Below, in pieces: positions 1-64,000 of a DNA stretch of 64,000 bases. A program made the position numbers and the translations under genes. The notes under the pieces are model-generated. The model saw only the letters and a program-made list of their open reading frames with translations, was not told the origin of the DNA and made no database searches. Origin of the DNA: an uncultured bacterium (lineage in GTDB: Bacteria > Desulfobacterota > Binatia > HRBIN30 > CADEER01). The first letter of the stretch is position 1. The number at the start of each line of letters is the position of its first letter. The stretch spans positions 445,783 through 509,782 of the forward strand of contig CAVWTK010000004.1 in the NCBI GenBank assembly GCA_963757755.1. The letters are read 5' to 3'.

Positions 1-1
1 C

Positions 2-562
2 CTCGCCCCGGTCGGCCGCGCGCTCGCCGAGGCACAGCGCCGCCTGAGCGAGCGCGCCGGCCGAACGCTGCGCGTCGAGATCGAGCCCGGTCGGTATCTC
101 GTCGCTCCGAGCGCGGTGCTGGTCGCGCGGGTCACCGACGTGAAGGCAACGACCACCAACGACAAGGGACCGGGGCACACCTTCGTCATGGTCGATGCCG
201 GCTTCACCGATCTCGTGCGCCCGGCGATGTACGGGTCGTACCACCACATCAGCATCCACGGCAGCGACGCGGCGAGGACGCCCGAGCCGCTGGTCGTCGC
301 CGGCCCCCTGTGCGAGTCGGGCGACGTCTTCACCCGTGACGATCACGAGTTGCTGAAGCCGCGCCTGTTGCCGCGGCCGCGCATCGGCGATCTGCTGGTG
401 CTGCACGACGCCGGGGCCTACGGGCTGCAGATGAGCTCGCACTACAACTCGCTCGGGCGCGCCCCCCAGGTGTGGCTCGAGGACGGTCGCGCCCACCTCG
501 CGGCGCGCCGCGAATCGCTGGCCGATATCGTCCGGGCCGAGTGCTTCGAGCCTCTCGACTGA
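2..562 (+). CDS. lysA: Diaminopimelate decarboxylase, C-terminal part (5' end outside window)
   Basis: The frame is open from position 2. The translation ...RVEIEPGRYLVAPSAVLVARV...GPLCESGDVF...LHDAGAYG... matches the C-terminal region of LysA-type PLP decarboxylases. Stop at 560-562. Confidence 0.85.
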   Translation, partial: LAPVGRALAEAQRRLSERAGRTLRVEIEPGRYLVAPSAVLVARVTDVKATTTNDKGPGHTFVMVDAGFTDLVRPAMYGSYHHISIHGSDAARTPEPLVVAGPLCESGDVFTRDDHELLKPRLLPRPRIGDLLVLHDAGAYGLQMSSHYNSLGRAPQVWLEDGRAHLAARRESLADIVRAECFEPLD

Positions 563-589
563 GCGCGCAATAGGGGCGCGGCGCGGGGC

Positions 590-2471
590 ATGGCGGCGGG
601 ACAGACGGAGCCCGGTTCTCCCGCACCGCCGCCCTACGTGCCGGCCGATCAGGCACCGGCGGAGCTGTCCGCGCGCGCGGTCCTGCTCGGCATACTGCTG
701 TCGGCCGCGTTCGGCATGGTCAACGCCTACCTGGCGCTGAAGGTGGGGCTGACCGCCTCGGCGTCGATCCCGGCCGCGGTGCTCTCCATGGCGGTGCTGC
801 GCGGCCTGCTCGGACGGGGCACGATCCTCGAGAACAACGTCGTGCAGACCACGGCCTCGTCGGGCGATTCGCTCGCGGCGGGCATCGCGTTCACCGTCCC
901 GGCGCTGATCTTCCTCGGCTACGATCCCAGCGGCTTCCGCATCTTCCTGCTCGCCGCCACCGCCGGGCTGCTCGGCGTCCTGATGCTCATCCCGCTGCGC
1001 CATGAGCTGACGATCGTCGAGCACCCCCGCCTGCCGTTTCCCGAGGGAACGGCCTGCGCCACGGTGCTGATCGCCGGCGATCGCGGCCGCGCCGCGGCGC
1101 GGCCGGTGTTCATCGGCATCGGCCTCGGCGCCGCCTATCAGTTGGTCTCGCGCGGCCTCCAGCTGTGGAACGAAGCGGTGTTCATCACCGCCGAATCGCT
1201 GCACAAGGTGTCGTTCGGTGCCGAGCTGACGCCGCTCTTCCTCGGCGTCGGCTATCTCGTGGGCGCGCGCATCGCCGGCATCATGCTCGCCGGCGGCGTC
1301 CTCGCCTGGATGATCCTGATTCCGCTGTTCGACACTATCGCCGGGACCGGCGCGGGAACGCTGCTCGGCCTCCCCGCCGATCTCGCCACGCAGGGTGCGC
1401 AGGCCGATCTGGAGCACGCAGGTCCGCTTCGTCGGCGCCGGCGCGGTGGCGTGCGGTGGCGTGTGGTCGATCGCGCGCGCCATGCCGGTGATGTGGCGCG
1501 GTGTGCAGTCGCTGCTCGCCGCGGCGGCGCAGCGCGGGCTGCACGACGTCCCGCGCACCGAGCGCGATCTGCCGCCGGCAGTGGTCATCGGCGGCACGGC
1601 CGCGCTCGGCCTGGCGATGTGGCTGGTCCCCGCGTACGAGATGCATCTGCCGGAGGTCGGCCTGGCGCTCGTCTTCAGCTTCTTTTTCGTCGTCGTCTCG
1701 GGGCAGATCGTCGGACTGATCGGCACGACCTCGCAGCCCATCTCCGGTATGACGATTACCGCGCTGTTGGTGACGGCAGCGGTCTTGAGCGCGCTCGGCT
1801 ACGATGGGCACACCGGCACGGCGGCAACCCTGGCGGTGGCGGCGATCGTCTGCACCGCGGCGGCGCTGGCCGGCGACACCATCCAGGACTTCAAGTGCGG
1901 GGCCCTGGTCGGCGCGACGCCGCGTGCCCTCGAGATCTCGCAGATGATCGGGGTCGCGGTGGCGGCGCTGCGCGCCGGATGGCTCATCGCGCTCCTGCAC
2001 GCGGCCTACACGCTGGGCTCGCCGGCCCTGCCGGCGCCGCAGGCCAGGCTCATGGCGACGCTGGCCGACGGGGTCATGCACGGCCAACTCCCGTGGGCGC
2101 TGCTCGGGCTCGGCGTCGTGCTCGCCGCCATCGCCGAGCTCGCCGGCATCGCCAGCCTGCCATTCGCGATCGGACTCTACCTGCCGATCACCACCACCGC
2201 GTCGCTCATCTTCGGCGGCCTCATCGCCGCCTACTGGGGCCGCGGCCAGCGTGACGACGATCCCGCCACCCTGTTCGCCTCCGGCTTGATCGCCGGTGAC
2301 GCCCTGCTCGGCGTCCTCTTCGCCGGCCTCATCGTCGCCGGTTGGGGCAACGCCCTCGCACTCCGCACGCCTGCCGACAGCGGCGCTCTCGAGGCCGCGA
2401 TCACCGCCGTCCCATTCGTCGTCCTCGCCTGGGCGCTCAGCCGATATGCCCGCCGCGGCGCCGCGGCGTGA
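590..2471 (+). CDS. OPT family oligopeptide transporter, reading frame broken once near 1400
   Basis: The N-terminal half is in ORF 590.. (LLGILLSAAFGMVNAYLALKVGL..., FPEGTACATVL). The C-terminal half is in ORF 1395..2471 (VRFVGAGAVACGG..., GDTIQDFKCGALVGATP, LPFAIGLYLP). Both halves are polytopic membrane sequence typical of OPT/EspB-type transporters. The two frames join only through a 1-nt shift. Confidence 0.8.
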
Positions 2472-2562
2472 GGCCCAGCGCTCCCGCATCCCCACGACCG
2501 TCGAGACGCCCGGCGCCAACTCGATGGCGCCCCCACCGTCCGCTTGCTAGGCCTGCGGCCGC

Positions 2563-3450
2563 ATGAACGCGGTCGGCGCCGCCCTGACGGAACCCGCCCA
2601 CCACCAGCGACAGCTGTTGTTGCGCGGCATCGGTGTGATCCTGTGCAGCTCGGTATTCCTCGGCGCCATGGCCGTCGCGGTGCGCGTGGCGACGCGCAGC
2701 ATGGACGCCGGACAGGTGGCGTTCATGCGCTTCCTCGGCTCGTTCGTCGTTCTGCTCGTCCTGCGCGGTGAGCGCAGCCTGCGACCGGTCGGCACGCTGC
2801 CGCCGATCCTGATGCGCGGCATCCTCGGCGCCGGCGCGATCCTGCTCTACTATCGCGGCATCCAGAGCGCCGGCGCCGGCCTCGCGACGCTGCTCCACTT
2901 CACCTACCCGATCTGGACGGCGGTGATCGCCACCACGCTGCTACACGAACGCTTCGACGCGCGACTCGGACTCGCCCTCCTGGTGTTTGTCGCCGGCATC
3001 GCCGTGGTCGTCATTCCGGGCGCCGATCTCTCCGGGGCGGCGACGACCGGCAGCCTGTATGCGCTGGCCGCCTCGGTGCTCGCCGGCGCCGCGGTCAGCA
3101 CCGCGCGCCAGCTTCGAGCGGTCGAGAGCGCCTACCTGGTCACCACGTATTTCATGGCCATCGGCACCGTGCTGACCGCGCCATCGCTGCTGTCGGGTCT
3201 GCCGGCGATCAGGGGCGAGCTCGGGCTCGCCCTGCTCGTGGTGGTCGTCATGTCGGTCGCCGGCCAACTCCTGCTGCACTTCGGGCTCGGCTTCGCCCCC
3301 GCGATCCAGGCCAGCCTTGCCGGCGCGACCGCCGTCATCTCGACCGCCGTCTTCGCCGGGCTGTTCCTCGGCGAGCACCTCGACGTCCACACCATGGTGG
3401 GTGCAGGGGTGTTGCTCGTAGCAATCGCGCTCGGCGTTGGCCGGCGCTGA
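2563..3450 (+). CDS. EamA/DMT family transporter
   Basis: 295-aa hydrophobic protein with about 10 predicted TM segments and two-EamA-repeat architecture (LLRGIGVILCSSVFLGAMAVAVR..., LLHERF..). Confidence 0.8.
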   Translation: MNAVGAALTEPAHHQRQLLLRGIGVILCSSVFLGAMAVAVRVATRSMDAGQVAFMRFLGSFVVLLVLRGERSLRPVGTLPPILMRGILGAGAILLYYRGIQSAGAGLATLLHFTYPIWTAVIATTLLHERFDARLGLALLVFVAGIAVVVIPGADLSGAATTGSLYALAASVLAGAAVSTARQLRAVESAYLVTTYFMAIGTVLTAPSLLSGLPAIRGELGLALLVVVVMSVAGQLLLHFGLGFAPAIQASLAGATAVISTAVFAGLFLGEHLDVHTMVGAGVLLVAIALGVGRR

Positions 3451-3456
3451 AGAGCC

Positions 3457-3518
3457 GCCACGGACGCCAAGGTCGCTGAGAGAGCGCCCTCTTGGCCCCC
3501 ACCGGCGTCCATGGTGGC
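3457..3518. terminator. Imperfect long hairpin between convergent genes
   Basis: GCCACGGACGCCAAG (3457-3471) pairs with CTTGGC (3491-3496) and GGCGTCCATGGTGGC (3504-3518), with a 3-nt bulge. It lies between the EamA stop and the DmpA-like stop. There is no U-tract. Confidence 0.3.
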
Positions 3519-4460
3519 TCACCGCGTGCGAGTCACCGCCCGCAGCACCGCCGCGCTCACTGCCTCGACGGCGGCGTGCTGCAGGGCGACGAGGTCGATC
3601 ATCGCCGTCGTCGCGCGGCGACGACGGCCGGTCGCCAACACGATCAGCGCGTCGCCGTCGACGCGCGTGTGCACCGGTCGGATCGTCCGCGCCAGGCCGT
3701 CGTGCGCCTGGCTGGCGAGGTCGGTCGCATCCTCACGCGTCAGCGTGGCGTCGGTCACGAGCACGCCGATCGTCGTGTTGCCGAACGGGGTCGTGCCGTC
3801 GCCGACGAGGATGCGGTCGACGGACTCGAACCCGCGCCCGCGCGGCGACCGCACGCCGGCGACGATCCGACCCTTGGCGGGGTCGACGATCTCGCCGTAC
3901 GCGTTGACCGCGACGATCGCTTCCACGGTTGCGCCGCCGGGAACCGCGCGGCGCGCGATACCGAGACCGCCAGGGCTGCAGCGCTGCAGGCCGGCCGCCT
4001 TGCCGACGGTCGCCCCGGTGCCGGCGCCGACGCGTCCCTCGACCGGCCTCGTACCGCCGGCGGCGGCGCAGGCCGCGTAGCCGGCATCGGCGTCGGGCCG
4101 CCGGTTGGGGTCGCCGACGCCGAGGTCGTAGAGACCGAGCGCCGGCACGATCGGAATGCACGCATGGCCCGTCGCCAGTCCGATGCCGCGTTCGCTGAGC
4201 CAGCGGACGACGCCGTCCGTGGCCGCCAGACCGAAGACACTGCCGCCGGACAGGACCGCGCCGTGCACCAACCGCGGCGCGACGCCACGCGTCAGCGCCA
4301 GGATCTCGGTCTCGCGCGAGCACGGCGCCCCACCGCGGATGGCGACCGCGCCGACGGCTCCGCGCGGGCACAGGACGACGGTGCATCCCGTAACGGCGGC
4401 GGGATCCGACCAGTGGCCGATCAGGACGCCGAGGTCGTTGGCTGTCGGCCGCGCTGCCAC
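3519..4460 (-). CDS. P1/S58 (DmpA-type) family aminopeptidase
   Basis: 313 aa. Strings such as GVLIGHWSD..TGCTVVL, GAPCSRETE, LSGGSVFGL and NTTIGVLVTDA are characteristic of the DmpA/BapA Ntn-hydrolase family. Confidence 0.8.
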   Translation of the reverse strand: MAARPTANDLGVLIGHWSDPAAVTGCTVVLCPRGAVGAVAIRGGAPCSRETEILALTRGVAPRLVHGAVLSGGSVFGLAATDGVVRWLSERGIGLATGHACIPIVPALGLYDLGVGDPNRRPDADAGYAACAAAGGTRPVEGRVGAGTGATVGKAAGLQRCSPGGLGIARRAVPGGATVEAIVAVNAYGEIVDPAKGRIVAGVRSPRGRGFESVDRILVGDGTTPFGNTTIGVLVTDATLTREDATDLASQAHDGLARTIRPVHTRVDGDALIVLATGRRRRATTAMIDLVALQHAAVEAVSAAVLRAVTRTR

Positions 4461-4463
4461 GGC

Positions 4464-5639
4464 TCAGAGGATGTCGAGGCCGCGGAGATGATCGACCACG
4501 GCGGCGATGATGCCGTCGCGCCCGAACGGCGCCAGGTGGCTGCCGCTGAACCAATGGATCGCCGGACGTCGCCAGTGCTCCCACAGTGCGTACGGATGCT
4601 CCGGGGGCACGACGCGGTCGCCGCGGCCGGCGATGATCAACGTCCGCCGGCGCTGGACGCGCAGCGCATACGTGAGGGGCGAGTGCACGCGATGGGTGGC
4701 GCGGAGCTCCGCATGCGTATAGCCGGTCTCGGCTCCCCGGCGCGCCGCCGGAGTCGCCGACAGGAACCGCCAGGCGAGATCGCCGATGCAGACGGGCGGC
4801 ACCATCGGGATGACGAACGGCAGATCATCGACGAGGCCCGCCATGATCGCCGCCAGATAGCCACCCAGGCTGAGCCCGAGTAGGCCGACCGGCGCGTCGC
4901 TGTGGGCCGCGAGCCAGGTCCGCACGAGCTGGATGTCGTAGATCGCCCGCCGCACCGCCTCGCACATCGCCGCCGGGTTGCGCTCGGCGAAGCGTTGGCC
5001 CGAGAAGCGGGCTCCGGCAGGCGTTCGAGCGCCGTGGTACGGCAGCGTCAGCAACGCGACGTCCAGACCACGCGCGTACCAGGCTGACGCGAACAGCGCC
5101 CAGGCATCGACGCGCGGCGTTCCCATCCCGAAGCCGTGCAGGGCGAGGACAGTGGCGCGCGGGGCGCGGCGCTCGTGCATCCAGTGCTCGACGAGGATGG
5201 CGTCGTTCGGCTCGCCGCCGTCGCCCACGTACGGCCGGTAGGCACCCGTGAAGCGTCGGGCGATGACCACGCCGCCGTCGCGCCGCCACTGCCGCACGAC
5301 CGTCGGTTCGGGCGCGTCAGTGGCGGCATCGAGAAACGCGAAGAAGCGCCGCGGCGAGTGGCGGAGCACGCCGCTCTGATACGGCGCCGCGGCAGCGCGC
5401 AGCTGCGGCAGGTCCGTGGCGCTGGGCATGAGTGTCGCGTCGATCACGCGACGCATCATCTCGACCACCGCGCGGTCGACCGTCAGGCCGATACCGGTGA
5501 ACACGCGGTCCGACCAGGTCTCGTCGGGTAGCGTCGCGGTGGGCAGCGCGACATCGGCGACCGAGCTCACACGCACATTCAATCGCGATCGGCGGTCGAG
5601 TGACAACCCTTTTCGCGTCGCGCGACCTTGACAGCCCAT
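4464..5639 (-). CDS. Alpha/beta hydrolase fold protein (start codon uncertain)
   Basis: VLALHGFGMG and the nucleophile-elbow-like GLSLGG motif. Its stop is 3 nt from the DmpA-like start, suggesting an operon. Alternative GTG starts exist at 5576 and 5570. Confidence 0.65.
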   Translation of the reverse strand: MGCQGRATRKGLSLDRRSRLNVRVSSVADVALPTATLPDETWSDRVFTGIGLTVDRAVVEMMRRVIDATLMPSATDLPQLRAAAAPYQSGVLRHSPRRFFAFLDAATDAPEPTVVRQWRRDGGVVIARRFTGAYRPYVGDGGEPNDAILVEHWMHERRAPRATVLALHGFGMGTPRVDAWALFASAWYARGLDVALLTLPYHGARTPAGARFSGQRFAERNPAAMCEAVRRAIYDIQLVRTWLAAHSDAPVGLLGLSLGGYLAAIMAGLVDDLPFVIPMVPPVCIGDLAWRFLSATPAARRGAETGYTHAELRATHRVHSPLTYALRVQRRRTLIIAGRGDRVVPPEHPYALWEHWRRPAIHWFSGSHLAPFGRDGIIAAVVDHLRGLDIL

Positions 5640-5655
5640 CGACCGGGCTTAGCTT
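5628..5655 (+). promoter_or_regulatory. Possible sigma70-like promoter for hsp20
   Basis: TTGACA (5628-5633), 16-nt spacer, TAGCTT (5650-5655), about 60 nt upstream of the hsp20 ATG. I saw no CIRCE element or clear sigma32 consensus. Confidence 0.25.
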
Positions 5656-5716
5656 GCCGAGTGTCATCGCGACCCTACAACACGTCGCCCGCCCTTGCGG
5701 GCCAAGGAGGATTTCA

Positions 5717-6145
5717 ATGCTTGTTCACGTTCGCACCCCCCGCCCCACGCGCGATTTCTCGAGCTTCCAGCGCGACGTCGACGACGTCTTCCGCCGCGCC
5801 TTCGGCTACGCCGGTGCGCCGGCCGCGTCGGCGCTCGAGGTCGTACCCGACGCCGACGGCGTGACCGTTCGCGCCGAGCTCCCGGGCGTCGATCCCGCCA
5901 ACATCAAGATCGGCGTCGAGGGCCGCGTGCTCTCGATCTCCGGCGAGCGCCCCACCGAAAAGCGCGAGAACGGCGCCTATCAGTTGCGCGAGCGCACCTA
6001 CGGCACGTTCGCGCAGACGCTGCGACTGTCCGACGATCTCGATGCCGAGAGCATCAGCGCCGAGGCGAAGCACGGCGTCCTGACGCTCCGCATCGCGAAG
6101 CGCGCCGAGGCCAAGCCGCGGCAGATCGAGGTCAAGGTCAGCTGA
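5717..6145 (+). CDS. Hsp20/alpha-crystallin family small heat-shock protein
   Basis: AAGGAGG lies 5 nt upstream of the ATG at 5717. The alpha-crystallin-domain pattern is present: VTVRAELPGVDPANIKIGVEGRVLSISGER...YGTFAQTLRL...ISAEAKHGVLTLRIAK. Confidence 0.9.
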   Translation: MLVHVRTPRPTRDFSSFQRDVDDVFRRAFGYAGAPAASALEVVPDADGVTVRAELPGVDPANIKIGVEGRVLSISGERPTEKRENGAYQLRERTYGTFAQTLRLSDDLDAESISAEAKHGVLTLRIAKRAEAKPRQIEVKVS

Positions 6146-6181
6146 CCGTCGGAACCCACATCACACGAAGGAGCTCAAACG

Positions 6182-6541
6182 ATGAATAACCAGGAAGTCA
6201 GTCGCACCGACGTCGAGCAGCGCGTGTACCGGCGGACGCCGGAGGTCGAGATCTTCGAGGACGAACAGGCCCTGTTCGTCTCCGCCGACGTCCCCGGCGT
6301 GGATCCGGGCCGTATCGACGTCGCTCTCGACGAGGGCGTGCTGAGCGTCACGGCCCGCGTCGAGCAGCCGGAGGGCGACGCCAGCGTCGCCACCGAATTC
6401 ACTCGGCGCTTCACGCTCCGCGATCCGTCGCGCTACGACGCCGATCAGATCAGCGCCACCGTTCGCAACGGCGTCCTCGAGTTGCGTCTCCCGAAGAGCG
6501 AGCGCACCCGCCGCCGTCAGATCCCCGTCAGCGTCCAGTAG
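6182..6541 (+). CDS. Hsp20/alpha-crystallin family small heat-shock protein (second copy)
   Basis: LFVSADVPGVDPGRIDVALDEGVLSVTARV...FTRRFTL...ISATVRNGVLELRLPK. It starts 36 nt downstream of the first hsp20. Confidence 0.85.
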   Translation: MNNQEVSRTDVEQRVYRRTPEVEIFEDEQALFVSADVPGVDPGRIDVALDEGVLSVTARVEQPEGDASVATEFTRRFTLRDPSRYDADQISATVRNGVLELRLPKSERTRRRQIPVSVQ

Positions 6542-6548
6542 TTCCCCG

Positions 6549-6568
6549 GCGGCCGGTCGAACGGCCGC
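6549..6568 (+). terminator. GC hairpin after the hsp20 pair
   Basis: GCGGCCG (6549-6555), loop GTCGAA, CGGCCGC (6562-6568), immediately after the stop at 6541. There is no U-tract. Confidence 0.3.
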
Positions 6569-6641
6569 ACCCTCCCCCCCACATGCGCGCGGCGGCAGCC
6601 CTCCCTGCCGCTGCGCGCGCGCCGTTTCACCGCGCTCGAAT

Positions 6642-9328
6642 ATGGTAGAGTGGGGTCCCATGGACGCCTTCTACCGCGCCGACACCGACCCCGCCGACAC
6701 CAACGCCTGGATCGAATCGCTCGATGCGGTCTTACACGGCGAGGGGCCGCAACGCGCCCGCTATCTGCTGAGCCGTCTGATCGAGCACGGCTTCGCCAGC
6801 GGCGTCAGCCTGCCGTTCACCGCCAACACGCCGTACATCAACACCATCCCCGCCGACGAGCAGCCCGTCTATCCGGGTGATCGGGAGATCGAGCGGCGCA
6901 TCCGCAGCCTCATCCGCTGGAATGCGATGGCGATGGTGGTGCGCGCCAACCGGACCTACAGCGGCATCGGCGGCCACATCTCCACCTACGCCTCGTGCGC
7001 GACCTTGTTCGAGGTGGGATTCTACCATTTCTTCCGCGGCCATCAGGACGGCGTCGCCGGCGATCACGTCTACTTCCAGGGCCATGCCTCGCCCGGCGTC
7101 TACGCGCGCGCCTTCCTCGAAGGGCGTCTGTCCGACTTGCAGCTGCACGCCTTTCGCCGCGAGGTCGGCGGCGGCGGGCTCTCGTCCTATCCGCATCCAT
7201 GGCTGATGCCGGAGTTCTGGGAGTTCCCCACCGTGTCGATGGGACTCTCGCCGATCTCGTCGATCTACCAGGCGCGCTTCAACCGCTACCTGCGCGACCG
7301 CGGTTTGCACGACACTGACGCCAGCCACGTCTGGGCGTTCCTCGGCGACGGCGAGACCGACGAGCCCGAGACCCTCGGCGCCATCACGCTCGCCGCGCGC
7401 GAGCACCTCGACAACCTGATCTGGGTGATCAACTGCAACCTGCAGCGCCTCGACGGTCCGGTGCGCGGCAACGGCAAGATCATCCAGGAGCTCGAGGCGG
7501 TCTTCCGCGGCGCCGGCTGGAACGTCATCAAGGTCATCTGGGGCGACGACTGGGACCCGCTGCTCGCGGCCGACGACAACGGCTTGCTGGTGCAGCGCAT
7601 GGGCGAGGTCGTCGACGGGCAGTATCAGAAGTACACCGTGTCGTACGGCGCCTACATCCGCGAGCACTTCTTCGGCACGCGATCCGGAGCTGCTCGCGAT
7701 GGTGGAGGATCTCACCGACGCCAAGCTGCGCCGCATGCGCCGCGGCGGCCACGACCCAGAGAAGGTCTACGCCGCGTATCGCGCCGCCGTCGAGCACGTC
7801 GGCGCGCCGACCGTCATCCTCGCCAAGACCATCAAGGGCTACGGCCTCGGCGAGGCGGGCGAGGGCCGCAACGTCACCCACCAGCAGAAGAAGCTGAACG
7901 AGAAGGAGCTGCGCGAGTTCCGCGACCGCTTCGGCATCCCGATCGCCGATCGCGATCTGCTCGAAACGCCCTTCTACCGGCCACCCGACGACAGCGAGGA
8001 GATCGAGTATCTGCTCGAGCGCCGCCGCGCGCTCGGCGGCTTCGTGCCGCGCGCGCCGCGTCCACGCCGTCCCACTGGCCACGCCATCGGCGGACTGGTT
8101 CGCGGAGTTCACTCGCCGGCACGGGCGAGCGCGAGGTCGCGACGACGATGGCGCTGGTGCGTCTGCTGCAGCGCCTGATGAACGACAAGGCGATCGGCCA
8201 GCTCATCGTACCGATCGTCCCGGACGAGGCGCGCACGTTCGGCATGGACGCGCTGTTCCGCAAGTTCGGCATCTACTCGCACCTCGGCCAGCGCTACGAG
8301 CCGGCCGACTCCGACGTCGTCCTCTACTATCGCGAGGCCACCGACGGGCAGCTGCTCGAAGAAGGGATCACCGAAGCGGGCGCGATGGCGTCGTTCACCG
8401 CCGCCGGCACGGCCTACGCGACGCACGGCGTTGACGATGATTCCCTTCTTCTTCTTCTACTCGATGTTCGGCTTCCAGCGCATCGGCGATCTGATCTGGC
8501 AGAACGCCGACGCGCGCGGCCGCGGCTTCCTGGTCGGCGCCACCGCCGGCCGCACGACCCTCGCCGGCGAGGGGCTGCAGCACCAGGACGGCCACAGCCA
8601 GCTGCTCGCCAGCGTCGTGCCGACCATTCGCGCCTACGATCCGGCGTTCGCCTACGAGATCGCGGTGATCGTCCAGGACGGGCTGCGCCGCATGTACGGG
8701 GAGGGCGAGGACTGCTTCTACTACCTCACCGTCTACAACGAGCATGTACCCGATGCCGGCCATGCCGGCGGGCGTCGAGGAGGGCATCCGGCGCGGGCTC
8801 TACAAGGTCGCGCCGGCCGCTGATCTGCCCGATGCGCCGCGCCTGCATCTGTTCGGCAGCGGCGCCATCCTGCGCGAGGCGCTCGCCGCGCAAACGCTGC
8901 TCGCCGAGCGCGGCGTGGCCGCCGACGTCTGGAGCGTCACCAGCTACACCGAGCTGCGCCGCGACGCGCTCGCCTGTGAGCGCTGGAACCGGCTGCACCC
9001 CGCATCGACGGCGCGCGTGTCGTATCTCGCGGGCATCCTGGCCGGCGAGCCGTGGCCGGTCGTCGCCGCCAGCGACTACCTGAAGATCGTGCCCGATCAG
9101 ATCGCGCGCTTCGTCCCTGCCGGCCTGGTGTCGCTCGGCACCGACGGCTTCGGGCGCAGCGACACCCGCGACGCGCTGCGGCGCTTCTTCGAGATCGACG
9201 CACCGTCGATCGCCGTCGCCGCGCTCGCCGAGCTGGCGCGTCGCGGACGCGTCGCGGCCGATGCCGTCGCCGAGGCGATCCGCGCCTACGACCTGGATCC
9301 GGACGGAGGCGATCCCGCGACGCGCTGA
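6642..9328 (+). pseudogene. aceE: Pyruvate dehydrogenase E1 component (homodimeric AceE type), reading frame broken at least five times as assembled
   Basis: AceE-like sequence runs through five frame segments:
- 6642-7685: [53 protein letters not shown].
- 7685-8055: [16 protein letters not shown].
- 8055-8120: [14 protein letters not shown].
- 8120-8425: [18 protein letters not shown].
- 8431-8750: [12 protein letters not shown].
- 8744-9328: C-terminal domain.
No aceF or lpd is adjacent. Confidence 0.85.
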
Positions 9329-9384
9329 CGATCGTGGCGACGGCGGACGTTGACTGCGCCCGACCGCTCGGCGACTCTGCGCGC

Positions 9385-9966
9385 ATGTGGATCGAACCGG
9401 TCACGCTCGAGGGGCGTCACATCCGCATGGAACCGCTGTCGCCCGCCCATGTGCCGGCACTGTGGGCGGCCAGCGCCCCGGAGGTCTACCGATTCAAACC
9501 ATACGCGGTGCGCACCGAGGACGACATGTACGGCTTCGTCGCGCGTCTCCAGGACGTGTACGCGACGGGCGAGGGACTGGGCTTCGCCACCATCGATCGC
9601 GCCAGCGGCGCGCCGATCGGCTCGAGCAGCTACTTTGCCGCCGACCCGCAGCACCGCCGTGTGGAGATCGGCGGCACCTGGGTGACGCCGCAGCGCCAGC
9701 GCACGCCGGTGAACACGGAAGCGAAGTATCTCATGCTGCGCCACGCCTTCGAATCGCTCGGTTGCCTGCGCGTCGAGTTCAAGACCGATCGGTTGAACGA
9801 CAAGTCGCGCCGCGCCCTCGAACGCATCGGTGCCGTCGAAGAGGGCGTGTTCCGCAATCACATGGTCATGCCGGACGGACGGATTCGCGACAGCGTCTAC
9901 TTCAGCATCATCGCCGCCGAATGGCCGACAGTGAAGGCGCTGCTCGAAGGCTTCCTGGCGCGCTGA
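9385..9966 (+). CDS. GNAT family N-acetyltransferase (RimJ/RimL-like)
   Basis: In-frame ATG at 9385. WIEPVTLEGRHIRMEPL..., EIGGTWVTPQ.QRT.VNTEAKYLML.HAFE.LG..RVEFKTD..N..SR.ALERIGA..EGV.R is the typical RimJ-like GNAT pattern. Confidence 0.8.
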   Translation: MWIEPVTLEGRHIRMEPLSPAHVPALWAASAPEVYRFKPYAVRTEDDMYGFVARLQDVYATGEGLGFATIDRASGAPIGSSSYFAADPQHRRVEIGGTWVTPQRQRTPVNTEAKYLMLRHAFESLGCLRVEFKTDRLNDKSRRALERIGAVEEGVFRNHMVMPDGRIRDSVYFSIIAAEWPTVKALLEGFLAR

Positions 9967-9995
9967 GGCCGGCTGGATTCAATCGAGGTCCCAAC

Positions 9996-10014
9996 GGCGG
10001 GCTCTACGCCCGCC
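9996..10014. terminator. GC hairpin between convergent genes
   Basis: GGCGGGC (9996-10002), loop TCTAC, GCCCGCC (10008-10014), between the GNAT stop (9966) and the batE stop (10079). Confidence 0.35.
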
Positions 10015-10078
10015 GCGACATCCCGATCGTTGACGGCGGCGCGCCACGGAAGCGGGCGTGGCCGCGCACGGCCAGCCG

Positions 10079-10860
10079 CTAGTCGATCCGCTCGACCGCG
10101 TTCGCGGGCAGCCAGCCGCGACGGCCGTCGGAGCGGGCGACGAGCAGCCAGCCGTCGCGCTCCTCGTGCACGGACACGTCGACGCCGGGGGTGACAACGA
10201 AGTGCTCGGTGCCGTTCGCGGTCGGCTCGAAGCGCACTGGCGTGTCGCCCGACGCGACGACGACCGCGGCGCCACTGGTCTCGACCGCCGTCACGCGCAC
10301 GGCCAGGCTGACGCCGACGACGCCGGCCAGCAGCGCGACGATCGCGGCCGCGCGGCCCAGCGTCGCGCCGGCGCGCGGCCAGAGCAGGCGCGCCGTGAGA
10401 GCGCCCCAGAACAGCCACCACAACACGGCGAAGACGACCGCCAACTCCTCGACGCTCGCGCGGAAGGCGAACGGTGCGGCCAGGCGTTGCCAGATCGGCG
10501 CACCGGGCGCCTCGATGCTGGCGCGCTCGCGGGCGAACGCGAGGTTGGCGGCGACGTCGGGGTCGCGCGGCAACAGGCGGGCCGCCCGCTCGTAGTTGGC
10601 GATGGCGTGTCCGATGTCGCCGCGCTTGAGGTAGGCGTTGCCGAGGTTGAAGTCGAGCGCACCACTCTCCTGTCCGCCGGCGCGCGCCTGCTCGTAGGTG
10701 GCGATCGCGTCGTCGTACCGGCCGGCGGCGTAGGCCTGATTGCCCTGCAGGAAGCACGCCCTGCACCGGCTCGTCCGCGCGCCCGGCGCCGGCGAGCAAC
10801 ACGCGCACCGAGCAGGATGAGCGCGATCGCACCCAGGCGGCGCTCGAGACCGCGCTCGCG
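10079..10860 (-). CDS. BatE-like TPR + SH3-like domain protein (5' boundary with batD unresolved, at least one frameshift near 10750)
   Basis: FLQGNQAYAAGRYDDAIATYE...LDFNLGNAYLKRGDIGHAIANYERA (TPR), a TM segment, then a C-terminal ...HEERDGWLLVARSDGRRGWLPANAVERID (bacterial SH3-like). It is the last gene of the Bat operon. Confidence 0.6.
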
Positions 10861-12642
10861 CTCGAGCGCGGCGACGACGCGGTCGGCCGCGTCCCCGACG
10901 GCATCGCCGGTGCTGCCGGGGGCACCGGACGCGTAGCGTGCCTCCTCCGCCAGCGCGAAGAAGCGCGCCACCTCGGACTGGACGCCATCGGCCACGCCGC
11001 CGGCGCCGAGCCGCTGCAGCACGCGATCGCGCTCCACGGCTCCCGGCGGCAGGTCGAGCTTGGCGGCCAGGTAGCTCGTCACCGCGCCGCTGATCGCGTC
11101 GACGCGCTCGCGTCCATTCTGGGCGCGCGCGACGGCGAGTGCCCGTTGCGCGTCCCGTCCCGCGGCGCGAAAGCGCAGCAGCCGCGGGTCTCCGGCCAGT
11201 CGATCGCGCCGCCGCGCCCACGCCTGCAGGGCGGCAAACAACGCCACCGGCAACGCCAGCAGCACCAGCCATGCGCCGCGCGAGGCGCGCTCGCCGCGCG
11301 GCCGGACCGCGCCCGGAGCGTCCTTGATGTAGACGATGTCGTGTCCGAGTGGCGCCTCGGTGGCGGGCGTCGGCGCGACGGCGGGCGCGGAGTCGACGAC
11401 ACCCGCATGGCTCGGCGCCGCCGCCTGCACCTCGATCGGGATCGGGCCTTTGGTGATGGTCGTGTAGGCATGTGCGTCTGGATCGAAGAAGCTGAAGTGC
11501 AGGGCCGGAATCTCGTGGACATCGACCGAGTTCGGGATGATGACCTGCTCGAAGACCCGGTGCGCATCGTCGTCCTCGCCCTTCACCGGCTGGGCGTCGT
11601 AGCGGCGAAACGCGGTCCCCGTCGGCAGCTCGGGCGGTGTCACCGTCGCGAAGGTGCCCGTGCCGGTGATTTCCATGCGGAGCGTGATGGGATCGCCGAC
11701 CTGCAGCGACGTCGGCTTGGCGGTGAGGTCGAACTGATAGGTGCCGACGGCACCCCCGAAACCAGCGGGGCGGCCCTCCTCGGGGAGCGGCAGCACCGTG
11801 AGCGTCGTGGGTTCGGCCTGGACCTCCACCTGCTTCGCGTCGCCCGGCATCAGCTGATCGAAGAACGAATCGAAGCCGCCCCGGCGATTCGTCACGACCG
11901 AGACGTTCATCGTCGTCGTGAGCTCGATCGGCCCCGGGCGCACGGGGGTCAGTCGCGTCTTGAGCCGCACCGTGGTGTAACGCCGCCCGTTCACCACTTC
12001 AGTGCCCTGATCGGGCTGACCGAACTTCTCGACCGTCACTCCGTCGGCGTGGATGACCGGGAACTGGAGATCACGGACGCGGATGTCGCCGACATAGAGC
12101 GTCAGGGTGACCCCGACGCGCTCGCCGACGTAAGCCTCGGACCGCGTCGGTTGCACCACCAGGCGCAGGTCCTGGTTGCCGCCCGGTGCGACAGCCTGCG
12201 CCTGAGCGTGCGTACCCGACGGACGGACGCGCACGGCGATCGGCTTCGTCTCGTAGCGCTGGTCTTCGTAGCCGATCACGAACGGCCCGAGCGTGAACTG
12301 CCCCTCCTCGTCGGCGATCATCCGATAGCGGTGCGTGACCGATGCCGACGTATGCCCGTTGACGAATGACACCTGCGTGGACGGACCGATGTAGTCGGCG
12401 CGAAACCCCTTCACCGCGACGTTCGGCACGGGAACATTCTGGGCGCCGTCGACGACGATGCTCAGCAGGAATGGTTCGCCGACCGCGACGTCGGTGCTCT
12501 CCACCGAGGCACTCACCGTGATCGCGGGCGCCGCCGCGGCCCGCATCGGCACCGCCAGCGCGAGCAGCGCCGCGGCCGCCAGCAGTCCTTCCCATCGCCA
12601 TCCGCGCGCCGCCGCCCTGCCCCGCATCCCCATCGTCATCAC
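10861..12642 (-). CDS. BatD-like protein (oxygen-tolerance family); 3' end approximate
   Basis: Signal peptide, then repeated beta-sandwich-like segments (VAVGEPFLLSIVVDG, AYVGERVGVTLTLYV, LQVGDPITLRMEITGTG), a TM helix, and a helical tail. The start GTGATG overlaps the batC stop. As assembled, no in-frame stop occurs before the batE region. Confidence 0.7.
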
Positions 12643-13628
12643 CAGTCGCGCGACGGCTCGCTGCTGCCCGCCATGCCGGTGGGGCGATCGATGTCCATCG
12701 GGTTGAGCTCTTCGCCGCGCGCCGTGTCGATCACCGCCTGCGCCGCCTTCGCCTCCGGCGAATCCGGAGACTTGTCACCGGCGCTCCCGCCCGCCGCCTG
12801 CTGATCGGCGGGCTCGGCCGGCGCCTGCTGCCCCTCACCGGCCTGCTTCTGCTGGTCCTGCTGTTCCTGCTGGCCCTTGTCCGGCTGCTGCTCCGGCTTG
12901 TGCTCAGCCTGCTGCTGATCCTGTTGCTGCTGGTCCTGGCCCTTCTGCTGGTCCTGCTGATCGCCCTGCTCCTGCTGATCCTTCTGCTGATCCTGCTGCT
13001 TGTCCTGGTCCTGCTGCTGTTGGTCGTCCTGCTTCTGTTGATCCTGTTGATCCTGCTTCTGCTGGTCCTGGTCCTGCTGCTGGTCCTGTTTCTGTTGATC
13101 CTGATCCTGATCCTGCTTCTGTTTCTGCTCTTCGTCTTTCTTCTTCTGCTCGTCTTCCAGCTTCTTGCGCAGCTCGGCGAGCTTGCGGCTCACCAATTCG
13201 TGGTTGAACTTGGCGTCGGTGTCGGCCGGATCGGCGACCATGGCACGGCGATAGTCGACCAGCGCCTGCGTCCAGCTCTTGATGGTGGCCTGGGGGTTGG
13301 AGCTCTCGGAGCCGGCGCCGACCTGATACTGCGCGTTGCCAGCGTTGTAGGCCGCCGGGCCGACCCACTTCGGATCGCCGCTCGCCTCGACCTGCCCCAG
13401 CGCCTTGATCGCGTCGTCGTACTTGCCCTGCTTGTAGAGCGCGGTCGCGAGGTTGAATTCCAGCAGCGGCGACGCCGGCGCATCGATCAAGCCTTCGCCG
13501 TACTTGCTCGCCGCCTCATCGTACTTCCCGGCCGCGTAGAGCTGGTTGCCCTCGTCGGCGCGATCGGACGGCGGATCGAAGAATCCGAAGAGGAGCGGCA
13601 GACAGAGCGTGACCGCGGCCGCGCCCAT
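12639..13628 (-). CDS. BatC-like TPR protein with a long Gln/Asp/Lys-rich tail
   Basis: NQLYAAGKYDEAASKYGEGL...EFNLATALYKQGKYDDAIKAL (TPR), followed by a tail of about 110 aa made of QQDQ/KQDQ low-complexity sequence. The start at M 13628 is chosen after the hydrophobic leader. The ORF extends to 13703. Confidence 0.7.
   Translation of the reverse strand: MGAAAVTLCLPLLFGFFDPPSDRADEGNQLYAAGKYDEAASKYGEGLIDAPASPLLEFNLATALYKQGKYDDAIKALGQVEASGDPKWVGPAAYNAGNAQYQVGAGSESSNPQATIKSWTQALVDYRRAMVADPADTDAKFNHELVSRKLAELRKKLEDEQKKKDEEQKQKQDQDQDQQKQDQQQDQDQQKQDQQDQQKQDDQQQQDQDKQQDQQKDQQEQGDQQDQQKGQDQQQQDQQQAEHKPEQQPDKGQQEQQDQQKQAGEGQQAPAEPADQQAAGGSAGDKSPDSPEAKAAQAVIDTARGEELNPMDIDRPTGMAGSSEPSRDW
12840..13170 (-). 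repeat. Coding low-complexity CTG/CTT/ATC-rich tract (Q/D/K tail of BatC)
   Basis: Visible run of ctgctg/atcctg/ttgctg units on the + strand. It translates on the minus strand to ...KQDQDQDQQKQDQQQDQDQQKQDQQDQQKQDDQQQQDQDKQQDQQKDQQEQGDQQDQQKGQDQQQQDQQQ... Confidence 0.85.
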
Positions 13629-13629
13629 C

Positions 13630-14649
13630 TGCCGGCGGCGGCGAACGCCGGCGCGCACGCCGGCGACGCAACGGCACCAGCGCTTCGACGATGAGCACGA
13701 CAAAGGCGAGCCCCAACGGCACCTGGAAGCGTTCCTCGTACTGGCGCTGAAGGGCGCTCGCGACCTCGCGACGCTCCATGGGCGCGATGTGGTCGCGGAA
13801 GACCTGATCGAGGCCGAGGCTCGGCCCGATGCCGTGCACGTAAGCGCCGCCGGTGGCGAGCGCGATCTGCTTCAGCGTCTCTTCGTCCAGGCGCGACTTG
13901 ACCACCTGACCGCTGCGATCCTTCACGAACCCGTCGGCGCCGAGCGGCAACAGCTCGCCTTCGGGCGTACCGATGCCGATGGTGAAGATCTTCACGCCCT
14001 GCGCTTTGGCCCGCTCGCGCGGCGGCCTGCACGTCGCCCTCGTGGTCTTCGCCGTCGGTGATCAGGATCAACGCCTCGTACTTGCCCTCGCGCGCGTCGA
14101 ATCCCTCCAGGCTGGTGTCGATCGCGCGCGCCAGCGCCGTGCCGCCGCGCGGGATGATGCCGACCTCGACCGAGCGCACCGAGCGCTCGAACGCGGCGTA
14201 GTCGATCGTCAGCGGCGATTCGAGAAAGGCCGTGCCCGCGAACGGCGACCAGACCGATGCGGTCGCCCTGCAGCAGCGGCACGCAGGTCGAGCACCGCGA
14301 GCTTGGCGCGCTCCAGGCGGTTGGGCTTCACGTCTGTCGCCAGCATGCTGCGCGACGTGTCGATGGCGACGATGATGTCGATGCCCCTCGCGCTTCACCT
14401 GCTGCCAGTGGAAGCCCCACTTCGGTCCCGCCAGCGCGACGACGAGCAGCAGCAGCGCGGCCAACCGCAACGTCGTCCGCCAGCCCCAGCGGCGCCGATC
14501 GAGATCGGGCGTCAGGCGCGCGGCCAGCGGCGCCTCGGCGAAGTGCGCCAGCGCCGCGGCGCGGCGGCGCAGCAGCACGACGAGCAGCGCGCCGACGGCA
14601 AGCACGGCCGGGAGCAACCAGAAGATAGGCTGGGGTCGCGCCAGAGCAT
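13630..14649 (-). pseudogene. BatB-like VWA domain protein, frame broken several times as assembled (ends approximate)
   Basis: The pieces lie in three frames:
- N-terminal TM/leader (LPAVLAVGALLVVLLRRR...[14 protein letters not shown]).
- VWA core (...[17 protein letters not shown]......YEALILITDGEDHEGD).
- Distal part (KIFTIGIGTPEGELLP...GFVKDRSGQVVKSRLDEETLKQIALATGGAYV), then a TM segment.
The probable ATG is at 14649. Confidence 0.65.
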
Positions 14650-14695
14650 TCAGGACGTCCCCATGTCAGCCGCTTCCGACGCCGCCGAAGACGCG

Positions 14696-14791
14696 GAGAA
14701 GGCAAAACGGCAAAAGGCGAAAGGCAAACATCGAAAGTCCTCGCCCGCACATTTTGCCTTTCGACTTTGCCGTTCTGCCTTTTGCCTTCTC
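14696..14791. repeat. Composite hairpin element (a), arms built from GGCAAA(A)-type subrepeats
   Basis: The left arm GAGAAGGCAAAACGGCAAAAGGCGAAAGGCAAA (14696-14728) pairs with the right arm TTTTGCCTTTCGACTTTGCCGTTCTGCCTTTTGCCTTCTC (14752-14791) in blocks of 12, 7 and 11 bp separated by bulges. It fills the batA-batB spacer. Confidence 0.7.
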
Positions 14792-14801
14792 TCGGTCGCG
14801 A

Positions 14802-15799
14802 TCATGGAAGCACCCGCAACCACGTCTGCGCCAGCACCGCCTCGCCGATGAGCAGGAGCATCCCCGCCAAAACGGCAGCCAGACGTAGATCTCGTCGTAG
14901 TCGAGATACTGCAGCCCCTCCTGGGAGGTGGTCTCCAGTTTGTCGATCTCGTCGTAGATCTGACGCAGGGTCGCGGTATCGGTGGCGCGGAAGTAGCGAC
15001 CGCCGGTCGCTTCGGCGATGTGCTGGAGCGTCTCCTCGTCGACGTCGACCGGCATGCTGACGTAGACCTTGCGGCCGAACGGATCGACCTGCGGATACGG
15101 CGCGGTGCCGCGCGTGCCGGCGCCGATGGTGTAGACGCGGTAGCCGAGCGCCTTGGCACTCTCGGCGGCGGTCATCGGCGGGACCTTGCCGGCGTTGCTC
15201 TGCCCGTCGGTGAGCAGGATGACGATCTTGCTCTTCGCCTCCGAGCTCTCCAGGCGGCCGACCGCGGTCGCCAGCGCGGAGCCGACCGCGGTGCCGTCCT
15301 CGATCATGCCGATGCGGGCGCGGTCGAGGTTGGCTGAGCAGCCAGCCGTGGTCGAGCGTCAGCGGCGCCTGCGTGTAGGGGCGCGCCGCGAAGAGCACCA
15401 GGCCGACGCGATCGTTGGGGCGCTTGTCGAGAAACTCGCGCACGACTGGCTTCACCGCTTCGAGCCGGTTGGCGCGCGTCGCCATCGAGCTGAAAGTCCT
15501 CCGCCAGCATGCTGCTCGACAGGTCGACCGCCAGCATGATGTCGATGCCCTCGGCGCGGACCTGCGTCGCGGCCTTGCCGAGCTGCGGCCGTGCGAGCGC
15601 GAGGATCAACAGACCCAGCGCCGCGACGCGCAGCGCCGGAAGCAGCCAACGCCAATGCGCCCGCCGCCCGCGGACCGACGGCGCGCACCGCCTCCATGAC
15701 CGGGAACGGAAGCGTCGGCGGAGCGTTGCGCCGCCGGCCGCGCGTCAGGAACGGCAGCAGCACGAGGAGCAGCAGCGCCCACGGATCATGCAGCTGCAC
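14802..15799 (-). pseudogene. BatA-like VWA domain protein, frame broken several times as assembled
   Basis: Fragments read as follows:
- (V)QLHDPWALLLLVLLPFL.
- ILALARPQ...GIDIMLAVDLSSSMLAEDF.
- NRLEAVKPVVREFLDKRPNDRVGLVLFAARPYTQAPLTLDHGWL.
- MIEDGTAVGSALATAV..L...AKSKIVILLTDGQSNAG...YTIGAG.
- A C-terminal TM segment ...LAGMLLLIGEAVLAQTWLRVLP with its stop at 14802. Confidence 0.7.
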
Positions 15800-16753
15800 G
15801 CGGCACCTCCTCCGGGGCGGTCGAATGCGACGAACTCGCGCGCCGGCGTCGATGGGCGCGCTCGGCATCCGAGGGCGCCGGATGGTGGCGCGCGAACTTC
15901 ACCAGGTCGGCTTCGCCGAGGAACTGGCCGAGCAGCGACGCGGTGCGCCGGCGCGAGCTGCGGCGTCGCGCTGCGCCGCCTGGAGGAACTCCTCGGTCGT
16001 CATCTCCGGCGCGCGCAGGCGGAAGCGCGCTTCGAGGTACTCGCGCACGATCGACGAGAGGCGCACGTAGAATTCCTCGTGGCGACCCTGCCTCGATCAG
16101 ATGCGCCGGCGCTGCAAGCTTGCGCCAGCGCCTCGAGGGCCAACCTCGTGCGCCGGGCGCGCCGGCACCAGCACGCCCGCCCGCGGCGCGCGTGAACCAG
16201 CGCATCAGCAGCAGGGCGATCGCCGACCAGCAATCAGCGCCGCCGGCGACGATCCACAGCAGCGGCGTGTAGTCGCGCGGCACGCGCCACCGGACCCTTG
16301 ATGTCGCGCACGTCGCTCGGCGGCGTCGCGCCGGCCGCGTCCACAGGCTCTGCACGAACACCAGGGCATCCGGCACGCGCGCGATCTCCCAGTCGCCGCC
16401 GGCGACGCGGTAGCTGGACGCTCGGCCCCGGCACGTTCTGGTTGCCGGTGAAGTAGGTCACGAGCGTGGTACCACCGTTGCACGACGGTCGTACCGCCGT
16501 CCTCGCGATTCGGCTCCTGCGCCGAAGTCCGCGACCTGGAAGTCGCCGATCTGGCGCCGATCTGCGGCATCTCGACCTCGACCCCGGTGGGGGCCGTCAC
16601 TTCGATCGTGTAGCGGAACGGTGTGCCGATGGTCAGCGGCCGCGATTCGACGGTCGCCTTGGCGGTGACCGGCGCCGGCGCATCCTCCTGCGCCCACGCC
16701 GTGGACGCGGCCACCAGCAGGAGCACCAGCGCCGCGTGGAACCCCGTGCGCAT
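15786..16753 (-). pseudogene. Signal-peptide protein with BatD-like N-terminal segment and DUF4381-like C-terminus, frame broken several times
   Basis: MRTGFHAALVLLLVAASTAWAQ...LTIGTPFRYTIEVTAPTGVEVEMPQIG, then pieces in other frames (DFQVADFGA, TYFTGNQNVPGPSVQ, a TM LLWIVAGGA..AIALLL), and finally ...LLGQFLGEADLVKFARHHP, the motif I associate with DUF4381. It overlaps the batA start. Confidence 0.45.
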
Positions 16754-16756
16754 GCG

Positions 16757-17634
16757 TCACCGCCGCTTCTCCCGCCGACGGAAGAACCGCAGCAGCGCCG
16801 TCGCGTAGGGCTGATCCGTGCGCACGGTGACGGCATCGACATCGAGGCTGCGCAGGAAGCGGTCGCGATCGTTGCGCGCCGCCGACTGCCGTCGCGCGAA
16901 CTCGGCCCGCAGGCGCGGATCCCCGGTATCGACGATGCATCGCTCGCCGCTCTCGCTGTCCTCCAGCGCGACGAGGCCGATGTCCGGCAAGGTCGTGCTC
17001 GCGCGGATCCTCGAGCACGACGGCGATGAGGTCGTGACGGCGATTGGCGACCCGCAGGGGGCGGCGCAGCTCCGGCGCGAGGAAGTCGGAGAGCATGAAC
17101 GCGACGCTGCGCCGGCGCACGACCTTCTCGAGATGGTCGAGCGCCAGCGGGATGTCGGTGCCCCGCCCCTTCGGCACGTGGTTGAGGATCTCGCGGATGA
17201 CGCGCAGGACGTGGCGCGTCGCCCTTGCGCGGCGGGACCGCCAGCTCGATGCGGTCGGTGAAGATGACGAGCCCGACCTTGTCGTTGTTGGTGATCGCCG
17301 AGAACGCCAGCAGCGCCGCGATCTCGGCGGCCAGCTCCTGCTTGAACTGGCGCACCGACCCGAAGCGCGTCGAGCCGCTGGCGTCGACGAGCAGCATCAC
17401 CGTCAGCTCGCGCTCCTCGGTGAAGCGCTTGACGTACGGCTCACCGGTGCGCGCCGTGACGTTCCAATCGATCGTGCGCACCTCGTCGCCGGGCTGATAC
17501 TGGCGCACCTCGGCGAACTCCATGCCGCGCCCCTTGAAGACGCTGTGGTATTCGCCGCCAAACAGGTCGCTGACCAGATGGCTGGTGCGGATCTGGATCT
17601 TGCGGACCGCCTTGAGCTGTTCGCGGGTCAGCAT
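16757..17634 (-). pseudogene. DUF58 domain protein (MoxR-associated), frame broken at least twice
   Basis: LFGGEYHSVFKGRGMEFAEVRQYQPGDEVRTIDWNVTARTGEPYVKRFTEERELTVMLLVDASGS... continues in other frames (GTDIPLALDHLEKVVRRRSVAFMLSDFL; DIGLVALEDSESGERCIVDTGDPRLRAEF...FFRRREKRR). Confidence 0.75.
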
Positions 17635-17683
17635 GGAACGGATGGATCAAGGACCCCGAGATGAACGATGGAGCGATGAAACA

Positions 17684-17750
17684 CGAAAGAGGAACACCCG
17701 AAGGACATCGCCCGTCTCCGATCCTTCGTCCTTCGCCCTTTCGTCCTTCG
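17684..17750. repeat. Composite hairpin element (b), arms built from CGAAGGA/TCCTTCG subrepeats (imperfect)
   Basis: Left arm CGAAAGAGGAACACCCGAAGGA (17684-17705), loop CATCGCCCGTCTCCGA, right arm TCCTTCGTCCTTCGCCCTTTCGTCCTTCG (17722-17750). It fills the moxR-DUF58 spacer. Confidence 0.5.
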
Positions 17751-17759
17751 ACCGTCTTC

Positions 17760-18749
17760 CTACGGCACCGGCACGCCGTCGAAGATGCGCTGGATGATCG
17801 CGTCGGAGGTCAGCTCTTCGGCCTCCGCCTCATACGAGATCGTCACGCGATGGCGGAGCACGTCGGCGCCGATCGACTTCACGTCCTGGGGCGTGACGTA
17901 GCCGCGGCCGTTCAGGAAGGCGTACGCCTTCGCGGCGAGGGTGAGGTAGAGCGTGGCGCGCGGTGAGGCGCCGTACTGAATGTACGGCGCGAGATCGAGC
18001 TTGAAGGCCTGCGGCTCGCGCGTCGCCATGACGAGGTCGATGACGTACTCCTTCACCTTGTCGTCGAGGTAGATCGCGTCGACGAGGCCGCGCATGCGGA
18101 CGATGTCGGCGACGCTGGTCACCGGGTTGACGCGCGTGTCCGGGTTGGTCAGCGCCATGCGGTCGAGGATCTGGCGCTCCTCCTCGCGCGACGGGTAGCC
18201 GACCGACAACTTGAGCATGAAGCGGTCGACCTGCGCCTCGGGCAGCGGGTACGTGCCCTCCTGCTCGATCGGATTCTGGGTGGCGAGCACCAGGAACGGC
18301 ATCGGCAGCGGAAAGGTCTCGTCGCCGATCGTCACCTGGCGCTCCTGCATCGCCTCGAGCAGCGCGCTCTGCACCTTGGCCGGCGCGCGGTTGATCTCGT
18401 CGGCGAGGATCAGGTTGGCGAAGATCGGCCCCCGCCGGGTCGTGAAGACTCCCTCGCGCGGGTTGTAGATCAGCGTGCCGATGAGGTCGGCGGGCAGCAG
18501 GTCGGGCGTGAACTGGATGCGGTGAAAGCTGGCGTCCACGGCCTGCGCCAGCGTCTTCACCGACAGGGTCTTGGCCAGCCCCGGAACGCCCTCGAGCAGG
18601 ATGTGGCCGTTGGCCAGCAAGCCGATCAGCAGGCGGTCGACCACATACCGCTGGCCGACGACGACTTTCGCGATTTCCTCGCGCAGCCCGTAGACGAACC
18701 CTGAGGCGTCCTGCACCTGCGCGGCGATCGATTGTACGTCTCTGTCCAT
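17760..18749 (-). CDS. moxR: MoxR-family AAA+ ATPase
   Basis: 329 aa. VVGQRYVVDRLLIGLLANGHILLEGVPGLAKT (Walker A), LILADEINRA (Walker B), and the QNPIEQEGTYPLPEAQVDRF sensor region. GGAG lies 7 nt upstream of the ATG. Confidence 0.92.
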   Translation of the reverse strand: MDRDVQSIAAQVQDASGFVYGLREEIAKVVVGQRYVVDRLLIGLLANGHILLEGVPGLAKTLSVKTLAQAVDASFHRIQFTPDLLPADLIGTLIYNPREGVFTTRRGPIFANLILADEINRAPAKVQSALLEAMQERQVTIGDETFPLPMPFLVLATQNPIEQEGTYPLPEAQVDRFMLKLSVGYPSREEERQILDRMALTNPDTRVNPVTSVADIVRMRGLVDAIYLDDKVKEYVIDLVMATREPQAFKLDLAPYIQYGASPRATLYLTLAAKAYAFLNGRGYVTPQDVKSIGADVLRHRVTISYEAEAEELTSDAIIQRIFDGVPVP

Positions 18750-18888
18750 GTCCGCTCCGTTGGTTTCAACCGAATAGCTTTGCCGACGGCGATTGAGGGG
18801 GTCAAGTCACGCCGACGGGCGGCCGCACCGCCGACGCCATCGCGCGGAGACCCGGGGGCCGGAATCGGGGTTGACCAGGGGCGAGCGG

Positions 18889-20160
18889 TCAGGCCGGGCA
18901 GGAGCCGAGCGCGACGACGACCGCGGCGATGATCTCGTTGATGGTGACGCTGCCGTCGCCGTTGGTGTCGCCGGCCGGGCAATCGGTCGCGGGCGCGGTC
19001 CCGAGGGCGATGTTCACCATCACGATGAGCTCGTCGATCCGCACGACGCCGTCGCCATTGCAGTCGCCGGGACAGGCGCCGCCCGGCGTGACCGTCGCGA
19101 GCGGCGATCCGGTCGCGGTGCCGGTGACGGTGGCGATCGGGCCGGTGGGCGTTGCCGCCGCCGTTGTCGGCGGCGATCCGGTCACCGTGGCAGTCGCGGT
19201 GGCGACCGGCCCGGTGGCCATTGCCGTCGCCGTTGCCGGCGGTGATCCGGTCACTGTGGCAGTCGCGGTGGCGACCGGCCCGGTGGCCGTTGCCGTCGCC
19301 GTTGCCGGCGGCGATGCGGTGGCGGTGGCGATCGGCGTGGTCGCAGTCCCGGTCGCCGTGGCCATCATCGACGTGGCGGTCGGTGTCGGCGTCTCCGGCT
19401 GCGCCACGATCAGCAGTCCCTTCAGGTCGGCGGGTGGCCAGCCAGCCGCCTGCAGAGAACCGTCGTAGGCGATCTCCCAATTGTCCGACTCCGGGTCGTA
19501 CTCGAGGACATCCTCGTCATCGAAGGTGACCGGCGGGTTGCCGATGAGACCGCTGCCGTCGAACGAGAGGAACAGGTGACCGCGATGATTGACGTAGGCG
19601 GCATCCAGGTCGAGCCCCGGTGCCACACCCGCCGCGGCGGCGTCGAAGAACATCGAGAACGCCGTCCCCTCGTAGAGCACCAGATCACCCGGTGCCACGG
19701 TCAGATCGCCGAGCTTCACGGTGACGTCGAACGACATGACCAGGGACTCCCCTTGAGCGAACGACAACGCGTCCACCAGGACGCCGTCGGGAATGCCCGC
19801 CGCCGCCGCGTCGAGAAATGGATGGTAGGTCGAGCCGCTCAGACGGACGACGTCGCCGGCACGGGCGGTGAAGTCGCCGAAGTCGACGGTCGTATCGAAG
19901 GTCAACAGATCATCGCCGTCGCCGATGTTCACGAATGCGGTGATCCGCGTGCCTTCGGGGATTTCGCCGAGCTGGACGCGGGTGAGATTGCCCATCAGGT
20001 CGTCGACGGCGGCCTCGTGCGGCGAGACGGTGACGCCGTTCAGCTTGAGGGTGATGTCGGGCACGAACCAGAGCGACAGCAGCGGCGTCGGCGCCGCCGT
20101 CGCAGCCGTGACGGCGGCGAGCACCGCCAGCGCCAGGGCGAGTCGAAGGCCGTGCCTCAT
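18889..20160 (-). CDS. Secreted repeat protein with Thr/Pro/Ala linker and C-terminal dockerin-like double repeat
   Basis: In-frame ATG at 20160 gives the signal peptide MRHGLRLALALAVLAAVTAATAAP. It is followed by three repeats of about 50 aa (LLTFDTTVDFGD.., LVMSFDVTVKLGD.., LFLSFDGSGLIGN..), a TATATG linker, and a C-terminal CPGDCNGDGVVRIDELIVMVNIALG...CPAGDTNGDGSVTINEIIAAVVVALG. Confidence 0.7.
   Translation of the reverse strand: MRHGLRLALALAVLAAVTAATAAPTPLLSLWFVPDITLKLNGVTVSPHEAAVDDLMGNLTRVQLGEIPEGTRITAFVNIGDGDDLLTFDTTVDFGDFTARAGDVVRLSGSTYHPFLDAAAAGIPDGVLVDALSFAQGESLVMSFDVTVKLGDLTVAPGDLVLYEGTAFSMFFDAAAAGVAPGLDLDAAYVNHRGHLFLSFDGSGLIGNPPVTFDDEDVLEYDPESDNWEIAYDGSLQAAGWPPADLKGLLIVAQPETPTPTATSMMATATGTATTPIATATASPPATATATATGPVATATATVTGSPPATATAMATGPVATATATVTGSPPTTAAATPTGPIATVTGTATGSPLATVTPGGACPGDCNGDGVVRIDELIVMVNIALGTAPATDCPAGDTNGDGSVTINEIIAAVVVALGSCPA
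19099..19330 (-). repeat. Tandem 69-nt (23-aa) coding repeat in the linker
   Basis: Units start at about 19099, 19168, 19237 and 19306 (cggcgg[c/t]gatccggtcac[c/t]gtggcagtcgcggtggcgaccggcccggtggcc[a/g]ttgccgtcgccgttgc). They encode TGSPPATATA.ATGPVATATATV repeats. Confidence 0.85.
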
Positions 20161-20213
20161 GGCATAGCCGCGAGATGCGTCATTATCGCGCTCAGTCCGC
20201 CGCCCAAGGCCGG

Positions 20214-21017
20214 TTACGGACAGGCCGCGCCGTTGCAGATGTTCGGTCCCATCTGGACGCCGCCGCTGACCTGTGCGCCGCCCGCGTTGTTGCCGTTCAG
20301 GACGTTGTTGCCGTAGGCGGTGCCGCTGCCCCCCAGATTCAGGCCCGACGCGATATTGCCGCGCACGGTGTTGAAGGTGACGCTGCTGCCCGCCTGGGCG
20401 GCGATGCCGCCGCCGTTGTTGTTGACGGTGTTGCCACTCACCGTGCACCCGGAGCCCAGCGATATGGCCGTGCCGCCGTTGCTATTGACGACGTTGTTGG
20501 CGATCAGGCTGCTGAAGTTTGCGGCGATGCCGCTGCCGCCGTTGCTGATGGCATTGATGCGCTCGACCCGCGAATGGGGGCCGAGAGTGACGCCGGCGGC
20601 GCCCATGCCGCGAATGGTGCCGCCGAGCACGGTGACGGCGTCGCTGTCCGCATCGGCAACGATGCCGTTGCCCGCGCCGTTCGGCGTGCACGTGAACGGC
20701 GTGATCGGCGGCGTTCCGGAGCAGACGGTCGGACCGAGAATCGAGAAGCCGTTCAGGTCGATGGTGACGTTCTTGGCGGTGACGCGAATCGCGGTCGTGC
20801 TCTCGTCGACCGTGAGGTCGCCGGTCAGGCGGTAGCTGCCCGGCTGGCTGATGAGGTACGGAAAGCCGCTGGTGCTCTCGACTTTCGCCTGGTTGATCTC
20901 GAGGACGCCGTCGACGGCACGCACCGGCGCCGGGCGACCGGCCAGCAGGATGCCGAGCGCGAGGGCCACGCCGCCGCGGACATCGACTCGTCGAAAGAAA
21001 TCGGGGTGGGTACGCAT
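20214..21017 (-). CDS. Secreted right-handed parallel beta-helix repeat protein
   Basis: Signal peptide, then repeated G/N-rich turns (NGGSGIAANFSSLIANNVVNSNGGTAISLGSGCTVSGNTVNNNGGGIAAQAGSSVTFNTVRGN...). Its stop is 53 nt upstream of the start of the next secreted protein. Confidence 0.7.
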   Translation of the reverse strand: MRTHPDFFRRVDVRGGVALALGILLAGRPAPVRAVDGVLEINQAKVESTSGFPYLISQPGSYRLTGDLTVDESTTAIRVTAKNVTIDLNGFSILGPTVCSGTPPITPFTCTPNGAGNGIVADADSDAVTVLGGTIRGMGAAGVTLGPHSRVERINAISNGGSGIAANFSSLIANNVVNSNGGTAISLGSGCTVSGNTVNNNGGGIAAQAGSSVTFNTVRGNIASGLNLGGSGTAYGNNVLNGNNAGGAQVSGGVQMGPNICNGAACP

Positions 21018-21150
21018 CGATCCTCCGTCGAACCTTCACGCGTCGCGCGCACCGAACCGCACACGGCGCAGCGCGACCAGGCCCTCAAGTCGGCAACCGG
21101 GGGCGGGACTCTGGAAGGGTGCGCGCCGCGAGTCAAGCGGCGCGCGCTGG

Positions 21151-21846
21151 TCAGCGGCCGAGGAGAGCGGGCAGCTCGGCGAGGCTGGCGATGCGGAATG
21201 TCGGCGGCGGATCGGGAACGGCAGCGCCTGACGGCGCCAGCCAGGCGACATCCATGCCCACGCCCAGCGCCCCGATGACGTCGTCGAGGTGGGTATCGCC
21301 GACGTAGAGTGCCTCGGCCGGCGCGACGTCGAGGCGGGTGAGCGCCTCGCGGAAGATGCCGGAATGCGGCTTGCGCCAGCCGAAGTCGGCCGAGATCACG
21401 GTCGCGGCGAGATGCCGGTCGAGGCCATGGCGCGCCAGCACCGTACGGGCGGTGGACGCGTGGTCGAAGTTCGACACGAGTCCGATGCGGTAGCGGTCGG
21501 CGAGCGTCGCCACCACCTCCAGGTGCCCGTCGGGGAGCGCGGTGAAGCCGGCGAGGTGCCCCATGTGGGCCGTCGAGAGCGCCTCCGCCGCGGCGTCATC
21601 GGCGCCGATGCGGGACAGGGCGCGAGCGAAGCGGTCGCGCGAGAGCACCTCGCGGTGGTCGGGCTCGCGCCCGGCGATGATCTCCATCGAGACCGCGCGC
21701 AACGCCTCGCGAAAGGCCTCGAAGACGGCTGGGTCGCTCGCTGCCGCGAATGGCTCGCGCAGCCACTCGAAGCGCGGGTCGGGGCGGCCGCGGAAGTGGA
21801 CGAGCGTGCCGAACAGATCGAAGACGACGGCGCGGTAGCGCGGCAT
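21151..21846 (-). CDS. HAD family hydrolase
   Basis: ATG at 21846. Motif I is VVFDLFGTL. Later motifs are LVSNFD, KP..GIF and YVGDT..DD. The start overlaps the upstream stop (TGATG). Confidence 0.8.
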   Translation of the reverse strand: MPRYRAVVFDLFGTLVHFRGRPDPRFEWLREPFAAASDPAVFEAFREALRAVSMEIIAGREPDHREVLSRDRFARALSRIGADDAAAEALSTAHMGHLAGFTALPDGHLEVVATLADRYRIGLVSNFDHASTARTVLARHGLDRHLAATVISADFGWRKPHSGIFREALTRLDVAPAEALYVGDTHLDDVIGALGVGMDVAWLAPSGAAVPDPPPTFRIASLAELPALLGR

Positions 21847-22367
21847 CACCACTGCAGGTCCGAGGTCCGGCGCACCGGCCGCTTCCGGGCCTGGACCCCG
21901 CCGGTCAGCTGCCCCGCGAGCAGGCTGACCAGCGCCAGCGTGGCGATCAGGATCCCGCCGTTGAGCTCGACCGCGAGCTGGTGGAGCCCGTCGAATTCCG
22001 CCTGCACGGCGGCCGGCGTGTCGGCGTGATGCAGCTGCGGTCGCAACGCGCTGATGCGGGGCTGGACGATGACACCGGCGTAGAGGGAGACCACGAGGGC
22101 GAGCCCGGCGATCCCCGCGGCGATCAGCCACGATCCGCCGGCCGGCCGACTCCAGTTGCGCAGCAGCAGTGCGCAGCCGACCAGCACCGCGCCGCAGAGG
22201 TGCCCGACAGCGTAGTAGGTCGGAAAGACGAGGCTGACGACCGCACCCGCCTGCTCGACCGGCAGGCCGCCGAACACCTGCGGGGCCACGACGAACGAGA
22301 AGAAGATCACCTGGCCCACCCAGACGGCGAGCGCGAAGATGTAGAAGAAGAGGACCAGCCAGGGCAC
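21846..22367 (-). CDS. DUF4149-like membrane protein
   Basis: 173 aa with four hydrophobic helices. The N-terminus WLVLFFYIFALAVWVGQVIFFSFVVAPQVF resembles the DUF4149/TMEM205-like family. Confidence 0.6.
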   Translation of the reverse strand: MPWLVLFFYIFALAVWVGQVIFFSFVVAPQVFGGLPVEQAGAVVSLVFPTYYAVGHLCGAVLVGCALLLRNWSRPAGGSWLIAAGIAGLALVVSLYAGVIVQPRISALRPQLHHADTPAAVQAEFDGLHQLAVELNGGILIATLALVSLLAGQLTGGVQARKRPVRRTSDLQW

Positions 22368-22378
22368 GCGGCCCCCCT

Positions 22379-22804
22379 TTACTGAAGGAACGAGCGCCCG
22401 TTGGCGCTGGGCAGCGGCTGGCGGTGATCGAACCCGCTGTCCAGCGTGTGCCAGTGGGTGACTTCCTTCTCCCCGTACTGCCAGCAGAGCAGGCCGATCT
22501 GGCCGTCGATCTCAGCCGGGAAGTCGACCAGGCCGAGCTCGAGGCCCTTGAACTGGGCCCCCAGCTCGTCGATCTCGGCGATGCAGTGCTCGAGCTCCTC
22601 GACCAGCGCCTGGAGCTCGGGCCGTCGCTCGAGCAGCTGGCTGACCTCGACGTTCATCAGGGGCGAGTCCGTCTCCCGGGCGATCGTCTCGATCGCCTGC
22701 CGCAGCTCGATGCCGCGGCGCTGCATACGCTCCATGATGAGCTCCAAGCGCGGGATCAACGCATTGGCCTCATCGACCGTAAACAACTGCGGCTCGGTGC
22801 TCAC
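22379..22804 (-). CDS. DUF2203-like protein
   Basis: GTG at 22804. (V)STEPQLFTVDEANALIPRLELIMERMQ...GLVDFPAEIDGQIGLLCWQYGE.EV.HWH matches what I recall of DUF2203. Confidence 0.6.
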   Translation of the reverse strand: MSTEPQLFTVDEANALIPRLELIMERMQRRGIELRQAIETIARETDSPLMNVEVSQLLERRPELQALVEELEHCIAEIDELGAQFKGLELGLVDFPAEIDGQIGLLCWQYGEKEVTHWHTLDSGFDHRQPLPSANGRSFLQ

Positions 22805-22875
22805 CAACGTTCTCCGCTCAACCCGCGCCTTCGCGGGCCACCATGTCAATTTGAGGCCAGGTCGGCAACCGCTGG

Positions 22876-22903
22876 TTGACGTGACCCCGGTCGGCATTAT
22901 GTT
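22876..22903 (+). promoter_or_regulatory. Possible sigma70-like promoter of hsp20-lon
   Basis: TTGACG (22876-22881), 16-nt spacer, TATGTT (22898-22903). The -10 element ends only 8 nt before the hsp20 ATG at 22912. This implies either a near-leaderless transcript or a different true promoter. Confidence 0.3.
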
Positions 22904-22911
22904 CTACGCCC

Positions 22912-23373
22912 ATGCCCCGCAACCCCACCCGCCCGGGCACCGATCGACCGCTGTCCGGCGACGCCCTGGACGACTTCGTCGATCGCGTCGCCGGCTTCCT
23001 CGACGTCCCCCGCTACGGCCTGCAGCACAGCTGGCGGCCCAGCATCGACGTGTTTCGAGAGCCCGACGGCATCGCCGTGGTCGCCGAGCTGCCCGGCGTC
23101 CATCAGGCGGATCTCCAGGTCAGTGTCGAGGACAACCGGTTGCGCATCGCCGGCACCCGCCGGCCGCCGGCGCTCGACGGAGCGGACGCCCTGCGCCTGG
23201 AGATCGACTACGGCCCGTTCGAACGCTGTGTCTCGCTCCCCGCCGACAGCGACGGGGAGGCGATCACCGCCCACCTCCACCACGGCTTGCTGACCGTGCA
23301 CGTGCCACGGCGCGCCCCCTCGCGCCCGGTCGTCGTGCGCGTGCTCCCCGATGGGGATTCCACGAATGAGTGA
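22912..23373 (+). CDS. Hsp20/alpha-crystallin family small heat-shock protein (third copy)
   Basis: WRPSIDVFREPDGIAVVAELPGVHQADLQVSVEDNRLRIAGTR...YGPFERCVSLP...ITAHLHHGLLTVHVPR. The 3' end overlaps the lon start by 8 nt. Confidence 0.85.
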   Translation: MPRNPTRPGTDRPLSGDALDDFVDRVAGFLDVPRYGLQHSWRPSIDVFREPDGIAVVAELPGVHQADLQVSVEDNRLRIAGTRRPPALDGADALRLEIDYGPFERCVSLPADSDGEAITAHLHHGLLTVHVPRRAPSRPVVVRVLPDGDSTNE

Positions 23374-25792
23374 ACAGGAAGAACAACAGGTGAGTCCGAA
23401 GGACCGCGTCTTTGGCTTCGAAGAAGATCTCAGCAGCATCAGCGTCCCGGAGACCCTGCCGGTGCTGCCGCTGCGTGGCGTCGTCGTCTTTCCGTCGGCG
23501 ATCGTGCCGCTGCTCATCTCGCGCGGCTCGTCGTTGAAGGTCGTGGAGCAGGCGCTCGCCGGCGACCGCATGTTGGCGCTCGTCACGCAGAAACGGCCCG
23601 AGGACGAGGAGCCGAAGCCGCACGACCTCTTCGTTCGCGGCGCCGCCGGCCGCATCCTCAAGATGCTGAAGTATCCCGATGAGAGCGTCCGCATCCTGGT
23701 CCAGGGCCTGCGGCGCATCGACCTGCAGCAGATCATCCAGACCGAGCCGTTCTATACGGCTCGCGTGCGCGAGCTCAGCGACGTCCGCGAGACCACTCCC
23801 GAGCTCGAGGCCATGCAGGCGCACATGGTGAACCTGTTCGCCAAGTTCGTCTCGATGATCCCGTACCTGCCGGACGAGCTGCAGGTGGTCGCGACCAACA
23901 TCAAGGACGCCGGCAAGGTCGCCGACCTGATCGCCGCCAACCTCAACGTCTCGCTCGACGAGAAGCAGGAGCTGCTCACCCAGCTCGACGTGCGCAAGCG
24001 CCTCGAGCGCCTGACCAGCATCCTCAACCGCGAGATCGAGCTGCTCGAGCTCGGCCAGAAGATCCAGACCCAGGTCCAGGACGAGCTGACGAAGAACCAG
24101 AAGGACTTCTACCTGCGTCAGCAGATGCGGGCGATCCAGAAGGAGCTCGGCGAAGGCGACCCGCGCGACTCCGAGGTCGACGAGCTGCGCCAGAAGCTCG
24201 ACATCGCCAAGCCGCCGGAAGCGGTGCGCAAGGTGGCCGACAACGAGCTCGAGCGCCTGCGTATGATTCCGGTCGAGTCGGCGGAGCACAACGTCGTCCG
24301 CACGTACCTGGAGTGGATCTGCAACCTGCCGTGGTCGATCGGCACCGAGGACAACCTCGATATCCGCCACGCCCGCGAGGTGCTCGACGAGGACCACTAC
24401 GACCTCGAGAAGATCAAGGACCGCATCCTCGAGTTTCTCGCCGTGCGCAAGCTGAAGAACGACTCGAAGGGCCCGATCCTCTGCTTCGTCGGCCCGCCGG
24501 GCACCGGCAAGACCTCGCTCGGCCGTTCGGTGGCGCGCGCCCTGGGGCGCAAGTTCATCCGCATCTCGCTCGGCGGCATGCGCGACGAGGCCGAGATCCG
24601 GGGCCACCGCCGCACCTACATCGGCGCCCTGCCCGGCCGCATCATCCAGGGCCTGCGCACCGCCGGCTCGCACAACCCGGTGATCATCTTCGACGAGATC
24701 GACAAGCTCGGCGCCGATTTCCGCGGCGACCCGGCCTCGGCGATGCTCGAGGTCCTCGATCCGGAGCAGAACAACACATTCCAGGACCACTACCTCGACG
24801 TCCCGGTCGACCTCTCGAAGGTGCTCTTCATCACCACCGCCAACCAGCTCGATCCGATCCCCGGGCCGCTGCGCGACCGCATGGAGGTCATCGAGTTGGC
24901 CGGCTACACCGATCGCGACAAGCTGCAGATCGCCCGGCGCCACCTCATCCCGAAGCAGATCGCCGAGAACGGCATCGCCACCGAGCAGATCGTCTTCACC
25001 GACGAGGGCCTGCTGTTCCTCATCCACCACTACACCCGCGAGGCCGGGCTGCGGAACATCGAGCGCGAGATCGGCGCCATCTGCCGCAAGGTCGCGCGCG
25101 GTATCACCGAAGGCCAGACCGAGGTCGTCGTCGCCACGCCGGAAAAGGTGCGCGAGCTGCTCGGACCCGAGCGCGTCTACTCCGAAGTCGCCGAACACAA
25201 CGACGAGCCGGGCGTCGCCATCGGCCTGGTGTGGACGCCGATGGGCGGCGACATCATCTTCATCGAAGCGACGAAGATGTCCGGCAAGAAGGGCATCACC
25301 GTCACCGGCAACCTCGGCGACGTGATGAAGGAGTCCGCGCAGGCGGCGCTCAGCCACATCCGGTCGCGCGCCCCTCGCCTCGGCATCGCGGCCGACTTCT
25401 TCGAGAACATGGACATCCATATCCATGTGCCCGCCGGCGCGGTGCCGAAGGACGGTCCCTCGGCCGGTGTCACCATCGCCACCGCGCTCACGTCGCTGCT
25501 GACCGGTCGGCCGGTTCGCCACGACGTGGCAATGACCGGCGAGATCACCTTGCGCGGCAAGGTGCTGCCGGTCGGCGGCATCAAGGAGAAGGTGCTCGGC
25601 GCCCACCGCGCCGGGATGCGCACCGTGATCCTGCCCAAGCGCAACGAGAAGGACCTCGAAGAAGTGCCGCAGGAAGTCCGCGCCGCGATGCAGTTCTACT
25701 TCGTCGACACGATCGAGCAGGTGCTCGAGCACGCGCTGGAACCGATGGCCGGGGGCGCGCAGCCGCTCCGCGCCGCGCACTCTCAGTCCTGA
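23366..25792 (+). CDS. lon: ATP-dependent Lon protease (endopeptidase La)
   Basis: LON N-domain ([13 protein letters not shown]), Walker [10 protein letters not shown], and Walker [10 protein letters not shown]. The protease domain has PKDGPSAG with the catalytic Ser, and the Lys region is [14 protein letters not shown]. The frame is intact. Confidence 0.96.
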
Positions 25793-25801
25793 GCTCACGG
25801 A

Positions 25802-25833
25802 GAGGGGCGGCTGTCTCACACGTCCGCCCCCTC
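25802..25833. terminator. Hairpin between convergent lon and the Cys-rich protein gene
   Basis: GAGGGGCGG (25802-25810) pairs with CCGCCCCCTC (25824-25833) with one bulged C. The loop is 13 nt. Confidence 0.4.
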
Positions 25834-25837
25834 CGCG

Positions 25838-27424
25838 TCAGGGCAACACGCCGGACAGGTCGATCGTTCCCTTCGCCGAGACCGCGCCTGGTCCGGGGAT
25901 CCTGGCGACGAAGTCCAGCAGCGGGCCGGCCGACGGCACGCAGAACGTCCCCGCCAGCGTCATTTGAAGCGCGTCGATACCGCCGCCCGGCGCCACGCCG
26001 GTCTCGGAGATGCTGCGCACGCCAGGGATGCCGAACGCGCCCTGCACGGTCTGGCCGGGGCAGAAGAAGCCGTCGGTCGAGGTCATGGACGACGCGCCGG
26101 TGGTCAGCCCCGGCAGCACGACGCGCAGCGAGGCCAGGAACGTGTTGGTCTGCGGCGGACAGTCATTCGTCGTCCCGCCGGAACCGATCGGCGTGCAGGA
26201 CAGGCCCATGTTGTCGCCGCTGTTGCAGACACCGCTCTCGCAACGCGGACACGGCGAGTCCGCATTGCCGGTGACGTAGATCCGGCTCTCGAGCGCCGCC
26301 GCGAGCGTCGCGGTCGGCGGCACGAGTTGGACGTTGCCGCACATGTCCGTGAGGAAGGCGTTGACGATGCAGGTGGGCAGCCCCGACGCCGTCAGCGGCA
26401 CCGGCGGCCCGAAGTAGCAGTTGGCGGTCAGCGCGCAGGCGCCGGTGATGCCGTTGCAGTCGTCGTCGAACTCGCAGGTGCCGTGTCCGTCGAACCCCGG
26501 CGCGCCGTTGACGCAGCTGCGCCCCGGCCCGGCGCCCTTGCTACAATCGTTCGGCCCGGTCCCGGCGCTGCCCGCCAGCGTGACGCTCGGCGGCAGGAGA
26601 TTGAGGTTGACGACGTCGAGCTTCGACTCCGCACCGTCGGGAAGCCGCAATCCGGGGAGGAATCCGGTGTAGAGACAGCCCACACCGAGGCCGTCGATGG
26701 TCGCGGCCGCGCCGTCGGCGACCGAACCGGAGAACGGCGCCGCCGGGTCGGGATTGGCGAGGCCGGCGCCGCCGCAGTTGGCGCTCCCCATCTGAATGGT
26801 GAACGGCACCTGCGCGATCGGCGGCAGCGGCACGCCGTTGCTCTGGCAGATCGCCGGGAAGGTCGGCGTCGCCGTGACCGTGGGCGTGATGGTCGGCGTC
26901 AACGTGATGGTCGGCGTCTGGGTGATCGTCGCCGTCGGCGTGATGGTCGGCGTGTACGCCGCAGCGCAACCGCTCGCACCACAGGCGTCGCAACAGCTCG
27001 TGAAGACGCCCGTGCACACACTGCCGCCGGCGGGCGCCTTGCACTTGTCGGCGCTCGGCTTGATCCCACACTTCGTCTTGCCGCTCGAGGTCGTCCGGCA
27101 GCACGTAACGGCGCCCGGGGCGCGGCCGCAGATGGACCGCGTCGAACAGCGTTTCGCGCTCACCGCGCAGGCCACCGACAGTCCGTCGAGAAACATGGCG
27201 CGACTGATGACGTGCTTCGCGCACCGCACGTAGGCGCCGTGCGACTGCGCGGTGGCGCAATCGCACTGTTCCGCCACATCGGCGCGTACAGCCGCGAGGG
27301 CCACCGCATCACCGGGCAGATCGCCGCACTTCGACGCGCGCGCCGCGCCCGGCACCGCCGCGACGCACATCGCGAACACCGCGACTTGCCACCAGCGACC
27401 GGCCTGTACTCGCAGTCCCACCAT
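25838..27424 (-). CDS. Secreted cysteine-rich protein with TPTIT linker (function unknown)
   Basis: Start at M 27424 (MVGLRVQAGRWWQVAVFAMCVAAVPGAARA). The N-terminal Cys-rich module is CDCATAQSHGAYVRCAKHV...CGRAPGAVTCCR...KCGIK...C. This is followed by (TPTITx)n and a C-terminal region of about 330 aa with many further Cys residues (CEFDDDCNG, CPRCESGVCNSG). Confidence 0.65.
   Translation of the reverse strand: MVGLRVQAGRWWQVAVFAMCVAAVPGAARASKCGDLPGDAVALAAVRADVAEQCDCATAQSHGAYVRCAKHVISRAMFLDGLSVACAVSAKRCSTRSICGRAPGAVTCCRTTSSGKTKCGIKPSADKCKAPAGGSVCTGVFTSCCDACGASGCAAAYTPTITPTATITQTPTITLTPTITPTVTATPTFPAICQSNGVPLPPIAQVPFTIQMGSANCGGAGLANPDPAAPFSGSVADGAAATIDGLGVGCLYTGFLPGLRLPDGAESKLDVVNLNLLPPSVTLAGSAGTGPNDCSKGAGPGRSCVNGAPGFDGHGTCEFDDDCNGITGACALTANCYFGPPVPLTASGLPTCIVNAFLTDMCGNVQLVPPTATLAAALESRIYVTGNADSPCPRCESGVCNSGDNMGLSCTPIGSGGTTNDCPPQTNTFLASLRVVLPGLTTGASSMTSTDGFFCPGQTVQGAFGIPGVRSISETGVAPGGGIDALQMTLAGTFCVPSAGPLLDFVARIPGPGAVSAKGTIDLSGVLP
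26886..26957 (-). repeat. Tandem 18-nt coding repeat (TPTITx linker)
   Basis: Four units: gtgatggtcggcgtcaac, gtgatggtcggcgtctgg, gtgatcgtcgccgtcggc, gtgatggtcggcgtgtac. Confidence 0.85.
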
Positions 27425-27514
27425 TCGCGCCCCCTTCTTCGGCGGAGACGCACACGCCTCCGGCCAGCCCAAGTGTGGCCATGCCGGTCGCGGGTTCGAT
27501 AGTTCGCAGATTCT

Positions 27515-28360
27515 TTAACTCGGCGGGTACTCCTCGTGCTGCGGCAGGGCGTCGGCGATGGCAAACCAGGGCGCCCGCGAGCCGACGAAAATGTGCGAGT
27601 CGGGAATCACGGCAGGTGAATCGTCGAGCGATCCCATCGGCACGACCGCCATGCCGCGCTCGCGGTTGATCGTCGGCATCGGCGACCCGCAGGTGCGGCA
27701 GAACGTCTGCGTGAAGCGGTCCGCTTCCGGCACCTTGTAGGCGACGAGCTGGTCGGCTCCGCGCGTGAAGTGGAGGTGCTCGGCAGAGGCGAACATGTTC
27801 GCGGCGTGCGCCGCCGAGCGCGCCTTCCGACAGCGGCCGCAGTGGCAGTTGCGGGCGAGCAGCGGCGGACTGTCGATGACGTAGGCGACCGCCCCGCACA
27901 GGCAGCTGCCGCGCAGCGTCCCTTCCGCCGGCGCGCTGCGCGGCGGATCCGGCAGGACGGTCGCGTCCACGCCCGGCGGATAGGCGTCGAAGCGCGGCAG
28001 CTCGTCGGCGATCTCGTACCAGGGCGCCTTGGAGGCGACGAAGATGTGATCGCCGGGGCGCTCGCCGGGGTCGTCATCGAGGTTGCCCGCCGGCGAGAAC
28101 ACCAGGCCGCTGAACGGCGGGCCCGGCACCACCGACCCGCAGCGGTCGCAGAACGAGCGCGCGGCGCCCGGCTGCGGCGCCCAGGTGGCGACATGCTCGG
28201 CACCACGCAGGCGGTAACCCTCCTGCGGCCCGCCGAGGTACGTCGCGAAGGGCGTCCCGTGCGCCTTGCGACAGCGGCCGCAGTGACAGTGGTGCATGAA
28301 CACGAACGGTCCATCGAGCTCCCAGGTGACGGCGCCGCACAGGCAACTGGCTCGGGTCAT
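27515..28360 (-). CDS. Tandem-duplicated GFA (glutathione-dependent formaldehyde-activating / CENP-V-like) zinc-binding protein
   Basis: There are two copies of the pattern C.CG...........H.CHCG.CRKA.G......CG. Copy 1 is SCLCGAVTWEL...MHHCHCGRCRKAHG...FCDRCGS. Copy 2 is SCLCGAVAYVI...ARNCHCGRCRKARS...FCRTCGS. Confidence 0.8.
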   Translation of the reverse strand: MTRASCLCGAVTWELDGPFVFMHHCHCGRCRKAHGTPFATYLGGPQEGYRLRGAEHVATWAPQPGAARSFCDRCGSVVPGPPFSGLVFSPAGNLDDDPGERPGDHIFVASKAPWYEIADELPRFDAYPPGVDATVLPDPPRSAPAEGTLRGSCLCGAVAYVIDSPPLLARNCHCGRCRKARSAAHAANMFASAEHLHFTRGADQLVAYKVPEADRFTQTFCRTCGSPMPTINRERGMAVVPMGSLDDSPAVIPDSHIFVGSRAPWFAIADALPQHEEYPPS

Positions 28361-28506
28361 GACGATCCTCCTCGCGCCGGCACGCCTGCGGCCGACGGGC
28401 TGTCTCTATGCCGCGGCTGCCGCCGACTCCAGACGCGCGCTCGCACGTCCGTGGACGCGACCGGGCGTTGGCCACTCGCGGCGCCCGTGCTACCCGCCGG
28501 AGCGCC

Positions 28507-29298
28507 GTGCGCCGCTTCCAGCTCTTCGAATGGGAGGATCAACCCTGGTTCCCGTCGCTGCTGCGCGACTACGCCACCGACCATCTCCGCTATGCGCAGA
28601 CCGGCAGCGACATGGAGCCGGCGCACGACGCCATCGCGACACGGCTCGCCGCGGCGCTGGCGTGTCTCGGCGGTACCCGCATCGTCGATCTCTGTTCGGG
28701 CGCGAGCGGCCCCCTGCTGTCGGTGCGCCCGCTGGTCGAGGAGAAGATCGGCCGGTCGGTCGAGATCGTGCTGACCGATCTCTATCCCAACGCCAGGGCC
28801 TTGGGCGCCGTCGCGGGCGATGGCGTCCGCGGCGAGCTCGCCCCGGTGAATGCCACCGACGTACCGGCGGGGCTCACCGGCCTGCGCACCATGTTCGCGG
28901 CCCTGCATCACTTCCCGCCCGCCGCGGCGCGAGCGGTGCTCGCCGACGCGGTGCGCCAACGGTCCGGCATCGCGGTGTTCGAGCCGTTGGAGCGCACGGC
29001 GCGCATGATCGCCCTCGTGGCGCTCAGCGGCGTCATCCGCGGCCTCCTGGTGACGCCGGTGATCGGCAACCTCTCCGTGGCGCGACTCCTGGCCACCTAC
29101 GTGGTGCCCGTCGGGCCCCTGCTGCTCACCTGGGACGGCGTCGTGTCGGCCCTGCGGACCTATTCGGTCGACGAGCTCCGCGACCTCACCCGCAGCCTCG
29201 GGGACGTCGGATATGATTGGGAGATCGACCGATTTCCCCTCGCCACGGCGGTGGGCGACGTCCACTGGACCTCCCTGATCGGCCTGCCGAGACACTGA
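28507..29298 (+). CDS. Putative class I SAM-dependent methyltransferase-like protein
   Basis: GTG at 28507. FEWEDQPWFP...RIVDLCSGASGP (a glycine-rich SAM-loop-like motif) ...VLTDLYPN. The assignment rests on motif resemblance only. Confidence 0.45.
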   Translation: MRRFQLFEWEDQPWFPSLLRDYATDHLRYAQTGSDMEPAHDAIATRLAAALACLGGTRIVDLCSGASGPLLSVRPLVEEKIGRSVEIVLTDLYPNARALGAVAGDGVRGELAPVNATDVPAGLTGLRTMFAALHHFPPAAARAVLADAVRQRSGIAVFEPLERTARMIALVALSGVIRGLLVTPVIGNLSVARLLATYVVPVGPLLLTWDGVVSALRTYSVDELRDLTRSLGDVGYDWEIDRFPLATAVGDVHWTSLIGLPRH

Positions 29299-29339
29299 GG
29301 GCAATCGTCGGACGAGCTGTTCCGGGAGACACTTTCGGT

Positions 29340-29431
29340 CCCCGAAAGGCGCTGCTCCCGCAGCGCCTGGCAGGTGGGTCGATCGAGTCCGCGGTGAGCG
29401 GCCGCGCGGGAGCGCGGCCCTCCATTCGGGG
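29340..29431 (+). repeat. Structured dispersed repeat, copy 1 (two 8-bp hairpins plus closing stem)
   Basis: GGCGCTGC-TCCC-GCAGCGCC (29348-29367) ... GGCCGCGC-GGGA-GCGCGGCC (29400-29419), flanked by CCCCGAA / TTCGGGG. It is homologous to 34586-34685. Confidence 0.65.
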
Positions 29432-29594
29432 CCTGGAGGCACCCGTTGCCCTTGAAAAGGGGTGTGAAATCTCCTCACCAGCCGATGACGGTATTCTTGA
29501 CTCGCGACAAGTTCCGAATAGGGTGTAGAGTTCACTGCGTCGCAGCGCGCTCCTGCGCCGACGAGGAGCGCCAAGATGCGCGCAAGGAGGCAGG

Positions 29595-29942
29595 ATGGCC
29601 TTGACACTGGATGAGGCGAGAAATGTGTTGTGGACGCTGGTTCGGACCATCGACCGCAAAGCCGACCTCGTCGTCACCGCCCAGACGGGCGGCGAGGCTG
29701 GCGTCACCGCCGTCGTCACCCTGCGCAAGCACAAGGCGACCCTCGTCATCCCCGCAAAGGAGATCGAGGCCGCTCAGGAGTCGACGATCAATCGCTCCAA
29801 CTTGCGCACCACCATCAAGCGCGCCATCGACCGCGCGAGCTTCATTCCGCCGCCGATGGCCAGCACCAAGGTGAACCGCGGCCCTGAGATCGACGGCGGC
29901 TTCTTCCGCAACAATTCCGGACCGCGCTCGCCCCGCCGCTGA
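29595..29942 (+). CDS. Hypothetical small protein (115 aa)
   Basis: A strong SD AAGGAGG (29584-29590) lies 4 nt upstream of the ATG. Codon usage resembles the neighbouring genes. I recognised no family. Confidence 0.55.
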   Translation: MALTLDEARNVLWTLVRTIDRKADLVVTAQTGGEAGVTAVVTLRKHKATLVIPAKEIEAAQESTINRSNLRTTIKRAIDRASFIPPPMASTKVNRGPEIDGGFFRNNSGPRSPRR

Positions 29943-30088
29943 ACGGCAACGGGGTCGGGCCGCAAGCATATCCCCGCGCCCCCAGACAGACGTGTGACAC
30001 CCCCGAGGCCCCGCTACGGCAGGGTCACGGGGTACTGACGGGGCCCGACCGAGTGGTCAGGATCCTCGTCACCGACACGACGCCCGCA

Positions 30089-31378
30089 TCACTCGCCCTG
30101 CCCGCGGCGGGTGTCGCCCGAGAAGAACCCGCGCTTCTTGCGGGGCGGCGCTGCCGCTGAGGCCGGCGTGTCCTCGACCACCGGCGTCGGCAGCGGCGCC
30201 GCGTCGGGCGCCAGGTATTGCTTGTAGAGCTCGCCGGCCACGGCCTTGAGCCCCTCTTCCGCCTTCGCGCCACCGATGTTGGTCATCAACACCATGGCCG
30301 AGTCGTGGGCCGTATCGATCCAGATCTGGGCGACGTTCAGGCCGTTCGACCCGCCGTGGTAGAGGAGCGGCTGCGCCGCCCACTCGACGGTCAACCGGCC
30401 CCATCCCAATGCGTACTCACCGCCCGGCGGCGTGCCCGGCTTGGCGTCCACCGGGACGGGCATGCTGATCACCGGGGTGTGCAGCTTGCGCATCGTCTCC
30501 GGCGACACCAGCGCCGGCGCGTGCGCGCCCTCGCCGGCGTTCCACGCCGCCCAGCGGGCGAAGTCCACGACCGACATGTGCGCGATCCCGGCCGGCCCGA
30601 TGACCGGCGGATTGTCGCCGTTGGGCCCCGCCAGCATCGCCTTCGGGGTGCCGCTCCCCGGCGCGTGGCCGAGCGGCGCGTCGATGCGGCCGATCGACGC
30701 CTGATTGCCGAGACCGGCCGTCCGCAGATGCAGCGGCGTGAAGACCTTCTCGACGATCAGCTCGTCCCACGTGCGGCCGGTGACGCGCTCCATCATCGCG
30801 CCGGCCAGCACGTAGTTCATGTTGGCGTAGGCGAACGTCGTCCCTGGCGTCGACACCAACTTCTGCGGGCACCACTCCCGCACCAGCCAGTACCGGAGCT
30901 CGTCGAGATTCCCCTCCTGGGTCTGCGACCGCTCGAGCGCACTCGTGAACGCCTGATCGTCGCTCGGCACGCCGCTCGTGTGGGAGAGGAGCTGCGTGAG
31001 CGTCACCTTGGCCAGGCCGGGATCCATGCGGCCGGCGAGCTCCGGAAAGACCTCGCCGACAGTCGAGTTCCACCGTAGCTTCCCCTGCTCCACCAGGATC
31101 GCGGCGAGGAGTGCCGTCATCGCCTTGGTATCCGAGCCGAGGTGAAAGCGGTCGTCGAGCGTCACCGGCGCGTTCACCCCGAACCGACGCGTACCCACCG
31201 CACCGGCCGCGACCACCTGCCCGCCGCTGGCGACAGCGGCGGCCAGCGCCGGCAGGCCGTAGGTCGCGAGGTACGGCTGCAAGGTCGCATCGAGCGAGGC
31301 GGGCGCCGCGTGCGCCGCGGTGCTGCTCACGATCGCCGCTACGAGAATTCCGAGACACCTGCGACTGTTGCCCATCAT
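30089..31378 (-). CDS. Secreted beta-lactamase-family serine hydrolase
   Basis: ATG-ATG at 31378 gives the signal peptide MMGNSRRCLGILVAAIVSSTAAHA. The SxxK motif is in HLGSDTKAMT, and YANMNY (YxN-like) is present. The long N-terminal extension of the track ORF is rejected. Confidence 0.8.
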   Translation of the reverse strand: MMGNSRRCLGILVAAIVSSTAAHAAPASLDATLQPYLATYGLPALAAAVASGGQVVAAGAVGTRRFGVNAPVTLDDRFHLGSDTKAMTALLAAILVEQGKLRWNSTVGEVFPELAGRMDPGLAKVTLTQLLSHTSGVPSDDQAFTSALERSQTQEGNLDELRYWLVREWCPQKLVSTPGTTFAYANMNYVLAGAMMERVTGRTWDELIVEKVFTPLHLRTAGLGNQASIGRIDAPLGHAPGSGTPKAMLAGPNGDNPPVIGPAGIAHMSVVDFARWAAWNAGEGAHAPALVSPETMRKLHTPVISMPVPVDAKPGTPPGGEYALGWGRLTVEWAAQPLLYHGGSNGLNVAQIWIDTAHDSAMVLMTNIGGAKAEEGLKAVAGELYKQYLAPDAAPLPTPVVEDTPASAAAPPRKKRGFFSGDTRRGQGE

Positions 31379-31477
31379 CTCACTCCCCGCGTGCGCTGCG
31401 TTGCGCTCCTGGCTTATGGCAAATGGCGGGTGGCCGGAAGCCATGCGGCAACGGCGCCAGCCAAGCGAGGAGCAGGT

Positions 31478-32092
31478 ATGTCGCTGAAGATGGTCGTGTT
31501 CTACGGGTCGGTACGGTCGCAGCGCCAGGGGATCAAGGCCGTGCGCTTCGTGATGAACAAGTGTCGCGAGCGCGGCCACGAGGCGGTCTTGATCGACCCG
31601 CAGGAGTTCGCGCTTCCGCTGATCGACAAGATGTACAAGGAGTACGCGCCGGGCCAGGCGCCGCCGCTGCTGCAACGCATGGCCGACCTCGTGATTCCGG
31701 CCGACGCGTACATCGTCGTCTCCGGCGAGTACAACCACAGCGTTCCGCCCGCGCTCGCCAACCTGCTCGATCACTTCCTCGAGGAGTACTTTCGCAAGCC
31801 CTCGGCGATCGTGTCGTATTCGGCCGGCAGTTTCGGCGGCGTCCGCGCCGCGGTCGTGCTGCGCTCGATGCTCGCCGAGATGGGGATGTCGAGCATTCCC
31901 TCGACGTTGCCGATCCCCACCGTGCAGAACGCCTTCGACGACGCCGGCGCACCGACCGATCCGCGTTTCCACAAACGCGCCGACCGCTTCTTCGACGAGC
32001 TCGAGTGGTACGCCACCGCGCTGCAGGCCGCCCGTGGCCGTGCCTGCGCGCGCAGCGAGTCGGATACCGCCGAGCTCGTCCTGAAGAAATAG
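31478..32092 (+). CDS. NAD(P)H-dependent FMN reductase family oxidoreductase
   Basis: ATG at 31478. MSLKMVVFYGSVRSQRQG...VVSGEYNHSVPPALANLLDH is typical of the flavodoxin-like FMN reductase fold. Confidence 0.8.
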   Translation: MSLKMVVFYGSVRSQRQGIKAVRFVMNKCRERGHEAVLIDPQEFALPLIDKMYKEYAPGQAPPLLQRMADLVIPADAYIVVSGEYNHSVPPALANLLDHFLEEYFRKPSAIVSYSAGSFGGVRAAVVLRSMLAEMGMSSIPSTLPIPTVQNAFDDAGAPTDPRFHKRADRFFDELEWYATALQAARGRACARSESDTAELVLKK

Positions 32093-32217
32093 CCGCCTCG
32101 TTTGACTGTCACGGTCACGGCGACGTACGCCTCGCACAGGCCATCTGGTTGCGGCGACGGCGGGAAGTCGCTCCTGGGGGGCGTCGGGTCGGACGCTGCG
32201 GGAAAGGATCGCGTCCG

Positions 32218-33390
32218 GTGTCGAAGCAATCGATCCGCGTCTGCCTGGTCGTCCTCAGCGCACTCGTCGCCGCGTGTGGGGATTCGTCCTCGTCGTCCAG
32301 CTCGGCGGGGAACGACGACGTCGTCTTCAGCCCCGAGGGCAACAACCTCTGGGCCTACGAAACGACGCCGCCTTTCGTCTCGCAGAAGGTGAACGCCGCG
32401 AACCACACCTTCGACGGGACCCCGGGCAATCCGGATGCCTGGGACATCAACGGTGAGATCTGCCACTTCACCAAGGGCGGCAAGCGCTATCTGGTCAGCG
32501 GCGAGGACACGCACCAGCCCGACCCGCCCGCCGGATGGGGCATCTTCGAGCTGACCGGCGACGGCGTCGGCGACTTCGCGCTCAAGACGCGCGTGGCGCG
32601 CCTCGTCCCGACCTACCAGGACACGCCCGACGGTCCCGACAACTACGGCTGCGCCGTGCTCTCGGACGGACGCATCCTCACCACCGACATCGGCAACAAC
32701 GCGGGCGGCGCCGCCAACGGCCAGCTCATCCTGTGGTTCCCGCCGTTCACCGGCGAGGAGATCTCGTTCTGCAAGCTCGACCTGCACCTCGCCACTGGCC
32801 AGGGCATCTACGTCGACAAGCACGACAATCTGTATCTGAACTCGCCGCGTACGGCGGTGGAGCCGGACGCCACCTCCGCCGGCATCTTCAAGTACAGCCC
32901 GCCCTACCCGACCTCCGCCGACGCCCGCGGCGGCTGCGGCCGAATCGACAACCTCGGCTCGCCGCTCGCCGATGCGATCCACAAAGAGCGCGTGCTCGCC
33001 GCGCCGGACCACGGGTTGGCGACGCCCTCGGGCATCACCGGCGGCAGGAACGGACACTTCTACGTCGCCAGCGTGCTCAGCGGCCTCATCAACGAATACG
33101 ACAAGGACTGGCAGTACGTGCAGACCGTGCTGCGCCCGCCGGCGGGCGACCGCATCAGCATGACGAAGACCTACACGACCGGCACGCCGCTCGGCGTCAC
33201 CGTCGGCGATGACGGGACTCTCTACTACGCCGACATCGGCATCATCATCCGGCCGACCGGCCCGGGACCGGGCGACCATCTCGGCTCGCTGCGGCGCATC
33301 ACATTCAACGACGACGGCACGCCGAACCCGCCGGAGACGATCGCCGACAACCTGCAGTTCCCCGACGGTCTCGGGGTGTGGAAGCCGTAG
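32218..33390 (+). CDS. Lipoprotein, possible beta-propeller fold (function unknown)
   Basis: GTG at 32218. The lipobox is LSALVAAC followed by GDSSSSSSS. The repeated GxxYxxD/NxLYxxx-type strands are only suggestive of a propeller. Confidence 0.6.
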   Translation: MSKQSIRVCLVVLSALVAACGDSSSSSSSAGNDDVVFSPEGNNLWAYETTPPFVSQKVNAANHTFDGTPGNPDAWDINGEICHFTKGGKRYLVSGEDTHQPDPPAGWGIFELTGDGVGDFALKTRVARLVPTYQDTPDGPDNYGCAVLSDGRILTTDIGNNAGGAANGQLILWFPPFTGEEISFCKLDLHLATGQGIYVDKHDNLYLNSPRTAVEPDATSAGIFKYSPPYPTSADARGGCGRIDNLGSPLADAIHKERVLAAPDHGLATPSGITGGRNGHFYVASVLSGLINEYDKDWQYVQTVLRPPAGDRISMTKTYTTGTPLGVTVGDDGTLYYADIGIIIRPTGPGPGDHLGSLRRITFNDDGTPNPPETIADNLQFPDGLGVWKP

Positions 33391-33481
33391 AAGGAACGGC
33401 GGAGATGAGACGGCCCACCGTCGAGCCTGAAACTCCCTGCCCGCGCAGCCAACAGCCTCACCACTGACCCCTGTCCCTCCC

Positions 33482-34546
33482 ATGCCGCGCGGGGTCATCG
33501 TCTGGGGTACCGGCAACGTCGGCGTGCCGGCGCTGCGCATCGTCCTGGCCAATCCGGCGCTGCGCCTCGCGGGCGTGATCGTCTCGAATCCCGCCAAGGT
33601 CGGCAGGGACGCCGGCGAGCTGTGCGGCCTACCGCCAACCGGCGTGCGCGCAACCGATGACGTCGACGGCGCCTTCGCCGCGGGTGCCGATGCGGTCGCC
33701 TACTGCGCCTCGGGCGACTTCCGGCCGACCGAGGCGATCGACGACATCGAGCGCTGCCTGCGCGCCGGGCTCAACGTCGTCTCGACGTCCATCTACCCGC
33801 TCTACGATCCCCTTCCGCTCCCGACGACCTGCGCGAGCGCATCGGCGCCGCCTGCACGGCGGGCAACGCATCGATCTTCGTCTCCGGCGTCGATCCCGGC
33901 TTCATCAACGACATCATCCCGCTGCTGCTCAGCGGGCTGTGCGAGCGGGTCGACGAGATCCGGGCATTCGAGCTCTTCAACTACGCGACCTACGCCCAGC
34001 CCGACGCGGTGCGGAACCTGGTCGGCCTGGGCCAGCCGATGGACGCCACGCCGCCGATGCTGACACCCGGCGTCCCGACGATGGTCTGGGGCGGCCCGAT
34101 CCGCCTGATGGCGCGCGGCCTCGGTCTCACCCTCGACGAGATCCGCGAGTCCGTCGTGAAGCGCCCGCTCGCGCGTACCGTCACCAACCAGCTCGGCCAG
34201 TTCGACGCCGGCACGATGGGCGCCTTCCGCCTCGAGATCCAGGGCATCGTCGGCGGCAAGCCGCTGCTGGTCGTCGACCACGTCACCCGCATCGTCAACG
34301 ACATCGCCCCCGAATGGCCGAAGCCGAAGGGCGACGGGGCCCACGGCGTCGCCATCACCGGCCGCCCGAACCTCACCGTGACGTTCGATCCCGAGGACGA
34401 CGACCGGCAGCGCCGCCGGCGGCGGCAACACCACCGCCGCGGCCCGCATCGTCAACGCCATCCCGTTCGTCTGCGCCGCGCCTCCGGGCATGCTCGACGC
34501 GCTGCAGGTACCGCTGCCGATCGGCCGCGGCCTGGTGCGGCCGTAG
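33482..34546 (+). pseudogene. DapB-like NAD(P)-binding dehydrogenase (dihydrodipicolinate reductase N-domain / amine dehydrogenase family), frame broken twice
   Basis: The Rossmann N-terminus is VIVWGTGNVGVPALRIVL. The sequence continues in a second frame from about 33820 (FVSGVDPGFINDIIPLLLSG...) and in a third frame from about 34400 (...RIVNAIPFVCAAPPGMLDALQVP). Stop at 34544-34546. Confidence 0.6.
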
Positions 34547-34585
34547 AGCGTCCTGACTCCGTGTGCACCCCACGCCTCCAAGCCT

Positions 34586-34685
34586 GATTGGAGGGCGCCG
34601 CTCCCGCGGCGCCTGGCAGCGGGGTCGGGTTTGCGATGTACCATCCGGGACAGGCCGCGCGGGAGCGCGGCCCTCCAATCGGGGG
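34586..34685 (+). repeat. Structured dispersed repeat, copy 2
   Basis: GATTGGAGGG (34586-34595) pairs with CCCTCCAATC (34671-34680). Internal hairpins are GGCGCCGC-TCCC-GCGGCGCC (34594-34613) and GGCCGCGC-GGGA-GCGCGGCC (34653-34672). Confidence 0.65.
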
Positions 34686-34782
34686 TTGATAACGCGTCGA
34701 GGTGCTTGACCGCGCCGCGTGGCAGCGCCTATCGGTCGCGCGCGATCCGCGCACGGCAGCGCCGCGGCGAGAGGAGATCCGT

Positions 34783-35574
34783 ATGGCACGCAAGGGCGAA
34801 GGGCAGACCGCGCTCGTGACCGGCGCGAGCATGGGCATCGGCGTCGATCTGGCCGAGTGCTTCGCGCAGGATGGCTACGACCTGATCCTCACCGCGCGCT
34901 CCGCGGACGCGCTGCAGGAGGTCGCGACGCGGCTGGCCGCGGCACACGGCGTGACGGCCACGCCGATCACCGGCGATCTCGGCGTGCCGGGCGGCGGCGC
35001 CACCCTGGCGGCGACCATCGCGGCGCGCGGGCTGGCCGTCGACGTGCTGGTGAACAACGCCGGCTACGGCATCGCCGGCGCGTTCAACGGCTCGGATCGC
35101 GCCAATCAGCTGGGGATGATCGACCTGAACGACCGCGCGCTCGTCGAGCTGACCCACATCTACTGGCCGCGCATGCTGGCGACTCGCACGGGCGGCGTAC
35201 TCAACGTCGCCTCCACCGCGTCGTTCCAGCCGGGACCGCTGATGGCCATCTACTACGCATCCAAGGCCTTCGTCCTGTCGTTCTCCGAGGCGCTGTGGAA
35301 GGAGGCCGAAGGCACGGGCGTGCACGTCAGTTGCCTGTGCCCCGGCCCGACGGTGAGCCAGTTCCGCGAGCGCGCCGGCACCGGCAAGACCCGCCTGGCG
35401 CGCAACACGCCGATGAGCTCGGCAGAGGTGGCGAAGTTGGGCTACGCCGGCTGGCAGGCCAACCGGCGCGTGGTCATCACCGGCGCGCGCAACGCCATCC
35501 TCGCACGGCTGGTGCCCTTTCTGCCGCGCCGCACCCTCCTCGGCATCGTCCACAACCTGCAGAGCCCGACGTAG
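34783..35574 (+). CDS. Short-chain dehydrogenase/reductase (SDR) family oxidoreductase
   Basis: ATG at 34783. TALVTGASMGIG (TGxxxGIG), NNAG, and the catalytic YYASK. Confidence 0.88.
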   Translation: MARKGEGQTALVTGASMGIGVDLAECFAQDGYDLILTARSADALQEVATRLAAAHGVTATPITGDLGVPGGGATLAATIAARGLAVDVLVNNAGYGIAGAFNGSDRANQLGMIDLNDRALVELTHIYWPRMLATRTGGVLNVASTASFQPGPLMAIYYASKAFVLSFSEALWKEAEGTGVHVSCLCPGPTVSQFRERAGTGKTRLARNTPMSSAEVAKLGYAGWQANRRVVITGARNAILARLVPFLPRRTLLGIVHNLQSPT

Positions 35575-35698
35575 CCGCGACGCCGCCGCCGATTTGCGGC
35601 GGGCCCCGCGGACTGCTGCAGTGGGGCCCGTGACTCCACTCGGCGCCGCACGGGTACGGGGCATCTCAGGTCGCTCTTCGCGGCCCGCCCGCCGGTGG

Positions 35699-37573
35699 AT
35701 GCTCGCCCTCGCATTGCTGCTGGTCGCCGTCGACAGCCGACCCGCACTCGCGTTCAGCCTGCACCTGCCCTTCCACCTGCACCTCCCCTTTCACATCCGG
35801 CGCTGGCTGCGCCGCAACCAGTGGACCGAGTTCAAGGAGCACGGACCGCGCGCCAAGCCGACGGCGGAGGACAAACACAGCGGCGTGATCGTCTTCACCC
35901 GCGATCCGCTGTTGCGCATCTATGCGAACTCGCGGCCGCAGGCGCCCGAGCTGGCCAGCAAGCTCACTCTGGTCGCCGCCCGCGATCAATACGAGCCCGT
36001 CCAGATCGGCGTCTACGCCGTGCACGACCTGACCGGCGTCACCGTCACCGCCTCCGACCTGCGCGACGATGCCGGCGAGACCATCCCCGCCGCCGACAGC
36101 AGCGTGCGCATGGTGCGCTTCTACGGCGCCCCCCTCTCCAATCGTCACCGCGACCGCTTCGGCGTCGTGCCGAAGACCCTCGAAGTGGCGGTGCCGCTCG
36201 CCGTCGCCAAAGACACGGTGCGCCCGTATTGGATCACCGTCCACGTCCCGCCCGACCAGCCCGCCGGCGTCTATCGCGGCACGGTGCGGATCGCTCACGC
36301 CAAGGGCAGCCGCGAGATCCCCGTGTCGGTGGATGTGCTGCCGATCCGGCTCCACGAGCCCGACATCCTCTACGGCACGTTGTCGATCAACCCCTTGGCC
36401 AAGATCAGCGAGGTGCTCGCCCATCCGCACACGGTGCTGCCCGGCAAGACGCTCGAGGAGAACATCCACATCGCCGGCGCCGACCCGCTACTCGAACAGG
36501 CCGAGGTGATGCTGCGCGATCAGCGGGCGCACGGCATGAACACCATCAGCCCGTGGTCATCGAAGGAGTACACGCTGCGCGCCAATGAGCCCTACCTGCG
36601 CGACGTCGAGGTCGCGATCCTCCTCTACCGGCGCATCGGCTTCACCAAGCCGATGCTCTACCAGATGGGCACGCTGCTCCACACCAACAAGAACAACCGT
36701 GCCGCCTCCTACCGCACCTTCAACCGCACCCGCGACCTCGGCGTCGCCCGCGACGTCGCCCGCTACTACACCGCACGGTTCGCCGACGAAGGCCTGCCCG
36801 GCATCATCTTCCTCCCGATCGAGGAGCCGAACCTGCGCGACGGCATCTCCTGGCTCGACCCGCCCGAGTCGCGCCAGACCATCGCGCGCGCCGTGCTCGG
36901 CGCCATCCGCGACGCGGGCGGCCGCACCGGCGTGACCTGCACGCCGGATTCGGCGAAGGCCGTCGGCGACCTGGCCGACTACTGGATCGTCGCCTTCCGC
37001 AGTTACACGCCGGACGTACTGGAAGCCGCCGCGCGCGACGGATCGCACGCCGCCATCTACGCCAACTTCGCCATGATGGGTCAGAACACCTACGCGCCGC
37101 GGTTTCTGTTCGGCTATTTCGTCTGGGCGAACGGGCTGACCGGTATGCTGCCGTGGACCTACCCGGCACAGCCGAACCGCTTTCCGGTCAACGTCGACGA
37201 CCGCGGCGAGGGCGGGCTCAACGTGCACGACGGCTTCCTCGGCATCGACGGCACGCCGATCCCGACCATCCAGTGGGAGCTCAGTCGCGTCGGCATCGAC
37301 GACGCCAAGTACCTCACCACCATCGCGGACCTCGCGGCGACCGCCGGCGAGTCCGACTCGGCTGCGGCGCGCACCGCCGCCGCCGACGCGCGCGCCTTCC
37401 TCGACGACGTCCGCGGCCAGGTCAGCCCCAGTCTCGCGCGCTACACTTTCGAGCACGGCAAGGGCAGCGACCCGAAGCCCGAGGGCGGCTGGGACGTCGC
37501 CCGCTTCGAGGCGACGCGGGCCCGCGCCGTCGACCTCCTGCGCCGCCTGCTCGCCACCACCGGCGCGCAGTGA
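35699..37573 (+). CDS. Large secreted protein of unknown function (possibly glycoside-hydrolase-like)
   Basis: ATG at 35699 gives the signal peptide MLALALLLVAVDSRPALA, followed by FSLHLPFHLHLPFH. The frame is intact for 624 aa. It loosely resembles DUF4091/GH123-like proteins, and I cannot verify this. Confidence 0.5.
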   Translation: MLALALLLVAVDSRPALAFSLHLPFHLHLPFHIRRWLRRNQWTEFKEHGPRAKPTAEDKHSGVIVFTRDPLLRIYANSRPQAPELASKLTLVAARDQYEPVQIGVYAVHDLTGVTVTASDLRDDAGETIPAADSSVRMVRFYGAPLSNRHRDRFGVVPKTLEVAVPLAVAKDTVRPYWITVHVPPDQPAGVYRGTVRIAHAKGSREIPVSVDVLPIRLHEPDILYGTLSINPLAKISEVLAHPHTVLPGKTLEENIHIAGADPLLEQAEVMLRDQRAHGMNTISPWSSKEYTLRANEPYLRDVEVAILLYRRIGFTKPMLYQMGTLLHTNKNNRAASYRTFNRTRDLGVARDVARYYTARFADEGLPGIIFLPIEEPNLRDGISWLDPPESRQTIARAVLGAIRDAGGRTGVTCTPDSAKAVGDLADYWIVAFRSYTPDVLEAAARDGSHAAIYANFAMMGQNTYAPRFLFGYFVWANGLTGMLPWTYPAQPNRFPVNVDDRGEGGLNVHDGFLGIDGTPIPTIQWELSRVGIDDAKYLTTIADLAATAGESDSAAARTAAADARAFLDDVRGQVSPSLARYTFEHGKGSDPKPEGGWDVARFEATRARAVDLLRRLLATTGAQ

Positions 37574-37581
37574 CCGAGCCG

Positions 37582-37643
37582 TCACCACAGAGAAGCCCAG
37601 AGACACCCCGGGCCTCCGTGTTCCTCTGTGGCCTCTGTGGTGA
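37582..37643. repeat. Composite hairpin element (c), CACAGAG/CAGAGA subrepeats
   Basis: Left arm TCACCACAGAGAAGCCCAGAGACAC (37582-37606), loop CCCGGGCCTCC, right arm GTGTTCCTCTGTGGCCTCTGTGGTGA (37618-37643). The outer 11 bp are perfect and the inner part has bulges. Confidence 0.65.
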
Positions 37644-37666
37644 GAGGATGCGTCACGGCACTCTCC

Positions 37667-38680
37667 ATGACCGTCCCCCTCTCCATTCTCGATCTCGCCT
37701 TCGTCGGCCCCGGCCAGACGGCGCGCGACAGTTTCATCGGCAGCGTGGCGCTCGCGCAACGCGCGGAACAGGTCGGTTACACGCGCGTCTGGTACGCGGA
37801 GCATCACAACATCCCGACGATCGCGTCATCGGCGACCAGCGTGCTCATCGCCCACATCGCGGCGCACACGACGCGCATCCGACTGGGTGCGGGCGGCATC
37901 ATGCTGCCCAACCACGCGCCGCTGATGATCGCGGAGCAATTCGGGACGCTCGAGTGTCTGCACCCGGGACGCATCGACCTCGCCCTGGGACGCGCCCCCG
38001 GCTCCGATCAGACCACCGCGCGGGCGTTGCGGCGCGACCCCAGCGCGGCCGACACGTTTCCCGAAGACGTGCTCGAGCTGCAGGGGTATCTCGGCGGCGA
38101 GTCGCGCATCCCCGGCGTCAATGCCACGCCCGGCAAGGGCACGAACGTCCCGCTCTACATCCTCGGCTCGTCGCTGTTCGGCGCGCAGCTCGCCGCGGCG
38201 TTCGGGCTGCCGTACGCGTTCGCATCGCATTTTGCCCCGGGCGCGCTGCGCGACGCCGTCGCGATCTACCGACGGGAGTTCCGCCCTTCCCGGCAGCTCG
38301 AGAACCCCTACGTGATCGCGGGCGTCAACGTCATCGCGTCGGATAGCGCGAGCGACGCGGCCGAGCAGATGGCGACCGCGCGACGATCGCGGGTCAGGGC
38401 GCTCCTCGGGCGGGGCCGCACGCTCAGCGACGCGGAAGCGGACGACCTGCTGGAGTCACCCGAGGGGCGACACGTGAAGTACATGGGCCTCTACTCCGCC
38501 GTGGGAATCGCGGCAGAGGTCCGCGACTATCTGGACCAGTTCGCACAACTCGCCGGCGCCAACGAGCTGATCACCGTGCACCCGTCCCCGACCGTCGAGG
38601 CGCGCCTGCGTTCGGTGGAGCTGACGGCGGCGGCGATGGGACTTCAGTCGGATCGACGCGCCATGCCGCACCGAGGGTAG
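37667..38680 (+). CDS. LLM-class (luciferase-like) flavin-dependent oxidoreductase
   Basis: ATG at 37667. [18 protein letters not shown]...[12 protein letters not shown]...[11 protein letters not shown] is the usual N-terminus of this family. Confidence 0.85.
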
Positions 38681-38715
38681 TCGGCTGTAGACGATTCCCT
38701 CGGTGGCGCCGGGCT

Positions 38716-38749
38716 GGCTGGCGTTCGGGCGAGTTGGGGAACGCCAGCC
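38716..38749. terminator. Hairpin between convergent genes
   Basis: GGCTGGCGTTC (38716-38726), 12-nt loop, GAACGCCAGCC (38739-38749), forming a perfect 11-bp stem. It lies between the LLM stop and the methyltransferase stop. Confidence 0.4.
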
Positions 38750-38818
38750 ACCCCGGCGCAGCCCGCGTGGGGATGCGGTCGGGGTGACTGGCGCGATGGG
38801 CGGGAGGTCGGAGGGTAG

Positions 38819-39583
38819 TCAGGCGGTGCGGGGCGCCGGGACGGATTCCTCCCGGCGAGGCAGGCGGGGGATCAACATCGGAACGCGCTGCCGGTAGGCC
38901 AGGTACGACTCGCCGTGCATGCGCACCAGATCCCGCTCTTCGAGGCGGATCGCGATCAGGATGTATGCGGTCGTCGCGAGCGCGAAGAGCAGGTGCGTCG
39001 CGGTCATGGTCGGCGTCGCCCAGAAGGCCAGCAGCCAGCCGACATAGAGTGGATGGCGGACGACGCGATACAGGCTCGGCGTCGCGAAGCGGAGCGGTGT
39101 GTACGGCCGATCCCGCAACGCGAGCCACACCTGCCGCAGGCCGAACAGGTCGAAGTGGTTGATGAGGAACGTGCAGAAGAGAATCGTCGCCCAGCCGATG
39201 GCGAACACGCCGTAGGCCAGCCCCCGGGCCACGCTGCCCTCGAGGTTCCACACGACGCCGCCCATCGGCTGCCACTGCCAGAACAGCAGCAGCAGCGCGG
39301 CGCTCGACGCCAGCACGTAGGTGCTGCGCTCCGCCGGCTCGGGAACGATGCGCGTCAGCCAACGCTTGAAGCCCTGCCGCGCCATGACGCTGTGTTGCAC
39401 AGCGAACAGCCCGAGCAGGCCGAGATTGATCAGGACGGCCACCGCCAGCGATCCCTGCAGCGGTCCGTCGATGGTCCGCGGCACGCCGACGTTGCCGACG
39501 AAGCCGATGGCGTAGAGAAACGTGGCGAAGAAGATCGCGTAGCTCGCCACGCCGTACGCAAAGATGCTCACTCTCCGAATCAT
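38819..39583 (-). CDS. Membrane methyltransferase of the ICMT/MddA-like family
   Basis: FAVQHSVMAR..FK.WLTRIVP...ERSTYVL, LINHFDLFGLRQV, LYRVVRHPLYVGWLLAFWATP.MT and LEERDL. I recall this pattern from methanethiol S-methyltransferase (MddA) homologs. The alternative start is at 39601. Confidence 0.65.
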   Translation of the reverse strand: MIRRVSIFAYGVASYAIFFATFLYAIGFVGNVGVPRTIDGPLQGSLAVAVLINLGLLGLFAVQHSVMARQGFKRWLTRIVPEPAERSTYVLASSAALLLLFWQWQPMGGVVWNLEGSVARGLAYGVFAIGWATILFCTFLINHFDLFGLRQVWLALRDRPYTPLRFATPSLYRVVRHPLYVGWLLAFWATPTMTATHLLFALATTAYILIAIRLEERDLVRMHGESYLAYRQRVPMLIPRLPRREESVPAPRTA

Positions 39584-39919
39584 GGGGTCTTCCTCCTGCA
39601 CCGGACGCTAGGAGAGCGATCGGTAAAGGGGCAGCCGTACACGGTAAGGATTGTGGTTAAATCCGACGCGCATCACCCCCGTGTACGGGTGCCCGCGCGC
39701 ATCAACAACCGTGGACAGGGCGGTCCGACCACCGACGGGTCTCTGCTGTCCAACCAGGACGACGCGGCATTCTCTCCCGACCGCCCCTCCGGCTCCCGAC
39801 CGCCAAACCTGGGCCGGTGGTACCACCGGCGCCGTCGAGGGGGTAGGCTGTTGGAATGAGACTGAAGTGCGGCCGATCGGCAGGCGCGCCGTGAATCCAC
39901 CGCAGCCGAGCGCGCTGCG

Positions 39920-41227
39920 ATGAACCCCCTGCCGACCCTGCGGCTGTACTGGGCTGAGCTGCGCTCGAGCCTGTGGTTCGTGCCCGCCCTGCTGGTGCTT
40001 GCCGCCGTCGGCGCGGCACTGCTCATGATCCACCTGGACGTTCGCCTTGCCGCCAGCCGCTCCGGCCCGCCGCCGCTCGGCATCGGTGCCGCGGGCGCCC
40101 GTGGCGTGCTCGGTACCATCGCCGGTTCGATCATCACCGTCGCCGGCGTCGCCTTTTCGATCACCATCGTCGCCCTGTCGCTGACCGCCAGTCAGTACTC
40201 CTCGCGCGTCCTGCGCAACTTCATGCGCGATCGCACCAGCCAGCGCGTGCTCGGGGTGCTGGTCGGCACCTTCGCCTATTGCCTGGTGGTGCTGCGCACC
40301 GTGCGCGGCGGCGATGAACACATCTTCGTGCCAGCGCTGGCGGTCTCGGGCGGCGTCATCCTCGCGTTGGTCGCGATCGCTACGTTCGTCTACTTCATCC
40401 ACCACATCGCCACGGCGATTCAGGCCTCCACGATCGTCGCCAACGTCGCCGAGGAAACGCTCGCGGCGGTCGACGTCATCTTTCCCGAGGCGCTCGGCGA
40501 CGAGCCGGCGGAGGACGCGATCGATGCCGGGGCGAGCATACCCGTTGGTCCGTGGCGGCCGGTGTTGGCGGGCCGCAGCGGCTACGTCCGCCACGTCGAC
40601 TGCGAGGCCCTGCTGGCATTCGCCCGCGAGCGCGGCGTGGTGGTGCGCATGGAACACGCCGTCGGGGACTTCGCCATCGAGGGGACGGCCCTGGTCTCGC
40701 TCGCCGGTGGAGCTGACGTGGACGACGCGACCGCCGAGCGCGTGAACCGGATCTTCATCCTCGACCACTACCGCACCACCGAGCAGGATCTCGGCTACGG
40801 GGTACGGCAGATGGTGGACGTCGCGCTCAGGGCCCTATCGCCCGGCATCAACGACACCACCACGGCGATCATGTGCGTCGACTGGCTCACCGCCGTTCTG
40901 CGGCGGGTCGCCGAGCGCCGCATTCCGAGCCGCGCTCGCCTCGAGGACGGGGTGCTGCGCGTGATCGCGCGCGGGCCGACATTCGAGAGTCTCACCCGGC
41001 AGGCGTTCGACCAGATCCGCCAACACGCGGCCGGCAACGAAGCCGTGCTGCTCCGGCAGAGCCATCACCTCGAGAGCCTGCTGCCGCTCTGCCGGAGCAG
41101 CGCGCAACGACATGTCCTGCGGCAGGAACTGGCGCTGGTCGCCGCGGTCGCGGCCCACAGCATTCCGCTCGCCGCCGACCGCGTCGCGATCGCCGCCGTC
41201 GCCCAACGCTGCGCCGCCACGCCCTAG
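39920..41227 (+). CDS. DUF2254 domain membrane protein
   Basis: 435 aa. LWFVPALLVLAAVGAALLM...GTIAGSIITVAGVAFSITIVALSLTASQYSSRVLRNF is the signature N-terminus of DUF2254. Confidence 0.78.
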   Translation: MNPLPTLRLYWAELRSSLWFVPALLVLAAVGAALLMIHLDVRLAASRSGPPPLGIGAAGARGVLGTIAGSIITVAGVAFSITIVALSLTASQYSSRVLRNFMRDRTSQRVLGVLVGTFAYCLVVLRTVRGGDEHIFVPALAVSGGVILALVAIATFVYFIHHIATAIQASTIVANVAEETLAAVDVIFPEALGDEPAEDAIDAGASIPVGPWRPVLAGRSGYVRHVDCEALLAFARERGVVVRMEHAVGDFAIEGTALVSLAGGADVDDATAERVNRIFILDHYRTTEQDLGYGVRQMVDVALRALSPGINDTTTAIMCVDWLTAVLRRVAERRIPSRARLEDGVLRVIARGPTFESLTRQAFDQIRQHAAGNEAVLLRQSHHLESLLPLCRSSAQRHVLRQELALVAAVAAHSIPLAADRVAIAAVAQRCAATP

Positions 41228-41292
41228 CCAGCGGCGCGGCCAGTCAAGCGACTCACGAGCCGGCCCCGGCGGAACGCCGCGCACGCCGCCGG

Positions 41293-43491
<2,199 letters not shown>

Positions 43492-43496
43492 GGGCT

Positions 43497-43787
43497 TCAG
43501 TACCACCTGCGCCTGTGGCCTTCACGGACGTCGAGGAGCTCGTCGGTGGTCATCGCGGCATGGTTCAAGCCGGCGTGCGTATTGGCGCCGACGCCGCGCA
43601 GCTCCTCCTCGCCGCCGAGGATGCGGAACGTGCCGCCGCGATCGGCGTCCAGCAGGCGCGCGAAGATCGACGGCGAATCGACGCGCGGCAGGCACAGCCA
43701 CTCGATGGCGCTGCTCGGCGACACCAGTGCCAGGACGCGGCCGTTGCCGAAAGCGGCATGATCACGGGTGGGCGAGGAGACAGGCAT
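43497..43787 (-). pseudogene. Remnant of a GH15 (glucoamylase/trehalase-type) gene: N-terminal ~60 aa only
   Basis: ...FGNGRVLALVSPSSAIEWLCLPRVDSPSIFARLLDADRGGTFRI matches the conserved N-terminus of bacterial GH15 proteins. Similarity then fades and the ORF stops at 96 aa, 5 nt before the otsA start. Typical family members are several hundred aa. Confidence 0.5.
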
Positions 43788-44056
43788 TGTCAGATCGAGC
43801 GCGACACGGAAGACCGCGCGGCGGACACCGTATCAAGACGCGGAGAGATGGCCAATCCGCGTGGGACCGTCGCTGTTCGGCCCATCGCGGCGGGCGCCGA
43901 CCCGTCGCGGCGTCCAGACGAAATCGCCGTGCGAGATCTCGCTCGTCGGGCGCGCGACGGGTCCTCGCGAGGGCGAAGTGCGGGTGCCGCGGCCAGAACC
44001 GCAGCAACGGCGCCGCGCCCGACGGACGTGCGGCGCGCCGCCGGTTCGGGAATGAT

Positions 44057-44704
44057 TCAGTCCGGCGGGCCTTCGTCTCCGACGACCTGGCACACCGCGT
44101 ACCCGGTCGCGCCCGCTGGAGTGAGCGTGCCGTCGATTCCACACGACACCAGCACTCCATGCGACGCGCAGGTGTCGGGCGCGTAGACCGTCGCGGTATC
44201 GTACAGCACCACCGACGTTCCCGCGGCGATCTGCGTGCCCGATGCCGTTCTGCAGACGGGTGGGGTGGGTGTCGGATCGGCGACGCAGCTGCAGGTTCGG
44301 TGGTAACCGCCGCCTCGCCCGCTGCCGCCATGGCAGACCCGATGCTGACCTGCAGCGCAACCGGTGCTGCCGGCGGGGACCGTGGACGTCGGCGTCAACG
44401 TGTCGATCGCGAGCGGCGTGAACGTCGGCGTGGCCGTCAGGCCCGCACACGAACCCAACGCGTTGTTGACCGCTTGAATGAGGAGGGCGACGGTCACTGG
44501 CGCACCGTCCGGGAGCCCATGTGGACACGCCGACAGCGGCACGCTGCCGAGCGCGATGCCGACCAGGGTCACGAGAGACTCGATGCTCTCGCTGCCAGTG
44601 CCCTGACAGTCGCCAATGCACACCTGCCCCGCAGCCGGCGACGGCTCCCGCCACAGCGCCACCGCGAGTGCGGAGAGCGCGAGCAATTGAAGCCGGGGTC
44701 TCAT
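44057..44704 (-). CDS. Secreted Cys-rich protein with N-terminal degenerate dockerin-like double repeat
   Basis: ATG at 44704 gives the signal peptide MRPRLQLLALSALAVAL. It is followed by CIGDCQGTGSESIESLVTLVGIALG...CPHGLPDGAPVTVALLIQAVNNALGSC, a TPT linker, and a Cys-rich C-terminal domain. Confidence 0.6.
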   Translation of the reverse strand: MRPRLQLLALSALAVALWREPSPAAGQVCIGDCQGTGSESIESLVTLVGIALGSVPLSACPHGLPDGAPVTVALLIQAVNNALGSCAGLTATPTFTPLAIDTLTPTSTVPAGSTGCAAGQHRVCHGGSGRGGGYHRTCSCVADPTPTPPVCRTASGTQIAAGTSVVLYDTATVYAPDTCASHGVLVSCGIDGTLTPAGATGYAVCQVVGDEGPPD

Positions 44705-45266
44705 CGATGGCGACTGGCTGTCCGCAGCGAGTCTGTCACCCCGCACCAGGCGCGTCCAGCCAGGACTCGGCCGATCCGCGCCGCGGCAGAAACCCCGCGG
44801 CGGCCTCGATCGCGGCACGCGTCGCCGGCGGCGGTGCGCGAGGTATTCGGACTCGACGACTGAGCCGCAGCGGCCGCACGCGATTCGCCCTGACTTGCCT
44901 GTCCGCGCCTCGCTAGCTCGAACTGTCACTCTGCCGGTGACGGGGGCGTCACAGAGGGGGAAGCATGCGTGCAATCGCGCTCGCAGTACTGGCGGTCGTC
45001 ACCGCCGTCGCCGCACAGGCGGCACCGTTCGCGTACATCCCCAACGCCTCGGACAGGAGCGTTCTCCGACCCCACCCCCGTGCTGCGTTACCCGACGGCC
45101 AACGCCGAGAGTCGAGGGTGCAACGACGACGGCACGGCGCCCCGACACGCGATCATCGGCGGATACGGCGCGGTTGGCGATCGACGCGGCAACGGCGTCC
45201 CGTACGGGGGCGAAGGGCTCGGCGGGCCGGCACCGCCCTGATCCCACTGGCGCGCGCGCCGGCCGC

Positions 45267-46712
45267 CTACACCTGCGGGCTGGCCGGCAGGTCGGTGTGG
45301 CCCATGAGGAACTGGTCGACGCCGCGGGCGCACTCGCGGCCTTCCCAGATCGCCCAGACCACCAGCGACTGGCCGCGGCGGGCGTCGCCACAGGCGAAGA
45401 CGCCGGGCTCGCTCGACATGTAGCTGTCGTCGACGGCGACGTTGCTGCGCTCGTCGGTCTTCAGGCCGAGGTCGGTGACCGGGCCGTAGTGCTCGGGGCC
45501 GAGGAAACCGAGCGCCAGCAGCACGAGGTCGGCTTTGAGGCGGAACTCGCTGCCGGCGACCTCCTGCATCTGCGGGCGGCCGTTGTCGCCGGTGACCCAC
45601 TCCAGGCGCACCGCCTCGAGCTCGGTCACCTTGCCGTTGGCGCCGATGAACCGCTTGGTGTTGATGCTCCAGTCGCGAATGACGCCCTCCTCGTGCGAGC
45701 TCGAGGTGCGCAGGATCATCGGCCAGTTCGGCCACGGCATGTCCGGCGTGCGCCCGTCGGGCGGCTGCGGCAGGAGCTCGAACTGGTGCACCGAGACCGC
45801 GCCATGCCGATTCGAGGTGCCGAGGCAATCGGAGCCGGTATCGCCACCGCCGAGGATGACGACGTGCTTGCCGGTGGCGGTGAGCTGGTCGGCCACCGTG
45901 TCGCCGGCGACAACCTTGTTCTGCTGCGGCAGGAAGTCCATCGCGAAGTGGATGCCGTCGAGCTCGCGGCCGGGCACCGGCAGGTCGCGCGGCTTGGTCG
46001 CGCCGGCGGCGATGACGACGGCGTCGAAGTCGCGTTTGAGGTCGGCCGTGGTCACGTCGACCCCGACGTCGACGCCGGCTTTGAACGTCACGCCCTCGGC
46101 TTCCATCTGCTGCATGCGGAAGTCGATGAGGTGCTTCTCCATCTTGAAATCGGGAATCCCGTAGCGCAGCAGGCCGCCGATGCGGTCGGCGCGCTCGAAC
46201 ACGGTGACGAGGTGCCCGGCGCGCGCCAGCTGCTGCGCGCAGGCCAGGCCCGCGGGACCCGAGCCGATGACCGCGACGTGCTTGCCGGTGCGCTGCGGCG
46301 GCGGCTGCGGCACGACCCAGCCATCCTTCAGCGCGTGGTCGATGGTCTGCTTCTCGATCTGCTTGATGGTGACGGGATCGTTGTTGATGTTGAGGACGCA
46401 CGCCTCTTCGCACGGCGCCGGACAGATGCGCCCGGTGAACTCGGGGAAGTTGTTGGTCGAGTGCAGCCGGTCGATGGCCGCGCGCCAGCGCCCGCGATAG
46501 ATGAGGTCGTTCCAGTCGGGGATGATGTTCCCGAGCGGGCAGCCCTTGTGGCAGAAGGGAATGCCGCAATCCATGCAGCGCGCCCCCTGCGCCTGCAGCG
46601 CCGCGTCGTCGAACTTGCCCTCCAGCTCGCGCCAGTCCCGGAGCCGTTCCGCGACCGGCCGCCGCGCCGGCAGCGCGCGATCAATTTCGAGGAATCCCGT
46701 GATCTTTCCCAT
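45267..46712 (-). CDS. gltD: Glutamate synthase small subunit (NADPH)
   Basis: ATG at 46712. [11 protein letters not shown], the Fe-S cluster ligands [13 protein letters not shown]...[13 protein letters not shown] and GGGDTGSDC. The frame is intact for 481 aa. Confidence 0.94.
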
Positions 46713-46730
46713 CGTCCGAACCCAATTCCT

Positions 46731-46811
46731 TTCAACGCAGAGACGCAGAGATCGCCGAGTCTCGCAGAGATCCCTCCGCGTTCTCCGCGTCCTCGGCGTC
46801 TCTGCGTTGAA
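46731..46811. repeat. Composite hairpin element (d), CGCAGAGA subrepeats
   Basis: TTCAACGCAGAGACGC (46731-46746) is perfectly complementary to GCGTCTCTGCGTTGAA (46796-46811). The interior is built from CGCAGAGA(T)/CGCCGAG units and their complements. It fills the gltB-gltD spacer. Confidence 0.7.
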
Positions 46812-46819
46812 TCTTTTCT

Positions 46820-51348
<4,529 letters not shown>

Positions 51349-51362
51349 GTGACGTTTCCTTC

Positions 51363-51905
51363 TCACCCGGTGGATTTCGCCTGCAGAAGAATCTTGGTCA
51401 TCGACTTGCGCGACCGCCGCTTCACCGGCACCTCCGGCAGCACGGCCAGTTGGCGCTCGGTGTGCGTCGACAACACCACCATCGTCTCGGTCCGCGTCAC
51501 CCCCTCGATCGCGCGCAGGTGGCTGATCAACTCCTCGAGGCTCGAGGTGTCCGCCGTGCGCACCTTCAACAGCAACGTGTAGCCGCCGGTGACGTGATGG
51601 CACTCGAGCACCTCGGGCCGACCGGCGATCCGCTCCTCGACATCGCGGATGCCGCTCGGATGCGAGGTCAGCACGCCGATGAAGGCACCGATGTCGTGCC
51701 CCAGCTTGCGCGGGTCGATGAGCGCCCGATAGCCGACGATCACGCCGCTCTCCTCGAGCTTCTTGATGCGCTCGATCACCGCCGGCGCGGACAGCCCCAC
51801 CCGCTCGCCGATCTTGGCGAGCGGCGTCTTACAATGCTCCTGGAGCAGGGCGAGGATCCGAACGTCGATCTCGTCGAGATCAGGCTGTTCCTCATCGAAT
51901 TTCAT
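51363..51905 (-). CDS. Lrp/AsnC family transcriptional regulator
   Basis: [47 protein letters not shown] (HTH) plus an RAM/ACT-like C-terminal domain. Its stop is 14 nt upstream of the gltB start. Confidence 0.88.
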
Positions 51906-52247
51906 AAGGTGTACGAGGGGGGATAGTCGAAGTCAGAACTGGATTCAAGACTTCCGCCGAAGGAAATTCGGTCATTCGTGAAATGAACAGAATGAATCGT
52001 TGGTCCTGATGGGGCGCGGATGTGAGGCCGGCCGACCGCCGCCGGTTGCCTATGCGGGTTTTCCACAATGTCGCTCGCCCGCCGTGACGCGCTACGCTGC
52101 GCCGCAGACAGTGCAATTGAGGTTTGACTTAAGGCACCGGTAGAACCTACACGAATGACAGTAGGCCGAAATCGTCGGGTGGTAGCTGCCGCGTCTGGGG
52201 CGACGCGGGCAGGACGTTCGCGAGTGCAGAATCAGGGGAGGGGACAC

Positions 52248-53264
52248 ATGCAGATGCGGTGGGCAGGACTCATCTTCGGGGGCACCATGGCGGCGATTGT
52301 CGCGGTGGTGACGTTGGCCGCGCCGCGCGCCGACGCCATGTGCTGCGTCTGCCGCGGCGGTGGCTGCAATGCCGGCTTCTGCATCGACAGCCTCGCCGGC
52401 GCCGTCGCGTGCACCCAGCTCTGCTCCAACGCGAACTGCCCGGACGTGGTGTTCGACAACACCGACAGTTGCAGCGGCGGCTGCAGCGTCGTGGCGGACC
52501 TGCCGACCGCCACCCCGAGTTGGACGCCGACGCAGACCTGGACGCCGAGTCAGACGCCCACGGAGACGCCGACCGCCAGCTTCACCGCGACCACGACCAG
52601 CACCCCGACGATCACCAACACGCCCACCATCACCAACACCGCGACGGTTACGCCCACGCCGAAGCAGTGCTGTCAGAACGACGCCATTCCGGCGTGCGGC
52701 CCGGTCGTCTCGCCGTTCACCTGCAACACGCCGGGCGTCTTCATCAACAACGCCGAATGCAACGGCTCGATCGGCCGCTGCGTGAGCCCGACGATCACGC
52801 TGACACCGTCGATGACGCCGACGCCCACCTCGACGCCGACCAGCACGCCGACGCGGACCGCCACGTCGACGCCGAGCGACACCCCCAAGGTGCCGACGAG
52901 CGTCGATCCGTACAAGTGCTACCGGATCAAGACGACGCTCGGAAAACCCAAGCCGGCGAAGCGCGTGGTCAAGTTGATCGATCAGTTTGGCGCCGAGTTC
53001 AACGCGGTGCTGCGCCCGTTCCTCGAGTGCAACCCCGCCGTGCGCACGGACGGCACGGCGACGCCGGGCACGCTGGCGAACCCGACCGTCCACCTCGTCT
53101 GCTACAAGATCAAGACGGAGAAGAAACCCGGCAACGACGACCTGAAGCTGCCGCGCAAGGTGATGATCCGCGACGAGGTCGAGGCCGATGTGGAATCCAC
53201 CGAGTTCTACGACGTCATGAAGTCGGATCTCGTGTGCATGCCGGCCATCAAAGAGCTGCTCTGA
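52248..53264 (+). CDS. Secreted protein: 10-Cys 'MCCVC' domain, Thr/Pro linkers, internally duplicated C-terminal domain
   Basis: ATG at 52248 follows GGGGAGGGG. The signal peptide ends ...APRADA. The mature part begins [53 protein letters not shown]. It is a paralog of the N-terminus of 59767..60951. Confidence 0.65.
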   Translation: MQMRWAGLIFGGTMAAIVAVVTLAAPRADAMCCVCRGGGCNAGFCIDSLAGAVACTQLCSNANCPDVVFDNTDSCSGGCSVVADLPTATPSWTPTQTWTPSQTPTETPTASFTATTTSTPTITNTPTITNTATVTPTPKQCCQNDAIPACGPVVSPFTCNTPGVFINNAECNGSIGRCVSPTITLTPSMTPTPTSTPTSTPTRTATSTPSDTPKVPTSVDPYKCYRIKTTLGKPKPAKRVVKLIDQFGAEFNAVLRPFLECNPAVRTDGTATPGTLANPTVHLVCYKIKTEKKPGNDDLKLPRKVMIRDEVEADVESTEFYDVMKSDLVCMPAIKELL

Positions 53265-53280
53265 TCCGGGCCCGGCAATC

Positions 53281-53308
53281 GGCGGGCGCCGCTCCGGCGG
53301 CGCCCGCC
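53281..53308. terminator. Perfect 12-bp GC hairpin between convergent genes
   Basis: GGCGGGCGCCGC (53281-53292), loop TCCG, GCGGCGCCCGCC (53297-53308). Confidence 0.45.
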
Positions 53309-53312
53309 AAGC

Positions 53313-54197
53313 CTAGTCCAGCAACGCCGCACCGATAACGCCGGCCGAGTCGCCGAGCTGGTGCCGGCGGATCGGCGTGCGCAGCTCGTCGTTGAAGACG
53401 CAGCGCGCGACCGCCTCACGACCCGCGCCGTAGAGCTCGTCGATCATCGACAGGCCGCCGCCCAACACGACGACGTCGGGATCGAGGATGTCGATGACAT
53501 TGGCGAGCGCGCGCCCGAAGTGCGCGATCAGCTCACCCACCACCTGCGAGGCGAGCCCGTCGCCGGCACGAGCGCGCGCGACGATCGCCGCCGTGTCCGC
53601 CGCGTCGCCACCGCGCTCGCGATAGCGGCGCTCGACGGCTGGTCCACTGATCAGCGCCTCGACGCAGCCGCGGTGGCCGCAGTAACAGTGCGGGCCCTGC
53701 GGATCGATGACGTGGTGGCCCCACTCGCCGGCGATGTGTTGCGGCCCCGACCACAGGCGCCCGTCGATCACCAGTCCGCCGCCGACGCCGGTGCCCATGA
53801 TCACGCCAAAGACGAAGCGGCCACCCTGTCCCGCCCCGCGGCGCGCCTCGGCCAGCGCGAAGCAGTTCGCGTCGTTCTCGACCCGTAGGGGTCCGCCGAT
53901 GCGACGCGCCAGGTCGGCGGGCAGGTCACGGCCGTTCAGGCAGGTGGTGTTCGAGTTCTTCATCAGGCCGGTACGGCTGGAGATCGCCCCCGGGGTCCCG
54001 ATGCCGACACTGACGGCGTCGGGATGAGCGGCGCGGAGCCGGTCGACGAGGGCACCGACCGTCTCGACGATGTGGGCGTAGCCGCGGCCGCTGTCCGTGG
54101 CCACCCGTTGGCGCGCGAGCACCTGCTCGCTGGCGTCGTCGAGCACGGCGCCCTCGATCTTGGTCCCGCCGAGGTCGACCCCGATACGGACCGGCAT
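53313..54197 (-). CDS. ROK family sugar kinase (NagK/Mak-like)
   Basis: IGVDLGGTKIEGAVLD, ENDANCFALAE, and the Zn motif GHH..D..GP.CYCGHRGCVE. Confidence 0.85.
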   Translation of the reverse strand: MPVRIGVDLGGTKIEGAVLDDASEQVLARQRVATDSGRGYAHIVETVGALVDRLRAAHPDAVSVGIGTPGAISSRTGLMKNSNTTCLNGRDLPADLARRIGGPLRVENDANCFALAEARRGAGQGGRFVFGVIMGTGVGGGLVIDGRLWSGPQHIAGEWGHHVIDPQGPHCYCGHRGCVEALISGPAVERRYRERGGDAADTAAIVARARAGDGLASQVVGELIAHFGRALANVIDILDPDVVVLGGGLSMIDELYGAGREAVARCVFNDELRTPIRRHQLGDSAGVIGAALLD

Positions 54198-54322
54198 GCC
54201 GGCTGTCTGACAAGTCGCCGCCGGCGATGCAATCGCGGCAGCCCTGGCCGGCCGTATGGAGATGGGCGAAGGGGTTGGATATAGAACGGGGCTTGTCGTC
54301 TCGGCACGGAGGAATCGCCGTC

Positions 54323-55009
54323 ATGTCCAACTCGCGCGGTCGCACCCTGCTCATCGTCATCATCCTGCTCTCCGCGATCCTGCTCGCGGCCGGCAACATC
54401 CTCTGTCATGCCCTGGTGGTACAGGAGCTGACCGGCACCACCCCGCCGGTCGAGGGTGGCCTGATGCAGCAGATCATCCATTCGATCGGCCAGTCGGTCG
54501 GCCAGAACCCGCACTTCGTCTGGTTCTTCAGCGGCGCCCCGTTGCTGATGGGCGTGATCCTCGCCCTGCTCGTCGGGATGCAGGGCGGCGGGACGACCGC
54601 GGCGGCGGCGAGCTCGGCGGGCGGCGACGGCGCCAGCGAGGGCGCGCTGCGCCTGCTCGCCGTTCTCCAGAAGGAGGGCCGCCTGGTGGACTTCCTCGAG
54701 GAGGACATCCAGCCGTACACCGACGCGCAGGTCGGTGCCGCCGTGCGCGCGATCCACTCCGGCTGCCGCAAGGCGCTGCACGAACGCATGGAGATCACCC
54801 GCATCTTCGGCGAGGAGGACGGTGCGTCGGTCGAGGTCGCCTCGGGATTCGATCCGGCGGCGGTGCGTCTCACCGGCAACGTGCACGGCCAGCCGCCGTT
54901 CCACGGCGTGCTCCAGCACGGCGGCTGGCGCGCCGCGCACGTCTCGTTGCCGAAGACGGCGGGCGTCGACAACGCGATCCTCGCGCCGGCCGAGGTCGAG
55001 ATCGCCTAG
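54323..55009 (+). CDS. DUF2760-like membrane-anchored protein
   Basis: GGAGG lies upstream of the ATG at 54323. There are two N-terminal TM helices, then ALRLLAVLQKEGRLVDFLEEDIQPYTDAQVGAAVRAIHSGCRKAL...GFDPAAVRLTGNVHGQPPFHGVLQHGGWRA...ILAPAEVEI. I recognise this as the DUF2760 core. Confidence 0.72.
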   Translation: MSNSRGRTLLIVIILLSAILLAAGNILCHALVVQELTGTTPPVEGGLMQQIIHSIGQSVGQNPHFVWFFSGAPLLMGVILALLVGMQGGGTTAAAASSAGGDGASEGALRLLAVLQKEGRLVDFLEEDIQPYTDAQVGAAVRAIHSGCRKALHERMEITRIFGEEDGASVEVASGFDPAAVRLTGNVHGQPPFHGVLQHGGWRAAHVSLPKTAGVDNAILAPAEVEIA

Positions 55010-55045
55010 GCAATCAGCGCAGCACGCACAGAGGACCACAGAGCT

Positions 55046-56773
55046 TTGGCAGCCCGTTACGTAGTCGGCATCGACCTCGGCACCACCAACTCAGTCGTCG
55101 CCTATGCGCCGGTGGACGGCAGCGACGCGATCCGCGTTCTGCCTGTCCCGCAGCTGGTCGCGCCCGGCACGACGGAGTCGGCGCCGCAGCTGCCGTCGTT
55201 CCTCTACCTGCCGGCGGCCGGGGAGAGCGCATCGGGCGACGCCATCGTCGGCGCCTACGCGCGCCAGCGCGCGAGCGAGGTGCCGGACCGCGTCATCGCC
55301 TCCGCGAAGTCGTGGCTCTCCTACGCCGGCCCCGATCGCGACGCGGTGCTGCTGCCGTGGGGCGCGACCGACGACGTGCCCAAGCTGTCGCCGGTCGCCG
55401 CGTCGGCGCGCTACCTCGCCCACCTCGCCGACGCCTGGAACACGGCGTTCCCGAAGGATCCGCTCGCCAAGCAGGACGTGCTGCTGACGGTGCCGGCGTC
55501 GTTCGACCCCGCCGCGCGCGAGCGCACGGTGCAGGCCGCCGAGGACGCCGGGTTGCCCACGGTCACGCTGCTCGAGGAACCGCAGGCGGCGCTCTACGCC
55601 TGGATCGACGCCGCCGGCGAGGACTGGCGGCGGCAGGTGACGGTCGGCGACGCGCTGCTGGTCTGCGACGTTGGCGGCGGCACCTCGGACTTCAGCCTGA
55701 TCGCCGCCCGCGATGAAGGCGGCAGCCTCGAGCTCGAACGGGTCGCGGTGGGCGAGCACATCCTCCTCGGCGGCGACAACATGGATCTCGCGCTCGCCCA
55801 CGCGGTGCGCGAGCGCCTCGCCGCCGACGGGACCGCGCTCGATGCCTGGCAGCTGCGCGGTCTGGTCGCGAGCTGTCGCGCCGCCAAGGAGCAGCTGCTC
55901 GGCACCGACCCGCCGGCGAGCCTGCCGGTCGCGATTCTCGGCCGCGGCCGCAAGGTGGTCGGCGGTGCGTTGCGGGCCGAGGTCGCGCGTGACGACGCGA
56001 CGACGTCGCTGGTCGACGGCTTCTTCCCCCGCTGCGCGCTCGGCGATCGCCCGCAGACGCCGCGCCGCACCGGCCTGCAGGAGCTCGGCCTGCCCTACGC
56101 CGCCGATGCCGCCGTCACGCGCCACCTGGCGAGCTTTCTCAGCCGCAGCGCCGATGCCGCTCCCGCCCCGACGGCGGTGCTCTTCAATGGCGGCGTCATG
56201 CGGGCCCCGGCGCTGCGCGAGCGCCTGCTGGCCGTGCTCGCCGGCTGGTATCCCGGGGGCGCCGTCCGCGCGCTCGGCGGCGCCGACCCAGAATTCGCCG
56301 TCGCGCGCGGCGCCGCCTACTACGGGCTCGCCCGGCGCGGCCGCGGCGTGCGCATCCGCGGCGGCATCGCTCGCACGTTCTACGTCGGCATCGAGACCGC
56401 CATGCCCGCCGTGCCCGGCATGCGGCCGCCGATCAAGGCGTTGTGCGTGGTCCCGCACGGCCTCGAAGAGGGCAGCGCGGTCGAGCTGCCGTCGCAGGAG
56501 CTCGCGCTGGTGGTCGGTGAGCCGACGGAATTCCGCTTCCTCAGCTCGACGACGCGCCGCGAGGATCATCCCGGCCTGCTCCTCGACAGCTGGAGCGCCG
56601 ATGAGATCGCCGAGCTGCCGCCGCTGCACACCACGCTCGAGTGGACCGGGCACGAGGGCGCCGTCATCCCCGTCCACCTCGAAGCCGACGTCAACGAGCT
56701 CGGCATCCTCGAGCTGCGCTGCGTCAGCCGCGACGGGCAGCGGTGGAAGCTCGAGTTCAACGTCAGGACATAA
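55046..56773 (+). CDS. Atypical Hsp70-like ATPase (575 aa, no canonical DnaK substrate-binding domain)
   Basis: The actin/Hsp70 NBD motifs are VGIDLGTTNS, LTVPASFD, DVGGGTSDFS, LLGGDNMD and LFNGG. The C-terminal region of about 150 aa is unlike the DnaK SBD but is shared with the next gene. Confidence 0.85.
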   Translation: MAARYVVGIDLGTTNSVVAYAPVDGSDAIRVLPVPQLVAPGTTESAPQLPSFLYLPAAGESASGDAIVGAYARQRASEVPDRVIASAKSWLSYAGPDRDAVLLPWGATDDVPKLSPVAASARYLAHLADAWNTAFPKDPLAKQDVLLTVPASFDPAARERTVQAAEDAGLPTVTLLEEPQAALYAWIDAAGEDWRRQVTVGDALLVCDVGGGTSDFSLIAARDEGGSLELERVAVGEHILLGGDNMDLALAHAVRERLAADGTALDAWQLRGLVASCRAAKEQLLGTDPPASLPVAILGRGRKVVGGALRAEVARDDATTSLVDGFFPRCALGDRPQTPRRTGLQELGLPYAADAAVTRHLASFLSRSADAAPAPTAVLFNGGVMRAPALRERLLAVLAGWYPGGAVRALGGADPEFAVARGAAYYGLARRGRGVRIRGGIARTFYVGIETAMPAVPGMRPPIKALCVVPHGLEEGSAVELPSQELALVVGEPTEFRFLSSTTRREDHPGLLLDSWSADEIAELPPLHTTLEWTGHEGAVIPVHLEADVNELGILELRCVSRDGQRWKLEFNVRT

Positions 56774-56777
56774 CTCC

Positions 56778-56846
56778 TTCACCACGGAGGCACGGAGACA
56801 CGGAGATCGTGGCCTCGTCTCCGTGTCTCCGTGCCTCCGTGGTGAA
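56778..56846. repeat. Composite hairpin element (e): perfect 29-bp inverted repeat of CACGGAG subrepeats
   Basis: TTCACCACGGAGGCACGGAGACACGGAGA (56778-56806), loop TCGTGGCCTCG, TCTCCGTGTCTCCGTGCCTCCGTGGTGAA (56818-56846). The two arms are exact reverse complements. It fills the spacer between the two Hsp70-like genes. Confidence 0.9.
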
Positions 56847-56854
56847 AAAGGCCT

Positions 56855-59627
<2,773 letters not shown>

Positions 59628-59766
59628 CGCGGGCCTCCGGGCCCGTCGGCGCCCGCAGGGCGGCGGCGTGCGTTGCGGGTCGACGCAAACGGTCGAGAAA
59701 ATTGACGGCGCTCCGGCGCACGCGCGCGCCGACGGCGTACCAAGGCGACGCGCAGCGCTGGACGCG

Positions 59767-60951
59767 CTACTGCGGCGGGGCTGCCAGAGCGGCGTTGATC
59801 GCGAGGATCAACTCTTCGATCGTGACCTTGCCGTCGCCGTTGACGTCGAAGGCCGGGCAGACGCTGATCGGGAGATTGCCGAGCGCGATGTTGACGCCGG
59901 TGATCAGGTCCTCGATCGAGACGACGCCGTTGCCGGCGCAGTCGCCCGGAATGGTGGTCGGACTGGGCGACACAGACGGCGTCAGCGAAGGCGTGACCGT
60001 CGGCGTGGCCGTGACGGCACCCGTGCTCGTCGGCGTCACGCTCCCTGTCGGCGTGAGCGTCGCGGCCTGCGTCTGGGTCACCGTGAGCGTGGCGCTCGGC
60101 GAGGTGGTCGCGGTTGCCACCGGCGTCCCTGTCGGCGTGGCGCTCGCCACGCCGGTGGGCGTCCCCGTCGACGTCGAGGTCGGGTCGCCCGTCACCGTGG
60201 GGGGCGGAGTCGCCGTGCCGGTCGCCATGACGGTCGGCGTCGTCGTGCCAGTCGCCGTGCGACTCGCGGATGCGGTGGCGGTCGCCGTCCCCGTCGGGAT
60301 TCCCGTATGCGTCGCTGTCGCCGTCGCGGCCTCGGTCTGGGTGGCGGTCGCCGACGCCGTCGGCGGCTCCGTCCCGGTCGGCGTGACCGAGGCCGTGTCG
60401 GTGGGCGTCGCCGTCGGCGTCGCCGACAGCGCTTCCGTCTCGGTCGGCGTCGCCGAGGGCGCTTCCGTCTCGGTCGGCGTCGCCGAGGGCGTCGCCGATG
60501 GGGTCTCGGTGTCCACCGGCGTCGACGTCGGGGTGGGCGTCTCCGTCATCGTCCCGGTCTCGGTCGCGGTCGCCGTCTGGCTGGTCGTCTCGGTGGCGGT
60601 CGCGGTCGCCGTCACCGACGGAGTCTCGGATGGCGTGGGCGTCGTCGTCGGCGTCTCGCTCGGGGTGGCGGTCGGCAGGTCCGGCTGGCCGTCGCAGCCC
60701 CCGGCGCACGTGTCGGCGCTCTCGAACACCACGTTGGGGCAGTCCGATTGGGCGCACAACATGGCGCAATCGAGCGTGTTGGCGATGCCGTCCACGCAGA
60801 ACGCCGCGCCGACGCAGCCCTCGCAGACGCAGCACATGGCGCCGGCCGACCGCGGCGCGACGCTGATGACCGCGCAGACGAGGAACCCGGCGATGAGGCC
60901 GCGGACCGCGTCCGCTCGCACTCCGTTGAGCCGCTGACGCATGGGCCGCAT
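59767..60951 (-). CDS. Secreted protein: 'MCCVC' 10-Cys domain, very long Thr/Pro/Ala/Glu linker, C-terminal dockerin-like double repeat
   Basis: The signal peptide ends ...APRSAGA. The mature part begins [53 protein letters not shown] linker of about 250 aa follows. The C-terminus is [24 protein letters not shown]...[25 protein letters not shown]. The start is at M 60951 or 60942. Confidence 0.65.
60421..60510 (-). repeat. Tandem 30-nt coding repeat in the linker
   Basis: Units are cgccgacagcgcttccgtctcggtcggcgt and cgccgagggcgcttccgtctcggtcggcgt, plus a partial third. They encode TPTETEA(P/L)SA units. Confidence 0.8.
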
Positions 60952-61038
60952 GTGCCACATCGTCACGAGGTTGTCGACTCTTTCTCGCACGTCGGTGCGG
61001 CTCGCATCATCGCAGCGCCCCTGCTATCGGCTGGCCGG

Positions 61039-62334
61039 ATGCGCCTGCCATCGCTCATCACCCGGAGTCGGGTGCCCAACGATCTGGCGGCCGTGACGGC
61101 CATCAACGACGCAGCGGAGGTCGCGCCGCGCGCCGTGGATGTCACCGACGAGGGCGTCGAGGCAATCTGGCGCGCCGCGGTACGCTTGTACGGCAGCGGC
61201 ATCCATCCCGCGCTGCAGCTCTGCGTGCGGCGCCACGGCGAGGTGCTGATCGATCGCGCCATCGGTCACGCGAGAGGCAACGGACCCGCCGACCGCCGGA
61301 ACACCGAGAAGGTCGCGGCGACGCCGGCGACGCCGTTCAATATCTTCTCCGCCTCCAAGGCCGTGACGGCGATGCTCATCCATCTGCTCGTCCAACGGCG
61401 TCAACTCCATCTCAACGATCCGGTATGCGAGTACATCCCCGAGTTCGCCAAGCACGGGAAGGACGGCGTCACCATCCAGCACGTGCTCACGCACCGCGCC
61501 GGCGTACCCAATCTGCCGCGCGACATGATGCGGCTCGATATGCTCGAAGAGGACGGCGCGATCCTCGCGAAGCTCTGCGACACCACCCTCACATGGCGCC
61601 CGGGCCGGCGCCTCGCCTACCATGCGATCACCGGCGGCTTCATCCTCGGCGAGGTCATCAAGCGCGTCAGCGGCAAGCCCATCCGCTCGTTCCTGCGCGA
61701 GGAGATCCTGGCGCCGCTCGGGTTTCGCTGGATGAACTACGGCGTCGCGGCGCGCGACGTGAGCAAGGTGGCGTTGAGCTACTTCACCGGCCCGCCACTG
61801 CTGCCGCCGTTGTCGACGCTGATCGAGCGCGCACTCGGCCTGCCGATGGAGCAGGTCATCACCATCAGCAACGACCCGCGCTTCCTCACCGCGGTCGTGC
61901 CGGCCGGCAACGTCGTCGCCACCGCGAACGAGATGAGCCGCTTCTATCAGCTGCTCCTCGCCGGCGGCACGCTCGACGGCGTGAACGTCTTCGAGCCGCT
62001 CACCATTCGGCGCGCCGTGCAGGAGCAGTCGTACCTCGAGTTCGATCTCACGCTGGTGCTGCCGCTGCGCTACGGGATGGGCTTCATGCTGGGGGGCAAG
62101 ACCCTGAGCCTCTACGGCCCCGACACCAACGAAGCCTTCGGCCACCTGGGCTTCACCAACATCATCGCCTGGGCCGACCCCGAGCGACAGATCAGCGCCG
62201 CCCTGATGACCAGCGGCAAGCCGGTCATCTATCCCGAGATCTACTACCTGCACGATCTGATGTGGACGATCGGCACCGCGTGCACGAAGACCAAGCGGCG
62301 CACCACCCGGACCCGGGTCCGCCGCCGCGCCTGA
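61039..62334 (+). CDS. Beta-lactamase-family serine hydrolase (esterase/PBP-like)
   Basis: ATG at 61039. The SxxK motif is in FSASKAVTAML, and HVLTHRAGV and GHLGF are present. The N-terminal 450-aa extension of the track ORF is antisense to the previous gene and is rejected. Confidence 0.8.
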   Translation: MRLPSLITRSRVPNDLAAVTAINDAAEVAPRAVDVTDEGVEAIWRAAVRLYGSGIHPALQLCVRRHGEVLIDRAIGHARGNGPADRRNTEKVAATPATPFNIFSASKAVTAMLIHLLVQRRQLHLNDPVCEYIPEFAKHGKDGVTIQHVLTHRAGVPNLPRDMMRLDMLEEDGAILAKLCDTTLTWRPGRRLAYHAITGGFILGEVIKRVSGKPIRSFLREEILAPLGFRWMNYGVAARDVSKVALSYFTGPPLLPPLSTLIERALGLPMEQVITISNDPRFLTAVVPAGNVVATANEMSRFYQLLLAGGTLDGVNVFEPLTIRRAVQEQSYLEFDLTLVLPLRYGMGFMLGGKTLSLYGPDTNEAFGHLGFTNIIAWADPERQISAALMTSGKPVIYPEIYYLHDLMWTIGTACTKTKRRTTRTRVRRRA

Positions 62335-62341
62335 CACGCCG

Positions 62342-63949
62342 ATGAGCACGCGCGCGCGCAAGTTCTGGGGGTGGGGCTACGAGGACGAAGGCCCGACCGC
62401 GGAGCAGCAGGGCCGCATCGCGGCGCTGCTCGGCGCGCGTTTCGGCATCGATCCGCCGGCGGCGCTGCCGCCGCCGCGCATCGACGAGATCGCGCTGCGC
62501 CCGCCGCGCGTCGCGGCGCCGGCGACGCTCGCGCCCCTGTGCAGCGCCGACCCCACCGAGCGCGCCGGCCACACCTACGGCAAATCCTTCCGCGACGTCG
62601 TGCGCGCCCTGGCGCGCGACTACGCCAACCCGCCCGATCTCGTGGCGCGCCCGCGCGACGAAGCGGACGTCGTCGCGCTCCTCGACTGGTGCACGAGCGC
62701 CCGCATCGCCGCGGTGCCGTACGGCGGCGGCTCGAGCGTCGTCGGCGGCATCGAGGGGCCGGACGGGGACGTCTACCGCAGCTGGATCTCGCTCGACCTG
62801 ACGCAACTCGATCGCGTGCTCGAGATCGACCGCGCGTCGCGCGCCGCGCGCATCCAGGCCGGGGTGCTCGGACCGGCGCTGGAGGATCAGCTGCGCCCGC
62901 ACGGCCTGACCCTGCGCCACTATCCGCAATCGTTCGAGTGCTCGACGTTGGGCGGCTGGATCGCCACCCGCTCGGGTGGCCACTTCGCGACCCTCTACAC
63001 GCATATCGACGACTTCGTCGAGTCGCTGCGCGTGGTGACGCCGCACGGCCTCGTCGAGTCGCGGCGCCTGCCCGGATCGGGCGCCGGACCGAGCCCCGAC
63101 CGAATGTTCATCGGCTCGGAGGGCATCCTCGGCGTCATCACCGAGGCCTGGATGCGACTCCAGGATCGGCCGACGCAGCGGGCGTCGGCGTCGGTCGCCT
63201 TCACCGACTTCCTCGCCGCCGCGCGCGCGGCGCGCGCCGTCGCGCAGGCGGGACTGTACCCAGCCAACTGCCGCCTCCTCGACGCCAACGAGGCCGCGTT
63301 GAACGGCGCCGGCAGCGGCACCGAGTCGGTGCTGCTGATCGCTTTCGAGTCGGCCGATCACCCGCTCGACGCGTGGATGGCGCGCGCCCTGGAGATCGCG
63401 CGCGAGCACGGCGGCCAGGTGCCCACTGACGCCGGCGCGACCCGCCACGACGCGACCGGCGCCCGCGAGGGGGCCGCCGGCGCGTGGCGTTCGGCGTTCC
63501 TCGGCGCGCCCTACCTGCGTGACGCGGTGGTCGGCCTGGGGATGATCAGCGAGACGTTCGAGACCGCGATCACCTGGGATCGTTTCGAGGCCTTCCACGC
63601 CGCGGTGATGGGCGCGACCGAAGCGGCGGTGCGGCGGGTGTGCGGCGCCGGCTCGGTGTCGTGTCGCTTCACCCACGTCTACCCGGACGGGCCGGCGCCC
63701 TACTACAGCGTCATCGCGCCCAGCCGCGTCGGCAGCCAGATCCGCCAGTGGTCGGAGATCAAGGCGGCGGCCGCCGATGCCATCATCCAACACGGCGGAA
63801 CCATCACCCATCACCACGCGGTCGGGCGCGACCATCGGCCGTGGTACGACCGGCAACGGCCGGATGGCTTTGCCGACGCGCTGCGCGCCGCCAAACGCGC
63901 GCTCGACCCGGCGGGGATCCTGAACCCCGGCGTGCTGATCGATCCGTAG
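62342..63949 (+). CDS. FAD-binding oxidoreductase (alkyl-DHAP synthase / FAD-linked oxidase family)
   Basis: The N-terminus is KFWGWGYED. The FAD-binding PCMH domain has VVPYGGGSSVVGG, and the C-terminal part has TITHHHAVGRDH and LDPAGILNPGVLI. Confidence 0.85.
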   Translation: MSTRARKFWGWGYEDEGPTAEQQGRIAALLGARFGIDPPAALPPPRIDEIALRPPRVAAPATLAPLCSADPTERAGHTYGKSFRDVVRALARDYANPPDLVARPRDEADVVALLDWCTSARIAAVPYGGGSSVVGGIEGPDGDVYRSWISLDLTQLDRVLEIDRASRAARIQAGVLGPALEDQLRPHGLTLRHYPQSFECSTLGGWIATRSGGHFATLYTHIDDFVESLRVVTPHGLVESRRLPGSGAGPSPDRMFIGSEGILGVITEAWMRLQDRPTQRASASVAFTDFLAAARAARAVAQAGLYPANCRLLDANEAALNGAGSGTESVLLIAFESADHPLDAWMARALEIAREHGGQVPTDAGATRHDATGAREGAAGAWRSAFLGAPYLRDAVVGLGMISETFETAITWDRFEAFHAAVMGATEAAVRRVCGAGSVSCRFTHVYPDGPAPYYSVIAPSRVGSQIRQWSEIKAAAADAIIQHGGTITHHHAVGRDHRPWYDRQRPDGFADALRAAKRALDPAGILNPGVLIDP

Positions 63950-64000
63950 CGGGAAATCAACGACTAACGCCCCCTGCGTGCGTCCAATCGGGGCCACTGT

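What the first reader, a model, noticed from the sequence alone, without database searches (positions are those of the whole stretch)
14696..56846. Five composite hairpin elements built from tandem 7-10-mers, all between co-directional genes of apparent operons and all in the same + strand orientation
The five elements are at 14696-14791 (batA|batB), 17684-17750 (moxR|DUF58), 37582-37643 (secreted protein|LLM oxidoreductase), 46731-46811 (gltB|gltD) and 56778-56846 (Hsp70-like 1|2).

- Each is an inverted repeat whose arms are themselves short tandem subrepeats: GGCAAAA, CGAAGGA, CACAGAG/CAGAGA, CGCAGAGA and CACGGAG.
- Three share the termini TTCAMCRCRGAG...CTCYGYGKTGAA. The loops share a CCTC(C/G) core.
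- All five sit between co-directional genes inside apparent operons. The convergent gene ends in this window instead carry plain GC hairpins (3457, 9996, 25802, 38716, 53281).
- All five have the purine-rich arm 5' on the + strand. Three lie in minus-strand operons and two in plus-strand operons. Orientation therefore tracks the chromosome strand and not transcription.

The strand pattern hints at a DNA-level mechanism, such as REP/RAYT-like or replication-strand-biased propagation. With n=5 this could still be chance, at about 1 in 16.
Basis: seen in the sequence. Interest (0 to 1): 0.7.

Follow-up and report, generated by a model that had tools for sequence, protein, structure and literature searches.

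The report
Widespread palindromic repeats built from heptamers
Four of the five hairpins are real, and three belong to a previously uncatalogued palindromic repeat family found in many bacterial phyla and in phages, but the claimed fixed strand orientation follows automatically from their being palindromes.

Summary
E1, E3, E4 and E5 fold far better than shuffled sequence (z -4.8 to -13.8). E2 is weak (z -1.6 and -2.5). All five lie 0-10 nt behind the stop codon of the upstream gene of a co-directional pair.

The orientation argument fails. An inverted repeat with a purine-rich 5' arm has one on both strands. A covariance model scores E3-E5 about equally on both strands.

E3-E5 belong to one sequence family: foot TTCACC or TTCAAC, arms of CRCRGAG units. 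One scan found at least 118 genomic loci against about 4 expected by chance. These span at least 12 phyla, and 16 phage contigs also matched. No Rfam family matches.

E1 and E2 share only the architecture, two inverted arrays of 7-9-nt units. That architecture is common with many unrelated units and was noted before in Xanthomonas and Geobacter.

The same gltB|gltD spacer in relatives holds a related hairpin, an unrelated TGACCGG hairpin, a plain hairpin, or nothing. In relatives the family arms also occur inside ~195-240-nt MITEs.

Best reading: MITE/REP-like palindromic repeats that turn over at DNA level. As RNA they form stem-loops without a U-tract between cistrons. The mobilising enzyme is unknown.

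The parts
56778..56846 (.). E5. A perfect palindromic repeat with foot TTCACC..GGTGAA. Each arm is CACGGAG x3 with an 8-nt period, and the loop is 11 nt. It lies 4 nt after the TAA stop of Hsp70-like gene 1 and 8 nt before the ATG of gene 2.
   Evidence: Sequence. Arms are 29 nt and 100% complementary. Tandem repeat period is 8. Fold energy is -64.7 kcal/mol, z -13.8. The family model scores 70.6 and 69.6 bits on the two strands.
46731..46811 (.). E4. A family member with foot TTCAAC..GTTGAA and units CGCAGAG, CGCCGAG and CGCGGAG. It fills most of the 107-nt gltB|gltD spacer. It lies 8 nt after the gltB stop and 18 nt before the gltD ATG; both genes are on the minus strand.
   Evidence: Sequence. 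Inverted repeat. Fold z -8.2 and -8.7. Model scores 59.5 and 57.5 bits. Orthologous spacers compared.
37581..37644 (.). E3. A more decayed family member with foot GTCACC..GGTGAG and units CACAGAG and CCCAGAG. It lies 7 nt after the TGA stop of the GH123-N-like gene. The monooxygenase gene probably starts at ATG 37667.
   Evidence: Sequence. One mismatch to the terminal pattern at each end. Fold z -5.2 and -4.8. Model scores 32.4 and 35.4 bits.
14696..14791 (.). E1. A hairpin of inverted heptamer arrays with units GGCAAAA and GGCGAAA. It shares the architecture but is not a member of the CRCRGAG sequence family. It lies 10 nt after the stop of the batA-like VWA gene on the minus strand.
   Evidence: Sequence. 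Tandem repeat period 7 in both arms. Fold z -5.0 and -5.6. No model hit at E <= 10. A similar GGCGAAA-unit element sits in a moxR|DUF58 spacer of an unrelated metagenome contig, L194.
17684..17761 (.). E2. A TCCTTCG x5.6 tandem array at 17722-17761 that runs up to the moxR stop codon. A decayed purine-rich partner lies at 17684-17708. It is a weak hairpin and not a family member.
   Evidence: Sequence. The tandem array is reported on one arm only. Fold z -1.6 and -2.5. It is absent from the top 30 of the folding scan. No model hit. CGAAAGG-type units occur at the same gene junction in L198.
45267..51397 (-). The gltB (46820-51397) and gltD (45267-46712) operon that hosts E4.
   Evidence: Pfam domains Glu_synthase, GATase_2 and GXGXG for gltB; Fer4_20 and Pyr_redox_2 for gltD.
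55046..59627 (+). Two Hsp70-like genes that host E5: 55046-56773, and 56855-59627. The second is split into two overlapping ORFs.
   Evidence: Pfam HSP70 for both genes, and DUF3731 at the C-terminal end of the second.
13487..18749 (-). The moxR (17760-18749), DUF58 (16633-17634), batA-like VWA (stop at 14802) and batB-like (about 13487-14617) operon that hosts E2 and E1. The batA-like and batB-like reading frames are interrupted by frameshifts.
   Evidence: Pfam AAA_3, DUF58, VWA and VWA_2. Translations.

Best explanation
What it is:
- E3, E4 and E5 are copies of a widespread, non-coding, palindromic intergenic repeat.
- Each arm starts with a foot, TTCACC or TTCAAC, followed by two to four CRCRGAG units spaced 7-9 nt apart. 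The other arm is the reverse complement. The centre varies from 5 to about 95 nt.
- E1 and E2 are built the same way from unrelated 7-nt units, and E2 is decayed. They belong to a broader, generic class: inverted pairs of short-unit tandem arrays.

How it works (inferred):
- These elements behave as DNA-level repeats of the MITE/REP kind. They appear, are replaced and are lost in intergenic spacers.
- They are tolerated mainly in the few bases behind stop codons.
- They are found alone, nested in one another's centres, or as modules of longer MITEs.
- Unit number probably changes by slippage, and the arms are kept matched by a copying process.
- Being palindromes they have no orientation, so they fit operons on either strand.
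- In mRNA they fold into 20-30-bp stem-loops without a U-tract. Their most likely effect is as intercistronic barriers to 3' exonucleases or as double-stranded RNase substrates, not as terminators.

The enzyme that spreads them is unknown.
For: Shown:
- Family membership. The covariance model hits only E5, E4 and E3 in the window.
- Spread. My calculation with uniform base composition gives about 4 expected by chance in 596 Gb. The interiors, which the pattern did not specify, carry the same units.
- Hosts. Isolates are included: Bacteroides gallinarum, Azospirillum rugosum and Methylibium rhizosphaerae. Sixteen viral-contig loci also match, and in the two examined (L123, L126) the copies lie among genuine phage morphogenesis genes.
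- E5 and L114 share identical 29-nt arms in unrelated contexts.
- Density. Five hits in 98.7 kb of close relatives, against 3 in about 540 kb of unselected metagenome loci.
- Turnover at one orthologous site, the gltB|gltD spacer:
  - window: CGCAGAG-type units
  - L135: a related hairpin
  - L136: a short CACAGAG x2 hairpin
  - L137: an unrelated TGACCGG-unit hairpin
  - L140: plain GC-rich sequence
  - L141: a 26-nt spacer
- L141 also has the two Hsp70-like genes overlapping by 4 nt where the window has E5.
- Modular mobility. L135 carries two ~195-nt palindromic MITEs with family arms and the same centre. L137 carries one with a different centre. At the ROK gene's 3' end, L135 has the MITE where the window and L137 have plain hairpins. 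The Sulfuricellaceae copies sit inside ~240-nt MITEs bounded by terminal inverted repeats. Nested hairpins occur in L126 and L123.
- Generic architecture. Many hairpins with unrelated 7-8-nt units occur in the same loci. Ten of 27 expanded moxR|DUF58 spacers hold 6-10-nt tandem arrays, against 0 of 27 coding controls.
- Position. About 38 of 118 copies have an ORF of at least 130 codons stopping 0-13 nt away. Context counts are co-directional 49, convergent 24, divergent 9.
- Pairing constraint. 95.3% of cells are paired, with 72 compensatory cells against 24.6 in shuffles.
- No terminator-like site in the sense direction at any of the five.

Inferred: mobility itself, the RNA-level effect, and slippage with arm matching.
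Against: - No target-site duplication, autonomous element or transposase was found. A search for far-apart arm pairs gave nothing convincing. Forty window ORFs have no transposase domain.
- Sequence conservation across so many phyla is unusual for MITEs and REPs, which are normally lineage-specific. It is not explained.
- The 26-nt 'empty' gltB|gltD spacer of L141 contains ACGCGAGAG, which resembles the unit. It may therefore be a remnant, or a local seed for growth in place, rather than a true empty site.
- Four relatives keep some kind of hairpin at that site, which could instead reflect selection for structure.
- Gene contexts in the 118 loci come from a crude home-made ORF caller.
- Some assignments of metagenome-assembled genomes to phyla may be binning errors.
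- No expression data are available.
Confidence: 0.6

Rival explanations
1. Selected RNA structures. The hairpins are functional intercistronic mRNA elements, maintained at particular gene junctions by selection and evolving in place. Possible roles are translational coupling or uncoupling, differential cistron stability, or processing sites. Under this reading the repeat-family resemblance is secondary.
For: - A hairpin of some kind is kept in the gltB|gltD spacer in the window, L135, L136 and L137, although its sequence and even its unit differ.
- The elements start 0-10 nt after stop codons. A terminating ribosome would therefore open the foot of the stem, and in E5 the 3' foot lies 8 nt from the next ATG.
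- Compensatory changes are strong.
- In E1, E2 and E4 the sense RNA is 5 kcal/mol more stable than the antisense.
Against: - There is no excess of G.U over A.C mismatches on the sense strand across the family, 35:35, and no loop polarity.
- About 29% of copies lie between convergent genes, where there is no downstream cistron.
- Identical arms occur in unrelated contexts and phyla, inside MITEs and in phage genomes.
- For E3 the antisense strand is the more stable, and E5 shows no difference.
- A DNA-level arm-copying process would also produce the compensatory changes.
Confidence: 0.2
2. Growth in place without mobility. Each hairpin arises locally, by slippage duplication of a 7-9-nt segment of the spacer plus intrastrand template switching that copies one arm onto the other. 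Similar units in different genomes would then be convergent, for example derived from Shine-Dalgarno-like GGAG or AGGA segments that every spacer contains.
For: - Units are very diverse, and periods are sharply 7, 8 or 9 nt (24, 11 and 14 of 55 strongly periodic arms).
- Direct-only arrays occupy the same kinds of spacer.
- Many units contain GGAG or AGGA.
- The L141 spacer contains ACGCGAGAG and CCAATCC. These match the window's unit and the reverse complement of its right flank GGATTGG.
- Heptamer simple-repeat excess in bacterial intergenic DNA is documented but unexplained (PMC4692102, PMC4679880).
Against: - It cannot explain at least 118 loci sharing a 12-nt foot-plus-unit sequence when about 4 are expected by chance.
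- It cannot explain identical 29-nt arms in unrelated genomes.
- It cannot explain multiple copies with the same cargo and flanks within one genome.
- CACAGAG units are not Shine-Dalgarno-like.
- It may still account for changes in unit number, and for E1 and E2.
Confidence: 0.14
3. The elements are REP/RAYT-like and inserted in one orientation relative to the chromosome or replication strand.
For: - CCTC is present in 4 of 5 loops on the + strand.
- The minus strand folds better in E1-E4.
- GC skew has the same sign across the window.
- Nested insertion into hairpin centres would suit a mechanism that acts on single-stranded DNA.
Against: - The arm-polarity argument follows automatically from palindromy.
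- Four of four loops has a two-sided probability of about 1 in 8.
- In E3-E5 the loop motif looks like a partial arm unit.
- There is no GTAG or CGTC tag.
- The arms are tandem direct repeats, not REP-type imperfect palindromes.
- No Y1 or RAYT domain occurs in the 40 window ORFs scanned.
- Asymmetric composite copies occur in both orientations within one genome.
- Replication-linked C-to-T bias explains the small stability asymmetry equally well.
Confidence: 0.05
4. Chance or low-complexity artefact of GC-rich DNA, or an assembly artefact.
For: - Tandem Repeats Finder lists 123 short arrays in this 70% GC window.
- The window carries frameshifts that suggest a noisy assembly.
- E2 alone is compatible with chance.
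Against: - No shuffle out of 200 folds as well as E1, E3, E4 or E5.
- The same family occurs in isolates and in metagenome-assembled genomes from many independent projects, always in intergenic positions.
- Orthologous sites in independent assemblies carry related elements.
Confidence: 0.01

Closest known systems
Inverted pairs of heptamer tandem repeats in Xanthomonas (GGGAATC repeats; Rehm et al. 2015, PMC4692102), and tandem-heptanucleotide 'global regulator binding sites' drawn as paired strands in Geobacter metallireducens (PMC2700814)
   Same: The architecture is the same. Two arrays of a 7-nt unit lie in convergent orientation on opposite strands in intergenic DNA and can form stem-loops. 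Xanthomonas has 70-75 such pairs per genome, and the repeat type is usually preserved between related species.
   Different: The units differ. None of the window's five units is G-tract-rich, so the G-quadruplex explanation proposed for Xanthomonas does not apply. Those reports concern single lineages. The CRCRGAG family here keeps its sequence across many phyla.
REP, BIME and REPIN elements with their RAYT transposases (Enterobacteria, Pseudomonas)
   Same: They are short palindromic extragenic repeats. They lie behind gene 3' ends and inside operons, are combined into mosaics with other motifs, and are known to stabilise upstream mRNA (established knowledge).
   Different: REPs carry a 5' GTAG or CGTC tag and are 20-40-nt imperfect palindromes, specific to a species or genus (PMC3733652, abstract seen). 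These elements have a TTCACC foot, 25-30-nt arms made of tandem units, and a cross-phylum distribution. No RAYT gene has been seen.
Palindromic MITEs such as the Correia elements of Neisseria, and Nezha of cyanobacteria
   Same: They are non-autonomous, consist of inverted repeats with a variable centre, occur in many copies in intergenic DNA, are co-transcribed, and form RNA hairpins. Correia elements are RNase III substrates (my own knowledge).
   Different: No target-site duplication and no parent insertion sequence were found. The arms are arrays of heptads. The host range is far wider than for any MITE I know of.
Short tandemly repeated repetitive (STRR) heptamers of cyanobacteria, and TAACTGA direct repeats (PMC4679880)
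   Same: They have 7-nt units, lie in intergenic DNA close to gene ends, show a patchy cross-phylum distribution that suggests horizontal spread, and have an unknown mechanism.
   Different: Those are direct arrays with a polarity relative to the downstream start codon. Here the arrays are paired in inverted orientation and show no polarity.
Integron attC sites
   Same: They are folded hairpins recognised by structure, with very variable sequence and short conserved feet. The E4 right end GTTGAAT fits GTTRRRY, and its left end TTTCAAC fits RYYYAAC at 6 of 7 positions (my reading).
   Different: Most family members have TTCACC..GGTGAA, which does not fit. There is no cassette array and no integrase. 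The flanking genes are housekeeping operon genes.

Membership tests
CRCRGAG palindromic repeat family (defined here by model R1) | A significant match to the covariance model built from 37 members found in other genomes | tested here: met
   E5 scores 70.6 bits, E4 59.5 bits and E3 35.4 bits. Nothing else in the window scores below E = 0.01. E1 and E2 do not match.
CRCRGAG palindromic repeat family (defined here by model R1) | Foot TTCAMC, at least two CRCRGAG units per arm, and complementary arms | tested here: met
   E4 and E5 match exactly. E3 has one mismatch at each end. This feature is not met by E1 or E2.
Inverted pairs of short-unit tandem arrays (the architecture class) | Both arms are tandem arrays of a 6-10-nt unit, in inverted orientation, in intergenic DNA | tested here: met
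   Tandem Repeats Finder reports periods of 7-9 nt in both arms of E1, E4 and E5, and in one arm of E2 and E3. All five are intergenic.
REP / REPIN (RAYT-mobilised) | A conserved GTAG or CGTC tetranucleotide at the 5' end of the palindrome | tested here: not met
   The feet are TTCA, GTCA, GAGA and ACAC. The family consensus is TTCACC.
REP / REPIN (RAYT-mobilised) | A cognate RAYT (Y1 transposase) gene in the genome, usually flanked by REPs | not testable with these tools
   Only 64 kb of the genome is available. Forty ORFs of the window were scanned against Pfam without any transposase hit.
MITE | Terminal inverted repeats, and multiple copies at unrelated loci | tested here: met
   Three copies in the window, 5 in 98.7 kb of relatives, and at least 118 loci elsewhere. 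L135 has two copies with the same 94-nt centre.
MITE | A target-site duplication flanking the element | tested here: inconclusive
   No direct repeat is evident in the flanks of 118 copies, or at the filled versus empty orthologous sites. The boundaries are uncertain.
MITE | A related autonomous element that encodes a transposase and has the same ends | tested here: inconclusive
   No convincing arm pair separated by kilobases was found in about 1.2 Mb of loci. Whole genomes could not be scanned.
Intrinsic (Rho-independent) terminator | A GC-rich stem-loop followed directly by a T/U run on the transcribed strand | tested here: not met
   No terminator-like site in the sense direction at any of the five. 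The only call is inside the 3' arm of E4, on the antisense strand, and the total number of calls is at chance level.
Any Rfam 15 RNA family | A match at or near a family's gathering score | tested here: not met
   No gathering-level match in the window. Family members in 8 loci from 6 phyla give only sub-threshold matches to eukaryotic miRNA-precursor hairpin models.
Integron attC | RYYYAAC and GTTRRRY core sites, a cassette array, and an integron integrase | tested here: not met
   Only E4 approximates the core sites. The family consensus TTCACC..GGTGAA does not fit them. The flanking genes are gltB and gltD and the like.

The most novel reading that the evidence does not exclude
The CRCRGAG hairpin is a pan-bacterial mobile module, also carried by phages. 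Its heptad arrays would be binding sites for a widely conserved, possibly housekeeping, protein. It would spread through single-stranded hairpin intermediates, preferentially into the centres of other hairpins and into the bases behind stop codons. The same machinery would generate the long-unexplained excess of heptamer arrays in bacterial intergenic DNA.
Probability: 0.15. Interest if true: 0.85.

Novelty: new variant of a known kind. Interest (0 to 1): 0.55.

Why it matters
- Short palindromic intergenic repeats such as REPs and MITEs are normally confined to a species or genus. Here a family keeps a 12-nt foot-plus-unit sequence from Bacteroides to Azospirillum, Acidobacteriota, Chloroflexota, Planctomycetota and phages, yet it matches no Rfam 15 family.
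- If confirmed, something common to very different bacteria must recognise or propagate it.
- It also ties together scattered, unexplained reports of heptamer arrays: cyanobacterial STRR, Xanthomonas GGGAATC, Geobacter, and TAACTGA repeats. It gives a concrete model, with filled and empty orthologous sites, for testing how such arrays arise.
- In practice, these 20-30-bp stem-loops sit inside operons directly behind stop codons. They are likely to affect mRNA processing and gene calling.
- For the scan itself, the lesson is that arm composition cannot define the orientation of a palindrome.

Tried and rejected
- Rfam at gathering threshold on the window, and by E-value on 8 family loci: only unspecific miRNA-hairpin matches.
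- Full-text literature search for the arm sequences: only primer coincidences. A word search with CACAGAG found nothing.
- Exact-protein look-ups for MoxR and for the 100%-identical GltD, meant to find the source contig: not on record. The nearest named GltD homologues are 'Candidatus Binatia', so the taxon is only inferred.
- L114, which has arms identical to E5, was tested as a possible orthologous locus. Only the element matches.
- Sense-strand G.U excess as a mark of RNA-level selection: absent, 63:62 in a crude count and 35:35 for isolated mismatches.
- Loop base skew relative to the upstream gene: absent.
- Purine-rich 5' arms among hairpins with other units are 30:12. The non-periodic control hairpins show the same 2:1 ratio, so this says nothing specific.
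- Search for an autonomous element as arm pairs far apart: nothing convincing.
- Orientation of the asymmetric Sulfuricellaceae composites against local GC skew: uninformative. It revealed instead that they lie inside a MITE bounded by terminal inverted repeats.
- The metagenome scan with MoxR returned only 61-71% identical relatives, not close ones. I used it as an unselected sample of moxR|DUF58 junctions.
- Adapter or assembly artefact was considered and rejected, because the elements occur in isolate genomes and at conserved intergenic positions.

Full report
**1. The observation**

- E5 (56778-56846) is a perfect palindrome with 29-nt arms. E4 (46731-46811) has 29-nt arms that are 86% complementary.
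- Tandem Repeats Finder reports 7-9-nt periods in both arms of E1, E4 and E5, and in the 3' arm only of E2 and E3.
- In a 90-nt sliding fold of the whole window, corrected for GC content, E5 and E4 rank first and second and E1 fourth, behind the hairpin at 38706. E3 is in the top 25. E2 is not in the top 30.
- Against 200 dinucleotide-preserving shuffles the z-scores (sense / antisense) are E1 -5.0 / -5.6, E2 -1.6 / -2.5, E3 -5.2 / -4.8, E4 -8.2 / -8.7 and E5 -13.8 / -11.1.
- Four of the five are therefore real hairpins. E2 is mainly a TCCTTCG array with a decayed partner.

| Element | Upstream gene | Downstream gene | Strand |
|---|---|---|---|
| E1 | batA-like VWA | batB-like | minus |
| E2 | MoxR | DUF58 | minus |
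| E3 | GH123-N-like | luciferase-like monooxygenase | plus |
| E4 | GltB | GltD | minus |
| E5 | Hsp70-like | Hsp70-like with DUF3731 | plus |

Every element begins 0-10 nt after the stop codon of the upstream gene. I read this together with the ORF ends. None is followed by a T-run in the sense direction, and the terminator scan calls none of them in that direction.

**2. The orientation argument**

The reverse complement of [arm A]-loop-[arm A'] is [arm A]-loop'-[arm A']. A palindrome whose 5' arm is purine-rich on the + strand therefore has a purine-rich 5' arm on the minus strand as well. The statement that all five have the purine arm 5' on the + strand is true, but it says nothing about orientation.

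Only the loop and the arm mismatches can carry polarity.
- CCTC is present in four of five loops on the + strand. That has a two-sided probability of about 1 in 8. In E3-E5 the motif resembles a partial extra 3'-arm unit, CTCYGYG.
- The covariance model built below scores both strands nearly equally.
- One small asymmetry exists. The minus strand folds 2.5-5 kcal/mol better in E1-E4. The + strand has negative GC skew over nearly the whole window. Replication-linked C-to-T bias is a sufficient explanation for four data points. This is an inference.

**3. A cross-phylum sequence family (E3-E5)**

I ran a single scan of one genome per species (596 Gb) with TTCAMCRCRGAG-N30-60-CTCYGYGKTGAA.
For uniform base composition I calculate about 4 chance matches.
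- The interiors, which the pattern did not specify, show the same design throughout: two to four CRCRGAG units per arm at 7-9-nt spacing and an A+T-rich centre.
- By record title the hosts include Acidobacteriota, Chloroflexota, Planctomycetota, Verrucomicrobiota, Lentisphaerae, Chlamydiae, Bacteroidota, Gemmatimonadota, Armatimonadota, Binatia, Desulfobacterales and several classes of Proteobacteria.
- Isolates are included: Bacteroides gallinarum DSM 18171, Azospirillum rugosum and Methylibium rhizosphaerae.
- Sixteen viral-contig loci also match. In the two examined, L123 and L126, the copies lie among bona fide portal, prohead protease and head-tail connector genes.
- On an alignment of 37 members, 95.3% of cells pair, and 72 cells show changes on both sides against 24.6 in shuffles.

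A covariance model from that alignment gave these results.
- In the window it finds E5 (70.6 bits), E4 (59.5) and E3 (35.4), and nothing else below E = 0.01. E1 and E2 do not match.
- In sequence not selected for hairpins it finds 5 copies in 98.7 kb from close relatives of the source, and 3 in about 540 kb of diverse metagenome contigs.
- No Rfam 15 family matches, either at gathering level in the window or by E-value on members from six phyla. There, only eukaryotic miRNA-precursor models give sub-threshold hairpin matches.
- Text searches for the arm sequences found nothing relevant.

**4. A generic architecture (E1, E2 and many others)**

An unbiased hairpin scan of all fetched loci finds many hairpins whose arms are tandem arrays of unrelated units.
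- Examples of units are AAGTGAG, ATCAGTT, GGGATTG, GTTTCAAA, GACGGTA, GTGTTTTG, CACGAAT and GAGTGCT.
- Among strongly periodic arms the periods are 7 nt (24 arms), 8 nt (11) and 9 nt (14). Other periods are rare.

I also examined 77 moxR|DUF58 junctions from diverse metagenomes.
- The median spacer is 23 nt, and 14 junctions overlap by 4 nt.
- Of the 27 spacers of at least 40 nt, 10 contain 6-10-nt tandem arrays. None of 27 length-matched coding controls does.
- L198 has CGAAAGG-type units like E2. L194 has GGCGAAA units like E1.

This architecture has been seen before.
- Xanthomonas has 70-75 inverted pairs of GGGAATC arrays per genome (PMC4692102).
- Geobacter metallireducens has families of tandem heptanucleotides displayed as paired strands (PMC2700814).
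- An excess of heptamer simple repeats in bacterial intergenic DNA is noted but unexplained.

**5. Behaviour over evolutionary time**

The window's GltD is 100% identical to a protein on a 903-kb contig held by NCBI and ENA. The nearest named homologues are 'Candidatus Binatia'. I compared the orthologous gltB|gltD spacer across relatives:

| Source | GltD identity | Spacer | Content |
|---|---|---|---|
| Window | 100% | 107 nt | E4 |
| L136 | 93% | 54 nt | short CACAGAG x2 hairpin |
| L135 | 90% | 119 nt | related but diverged CGCAGAG-type hairpin |
| L137 | 89% | 110 nt | hairpin of TGACCGG units, unrelated in sequence |
| L140 | 86% | 87 nt | plain GC-rich sequence |
| L141 | 83% | 26 nt | no hairpin |

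- In L141 the two Hsp70-like genes overlap by 4 nt where the window has E5.
- L135 carries two ~195-nt nested palindromes. Their inner arms are the family arms and their 94-nt centres are alike. L137 has one with the same outer and inner arms but a different centre.
- At the 3' end of the ROK gene, L135 has this MITE where the window and L137 have plain hairpins.
- In a Sulfuricellaceae metagenome-assembled genome, nine copies lie inside ~240-nt MITEs bounded by CAGGGTAAATTTGTTC inverted repeats, in both orientations.
- In phage contigs the family hairpin sits in the centre of another hairpin made of CGCAAAG units, and that composite is tandemly repeated every 149 nt.
- E5 and L114 have identical 29-nt arms, but their flanks are unrelated.

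**6. Position and polarity in the family**

- With a crude ORF caller, 49 copies lie between co-directional genes, 24 between convergent genes and 9 between divergent genes.
- About 38 of 118 have an ORF of at least 130 codons ending 0-13 nt away. In several convergent pairs both stop codons are 5-7 nt from the element.
- The elements therefore favour gene 3' ends, not operon interiors as such.
- Oriented by the upstream gene, wobble-type mismatches are 35 on the sense strand against 35 on the antisense strand. Loops show no A-T or G-C skew.

**7. Interpretation**

Shown:
- E3-E5 are members of a large, sequence-conserved family of palindromic repeats.
- E1 and E2 share only the architecture.
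- Elements at a given site are gained, replaced and lost among relatives.
- The family arms occur as modules of longer MITEs and in phage genomes.
- No polarity is detectable.

Inferred:
- The elements propagate at DNA level like MITEs or REPs, by an unknown enzyme.
- Unit number changes by slippage, and the arms are kept matched by copying.
- Once transcribed, the 20-30-bp stems without a U-tract act as exonuclease barriers or double-stranded RNase substrates between cistrons.

Weaknesses:
- No target duplication, parent element or transposase was found. Forty window ORFs lack transposase domains.
- The L141 'empty' spacer contains ACGCGAGAG, which resembles the unit, so remnant or seed scenarios remain open.
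- Persistence of some hairpin at the gltB|gltD junction could reflect selection.

**8. Verdict**

Its distinctive claim, orientation tied to the chromosome strand, rests on a symmetry error. The five elements are not one family. The remaining puzzle is how one hairpin sequence is kept across so many phyla and phages, and what produces heptad-array palindromes in general. That puzzle is of moderate to good interest.

Noticed in passing
window 13487-15868 and 56855-59627: Several genes are broken by frameshifts. The batA-like VWA domain is split over two frames and returns to the first frame at its C-terminus. The batB-like ORF alternates between sensible and nonsense stretches. The second Hsp70-like gene appears as two overlapping ORFs, 56855-58276 and 57843-59627. 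This suggests indel errors of a long-read assembly rather than pseudogenes.
   Followed up: partly
window 5146-5226: ARAGORN calls an 81-nt tRNA-Trp inside a predicted hydrolase ORF at 4464-5639 on the minus strand. The Rfam tRNA model finds nothing in the window at gathering level, so the call is probably false.
   Followed up: partly
window 19101-19329, 12849-13129 and 60310-60655: There are longer tandem repeats inside ORFs: a 69-nt unit repeated 3.3 times at 87% identity, a CTG-rich array with an 18-57-nt period, and 6-66-nt periodic GTCGCC-type arrays. They are presumably repetitive protein segments.
   Followed up: no
L126 6340-6776 and 3560-3700 (viral contig IMGVR_UViG_3300036768_001781): A family hairpin is nested in the centre of a second hairpin whose arms are CGCAAAG and CGCCAAG units. 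The composite is repeated three times at a 149-nt period, next to phage portal and Mu-F-like genes.
   Followed up: partly
L135 3227-3420 and 12746-12940; L137 15002-15200: These are ~195-nt fully nested palindromic MITEs in Binatia-like relatives. The outer arms are AGCCTYGAT..GACAAAACA, the inner arms are the CRCRGAG family arms, and the centres are themselves palindromic and differ between genomes.
   Followed up: partly
L141 9975-10000: The 26-nt gltB|gltD spacer of the most distant relative reads CCAATCC-ACGCGAGAG-CTCGAGCACG. ACGCGAGAG resembles the E4 unit. CCAATCC is the reverse complement of the GGATTGG that follows the hairpin in the window, L135 and L136. It could be a remnant of an element or a local seed for one.
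   Followed up: partly
L144-L223 (moxR loci from metagenomes): Expanded spacers behind moxR in unrelated bacteria often hold direct-only arrays of 7-8-nt units. Examples are GTGAGAA in L163, GGGTYTC in L181, and TTCAGTR with CCAAAAA in L165. L204 holds a lone CACAGAG arm without a partner. Direct and inverted arrays seem to be two states of one phenomenon.
   Followed up: partly
window E1-E4, and the whole window: The minus strand of E1-E4 folds 2.5-5 kcal/mol better than the plus strand, and GC skew is negative on the plus strand in 7 of 8 bins. This is compatible with replication-linked mutation bias leaving G.T-type mismatches on one strand.
   Followed up: no
L017 6999-7146: A family hairpin carries the same ~25-nt extra segment, CCTTCGACTCCGCTCAGGGCAGG, in mirror position in both arms, and a further repeat in its centre. 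Either a palindromic element was inserted into its centre, or one arm was copied onto the other.
   Followed up: no

What the first reader, a model, noticed from the sequence alone, without database searches (positions are those of the whole stretch)
29340..34685. Two-copy ~95-nt structured element with a compensatory base-pair substitution
Copy 1 (29340-29431) and copy 2 (34586-34685) share the following:
- Hairpin 1: GGCGC[T/C]GC-TCCC-GC[A/G]GCGCC.
- CTGGCAG, followed by a variable spacer.
- Hairpin 2: GGCCGCGC-GGGA-GCGCGGCC.
- CCTCCA[T/A]TCGGGG.
- A closing stem formed by the flanks: CCCCGAA/TTCGGGG in copy 1 and GATTGGAGGG/CCCTCCAATC in copy 2.

The only difference inside hairpin 1 is a paired change, T:A in copy 1 and C:G in copy 2, which preserves the stem. 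This kind of covariation indicates selection on the structure in RNA or ssDNA. Both copies lie just downstream of a + strand gene stop (29298 and 34546) and upstream of the next + strand gene. The element could be a small structured RNA, a terminator-type REP, or a MITE-like element with terminal inverted repeats.
Basis: seen in the sequence. Interest (0 to 1): 0.6.

Follow-up and report, generated by a model that had tools for sequence, protein, structure and literature searches.

The report
REPIN repeats with their RAYT transposase
The two look-alike hairpin elements are ordinary members of a family of more than 200 small palindromic "REP" repeats (REPINs), which elsewhere in the same genome flank a domesticated-type transposase gene (RAYT), so they are a known kind of bacterial repeat and not a new structured RNA.

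Summary
The described sequence features are all present at 29340-29431 and 34583-34686. The element is not a two-copy element. An iterated nhmmer search finds 236 loci in the 7.2-Mb genome, 112 of them near full length, and a pattern census finds 332 REP units.

Each unit is a GGAG head followed directly by an 8-bp G+C stem and a TCCC loop. Two units in inverted orientation, heads outside, with a spacer of 0-86 nt, make the roughly 100-nt element. This is the REPIN/BIME design.

A 152-aa REP-associated tyrosine transposase gene lies on another contig (C9:2465810-2466268). It scores 90 bits on NCBIfam NF047646 (cut-off 80). It is flanked on both sides by inverted doublets of exactly these REPs. 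The same arrangement surrounds its orthologues in a congener and in three Lysobacterales-type MAGs.

There are no target-site duplications, no Rfam match and no U-tract. The copies avoid genes and show no firm orientation bias relative to the neighbouring genes.

Across genomes six compensated stem variants exist.

Verdict: a new member of a known kind. Its one departure is a GGAG head in place of the canonical GT(A/G)G. Mobilisation by the RAYT is inferred, not shown. Interest is low.

The parts
29340..29431 (+). REPIN copy 1, a decayed heterodimer. Left outer arm CCCCGAAA (29340-29347). A'-type REP hairpin GGCGCTGC-TCCC-GCAGCGCC (29348-29367), whose GGAG head is deleted. 32-nt spacer (29368-29399). 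Inverted B-type REP GGCCGCGC-GGGA-GCGCGGCC-CTCC (29400-29423). Right outer arm ATTCGGGG (29424-29431).
   Evidence: The nhmmer hit is 29345-29431, E = 1.4e-10. Only the right-hand unit passes the strict test of GGAG plus hairpin.
34583..34686 (+). REPIN copy 2, an intact A-B heterodimer. Outer arm CCTGATT. GGAG head (34590-34593). A-type hairpin GGCGCCGC-TCCC-GCGGCGCC (34594-34613). 39-nt spacer of the 'TGGCAGCGxGGTCGGGTTTGCGATG...' subfamily (34614-34652). Inverted B-type REP GGCCGCGC-GGGA-GCGCGGCC (34653-34672). CTCC (34673-34676). Outer arm AATCGGGGG.
   Evidence: It is 91-96% identical to copies on contigs C9 and C1.
28408..29298 (+). Upstream gene of copy 1. It encodes a 296-aa hypothetical protein with no Pfam match. 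Its stop codon lies 41 nt before the element. Gene and REPIN together are absent from the syntenic site of the same-genus genome G001.
33482..34546 (+). Upstream gene of copy 2, a DapB_N-like NAD-binding oxidoreductase. In this assembly its frame is broken twice. Its stop codon lies 36 nt before the element. Synteny with G001 ends at this stop codon.
34783..35574 (+). Downstream gene of copy 2, a short-chain dehydrogenase (adh_short, 136 bits).
29595..29942 (+). Downstream gene of copy 1, encoding a 115-aa hypothetical protein. The stretch 29493-29560 ahead of it, which contains a TTGACT...TAGGGT promoter-like motif, is conserved in G001. The REPIN lies upstream of that stretch, outside it.
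53278..53309 (.). Possible degenerate relative: a lone hairpin GGCGGGCGCCG-CTCCGG-CGGCGCCCGCC between two convergent genes. Its core resembles the A-type REP stem, but it has no GGAG head. It is not counted as a member.
   Evidence: (family D19).

Best explanation
Both elements are REPINs. A REPIN is an inverted doublet of repetitive extragenic palindromic (REP) units. This family has several hundred copies in the genome. The family is the non-autonomous partner of a single-copy REP-associated tyrosine transposase (RAYT), a Y1 HUH enzyme encoded at G000:C9:2465810-2466268.

Unit and doublet. Each REP unit is 5'-GGAG + 8-bp G+C stem + TCCC loop + stem'. There are three stem alleles: GGCCGCGC (B), GGCGCCGC (A) and GGCGCTGC (A'). 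Two units face each other with their heads outside, mostly as A-B heterodimers. They are joined by a spacer of one of a few length classes (0-1, 11, 26-41, 55-67, 72-86 nt). A further 10-12 nt of inverted repeat lies outside each head (consensus CAATCACCGAAT / ATTCGGTGATTG).

Inferred mechanism, by analogy with E. coli TnpA-REP and IS200/IS605. On single-stranded DNA the RAYT binds a folded REP together with its 5' tetranucleotide. It cleaves at or near the inverted partner and in the linker, and then transfers strands. This copies, excises or amplifies doublets, without target-site duplication. Copies persist where they do little harm, which is mainly just downstream of gene 3' ends.

What is shown here: family size, architecture, compensated stems, extragenic bias, the RAYT flanked by the same REPs, and the conservation of that arrangement in other genomes.

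What is inferred: that this RAYT moves these elements, and any host effect of the two window copies. Such an effect could be protection of the mRNA 3' end or attenuation for genes 28408-29298 and 33482-34546.
For: Copy number:
- 63 BLAST hits and 94 nhmmer hits rising to 444, which reduce to 236 non-overlapping loci, 112 of them near full length.
- 332 GGAG-headed units carrying the three stem alleles.

Doublet design:
- 99 neighbouring pairs have heads outside, 15 have heads inside and 5 are tandem. Of 82 doublets, 78 are heads-outside. Arrays reach 10 units.
- 53 of 85 anchored doublets are A/A'-B heterodimers.

Cognate RAYT:
- The ORF at L070:2811-3269 scores 90.1 bits on NF047646 'REP-associated tyrosine transposase' (cut-off 80) and 25.2 bits on Pfam Y1_Tnp (cut-off 23).
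- Its only PDB hit is 4ER8, E. coli TnpA-REP (E = 6e-8). The alignment covers the HUH motif, the WQ..W motif and Y-x3-NPVRHG.
- The gene is flanked upstream by two copies of GTTGGAGGGCGCCGCTCCGCGGCGCC|GGCCGCGCGGAAGCGCGGCCCTCCAGC and downstream by the exact reverse complement.

Conservation of the arrangement:
- Orthologous RAYTs (49-66% identity) in G001, a Pseudomarimonas MAG, a Lysobacterales MAG and Bin_66_1 are all flanked on both sides by GGAG-GGCCGCGC-TCCC REPs.
- A 40%-identical paralogue carries a different, GTAG-headed REP.

Covariation:
- The stem alleles are fully compensated, with almost no intermediates.
- On 32 copies, 92.7% of cells are paired against 88.5% in shuffles (0 of 500 shuffles reach the observed value). 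There are 35 double-change cells against 12.3 expected (0 of 500).
- The two arms co-vary at position -7/+7.
- Across genomes the middle of the stem varies (CGCG, GCCG, GCTG, GTCG, CGGG, TCGG) and is always compensated.

Placement:
- 13-17% of copies overlap my conservative gene calls, which cover 63% of the genome. The flanks are mostly gene 3' ends.

Literature:
- All of these traits are described for REP/REPIN/BIME systems: compensatory changes in the hairpin, tandem clusters that include flanking DNA, heterodimers and conserved spacers (PMC3116915, PMC3733652, PMC2817692, PMC3333891).
Against: - The head tetranucleotide is GGAG. The published definition of REPs requires GT(A/G)G (PMC3686654), and none of the four REP papers I searched mentions GGAG.
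- No direct evidence of movement.
- The dispersed copies have spacers of about 26-86 nt, whereas the RAYT-flanking doublets have none. The flanking copies are therefore not identical in form to the dispersed ones.
- The assembly carries indel errors. Single-base indels seen in individual copies are therefore unreliable.
- My gene calls are crude.
Confidence: 0.9

Rival explanations
1. The element is a structured RNA, either a small RNA gene or a cis-regulatory 5'/3' UTR element, and the hairpins are kept by selection at the RNA level.
For: The folds are stable. Compensatory changes exist. Both window copies lie between same-strand genes.
Against: There is no Rfam match even at E = 10. There are hundreds of copies. 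The element is a palindrome that folds equally well on either strand. Heterodimers have either arm next to the adjacent gene's 3' end: 9 with the A arm proximal and 20 with the B arm proximal, and array copies are not independent. Most copies sit after gene ends, not before starts. Copy 1 lies upstream of, not inside, the promoter-proximal stretch that is conserved in G001. The cognate RAYT explains the hairpin constraint without invoking RNA.
Confidence: 0.03
2. The element is a classical MITE, an internally deleted DDE-type insertion sequence that is moved in trans through its terminal inverted repeats.
For: The element has long terminal inverted repeats (about 36-45 nt per arm), a size of about 100-140 nt, a high copy number and an intergenic location.
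Against: No target-site duplication of 3-6 bp appears at any boundary offset above shuffled expectation. Each arm is itself a REP hairpin with a conserved 5' tetranucleotide. Singlets and head-inside pairs also exist. The only gene bracketed by these sequences is a Y1 RAYT.
Confidence: 0.02
3. In addition to being REPINs, the two window copies have been co-opted by the host as 3'-end elements. In this role they would act as Rho-independent-like attenuators or as barriers to 3'-5' exonucleases that stabilise the upstream mRNAs. This does not exclude the main explanation.
For: The copies begin 36-41 nt after stop codons. Genome-wide, the flanks are mostly gene 3' ends. From my own recall of the E. 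coli and Salmonella literature, REPs there are known to stabilise upstream mRNA and to bind IHF, gyrase and Pol I; I did not check this here.
Against: No U-tract follows the hairpins, and the terminator scan finds nothing. The copies are not conserved at the syntenic sites of the congener G001. The location bias is equally well explained by purifying selection against insertions elsewhere.
Confidence: 0.2

Closest known systems
REPINs and RAYTs of Pseudomonas fluorescens SBW25 (Bertels & Rainey 2011, PMC3116915)
   Same: Both are inverted REP doublets with a spacer that fold into one long hairpin. Both have hundreds of extragenic copies. In both, doublets are over-represented, compensatory changes occur in the hairpin, and there are tandem clusters that repeat the REPIN together with flanking DNA. 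Both have a cognate RAYT that is flanked by the same REPs and is the only RAYT gene bearing them.
   Different: The head here is GGAG, not GTGG or GTAG, and the palindrome abuts the head directly. The doublets here are mostly heterodimers of two stem alleles. There are several discrete spacer length classes, including spacer-less doublets next to the RAYT.
E. coli REP/BIME and TnpA-REP (REPtron; Ton-Hoang 2012, PMC3333891; structure 4ER8, PMC3479197)
   Same: The enzyme is a Y1 HUH enzyme of the same family (phmmer E = 6e-8 to 4ER8). The gene is bracketed by REP/iREP pairs. The doublets are built from two REP variants, like the y/z pairs of E. coli. There are tandem arrays with variable copy number.
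   Different: E. coli REPs are imperfect palindromes whose stem mismatch is required for binding, and their head is GTAG. Here the stems are perfect 8-bp G+C helices, the head is GGAG, and the loop carries CTCC, the complement of the head.
REPs of Stenotrophomonas and Xanthomonas (Nunvar 2010/2013, PMC2817692, PMC3686654) and the GTAG-tagged REP super-family (Di Nocera 2013, PMC3733652)
   Same: [quoted passage not shown] The repeats occur as head-to-head ('HH') dimers with conserved spacers and as heterodimers, and clusters include flanking DNA. REP and RAYT co-evolve, and several REP-RAYT pairs occur in one genome.
   Different: The tag differs at its second base (GGAG against GTAG/GTGG). 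The host does not look like a gammaproteobacterium.

Membership tests
REP (repetitive extragenic palindrome) | High copy number (typically more than 100 per genome) | tested here: met
   There are 332 strict units and 236 nhmmer loci in a 7.2-Mb, possibly incomplete assembly.
REP (repetitive extragenic palindrome) | A short palindrome of 20-40 nt able to form a stem-loop | tested here: met
   Each unit is 24 nt: GGAG, an 8-bp stem and a 4-nt loop. Stem cells are 98-99% paired across 32 copies.
REP (repetitive extragenic palindrome) | A conserved 5' tetranucleotide GT(A/G)G next to the palindrome (Nunvar 2010/2013) | tested here: not met
   A conserved 5' tetranucleotide is present at the right position, but it is GGAG (195 + 118 + 19 units). 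It differs from GTAG at one base. GGAG is also the head in all the orthologous systems where I detected flanking REPs. I treat this as a variant of the feature, not its absence.
REP (repetitive extragenic palindrome) | Almost exclusively extragenic | tested here: met
   13-17% of copies overlap my conservative GC3-based gene calls, which cover 63% of the genome. Some of these overlaps are artefacts of the crude caller.
REP-RAYT system (REPtron) | A RAYT gene flanked by at least two REPs of the family in inverted orientation | tested here: met
   In L070, doublets lie at 2455-2505 and 2673-2723 upstream and at 3279-3330 downstream, and the downstream one is the reverse complement of the upstream ones. 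The same holds in G001, G042, G045 and G041.
RAYT protein | HUH motif, catalytic Tyr, the NP(L/V)(R/K)xG motif next to the Tyr, and a conserved N-terminal Thr (Nunvar 2010), plus a curated family score | tested here: met
   The sequence contains HVH, Y-VRH-NPVRHG and FVTV. NF047646 scores 90.1 bits against a cut-off of 80. The only PDB hit is 4ER8.
REPIN | Two REPs in inverted orientation plus a spacer, forming one hairpin; doublets over-represented | tested here: met
   99 neighbouring pairs are heads-outside, 15 heads-inside and 5 tandem. The whole-element fold of copy 2 is -73 kcal/mol, z = -4.8. The two arms co-vary. 122 strict singlets remain, and many of them have a decayed partner, as window copy 1 does.
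REPIN | Evidence of mobility (excision intermediates, insertion polymorphism) | tested here: inconclusive
   Near-identical copies (91-96%) lie on different contigs. Neither window copy is present at the syntenic site of G001, but in both cases the neighbouring DNA differs too, so there is no clean empty site.
MITE (DDE-type) | Target-site duplication flanking the terminal inverted repeats | tested here: not met
   No direct repeat of 3-6 bp appears at any pair of boundary offsets above the shuffled expectation.
Any Rfam RNA family | A covariance-model match at or near the gathering score | tested here: not met
   In 28000-36000 the only match that overlaps either element is SorY, at 17.7 bits against a gathering score of 111.
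Intrinsic terminator | A G+C-rich hairpin followed by a T/U run | tested here: not met
   The scan finds no terminator-like site around either copy.

The most novel reading that the evidence does not exclude
The most novel reading that my evidence does not exclude has two parts.

First, this could be a distinct 'GGAG-tagged' REP-RAYT lineage. Its RAYT would read a different head tetranucleotide. Its hairpin loop always carries CTCC, the complement of the head. That loop could act as an internal partner or cleavage site for the 5' GGAG, in the manner of the guide and cleavage-site pairing of IS608.

Second, the lineage may have moved horizontally between distant bacterial lineages. Essentially the same REP core (GGAG-GGCCGCGC-TCCC) and RAYT orthologues of 49-55% identity occur in this delta-like lineage and in a small clade of Lysobacterales. 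The same REP 25-mer, inside doublets, also occurs in Opitutaceae and Planctomycetota MAGs. REPIN-RAYT systems are generally held to be inherited vertically.
Probability: 0.12. Interest if true: 0.4.

Novelty: new member of a known kind. Interest (0 to 1): 0.2.

Why it matters
For annotation, this settles what about 240 intergenic hairpin loci in this genome are. It also prevents them from being reported repeatedly as candidate small RNAs, riboswitches or terminators.

For REP biology it adds a well-populated REPIN-RAYT pair from an uncultured, 70% G+C lineage. The family has a one-base variant of the canonical head (GGAG), perfect stems and two stem alleles used as heterodimers. The natural series of compensated stem variants across genomes could serve to study how RAYTs read their substrates. 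If the cross-lineage sharing of the same REP core reflects transfer, it bears on the claim that REPIN-RAYT systems are strictly vertical. None of this is surprising to a specialist.

Tried and rejected
1. Rfam scan at E <= 10 over 28000-36000. It returned only noise.
2. Sigma-54 promoter reading of CTGGCAG-N. By eye, the -12 GC is absent in both copies, so I dropped it.
3. First look for a RAYT near nhmmer-defined copies. It found none within 13 kb, because nhmmer misses the spacer-less doublets. Direct reading of the flanks found them.
4. Target-site duplication search. Negative.
5. Empty-site test in the same-genus genome G001. It was not clean. Copy 1 is missing together with a 1-kb gene-bearing segment, and at copy 2 synteny ends at the stop codon.
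6. Orientation test of heterodimers against adjacent genes and against GC skew. It gave no firm bias, 9 against 20.
8. Taxonomy. I first took the host for Lysobacterales, because the REP 25-mer hits Lysobacterales MAGs. I rejected this after comparing RpoB: 71/62% identity to those MAGs against 88/75% to a same-order genome. The 16S gene also carries the DELTA495a probe target, and the genome holds no GAM42a target.
9. Earlier-findings look-up by sequence. It returned nothing.
Full report
OBSERVATION

Both copies are present as described. Copy 1 spans 29340-29431 and copy 2 spans about 34583-34686. Each has:
- a first hairpin GGCG[T/C]CGC... precisely GGCGC[T/C]GC-TCCC-GC[A/G]GCGCC;
- TGGCAG;
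- a variable spacer;
- a second hairpin GGCCGCGC-GGGA-GCGCGGCC;
- CTCCA[T/A]TCGGGG;
- complementary outer flanks.

The paired T:A versus C:G difference is real. Folded as RNA, copy 2 forms one long hairpin of -73 kcal/mol (z = -4.8). The opposite strand folds just as well (z = -6.0). Copy 1 lacks the TGGAG that precedes the first hairpin in copy 2 and in the family consensus, so it is a decayed copy.

NOT A TWO-COPY ELEMENT

The window lies on contig C4 of a 7.2-Mb, 70% G+C assembly.
- BLAST with copy 2 gives 63 hits.
- nhmmer gives 94 hits and, iterated to convergence, 444 hits on both strands. These reduce to 236 non-overlapping loci, of which 112 are near full length.
- The consensus is ACCGAATGGAGGGCCGCGCTCCCGCG(G/C)GGCCTG ... 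CAGGCCGCGCGGGAGCGCGGCCCTCCATTCGGT.

An independent pattern census looked for GGAG followed by an 8-bp stem with at most one mismatch and a loop of 2-6 nt. It finds 332 units with stems GGCCGCGC (B), GGCGCCGC (A) or GGCGCTGC (A'). It also finds several other GGAG- or GTAG-headed families.

Units are organised mainly as inverted pairs with the heads outside:
- 99 neighbouring pairs are heads-outside, 15 heads-inside and 5 tandem.
- 82 clusters are doublets, and 78 of these are heads-outside.
- Arrays reach 10 units.
- Spacers fall into classes of 0-1, 11, 26-41 (mode 37), 55-67 and 72-86 nt.

Most anchored doublets are heterodimers: 53 of 85 have A or A' on one side and B on the other.

Some loci are tandem arrays in which the doublet plus 60-120 nt of flank is repeated:
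- C9:1283396-1284283, four copies, period 252;
- C7:1142205-1143200, five copies, period about 223;
- C9:1185816-1186298, three copies, period 190;
- C1:287957-288409, three copies, period 162.

THE COGNATE TRANSPOSASE

The genome holds six Y1_Tnp-like ORFs. One is an IS200-type transposase. The other five have RAYT-like motifs, and I scored two of those five against NCBIfam.

The ORF at C9:2465810-2466268 (L070:2811-3269, GTG start, 152 aa) has these properties:
- It scores 90.1 bits on NCBIfam NF047646 'REP-associated tyrosine transposase' (cut-off 80) and 25.2 bits on Pfam Y1_Tnp.
- Its only match among solved structures is 4ER8, E. coli TnpA-REP (E = 6e-8). The alignment covers the HUH motif, the WQ..W motif and Y-x3-NPVRHG.
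- It carries the RAYT-specific NP(L/V)(R/K)xG motif and the N-terminal Thr named by Nunvar et al. (PMC2817692).

Its flanks are this very REP family. Upstream lie two copies of GTTGGAGGGCGCCGCTCCGCGGCGCC|GGCCGCGCGGAAGCGCGGCCCTCCAGC. The second of these belongs to a 218-bp tandem duplication that also repeats the end of the upstream gene. Downstream lies the exact reverse complement. My first proximity test missed this, because nhmmer does not detect spacer-less doublets.

The arrangement is conserved. RAYT orthologues of 49-66% identity are bracketed by GGAG-GGCCGCGC-TCCC units, with partners such as GGCGCCGC, GGCGTCGC or GGTCGCGC. This holds in:
- the same-genus genome G001;
- a Pseudomarimonas MAG;
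- a Lysobacterales MAG;
- 'Proteobacteria bacterium Bin_66_1'.

A 40%-identical paralogue in Bin_66_1 is flanked by a different, GTAG-headed REP. More distant orthologues in the host's own order carry GGAG-GGCCGGG-CTCCGT, GGAG-GGCTCGG-CTCCGT or GGAG-GGCGCCG-CTCCGT. The other RAYT-like genes of this genome carry other REPs on their flanks. This is the REP-RAYT co-evolution described in the literature (PMC2817692, PMC3686654).

COVARIATION

In 279 nhmmer-defined units, stem positions 4 and 5 are C:G/G:C in about 220 and G:C/C:G in about 54. Only a handful are non-Watson-Crick.

I aligned 32 distinct copies of about 105 nt and tested the three-helix structure (outer stem, hairpin 1, hairpin 2):
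- 92.7% of cells are paired, against 88.5% in shuffles (0 of 500 shuffles reach this).
- 35 cells show a change on both sides, against 12.3 expected (0 of 500).
- Versions with the 3' partners slid by 1-3 columns give 35-51% pairing.

The outer arms pair for 10-12 nt beyond the head and co-vary at -7/+7 (A:T 29, C:G 14).

These copies are paralogues with subfamily structure, so the number of independent events is small. The cross-genome series of compensated stem middles (CGCG, GCCG, GCTG, GTCG, CGGG, TCGG) is better evidence that a hairpin is selected. Bertels and Rainey reported the same behaviour for REPINs (PMC3116915).

WHAT IT IS NOT

- No Rfam family matches.
- There is no T-run terminator and no sigma-70 consensus at either copy.
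- No target-site duplication appears at any boundary offset.
- Copies avoid genes: 13-17% overlap my conservative GC3-based gene calls, which cover 63% of the genome. Their flanks are mostly gene 3' ends.
- Heterodimers have either arm next to the adjacent gene's 3' end: 9 with the A arm proximal against 20 with the B arm proximal, and array members are not independent. Both window copies are of the minority orientation.

CONTEXT OF THE TWO COPIES

Copy 1 follows a 296-aa hypothetical gene (stop at 29298). It precedes a stretch (29493-29560) that is conserved in G001 and contains a TTGACT...TAGGGT motif ahead of a 115-aa gene. In G001 the whole 1-kb segment, gene plus REPIN, is absent.

Copy 2 follows a DapB_N-like oxidoreductase gene (stop at 34546) and precedes an SDR gene. 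Synteny with G001 ends exactly at the stop codon, and G001 has no REP there.

The copies are therefore not conserved between congeners. I could not obtain a clean empty site.

MECHANISM

Shown here: the architecture, the population, the compensated hairpins, the extragenic bias, and the RAYT bracketed by the same REPs in five genomes.

Inferred from E. coli TnpA-REP and IS200/IS605 (PMC3333891, PMC3479197): the RAYT binds the folded REP plus its 5' tetranucleotide on single-stranded DNA. It cleaves at the inverted partner and in the linker, and then transfers strands. This would explain the doublets, the variable linkers, the tandem amplification with flanks and the absence of target duplications.

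A secondary host role of the two copies as mRNA 3'-end elements is possible but untested.

COMPARISON AND NOVELTY

This is a REPIN/BIME-type family with its RAYT, which is a known kind. Three departures are worth recording:
1. The head is GGAG and not GT(A/G)G. The word GGAG does not occur in the four REP papers I searched.
2. The loop always contains CTCC, the complement of the head, even where its first C is unpaired.
3. The host is probably not a gammaproteobacterium, yet the same REP core and RAYT orthologues occur in a few Lysobacterales-type MAGs. The RAYT orthogroup was found in 6 of 301 genomes sampled from that order and in 8 of 401 genomes sampled from the host's class, all 8 in its own order. 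The B-arm 25-mer, inside doublets, also occurs on contigs of an Opitutaceae MAG and a Planctomycetota MAG. This may reflect horizontal transfer, convergence under RAYT constraint, or mis-binning. I could not decide among these.

LIMITS

- The assembly has indel errors. rpoB and the DapB_N-like gene are both frame-split.
- My gene calls are crude.
- No reads or transcriptomes could be examined.
- The taxon inference rests partly on probe sequences recalled from memory.

Noticed in passing
window 33482-34546; G000:C7:702937-704630: The DapB_N-like gene upstream of copy 2 leaves its reading frame after about residue 115 and returns to it near the end. The rpoB domain-6 region is also split over two frames. 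Together with 68% estimated completeness in only 9 contigs, this points to uncorrected indel errors, as in a long-read assembly, and not to pseudogenes.
   Followed up: partly
G000:C7:651602-652200, C9:1347290-1347835, C2:183512-184000, C9:2091742-2092242, C4:738599-739054: The genome has four further RAYT-like genes, each with its own flanking palindromes. Examples are GTAG-CGGCGGGC... at the C2 gene and GCGGGCGAG(A/C)CGCCCGC on both sides of the C7 gene. There is also one IS200-type gene, followed by an array of TCGCCCTGAAAGGGCGA hairpins spaced about 85 nt apart. The genome therefore holds several REP-RAYT systems.
   Followed up: partly
G000:C9:1346840-1347290 (downstream of the RAYT-like gene at 1347290-1347835): A tandem duplication of about 306 nt repeats the last ~40 codons of the RAYT-like gene together with its downstream CTAC-tagged hairpins.
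   Followed up: no
G000:C9:1283396-1284283; C7:1142205-1143200; C9:1185816-1186298; C1:287957-288409; L070:2330-2723: These are higher-order tandem arrays in which a REPIN plus 60-120 nt of unique flank is repeated 2-5 times (periods 162-252 nt). One of them lies directly upstream of the RAYT and repeats the 3' end of the neighbouring gene.
   Followed up: partly
window 25778-27521 and 28455-29493, against G001:C2 (L079): Two segments of about 1.7 kb and 1.0 kb are present in the window and absent from the syntenic region of the same-genus genome. G001 in turn has about 4.2 kb inserted between the matches to window 33374 and 33480. That insert includes the homologue of window 38819-39659.
   Followed up: partly
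L048, L049, L055, L062, L064 (Opitutaceae MAG VE3); L056 (Planctomycetota MAG): The exact 25-mer of the B arm occurs on five contigs of an Opitutaceae MAG and on one contig of a Planctomycetota MAG. On four of the five Opitutaceae contigs and on the Planctomycetota contig a GGAG-headed partner hairpin with a different stem (for example GGCGGTGC or GGCGGCGC) lies 60-90 nt upstream, so these are REPIN-like doublets. No RAYT orthologue was found in those two genomes at E <= 1e-10.
   Followed up: partly
all REPs of the RAYT orthogroup (window 34590-34613; L080, L082-L084, L091, L092): The apical loop always contains CTCC, the complement of the GGAG head. The middle four base pairs of the stem vary freely with compensation. 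The stem base GGC/GCC is invariant.
   Followed up: partly
spacers of many ~105-nt copies, e.g. G000:C9:1181557-1181659 and C1:770370-770472: The middle of the spacer often reads CGGTGATTGC(C/G)A. This repeats the outer right-hand flank of the element (TTCGGTGATTG). It suggests that spacers arose by recombination involving element ends.
   Followed up: no
G000:C9 ~415400-416900 (- strand): The 16S rRNA gene carries the target of probe DELTA495a. The genome has no exact target of the 23S probes GAM42a or BET42a. I recalled the probe sequences from memory. This fits an earlier agent's guess of a delta-like lineage (Binatia) better than my first assumption of Lysobacterales.
   Followed up: partly

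Follow-up and report, generated by a model that had tools for sequence, protein, structure and literature searches.

The locus analysed here raises the question of why two secreted proteins, A and B, that are unlike over most of their length should begin with the same kind of cysteine-rich head, and what that head might be. Both genes lie in one window, the 64,000-nucleotide stretch of DNA that was studied as a whole. The window contains one tRNA, and no rRNA or Rfam match was found in it.

Two proteins with a shared N-terminal head

Translation of the two reading frames agreed with an earlier note on this DNA, which had described two proteins with a signal peptide directly followed by the residues MCCVC. 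Gene A (52248..53264, + strand) encodes a modular protein of 338 amino acids. A Shine-Dalgarno-like sequence, GGGGAGGGG (52235..52243, +), precedes it, with 6 nt between the end of GGAGG and the ATG at 52248. The predicted signal peptide (aa 1–30, 52248..52337, +; MQMRWAGLIFGGTMAAIVAVVTLAAPRADA, ending …LAAPRADA) has a hydrophobic core with a Kyte-Doolittle value of 2.75 and an A-D-A site. It is followed by the ten-cysteine domain (aa 31–90, MCCVC…DLPTATP, 52338..52517, +), which was delimited from the family alignment A2 and an AlphaFold2 model. The remainder of A, all on the same strand, consists of a first linker (aa 91–139, 52518..52664), a second module with six cysteines (aa 140–179, QCCQND…RCV, 52665..52784; alignment A8), a second linker (aa 180–218, 52785..52901) and an all-β domain of DUF7450 type at the C-terminus, in which four cysteines are conserved (52902..53261; PF24247 and alignment A7). 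The two linkers were recognised by composition as Thr/Pro-rich and together contain 42% Thr and 19% Pro.

Gene B (59767..60951, – strand) encodes a modular protein of 394 amino acids, although its start is uncertain and may lie at 60990, 60960, 60951 or 60942. Its parts, again all on one strand, are a predicted signal peptide (aa 1–38, 60838..60951, ending …SVAPRSAGA, core value 2.97, A-G-A site), the ten-cysteine domain (aa 39–97, MCCVC…DLPTATP, 60661..60837), placed by BLASTP and the family alignment, a linker of 236 residues (aa 98–333, 59953..60660) and a C-terminal dockerin-like double EF-hand module (aa 334–394, 59770..59952), to which the Pfam models Dockerin_1 (below its cut-off) and EF-hand_1 pointed. 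By composition the linker is rich in Thr, Ala, Pro and Ser (90, 36, 34 and 24 residues respectively; Thr 38%).

When A and B were compared by BLASTP, 42 of 85 residues were identical (49%, E=1e-17), and the similarity was limited to the N-terminus. Downstream of the head only low-complexity Thr/Pro alignments were obtained. Each head contains ten cysteines, and all ten align once an indel of 1–2 residues near the fourth is allowed for. The earlier ranges for the domain (52338-52523 and 60655-60837) were correct in position but extended one or two codons too far at their ends. At the junction with the signal peptide the two genes share an identical run of 19 nt, CGCCATGTGCTGCGTCTGC (52334 in A, 60841 in B), which contains the 18-mer reported before; they are identical over a further 25 nt, CGGACCTGCCGACCGCCACCCCGAG, at the 3′ end of the domain (52495 and 60683). 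Scanning all six frames for CC.C revealed no third copy of the head in the window.

The head defines a rare metagenomic family

We searched 1.84 billion (1.84e9) representative proteins exhaustively with HMMER, using a two-sequence profile built from A and B. At E<=1e-3 the search retrieved 26 proteins, 18 of them at <=1e-10, and in nearly all of these the match lay at residues ~20–120, just behind the signal peptide. The similarity between A and B is therefore not due to chance. All members come from metagenomes or metagenome-assembled genomes (MAGs), on few contigs each, and their label is 'hypothetical protein' except for a single 'MAG: dockerin type I repeat-containing protein [bacterium]'. 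The wider search that had been proposed for the segment of about 60 residues thus yielded a family that is exclusively metagenomic and joined to varied partner domains. One of the proteins retrieved, P0024 (2578 aa), was rejected as a low-complexity match, as it aligned in nine short stretches to profile positions 37–58 only.

A word-indexed protein search gave 0 candidates with the 61-residue domain and, with the 27-sequence alignment, 0 at E<=0.01; with the C-terminus of A it gave only 3 matches. The word index evidently misses the ten-cysteine family, which came to light only through the exhaustive search with HMMER. A scan of GTDB genomes found one MAG carrying the family (L001, JANNRA010000101.1); the MAG GCA_039934135.1 carries it as well. 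Scans of JGI metagenomes with patterns from a five-sequence subset found seven further loci, and an earlier metagenome scan with two-sequence patterns had found none. The family is rare, and limited to a few uncultured metagenomic lineages.

Alignment A2 comprises 27 domain sequences, 26 of which have exactly ten cysteines. Residues C2, C3, C5, F14, C15, D17, C25, C29, C34, C45 and G48 are invariant and C49 is nearly so, while the location of the fourth cysteine of the domain varies by 1–3 positions. After the last cysteine there is a conserved tail, (D/E)-(L/F/V)-P-T-A-T-P. The domain is acidic in composition, with 11% Asp plus Glu, 0.8% Lys plus Arg and 0.1% His; cysteine accounts for 17% of residues, and no methionine occurs past the first position of the mature chain. 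The ten-cysteine segment is a real, conserved domain.

Partner modules and genomic context

Among the family members the head is joined to DUF7450 in six proteins, to Dockerin_1 in five and to CarboxypepD_reg in two, and in P0001 and P0002 it occurs in tandem with itself. Apart from the tandem arrangement, three architectures can be distinguished. The A type, seen in six proteins, has the head, the six-cysteine middle module and DUF7450. The B type has the head, long linkers and the dockerin-like double EF-hand, with or without an unassigned middle domain of ~150 aa. The third, seen in two proteins, has the head followed by CarboxypepD_reg and dockerin-like repeats. In none of the members was a catalytic partner domain found. 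The variety of downstream modules confirms module shuffling, and with it the earlier view of the head as a shuffled N-terminal module.

The C-terminus of A scored 28.1 bits against PF24247 (DUF7450), above the cut-off of 27 (E=2e-6). Its AlphaFold2 model is all-β and of low confidence (pLDDT 63), and the Foldseek matches to it were meaningless, none being significant; a literature search found nothing relevant published on DUF7450. The C-terminus of B scored 19.2 bits against Dockerin_1 (PF00404; E=0.0015), below the cut-off of 22.9, and matched EF-hand_1 with E=1.6e-4; it contains two loops resembling D-x-N-G-D-G. In relatives the dockerin-like module matches better, with a best E of 4.5e-7, and five members match. 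The six-cysteine module of A is kept in its A-type relatives (alignment A8) and has no Pfam match. The idea that it is a degenerate copy of the head was discarded (hhalign probability 1.2%), as was a cohesin-like identity for the middle domain of B-type relatives, which was unsupported at a Pfam Cohesin E of 0.1. Other secreted proteins encoded in the window also have linkers with C-terminal dockerin-like modules, and some are cysteine-rich.

Syntenic orthologues of A were found in L001 (6969..8087) and in L002 (P0004), flanked by gltB-Lrp on one side and a ROK kinase on the other. Those of B were found in L002 (15508..16512) and L005 (5920..6918), where an Hsp70/DUF3731 gene lies to one side and a gene of the β-lactamase family to the other. 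For the head of A, dN/dS was 0.24 with the L002 orthologue and reached 0.64 with that of L001, which is more distant; for that of B it was 0.33–0.38 against its syntenic orthologues. The head is under purifying selection, with dN/dS of 0.24–0.38 apart from the higher value to L001. Three genes in the window, gltB, Hsp70/DUF3731 and an OPT transporter, are frameshifted relative to intact orthologues, which suggests indel errors of assembly. Distant family members lie among unrelated housekeeping genes, behind the ATP synthase operon or beside mutS, for instance, and no conserved neighbourhood or dedicated partner gene is evident beyond close relatives. Between the heads of A and B pS is 0.25, below the values for orthologue pairs (0.40–0.53). 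The extreme codon bias that the two share (GC3 about 0.9; 0.90 in gene A) is enough to explain this low value. Limited gene conversion may have occurred at the domain edges.

Predicted fold and comparison with PAN/Apple domains

Pfam and NCBIfam searches of A and B returned no model for the head segment, and the 27 domain sequences searched singly against Pfam at E<=10 gave no family match. AlphaFold2, supplied with a 26-sequence alignment of the head, produced a model with a pLDDT of 82.6 and a pTM of 0.64, and all five models scored 80–83. The model has a β-β-α-β layout, with strands at residues 2–6, 14–17 and 36–40 and a helix at 22–31; a compact fold is thus predicted with confidence. Foldseek searches with this model gave 0 matches in the PDB at E<=10 and nothing below E=3 in the BFVD viral library, and a sequence-profile search of the PDB gave nothing significant. 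The author of the earlier note had not recognised the domain, and the lack of any significant match in Pfam, NCBIfam, the PDB profile search and Foldseek bears this out. The head belongs to no described family and was previously unclassified.

The sole sequence lead, itself not significant, was to PAN/Apple domains (clan CL0168; PF00024 PAN_1 and PF14295 PAN_4). These are exemplified by the N-terminal domain of plasminogen, the apple domains of factor XI and the PAN domains of 6ryv. They are small secreted α/β domains with C-x3-C in the helix, then C-x3-V-[FY]-D…C, and the head resembles them in these features. They typically serve as disulfide-locked binding modules at the termini of modular extracellular proteins, the use that we propose for the head. 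If the head were a very divergent, shortened PAN/Apple domain, it would bind protein or carbohydrate in the PAN manner, with C25 and C29 tied to C45 and C34. In the PDB profile search a fungal Kelch/copper-radical oxidase (6ryv/6ryw/6ryx) was matched in its two PAN domains at E=0.083, over two stretches that together span vD…aCa.lC…C..vvfD…C. The four-cysteine pattern of the PAN core is present in A2 as C25-x3-C29-x4-C34-x5-F40-x4-C45 and aligns to the cores of 6ryv and plasminogen; the C-x3-C-x4-C-x10-C spacing and the order of secondary structure elements are also compatible with that core. A comparison by hhalign with six PAN_1 domains, each confirmed as such by Pfam at 44–61 bits, paired the same helix and strand, but with a probability of only 0.5%. 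Moreover, PAN_1 or PAN_4 was matched by 0 of 27 members at E<=10, nor by A or B, and Foldseek returned no PAN structure among its 0 PDB matches. The head, at ~60 residues against 75–90, is 15–30 residues shorter, and has ten cysteines against 4–6, the six extra ones including the N-terminal CCxC. Unlike PAN/Apple domains it has an N-terminal strand of the form x-CC-x-C and a GGC…LPTATP tail. PAN membership is thus not supported, and we regard this relationship as possible but doubtful, a structural lead only.

A different origin would be a new small fold, unrelated to PAN domains or defensins, defining a lineage-specific form of surface display with an acidic, disulfide- or thiolate-rich tip, a glycosylated stalk that keeps it at a distance from the cell, and docking through the dockerin-like module. 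This appears rather unlikely. If true, the role might be one that is new for modules of this kind, such as binding metal or mineral cations, or serving as receptor for the abundant non-cellulosomal dockerins of these soil bacteria.

Disulfides or metal ligands

The ten cysteines might form disulfides or might act as metal ligands. The latter possibility was raised in the earlier note, and would make the head an extracellular thiolate-cluster or metallothionein-like domain (Cu/Zn/Cd), or a redox head. It is consistent with the 17% cysteine content, with the CC and CxC motifs and with the strongly acidic character of the domain. Cysteine density is, however, far below that of metallothioneins (about 30%), histidine is absent and no methionine is available past the first residue. 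The number of cysteines is even and invariant at ten, and a helix/strand fold with conserved Phe, Asp and Gly was predicted free of metal with a pLDDT of 83. Ferredoxin-type CxxCxxCxxxCP and haem c CxxCH motifs are absent from A2; P35 is not conserved and there is no histidine. Export also argues against metal ligands, as it appears to be of the Sec type, with no consistent twin-arginine motif (see below), and a Sec-type signal peptide implies folding in an oxidising compartment. Metal-thiolate binding is accordingly less likely than disulfide formation, and we judge it unlikely. Disulfides are favoured by the even, invariant cysteine count, Sec export, the lack of histidine and the confident compact α/β model.

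Other small cysteine-rich modules

Cysteine-stabilised α/β (CSαβ) peptides are defined by the pairing, through two disulfides, of a CxC motif in a strand with a CxxxC motif in a helix, and defensins of this kind have the order β-α-β-β and are cationic. The head is likewise very small, with C3-x-C5 in the predicted strand 2–6 and C25-x3-C29 in the predicted helix 22–31, and could on this basis be a defensin-like antimicrobial or toxin head in which the CxC of strand 1 is disulfide-bonded to the helical CxxxC. However, the two motifs follow each other in the opposite order to that of CSαβ defensins, the head is acidic and has ten cysteines rather than 6–8, and it is not a free peptide but is permanently attached to large modular proteins. 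No defensin or toxin was matched by Foldseek. Membership of the CSαβ group thus appears highly unlikely and is not supported; the likeness is a structural lead only.

Carbohydrate-binding modules (CBMs) such as CBM1, CBM10 and the hevein-type CBM18 are small disulfide-rich modules carried on Pro/Thr linkers. The head proteins resemble CBM proteins in being secreted and in having a tiny cysteine-rich terminal module, a Pro/Thr linker that is probably glycosylated, and further modules; dockerin-bearing proteins are among the head-carrying secreted proteins of this lineage. They differ from CBM proteins in lacking a Pfam CBM match, a conserved surface aromatic triad and a catalytic partner. Only two aromatic positions of the domain are conserved, F14 and F/Y40, both probably core residues, so that a typical carbohydrate-binding aromatic platform is not evident. 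The Myxococcus cysteine-rich repeat (TIGR02232 / PF13948 DUF4215) is another cysteine-rich extracellular repeat of high-GC soil bacteria. Its cysteine spacing differs from that of the head, and Pfam and NCBIfam searches with A, B and the domain sequences alone did not return it.

Export and the mature N-terminus

We compared the residues around the predicted cleavage site in 39 N-terminal copies of the head. The –1 residue is Ala in all 39 and the –3 residue is Ala, Val or Ser. A hydrophobic core, with a mean Kyte-Doolittle value of 2.95 over 10 residues, lies 6–15 residues before the site, and in every copy the net charge of the n-region is positive or zero. The signal peptide of A shares its MQxR start with P0003, P0004 and P0008. 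By the –3/–1 rule and family conservation, all 39 copies have the features of Sec / signal peptidase I substrates, in keeping with the earlier assignment of A and B as secreted proteins with the domain at the mature N-terminus. Cleavage is predicted one residue ahead of the CC pair, behind A/V/S-x-A (A-x-A in A and B).

Other export signals were also considered. The lipobox [LVI][ASTVI][GAS]C does not fit, as the first cysteine is preceded by Met, Gln, Glu, Ser, Thr or Ala, and a charged, polar or small residue stands three positions ahead of it, as in D-A-M-C and A-G-A-M-C. The Tat motif S/T-R-R-x-F-L-K is not found, as A and B have no Arg pair by the h-region and the Arg pairs of relatives are inconsistently placed.

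The +1 residue is Met in 17 copies and Gln in 16, the others having Glu, Ala, Ser or Thr. In the internal copies of P0001 and P0002 the head lies behind a Pro/Thr linker and has Leu or Gln as its first residue, and no ribosome-binding site comparable to the GGAGG of gene A precedes the ATG of MCCVC at 52338. The methionine of MCCVC is thus not a start codon, given the variable +1 residue, the internal copies behind a linker and the ribosome-binding site at the upstream ATG. That A and B might instead lack a signal peptide and be cytoplasmic cysteine-rich proteins starting at this methionine, with the upstream frame a high-GC artefact, fits the JGI call of the B orthologue in L002 (297 aa), which begins exactly at MCCVC, but this reading, which the earlier note had named as a possible refutation, is scarcely credible and already contradicted: the L002 locus has in-frame upstream sequence encoding a putative signal peptide, MRRWARGAGPGRTRVRWQRWAVVLAAALALAPRPSSA, 22 of the 39 copies carry a residue other than Met, internal copies begin with Leu or Gln, the –1 Ala and hydrophobic core are kept throughout, and the ribosome-binding site of gene A lies at the upstream ATG.

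A candidate binding or display head on a stalk

Taking the sequence and model data together, we consider it reasonably probable that the head is a Sec-exported, disulfide-locked binding or display element carried on a Thr/Pro stalk. The precursors would be exported by Sec and cut by signal peptidase I after A-x-A, so that the mature chain would start x-C-C-x-C. The first ~60 residues would fold into a small acidic β-β-α-β unit, a rigid knob of ~6 kDa, in which the ten cysteines would most probably form five disulfides. The Thr/Pro-rich stalk would be long and is probably extended and O-glycosylated, and the head may be the distal element at its tip; we infer this orientation, together with a binding function and a ligand. 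The C-terminal module may provide attachment or a second activity, through the dockerin-like module in B, DUF7450 in A, and CarboxypepD_reg with dockerin-like repeats in relatives. The head has spread among these architectures through domain shuffling and duplication.

The family is one among many cysteine-rich domains, and would be no strong surprise to a specialist. It has a practical bearing on gene calling: at least one public call, that of the L002 orthologue of B, begins past the signal peptide, so that secretion is easily missed. B, as a minimal head-stalk-dockerin protein, would be a convenient means of probing what is displayed by systems with the 'non-cellulosomal' dockerin-like modules that are so common in such bacteria. 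To the modules from which uncultured high-GC bacteria known from metagenomes build their extracellular proteins, the family adds an unclassified domain of about 26 sequence clusters, and the head is a new component in modular secreted proteins of a type that is otherwise familiar.

Modules and DNA of the MCCVC proteins

The two domain copies, encoded by gene A (52248..53264, + strand) and gene B (59767..60951, − strand), share identical runs of DNA at their edges. At the 3′ edge of both copies a run of 25 nt, CGGACCTGCCGACCGCCACCCCGAG, is found at 52495..52519 and 60659..60683, where it codes for the conserved DLPTATPS tail, and a further identical run of 19 nt lies at the 5′ edge. The pS value between the paralogues was 0.25, lower than the 0.40–0.53 obtained for orthologues. 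Codon bias would account for the low paralogue pS and the identical edge runs, or else gene conversion acting locally.

Between its two linkers protein A carries a second, six-cysteine module (QCCQND…RCV; 52665..52784, + strand), which is kept in the A-type relatives and is present in two copies in P0006. This module had no match in Pfam and showed no significant relation to the N-terminal ten-cysteine domain.

Four B-type relatives (P0005, P0012, P0013 and P0015) have an unassigned, Cys-containing domain of approximately 150 aa (…VGTAVGQPGSTVGFAVTL…) between linker and dockerin, which is absent from protein B of the window; its resemblance to cohesin is only very weak (Pfam Cohesin, E=0.1). 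The public (JGI) gene call of the B orthologue at L002, a locus of a related genome (15508..16512, − strand), starts at the Met of MCCVC and leaves out an in-frame signal peptide of 37 residues. The start codon was probably miscalled, masking secretion.

Interrupted genes in the window

A conserved triad of genes, DUF2760 - Hsp70 - Hsp70/DUF3731 (54227..59627, + strand), lies between A and B, and its synteny is kept at three related loci, L001, L002 and L005. The second Hsp70-family gene of the triad (Hsp70 + DUF3731; 56855..59627, + strand) is broken in the window into ORFs of different frames, 56855..58276 and 57843..59627; it is unbroken at the related loci, with 928 aa in L001, 923 aa in L002 and 917 aa in L005. 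The gene for the glutamate synthase large subunit, gltB (46820..51603, − strand), is divided between two ORFs, 50497..51603 and 46820..50659, which overlap but are read in different frames, and its orthologue is one uninterrupted protein of 1518 aa in L001 and 1508 aa in L002. Around 50500–50660 either the gltB frame has shifted or the assembly contains an indel, and the Hsp70/DUF3731 split is apparently a second frameshift. A possible third affects an OPT oligopeptide transporter (590..2471, + strand), seemingly divided over ORF 590..2254 and ORF 1395..2471, which overlap; the match of the second is confined to positions 283–622 of a profile of 623. The occurrence together of these three apparent frameshifts suggests an indel-prone assembly.

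Other secreted modular proteins

The protein encoded at 25838..27472 (− strand) is a Cys-rich secreted protein of a different kind, outside the MCCVC family. Its N-terminal domain of about 150 aa has many cysteines, including CC pairs, and is followed by a TPTITPT linker and a large C-terminal region containing Cys. A further secreted modular protein (18889..20150, − strand) has the signal peptide MRHGLRLALALAVLAAVTAATA, then a β-rich N-terminal region and an Ala/Thr/Pro linker, and ends in a double dockerin-like module (GDCNGDGVVRIDELI… / DTNGDGSVTINEII…). This genome therefore makes repeated use of the stalk-plus-dockerin design.

What the first reader, a model, noticed from the sequence alone, without database searches (positions are those of the whole stretch)
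56778..56846. Perfect 29-bp inverted repeat fills the spacer between the two Hsp70-like paralogs
TTCACCACGGAGGCACGGAGACACGGAGA, an 11-nt loop, and the exact reverse complement occupy 69 of the 81 intergenic nt. The element starts 4 nt after the TAA of gene 2 and ends 8 nt before the ATG of gene 3. A stem of this length and GC content would be extremely stable in the mRNA. It leaves almost no single-stranded room for a ribosome-binding site for gene 3. It could therefore set the stoichiometry of the two paralogs through attenuation, a 3'-end stability element for gene 2, an RNase III site, or occlusion of translation initiation.
Basis: seen in the sequence. Interest (0 to 1): 0.6.

Follow-up and report, generated by a model that had tools for sequence, protein, structure and literature searches.

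The report
Empty selfish hairpin between Hsp70 genes
The perfect hairpin between the two Hsp70-like genes is real, but it is one cargo-less copy of a widespread selfish repeat whose full-length form carries a small nuclease gene and is built like the RNase III-excised intervening sequences of 23S rRNA, not a regulator made for these genes.

Summary

The hairpin is not specific to this locus.
- The genome holds about 67 paired copies. Each arm is TTCAC plus three CACGGAGN octamers, and the loops are unrelated.
- Nearly all copies sit 2-21 nt after a stop codon, often filling operon junctions just as this one does.
- The Hsp70 pair is syntenic across the order. Its usual state is an ATGA overlap or a short spacer without a hairpin.
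- The element occurs only in a few lineages, has decayed in the sister species, and other lineages carry different palindromes at this junction.
- The same octamer pairs were listed in 2009 in Geobacter metallireducens as untested "regulator binding sites".

New here:
- One copy with identical arms encloses a GxxExxY (PD-(D/E)XK nuclease) gene.
- GxxExxY genes are bracketed by arms of this type in 21 of 27 loci in relatives and 39 of 74 metagenome and viral loci, against 0 of 74 shuffled controls.
- "23S IVS protein" genes are bracketed by analogous arms.
- The Coxiella IVS, which RNase III cuts in its stem, has the same plan.

The likely local effect is an RNase III target and 3' barrier that breaks the usual gene 2-gene 3 coupling. 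This is inferred and untested, because RNA-seq was unavailable.

The parts
54323..55009 (+). Gene 1 of the cluster: DUF2760 protein
   Evidence: Pfam PF10816, E = 8.4e-49. The ORF was called by a home-made codon log-odds caller.
55046..56773 (+). Gene 2: Hsp70-like protein (575 aa), stop TAA at 56771-56773
   Evidence: Pfam HSP70, E = 7.1e-16. Orthologs in 39 of 41 genomes of the order, always followed by gene 3.
56774..56777 (+). 4-nt spacer (CTCC) between the stop codon and the element. It lacks the A-rich tract typical of the family.
56778..56806 (.). Left arm: TTCAC plus three octamers (CACGGAGG, CACGGAGA, CACGGAGA)
   Evidence: It is identical to the family consensus. The heptamers are 94-100% conserved over 104 arms, and the 8th position is free.
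56807..56817 (.). 11-nt loop TCGTGGCCTCG, unrelated to the loops of other copies
   Evidence: 24 loops of 9-13 nt are listed, and none resemble each other.
56818..56846 (.). Right arm, the exact reverse complement of the left arm
   Evidence: 100% complementary.
56847..56854 (+). 8-nt spacer AAAGGCCT, with the SD-like AAAGG immediately at the foot of the stem
   Evidence: Comparable purine-rich motifs follow the right arm in other tandem copies.
56855..59627 (+). Gene 3: Hsp70-like protein with a DUF3731 C-terminus. A +1 frameshift near 57770-57804 splits it in this assembly.
   Evidence: Pfam HSP70, E = 1.9e-18, and DUF3731, E = 6.9e-82. tblastn of the intact 923-aa G001 ortholog matches frame 1 to aa 305, then frame 2 from aa 317.
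46730..46812 (.). Sister-subfamily element (TTCAACGCAGAGACGCAGAG... units CGCAGAG) in another operon junction of the same window
   Evidence: The orthologous site in G001 is also occupied, but diverged.

Best explanation
The hairpin is a cargo-less copy of a dispersed, horizontally spreading selfish element.

**What the element is**
- Its two ends are inverted repeats, each made of TTCAC(C) plus three tandem octamers (CACGGAGN).
- The full-length form carries a roughly 125-aa GxxExxY protein, a minimal PD-(D/E)XK nuclease with conserved D...ExK.
- That gene starts right at the inner end of one arm, and it stops in or just before the other arm.
- Elements of this build insert a few nucleotides downstream of host stop codons, often inside operon junctions.
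- The plan matches ORF-bearing 23S rRNA intervening sequences, whose terminal stem is cut by RNase III.

**Shown for this locus**
- The copy entered an ancestrally tight, translationally coupled gene 2-gene 3 junction before G000 and G001 split.

**Inferred for this locus**
- In the polycistronic RNA the copy forms a 29-bp perfect duplex.
- This duplex is a likely RNase III substrate and a 3'-exonuclease barrier.
- It separates gene 2 from gene 3, so gene 3 would depend on its own SD (AAAGG) at the foot of the stem.
- Any effect on the ratio of the two proteins is a by-product of the insertion, not its purpose.
For: **Dispersal in this genome**
- At least 40 loci at 78-91% identity.
- 88 left and 91 right arms, giving 67 pairs, against 0 hits for five shuffled arms.

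**Placement is the family norm**
- The stop codon lies 2-21 nt upstream in about 42 cases. There are 47 tandem, 10 convergent and 10 divergent contexts. Where room is asymmetric, the element hugs the stop in 7 of 7 cases.

**Sequence-level conservation**
- The arms are conserved while the loops are unrelated.

**Patchy distribution**
- 10 of 251 genomes of the class have it, all in this order, with bursts in G000 (98 arms), G001 (134) and G002 (55).
- 0 of 32 named genomes of other phyla have it.
- 44 IMG/VR stretches have it.
- Geobacter metallireducens 'class 2' sites have the consensus TCTCCGTS[Y] x3, paired on opposite strands at variable distance (PMC2700814).

**The orthologous junction**
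- ATGA overlap or a spacer of at most 40 nt in about 21 relatives.
- The element is present in G000 and G001, but decayed in G001 (-41.9 against -69 kcal/mol; gene 2 reads into the left arm).
- G002, G004, G014 and G039 carry other palindromes there.

**Turnover**
- Within 148 kb of synteny, G001 has 152-nt copies where G000 has none.

**Cargo**
- C1:874201-874635 has perfect identical arms around a GxxExxY gene (TIGR04256 68 and 78 bits; PF13366).
- 21 of 27 GxxExxY loci in relatives are bracketed by tandem-unit inverted repeats.
- 39 of 74 metagenome and viral loci are bracketed, against 0 of 74 controls. L234 and L238 have arms identical to ours.
- The protein tree tracks arm type (0 of 200 shuffles as low) and not host taxonomy.

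**The IVS parallel**
- TIGR02436 genes are bracketed by analogous arms: 2 of 2 in G000, and 8 of 24 against 0 of 24 controls in relatives.
- The Coxiella IVS has a 28-bp terminal stem, AGAAGA plus three tandem heptamers before the ORF's ATG, and RNase III cleavage in the stem (PMC4990558).
- G000 encodes an RNase III homolog.
Against: - RNase III cleavage, stabilisation and reduced gene 3 translation are therefore all untested.
- Arm mismatches show no bias towards G-U on the transcribed strand (42 G-U against 42 A-C, p = 1). This gives no sign of selection on RNA pairing and fits a DNA-level constraint or simple youth of the copies.
- No target-site duplication or clean empty site was found. 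The flanks are inverted-complementary rather than direct, so transposition in the classical sense is not shown.
- It is not known whether GxxExxY mobilises the arms or is a passenger. The fold search gives only a generic PD-(D/E)XK core (TM about 0.5).
- Unrelated loops between identical arms are not explained by simple copy-paste.
- The gene-context numbers rest on a crude home-made gene caller applied to an assembly with frameshifts.
Confidence: 0.8

Rival explanations
1. The hairpin is a locus-specific regulatory structure, evolved to set the ratio of the two Hsp70-like paralogs by attenuation, mRNA stabilisation or RBS occlusion.
For: - The stem is very stable and lies exactly between the two cistrons.
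- The right arm is 28 of 29 identical between G000 and G001, although the flanking genes are only about 83-87% identical.
Against: - The same arms occur at about 67 unrelated junctions.
- The element is absent from most orthologous pairs, and 9 of them have an ATGA overlap.
- The left arm has decayed in G001.
- No terminator-like U-tract is present.
- Gene 3 is frameshifted in this assembly.
Confidence: 0.05
2. The arms are DNA binding sites for a nucleoid-associated or global regulatory protein, such as the IHF/HU-type factors proposed for the Geobacter class 2 sites. The hairpin potential is secondary.
For: - Heptamer-level sequence conservation with a free 8th position, and no G-U/A-C strand asymmetry.
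- Aklujkar et al. proposed exactly this for the same octamers.
- The units change in concert in both arms (L236 against L234 and L238).
Against: - The proposal was never tested.
- The distribution is patchy and burst-like, and reaches viral contigs, which fits a mobile element better than a host regulon.
- The arms bracket specific cargo genes, with the start and stop codons built into them.
- The binding protein could be the cargo nuclease itself, which would merge this rival with the main explanation.
Confidence: 0.1
3. It is a REP/REPIN element mobilised by a RAYT (IS200/IS605-type Y1 transposase).
For: - It is dispersed, extragenic and palindromic, and sits at gene 3' ends, like REPs.
- The genome has six Y1_Tnp hits.
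Against: - No Y1_Tnp gene lies within 3 kb of any arm.
- The best RAYT-like gene (C4:738695) has its own, different REP array, GGCTTTCGACTGTCGCCCTTTCAGGGCGAGGA, in five copies.
- The arm is three direct octamers with no internal REP-type hairpin.
Confidence: 0.03
4. It is a bidirectional intrinsic transcription terminator or attenuator.
For: Many family members have an A-rich tract before the stem and a T-rich tract after it (flank logos).
Against: - This copy has neither tract (taaCTCC|...|AAAGGCC).
- The scan called no terminator in 55000-58000.
- Many copies abut the next gene's start with no room for a promoter.
Confidence: 0.02

Closest known systems
[quoted passage not shown] 2009, PMC2700814)
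   Same: The same octamer: three tandem repeats with consensus TCTCCGTS[Y], the reverse complement of CACGGAGA. The sites are paired on opposite strands at variable distance, multicopy, and found between genes.
   Different: They were described only as alignments in a genome paper, with an untested IHF/HU-binding hypothesis. No link was made to hairpin RNA, to cargo genes or to IVS elements. The host belongs to a different phylum.
ORF-bearing 23S rRNA intervening sequences (e.g. Coxiella burnetii IVS, PMC4990558; Leptospira and Salmonella IVS)
   Same: - Terminal inverted repeats form a stem of about 28 bp.
- The 5' arm region is an AG-rich tract plus three tandem heptamers directly before the ATG of a small ORF.
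- The element is regarded as selfish.
- RNase III cuts within the stem.
- TIGR02436 (S23p-type) genes in this genome and its relatives are bracketed by analogous tandem-unit arms.
   Different: - Our copy lies in an mRNA operon junction, not in 23S helix 25 or 45.
- It has no ORF.
- The cargo linked to this arm type is GxxExxY (PD-(D/E)XK), not the four-helix-bundle S23p.
- RNase III cleavage has not been shown for it.
REP/BIME elements of enterobacteria, including REPs within 15 nt of stop codons
   Same: These are dispersed extragenic palindromes at gene 3' ends and between operon genes. From general knowledge rather than tests here, they are known to stabilise upstream mRNA (malE-malF) and to interfere with termination when close to a stop codon.
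   Different: They have no tandem-octamer arms. The cognate RAYT link was tested here and not met. The loops are hypervariable while the arms are near-identical.
MITEs (miniature inverted-repeat transposable elements)
   Same: Many short non-coding copies share terminal inverted repeats with a rarer gene-carrying copy: about 66 cargo-less copies to 1 cargo-bearing copy in G000.
   Different: No direct target-site duplication was seen. The interiors of the short copies are unrelated. The cargo is a 125-aa PD-(D/E)XK protein, not a recognised transposase.

Membership tests
Geobacter 'class 2' tandem-octamer paired sites | Three tandem repeats with consensus TCTCCGTS[Y] | tested here: met
   The right arm is TCTCCGTG TCTCCGTG CCTCCGTG. 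The published consensus is quoted.
Geobacter 'class 2' tandem-octamer paired sites | Sites paired on opposite strands at variable distance, in multiple copies | tested here: met
   67 pairs, with loops of 0-377 nt.
Geobacter 'class 2' tandem-octamer paired sites | Bound by IHF/HU-type global regulators (the authors' hypothesis) | not testable with these tools
   No binding data exist. The paper offers this only as a proposal.
IVS-type element (ORF-bearing, RNase III-excised) | Terminal inverted repeats that form a long (20-30 bp or more) stem | tested here: met
   A 29-bp perfect stem folding at -70.6 kcal/mol. The Coxiella stem is 28 bp.
IVS-type element (ORF-bearing, RNase III-excised) | Arms made of tandem 7-8-mers, preceded by an AG-rich tract and followed by the cargo ATG | tested here: met
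   This holds at family level: tgaAGAAAGAC plus three octamers, and the cargo ATG abuts the arm. This copy has the octamers but lacks both the AG-rich tract and the cargo.
IVS-type element (ORF-bearing, RNase III-excised) | Inserted in 23S rRNA helix 25 or 45 | tested here: not met
   The copy lies between two protein-coding genes.
IVS-type element (ORF-bearing, RNase III-excised) | Excised or cut by RNase III in the stem | not testable with these tools
Only the presence of an RNase III homolog could be shown (C1:99483-100091, 40.6% identity to the E. coli enzyme).
REP/REPIN-RAYT | Cognate Y1 transposase (RAYT) flanked by the repeats | tested here: not met
   Six PF01797 hits, none within 3 kb of an arm. 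The best one has a different REP array.
REP/REPIN-RAYT | Each repeat unit is itself a short imperfect palindrome | tested here: not met
   The arm is three direct octamers with no internal hairpin.
MITE | Terminal inverted repeats shared with a gene-carrying element | tested here: met
   C1:874201-874635 has arms identical to ours around a GxxExxY gene. L234 and L238 show the same in metagenomes.
MITE | Direct target-site duplication and clean empty sites | tested here: inconclusive
   The flanks are inverted-complementary (A-rich and T-rich), not direct repeats. The one candidate empty site has non-homologous intergenic DNA.
Intrinsic terminator | GC-rich stem followed directly by a U-tract | tested here: not met
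   The stem is followed by AAAAAGGCC, and the scan found 0 terminators.
Any Rfam family | Score above the family's gathering threshold | tested here: not met
   Only sub-threshold matches to miRNA-precursor hairpins, the best at 44 bits against a cut-off of 75.

The most novel reading that the evidence does not exclude
Tandem-unit hairpins such as this one may be the non-autonomous or empty form of a so far unrecognised class of small mobile cassettes.
- Their cargo would be either a GxxExxY PD-(D/E)XK nuclease or an S23p-type four-helix-bundle protein.
- The classic 23S rRNA intervening sequences would be just the rRNA-resident members of the class.
- The arms would do two jobs. At the DNA level they would be the sites recognised for spread, possibly by the cargo nuclease acting on extruded cruciforms. 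At the RNA level they would form an RNase III-cleavable stem that also brings the host stop codon and the next start codon together.
- That would make insertion into rRNA helices and tightly coupled operon junctions nearly harmless.
Probability: 0.35. Interest if true: 0.75.

Novelty: new variant of a known kind. Interest (0 to 1): 0.5.

Why it matters
- **For this locus:** the Hsp70-like pair should not be credited with a purpose-built regulatory hairpin.
- **For genome annotation:** this genome holds about 600 long hairpins, of which about 240 have tandem-unit arms. Many sit inside operons, where they will mislead terminator, sRNA and regulatory-motif predictions.
- **More broadly, if the cargo link holds:**
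  - It would give a first functional context to two large families of unknown function (GxxExxY/PF13366 and the S23p/TIGR02436 "IVS proteins").
  - It would unify 23S rRNA intervening sequences with a much larger population of intergenic hairpins.
  - It would offer a testable idea of how selfish DNA can live inside translationally coupled operons.

Tried and rejected
- **Rfam:** only sub-threshold hits to miRNA-type hairpins.
- **Plasmid collection BLAST with the 69-mer:** no match, possibly because of low-complexity masking.
- **Exact-protein lookup of gene 2, to name the organism:** not on record. The best named matches to gene 2 are Ca. Binatia MAGs at 65% and 58% identity, but those two genomes lack the repeat.
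- **RAYT hypothesis:** rejected.
- **Intrinsic terminator:** rejected for this copy.
- **RNA-pairing selection test:** the G-U against A-C asymmetry test gave no signal (42 against 42).
- **Empty-site comparison, to define the element ends and any target duplication:** the only filled-versus-unfilled junction in the 148-kb synteny has non-homologous intergenic DNA.
- **Long-interior variants:** the interiors are not conserved between lineages, so there is no single master MITE.
- **L186, with arms 6 kb apart in a viral contig:** ORFs were only listed and not pursued.
- **Sequence search of the PDB with the GxxExxY profile:** no hit.
- **Fold search:** only a generic nuclease core.
- **First fuzzy-regex census:** it timed out and was replaced by a Hamming scan.
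- **First GC3 gene caller:** it was too strict and was replaced by codon log-odds, which remains crude.

Full report
**1. The observation**

- Arms lie at 56778-56806 and 56818-56846. They are 29 nt long and 100% complementary, with an 11-nt loop.
- The upstream ORF ends in TAA at 56773, 4 nt before the element. The downstream ORF starts at ATG 56855, 8 nt after it.
- As RNA the region folds at -70.6 kcal/mol, against -35.4 +/- 3.5 for shuffles (z = -10).
- Both neighbours are Hsp70-like. Gene 3 carries DUF3731, and a DUF2760 gene precedes the pair.
- Each arm is TTCAC followed by three octamers of the form CACGGAGN.

**2. It is one copy of a dispersed family**

- The genome (7.2 Mb, 70% G+C, 9 contigs) holds dozens of matches at 78-91% identity.
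- A Hamming scan with the 29-nt arm finds 88 left and 91 right arms. They form 67 left-right pairs. Five shuffled arms give no hit at all.
- Loop length is mostly 10-12 nt and ranges from 0 to 377 nt.
- Over 104 arms, the CACGGAG heptamers are 94-100% conserved and the 8th position of each octamer only 57-76%. Twenty-four loops of 9-13 nt share nothing.
- A sister subfamily with CGCGGAG/CGCAGAG units also exists. One copy lies in this window at 46730-46812.
- More broadly, the genome has 606 hairpins with arms of at least 22 nt. Of these, 238 have arms with 6-11-nt tandem periodicity, falling into several unit families. In 0.9 Mb the real sequence gives 44 such hairpins and a block-shuffled control gives 1.

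**3. The placement that looked special is the family norm**

I used a home-made codon log-odds caller, which is crude, on an assembly that contains frameshifts.
- Of the 67 pairs, 47 lie between co-directional genes, 10 between convergent genes and 10 between apparently divergent genes.
- In about 42 cases a stop codon lies 2-21 nt (mode 4-12) before an arm.
- In tandem contexts the next coding signal usually begins 0-15 nt after the other arm.
- Where the intergenic space is asymmetric, the element hugs the stop codon in 7 of 7 cases.
- Most copies follow a TGA and an A-rich tract (tgaAGAAAGAC|TTCACC), mirrored by a T-rich tract after the right arm.
- The Hsp70 copy lacks both tracts. No intrinsic terminator is called there.

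**4. A natural experiment at the Hsp70 junction**

- Gene 2 followed by gene 3 is conserved in 39 of 41 genomes of the order. I extracted the junction from 33 of them.
- About 21 have a spacer of at most 40 nt without a hairpin. Nine of these have an ATGA overlap, the signature of translational coupling.
- The CACGGAG element is present in G000 and, at the same site, in the same-genus genome G001. In G001 the left arm has lost a unit and accumulated changes, and gene 2 has lost its stop and reads into the arm. The fold drops to -41.9 kcal/mol.
- G002 has a truncated CACGGAG element, and G004 a CGCAGAG-type element (-67.9 kcal/mol). G014 has a GTACNC-type palindrome and G039 an AATGGAAA-type one. 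G019 and G022 have a whole extra ORF there. G007 and G012 have short, plain spacers.
It also shows that this junction is repeatedly colonised.

**5. Mobility-like behaviour**

- The exact triple octamer occurs in 10 of 251 genomes of the class. All 10 are in this order, and counts range from 1 to 134 arms. A reversed-pattern control gives 0-1.
- It occurs in 0 of 32 named genomes from other phyla, yet in 44 IMG/VR contig stretches.
- According to Aklujkar et al. 2009, it also occurs in Geobacter metallireducens as 'class 2 predicted global regulator binding sites'. These are three tandem repeats with consensus TCTCCGTS[Y], paired on opposite strands at variable distance. I followed this lead from earlier notes of this scan and verified it in the paper.
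- Across 148 kb of synteny with G001 (80-85% identity), two sites are occupied in both species, and G001 has two 152-nt copies with no counterpart in G000.
- No clean empty site or direct target duplication could be defined.

**6. What it is not**

- It is not a REP/RAYT element. There are six Y1_Tnp hits, but none lies near an arm, and the best one has its own, different REP array.
- It is not an Rfam family.
- There is no evidence of selection on RNA pairing. Arm mismatches on the transcribed strand split 42 G-U-compatible to 42 A-C.

- The only copy in G000 with a long interior is C1:874201-874635. It has perfect arms identical to ours and encloses a GxxExxY gene (TIGR04256 at 68 and 78 bits in two frames; PF13366 PD-(D/E)XK). 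The gene's ATG abuts one arm, and its stop is the TGA of the other arm's GGTGAA.
- A second GxxExxY gene (C9:104976) is bracketed by a different tandem-unit repeat with 10-nt units. A third has no such repeat.
- In relatives, 21 of 27 testable GxxExxY loci are bracketed by an inverted repeat of at least 18 matches. Shuffled controls typically reach 11-14. The arms are all of the (T)TCACC + C-R-C-R-R-A-G type.
- In an independent sample of metagenome and viral contigs (36-67% G+C), 39 of 74 loci are bracketed, against 0 of 74 controls. Two of them (L234, L238) have arms identical to ours.
- The anatomy is constant. A host stop codon lies a few nt upstream, and the cargo ATG sits at or overlapping the arm's end. 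This puts the penultimate GGAG about 8 nt upstream, an SD-like spacing. The cargo stop lies in or just before the 3' arm, and the next host gene follows shortly.
- L234, L236 and L238 occupy the same host junction as the G000 copy. L236 has CGCGGAG/CGCAGAG units in both arms, so the units change in concert.
- The GxxExxY tree tracks arm type (9 changes against 13.2 for shuffles; 0 of 200 as low) and ignores host taxonomy.
- The protein keeps G, E, Y, D, E and K invariant (D...ExK). It models confidently (pLDDT 90.9) as a minimal PD-(D/E)XK core, nearest to Cas4 SSO0001 and lambda exonuclease at TM about 0.5. No PDB homolog is found by sequence.

**8. The IVS parallel**

- Both TIGR02436 genes in G000 (the '23S rRNA intervening sequence protein', a four-helix bundle) are bracketed by tandem-unit repeats of yet other unit types.
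- In relatives 8 of 24 are bracketed, against 0 of 24 controls, mostly with G-rich 7-8-nt units.
- The Coxiella burnetii IVS paper reports the same plan, with experiments. It describes a 28-bp terminal stem, and an AGAAGA tract plus three tandem heptamers (GACAGAT) just before the S23p ATG. RNase III cleaves inside the stem (PMC4990558).
- G000 encodes an RNase III homolog.

**9. Mechanism for this copy**

*Shown:*
- It is a member of the dispersed family.
- It was inserted into an ancestrally tight junction before G000 and G001 diverged.
- It is not conserved as a perfect hairpin.
- It is not followed by a U-tract.
- It leaves an SD-like AAAGG outside the stem.

*Inferred:*
- The transcript forms a 29-bp duplex that RNase III can cut, as it does in IVS stems.
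- The 5' product ends in a stable half-stem or full stem that protects gene 2 mRNA.
- Gene 3 loses coupling and relies on initiation next to a bulky helix.
- Alternatively, the helix holds the stop and start codons close together, so that re-initiation survives.

The direction and size of any effect on the protein ratio are unknown. In addition, gene 3 is frameshifted in this assembly. This may be an assembly error, given 68% estimated completeness in only 9 contigs and a second cargo gene that is also split.

**10. Verdict**

The object itself is more interesting than a lone hairpin. It is a barely described element type that links intergenic tandem-octamer hairpins, GxxExxY nuclease genes and 23S rRNA intervening sequences.

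Noticed in passing
window 57770-57804 (gene 3): A +1 frameshift splits the Hsp70-DUF3731 gene. The G001 ortholog is an intact 923-aa frame. The GxxExxY gene at C1:874244-874592 is also split. Together with 68% estimated completeness in only 9 contigs, this suggests indel errors in the assembly rather than true pseudogenes.
   Followed up: partly
window 46730-46812: A sister-subfamily hairpin (TTCAAC plus CGCAGAG units) lies in another co-directional gene junction. The orthologous site in G001 is also occupied, but the sequence has diverged (95 against 83 nt).
   Followed up: partly
window 14697-14783 and 34586-34680: Two further long hairpins. One has AAGGCAAA-type tandem-unit arms, the same unit type that brackets a TIGR02436 gene at C9:544168. 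The other is a GC-rich hairpin with 30-nt arms and no clear periodicity.
   Followed up: no
G000 C4:738695-739024 (L142, outside the window): An IS200/RAYT-like Y1 transposase gene lies next to an array of five direct copies and one inverted copy of a 32-nt REP-like hairpin, GGCTTTCGACTGTCGCCCTTTCAGGGCGAGGA. This is a separate REP/RAYT system in the same genome.
   Followed up: partly
L123 (G019) and L125 (G022), the junction between the Hsp70 pair: In one genus of the order, 684 nt carrying a complete extra ORF is inserted between gene 2 and gene 3. By eye the ORF looks like a beta-class carbonic anhydrase, but no family search was run.
   Followed up: no
L109 (G001), the orthologous junction: Gene 2 has lost its native stop and is translated through the decayed left arm (tail ...NVRTQGESSPRRPGG*), stopping in the loop. 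Ribosomes must therefore melt the hairpin on each pass, a geometry that would couple gene 3 initiation to gene 2 translation.
   Followed up: partly
L234, L236, L238 (metagenome contigs) and G000 C1:874201-874635: All share the same host junction (...GGCGTGTACGACTGA | element | ...GGACTACNTCGAGCTGCGC) and homologous GxxExxY cargo. The arms are CACGGAG-type in three and CGCGGAG/CGCAGAG-type in L236. All units in both arms changed together, which points to concerted evolution or co-evolution with a recogniser.
   Followed up: partly
L167, L190, L162 (IMG/VR contigs): Long-interior CACGGAG elements contain nested hairpins of other tandem-unit types (CACGAAG, GTTTCNA) in their loops. This suggests that hairpin loops are themselves landing sites.
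   Followed up: no
L128 (G014) and L129 (G039), the same Hsp70 junction: Unrelated palindromes with the same tandem-unit design (GTACNC units; AATGGAAA units) occupy the junction in other genera. The junction has been colonised repeatedly.
   Followed up: partly
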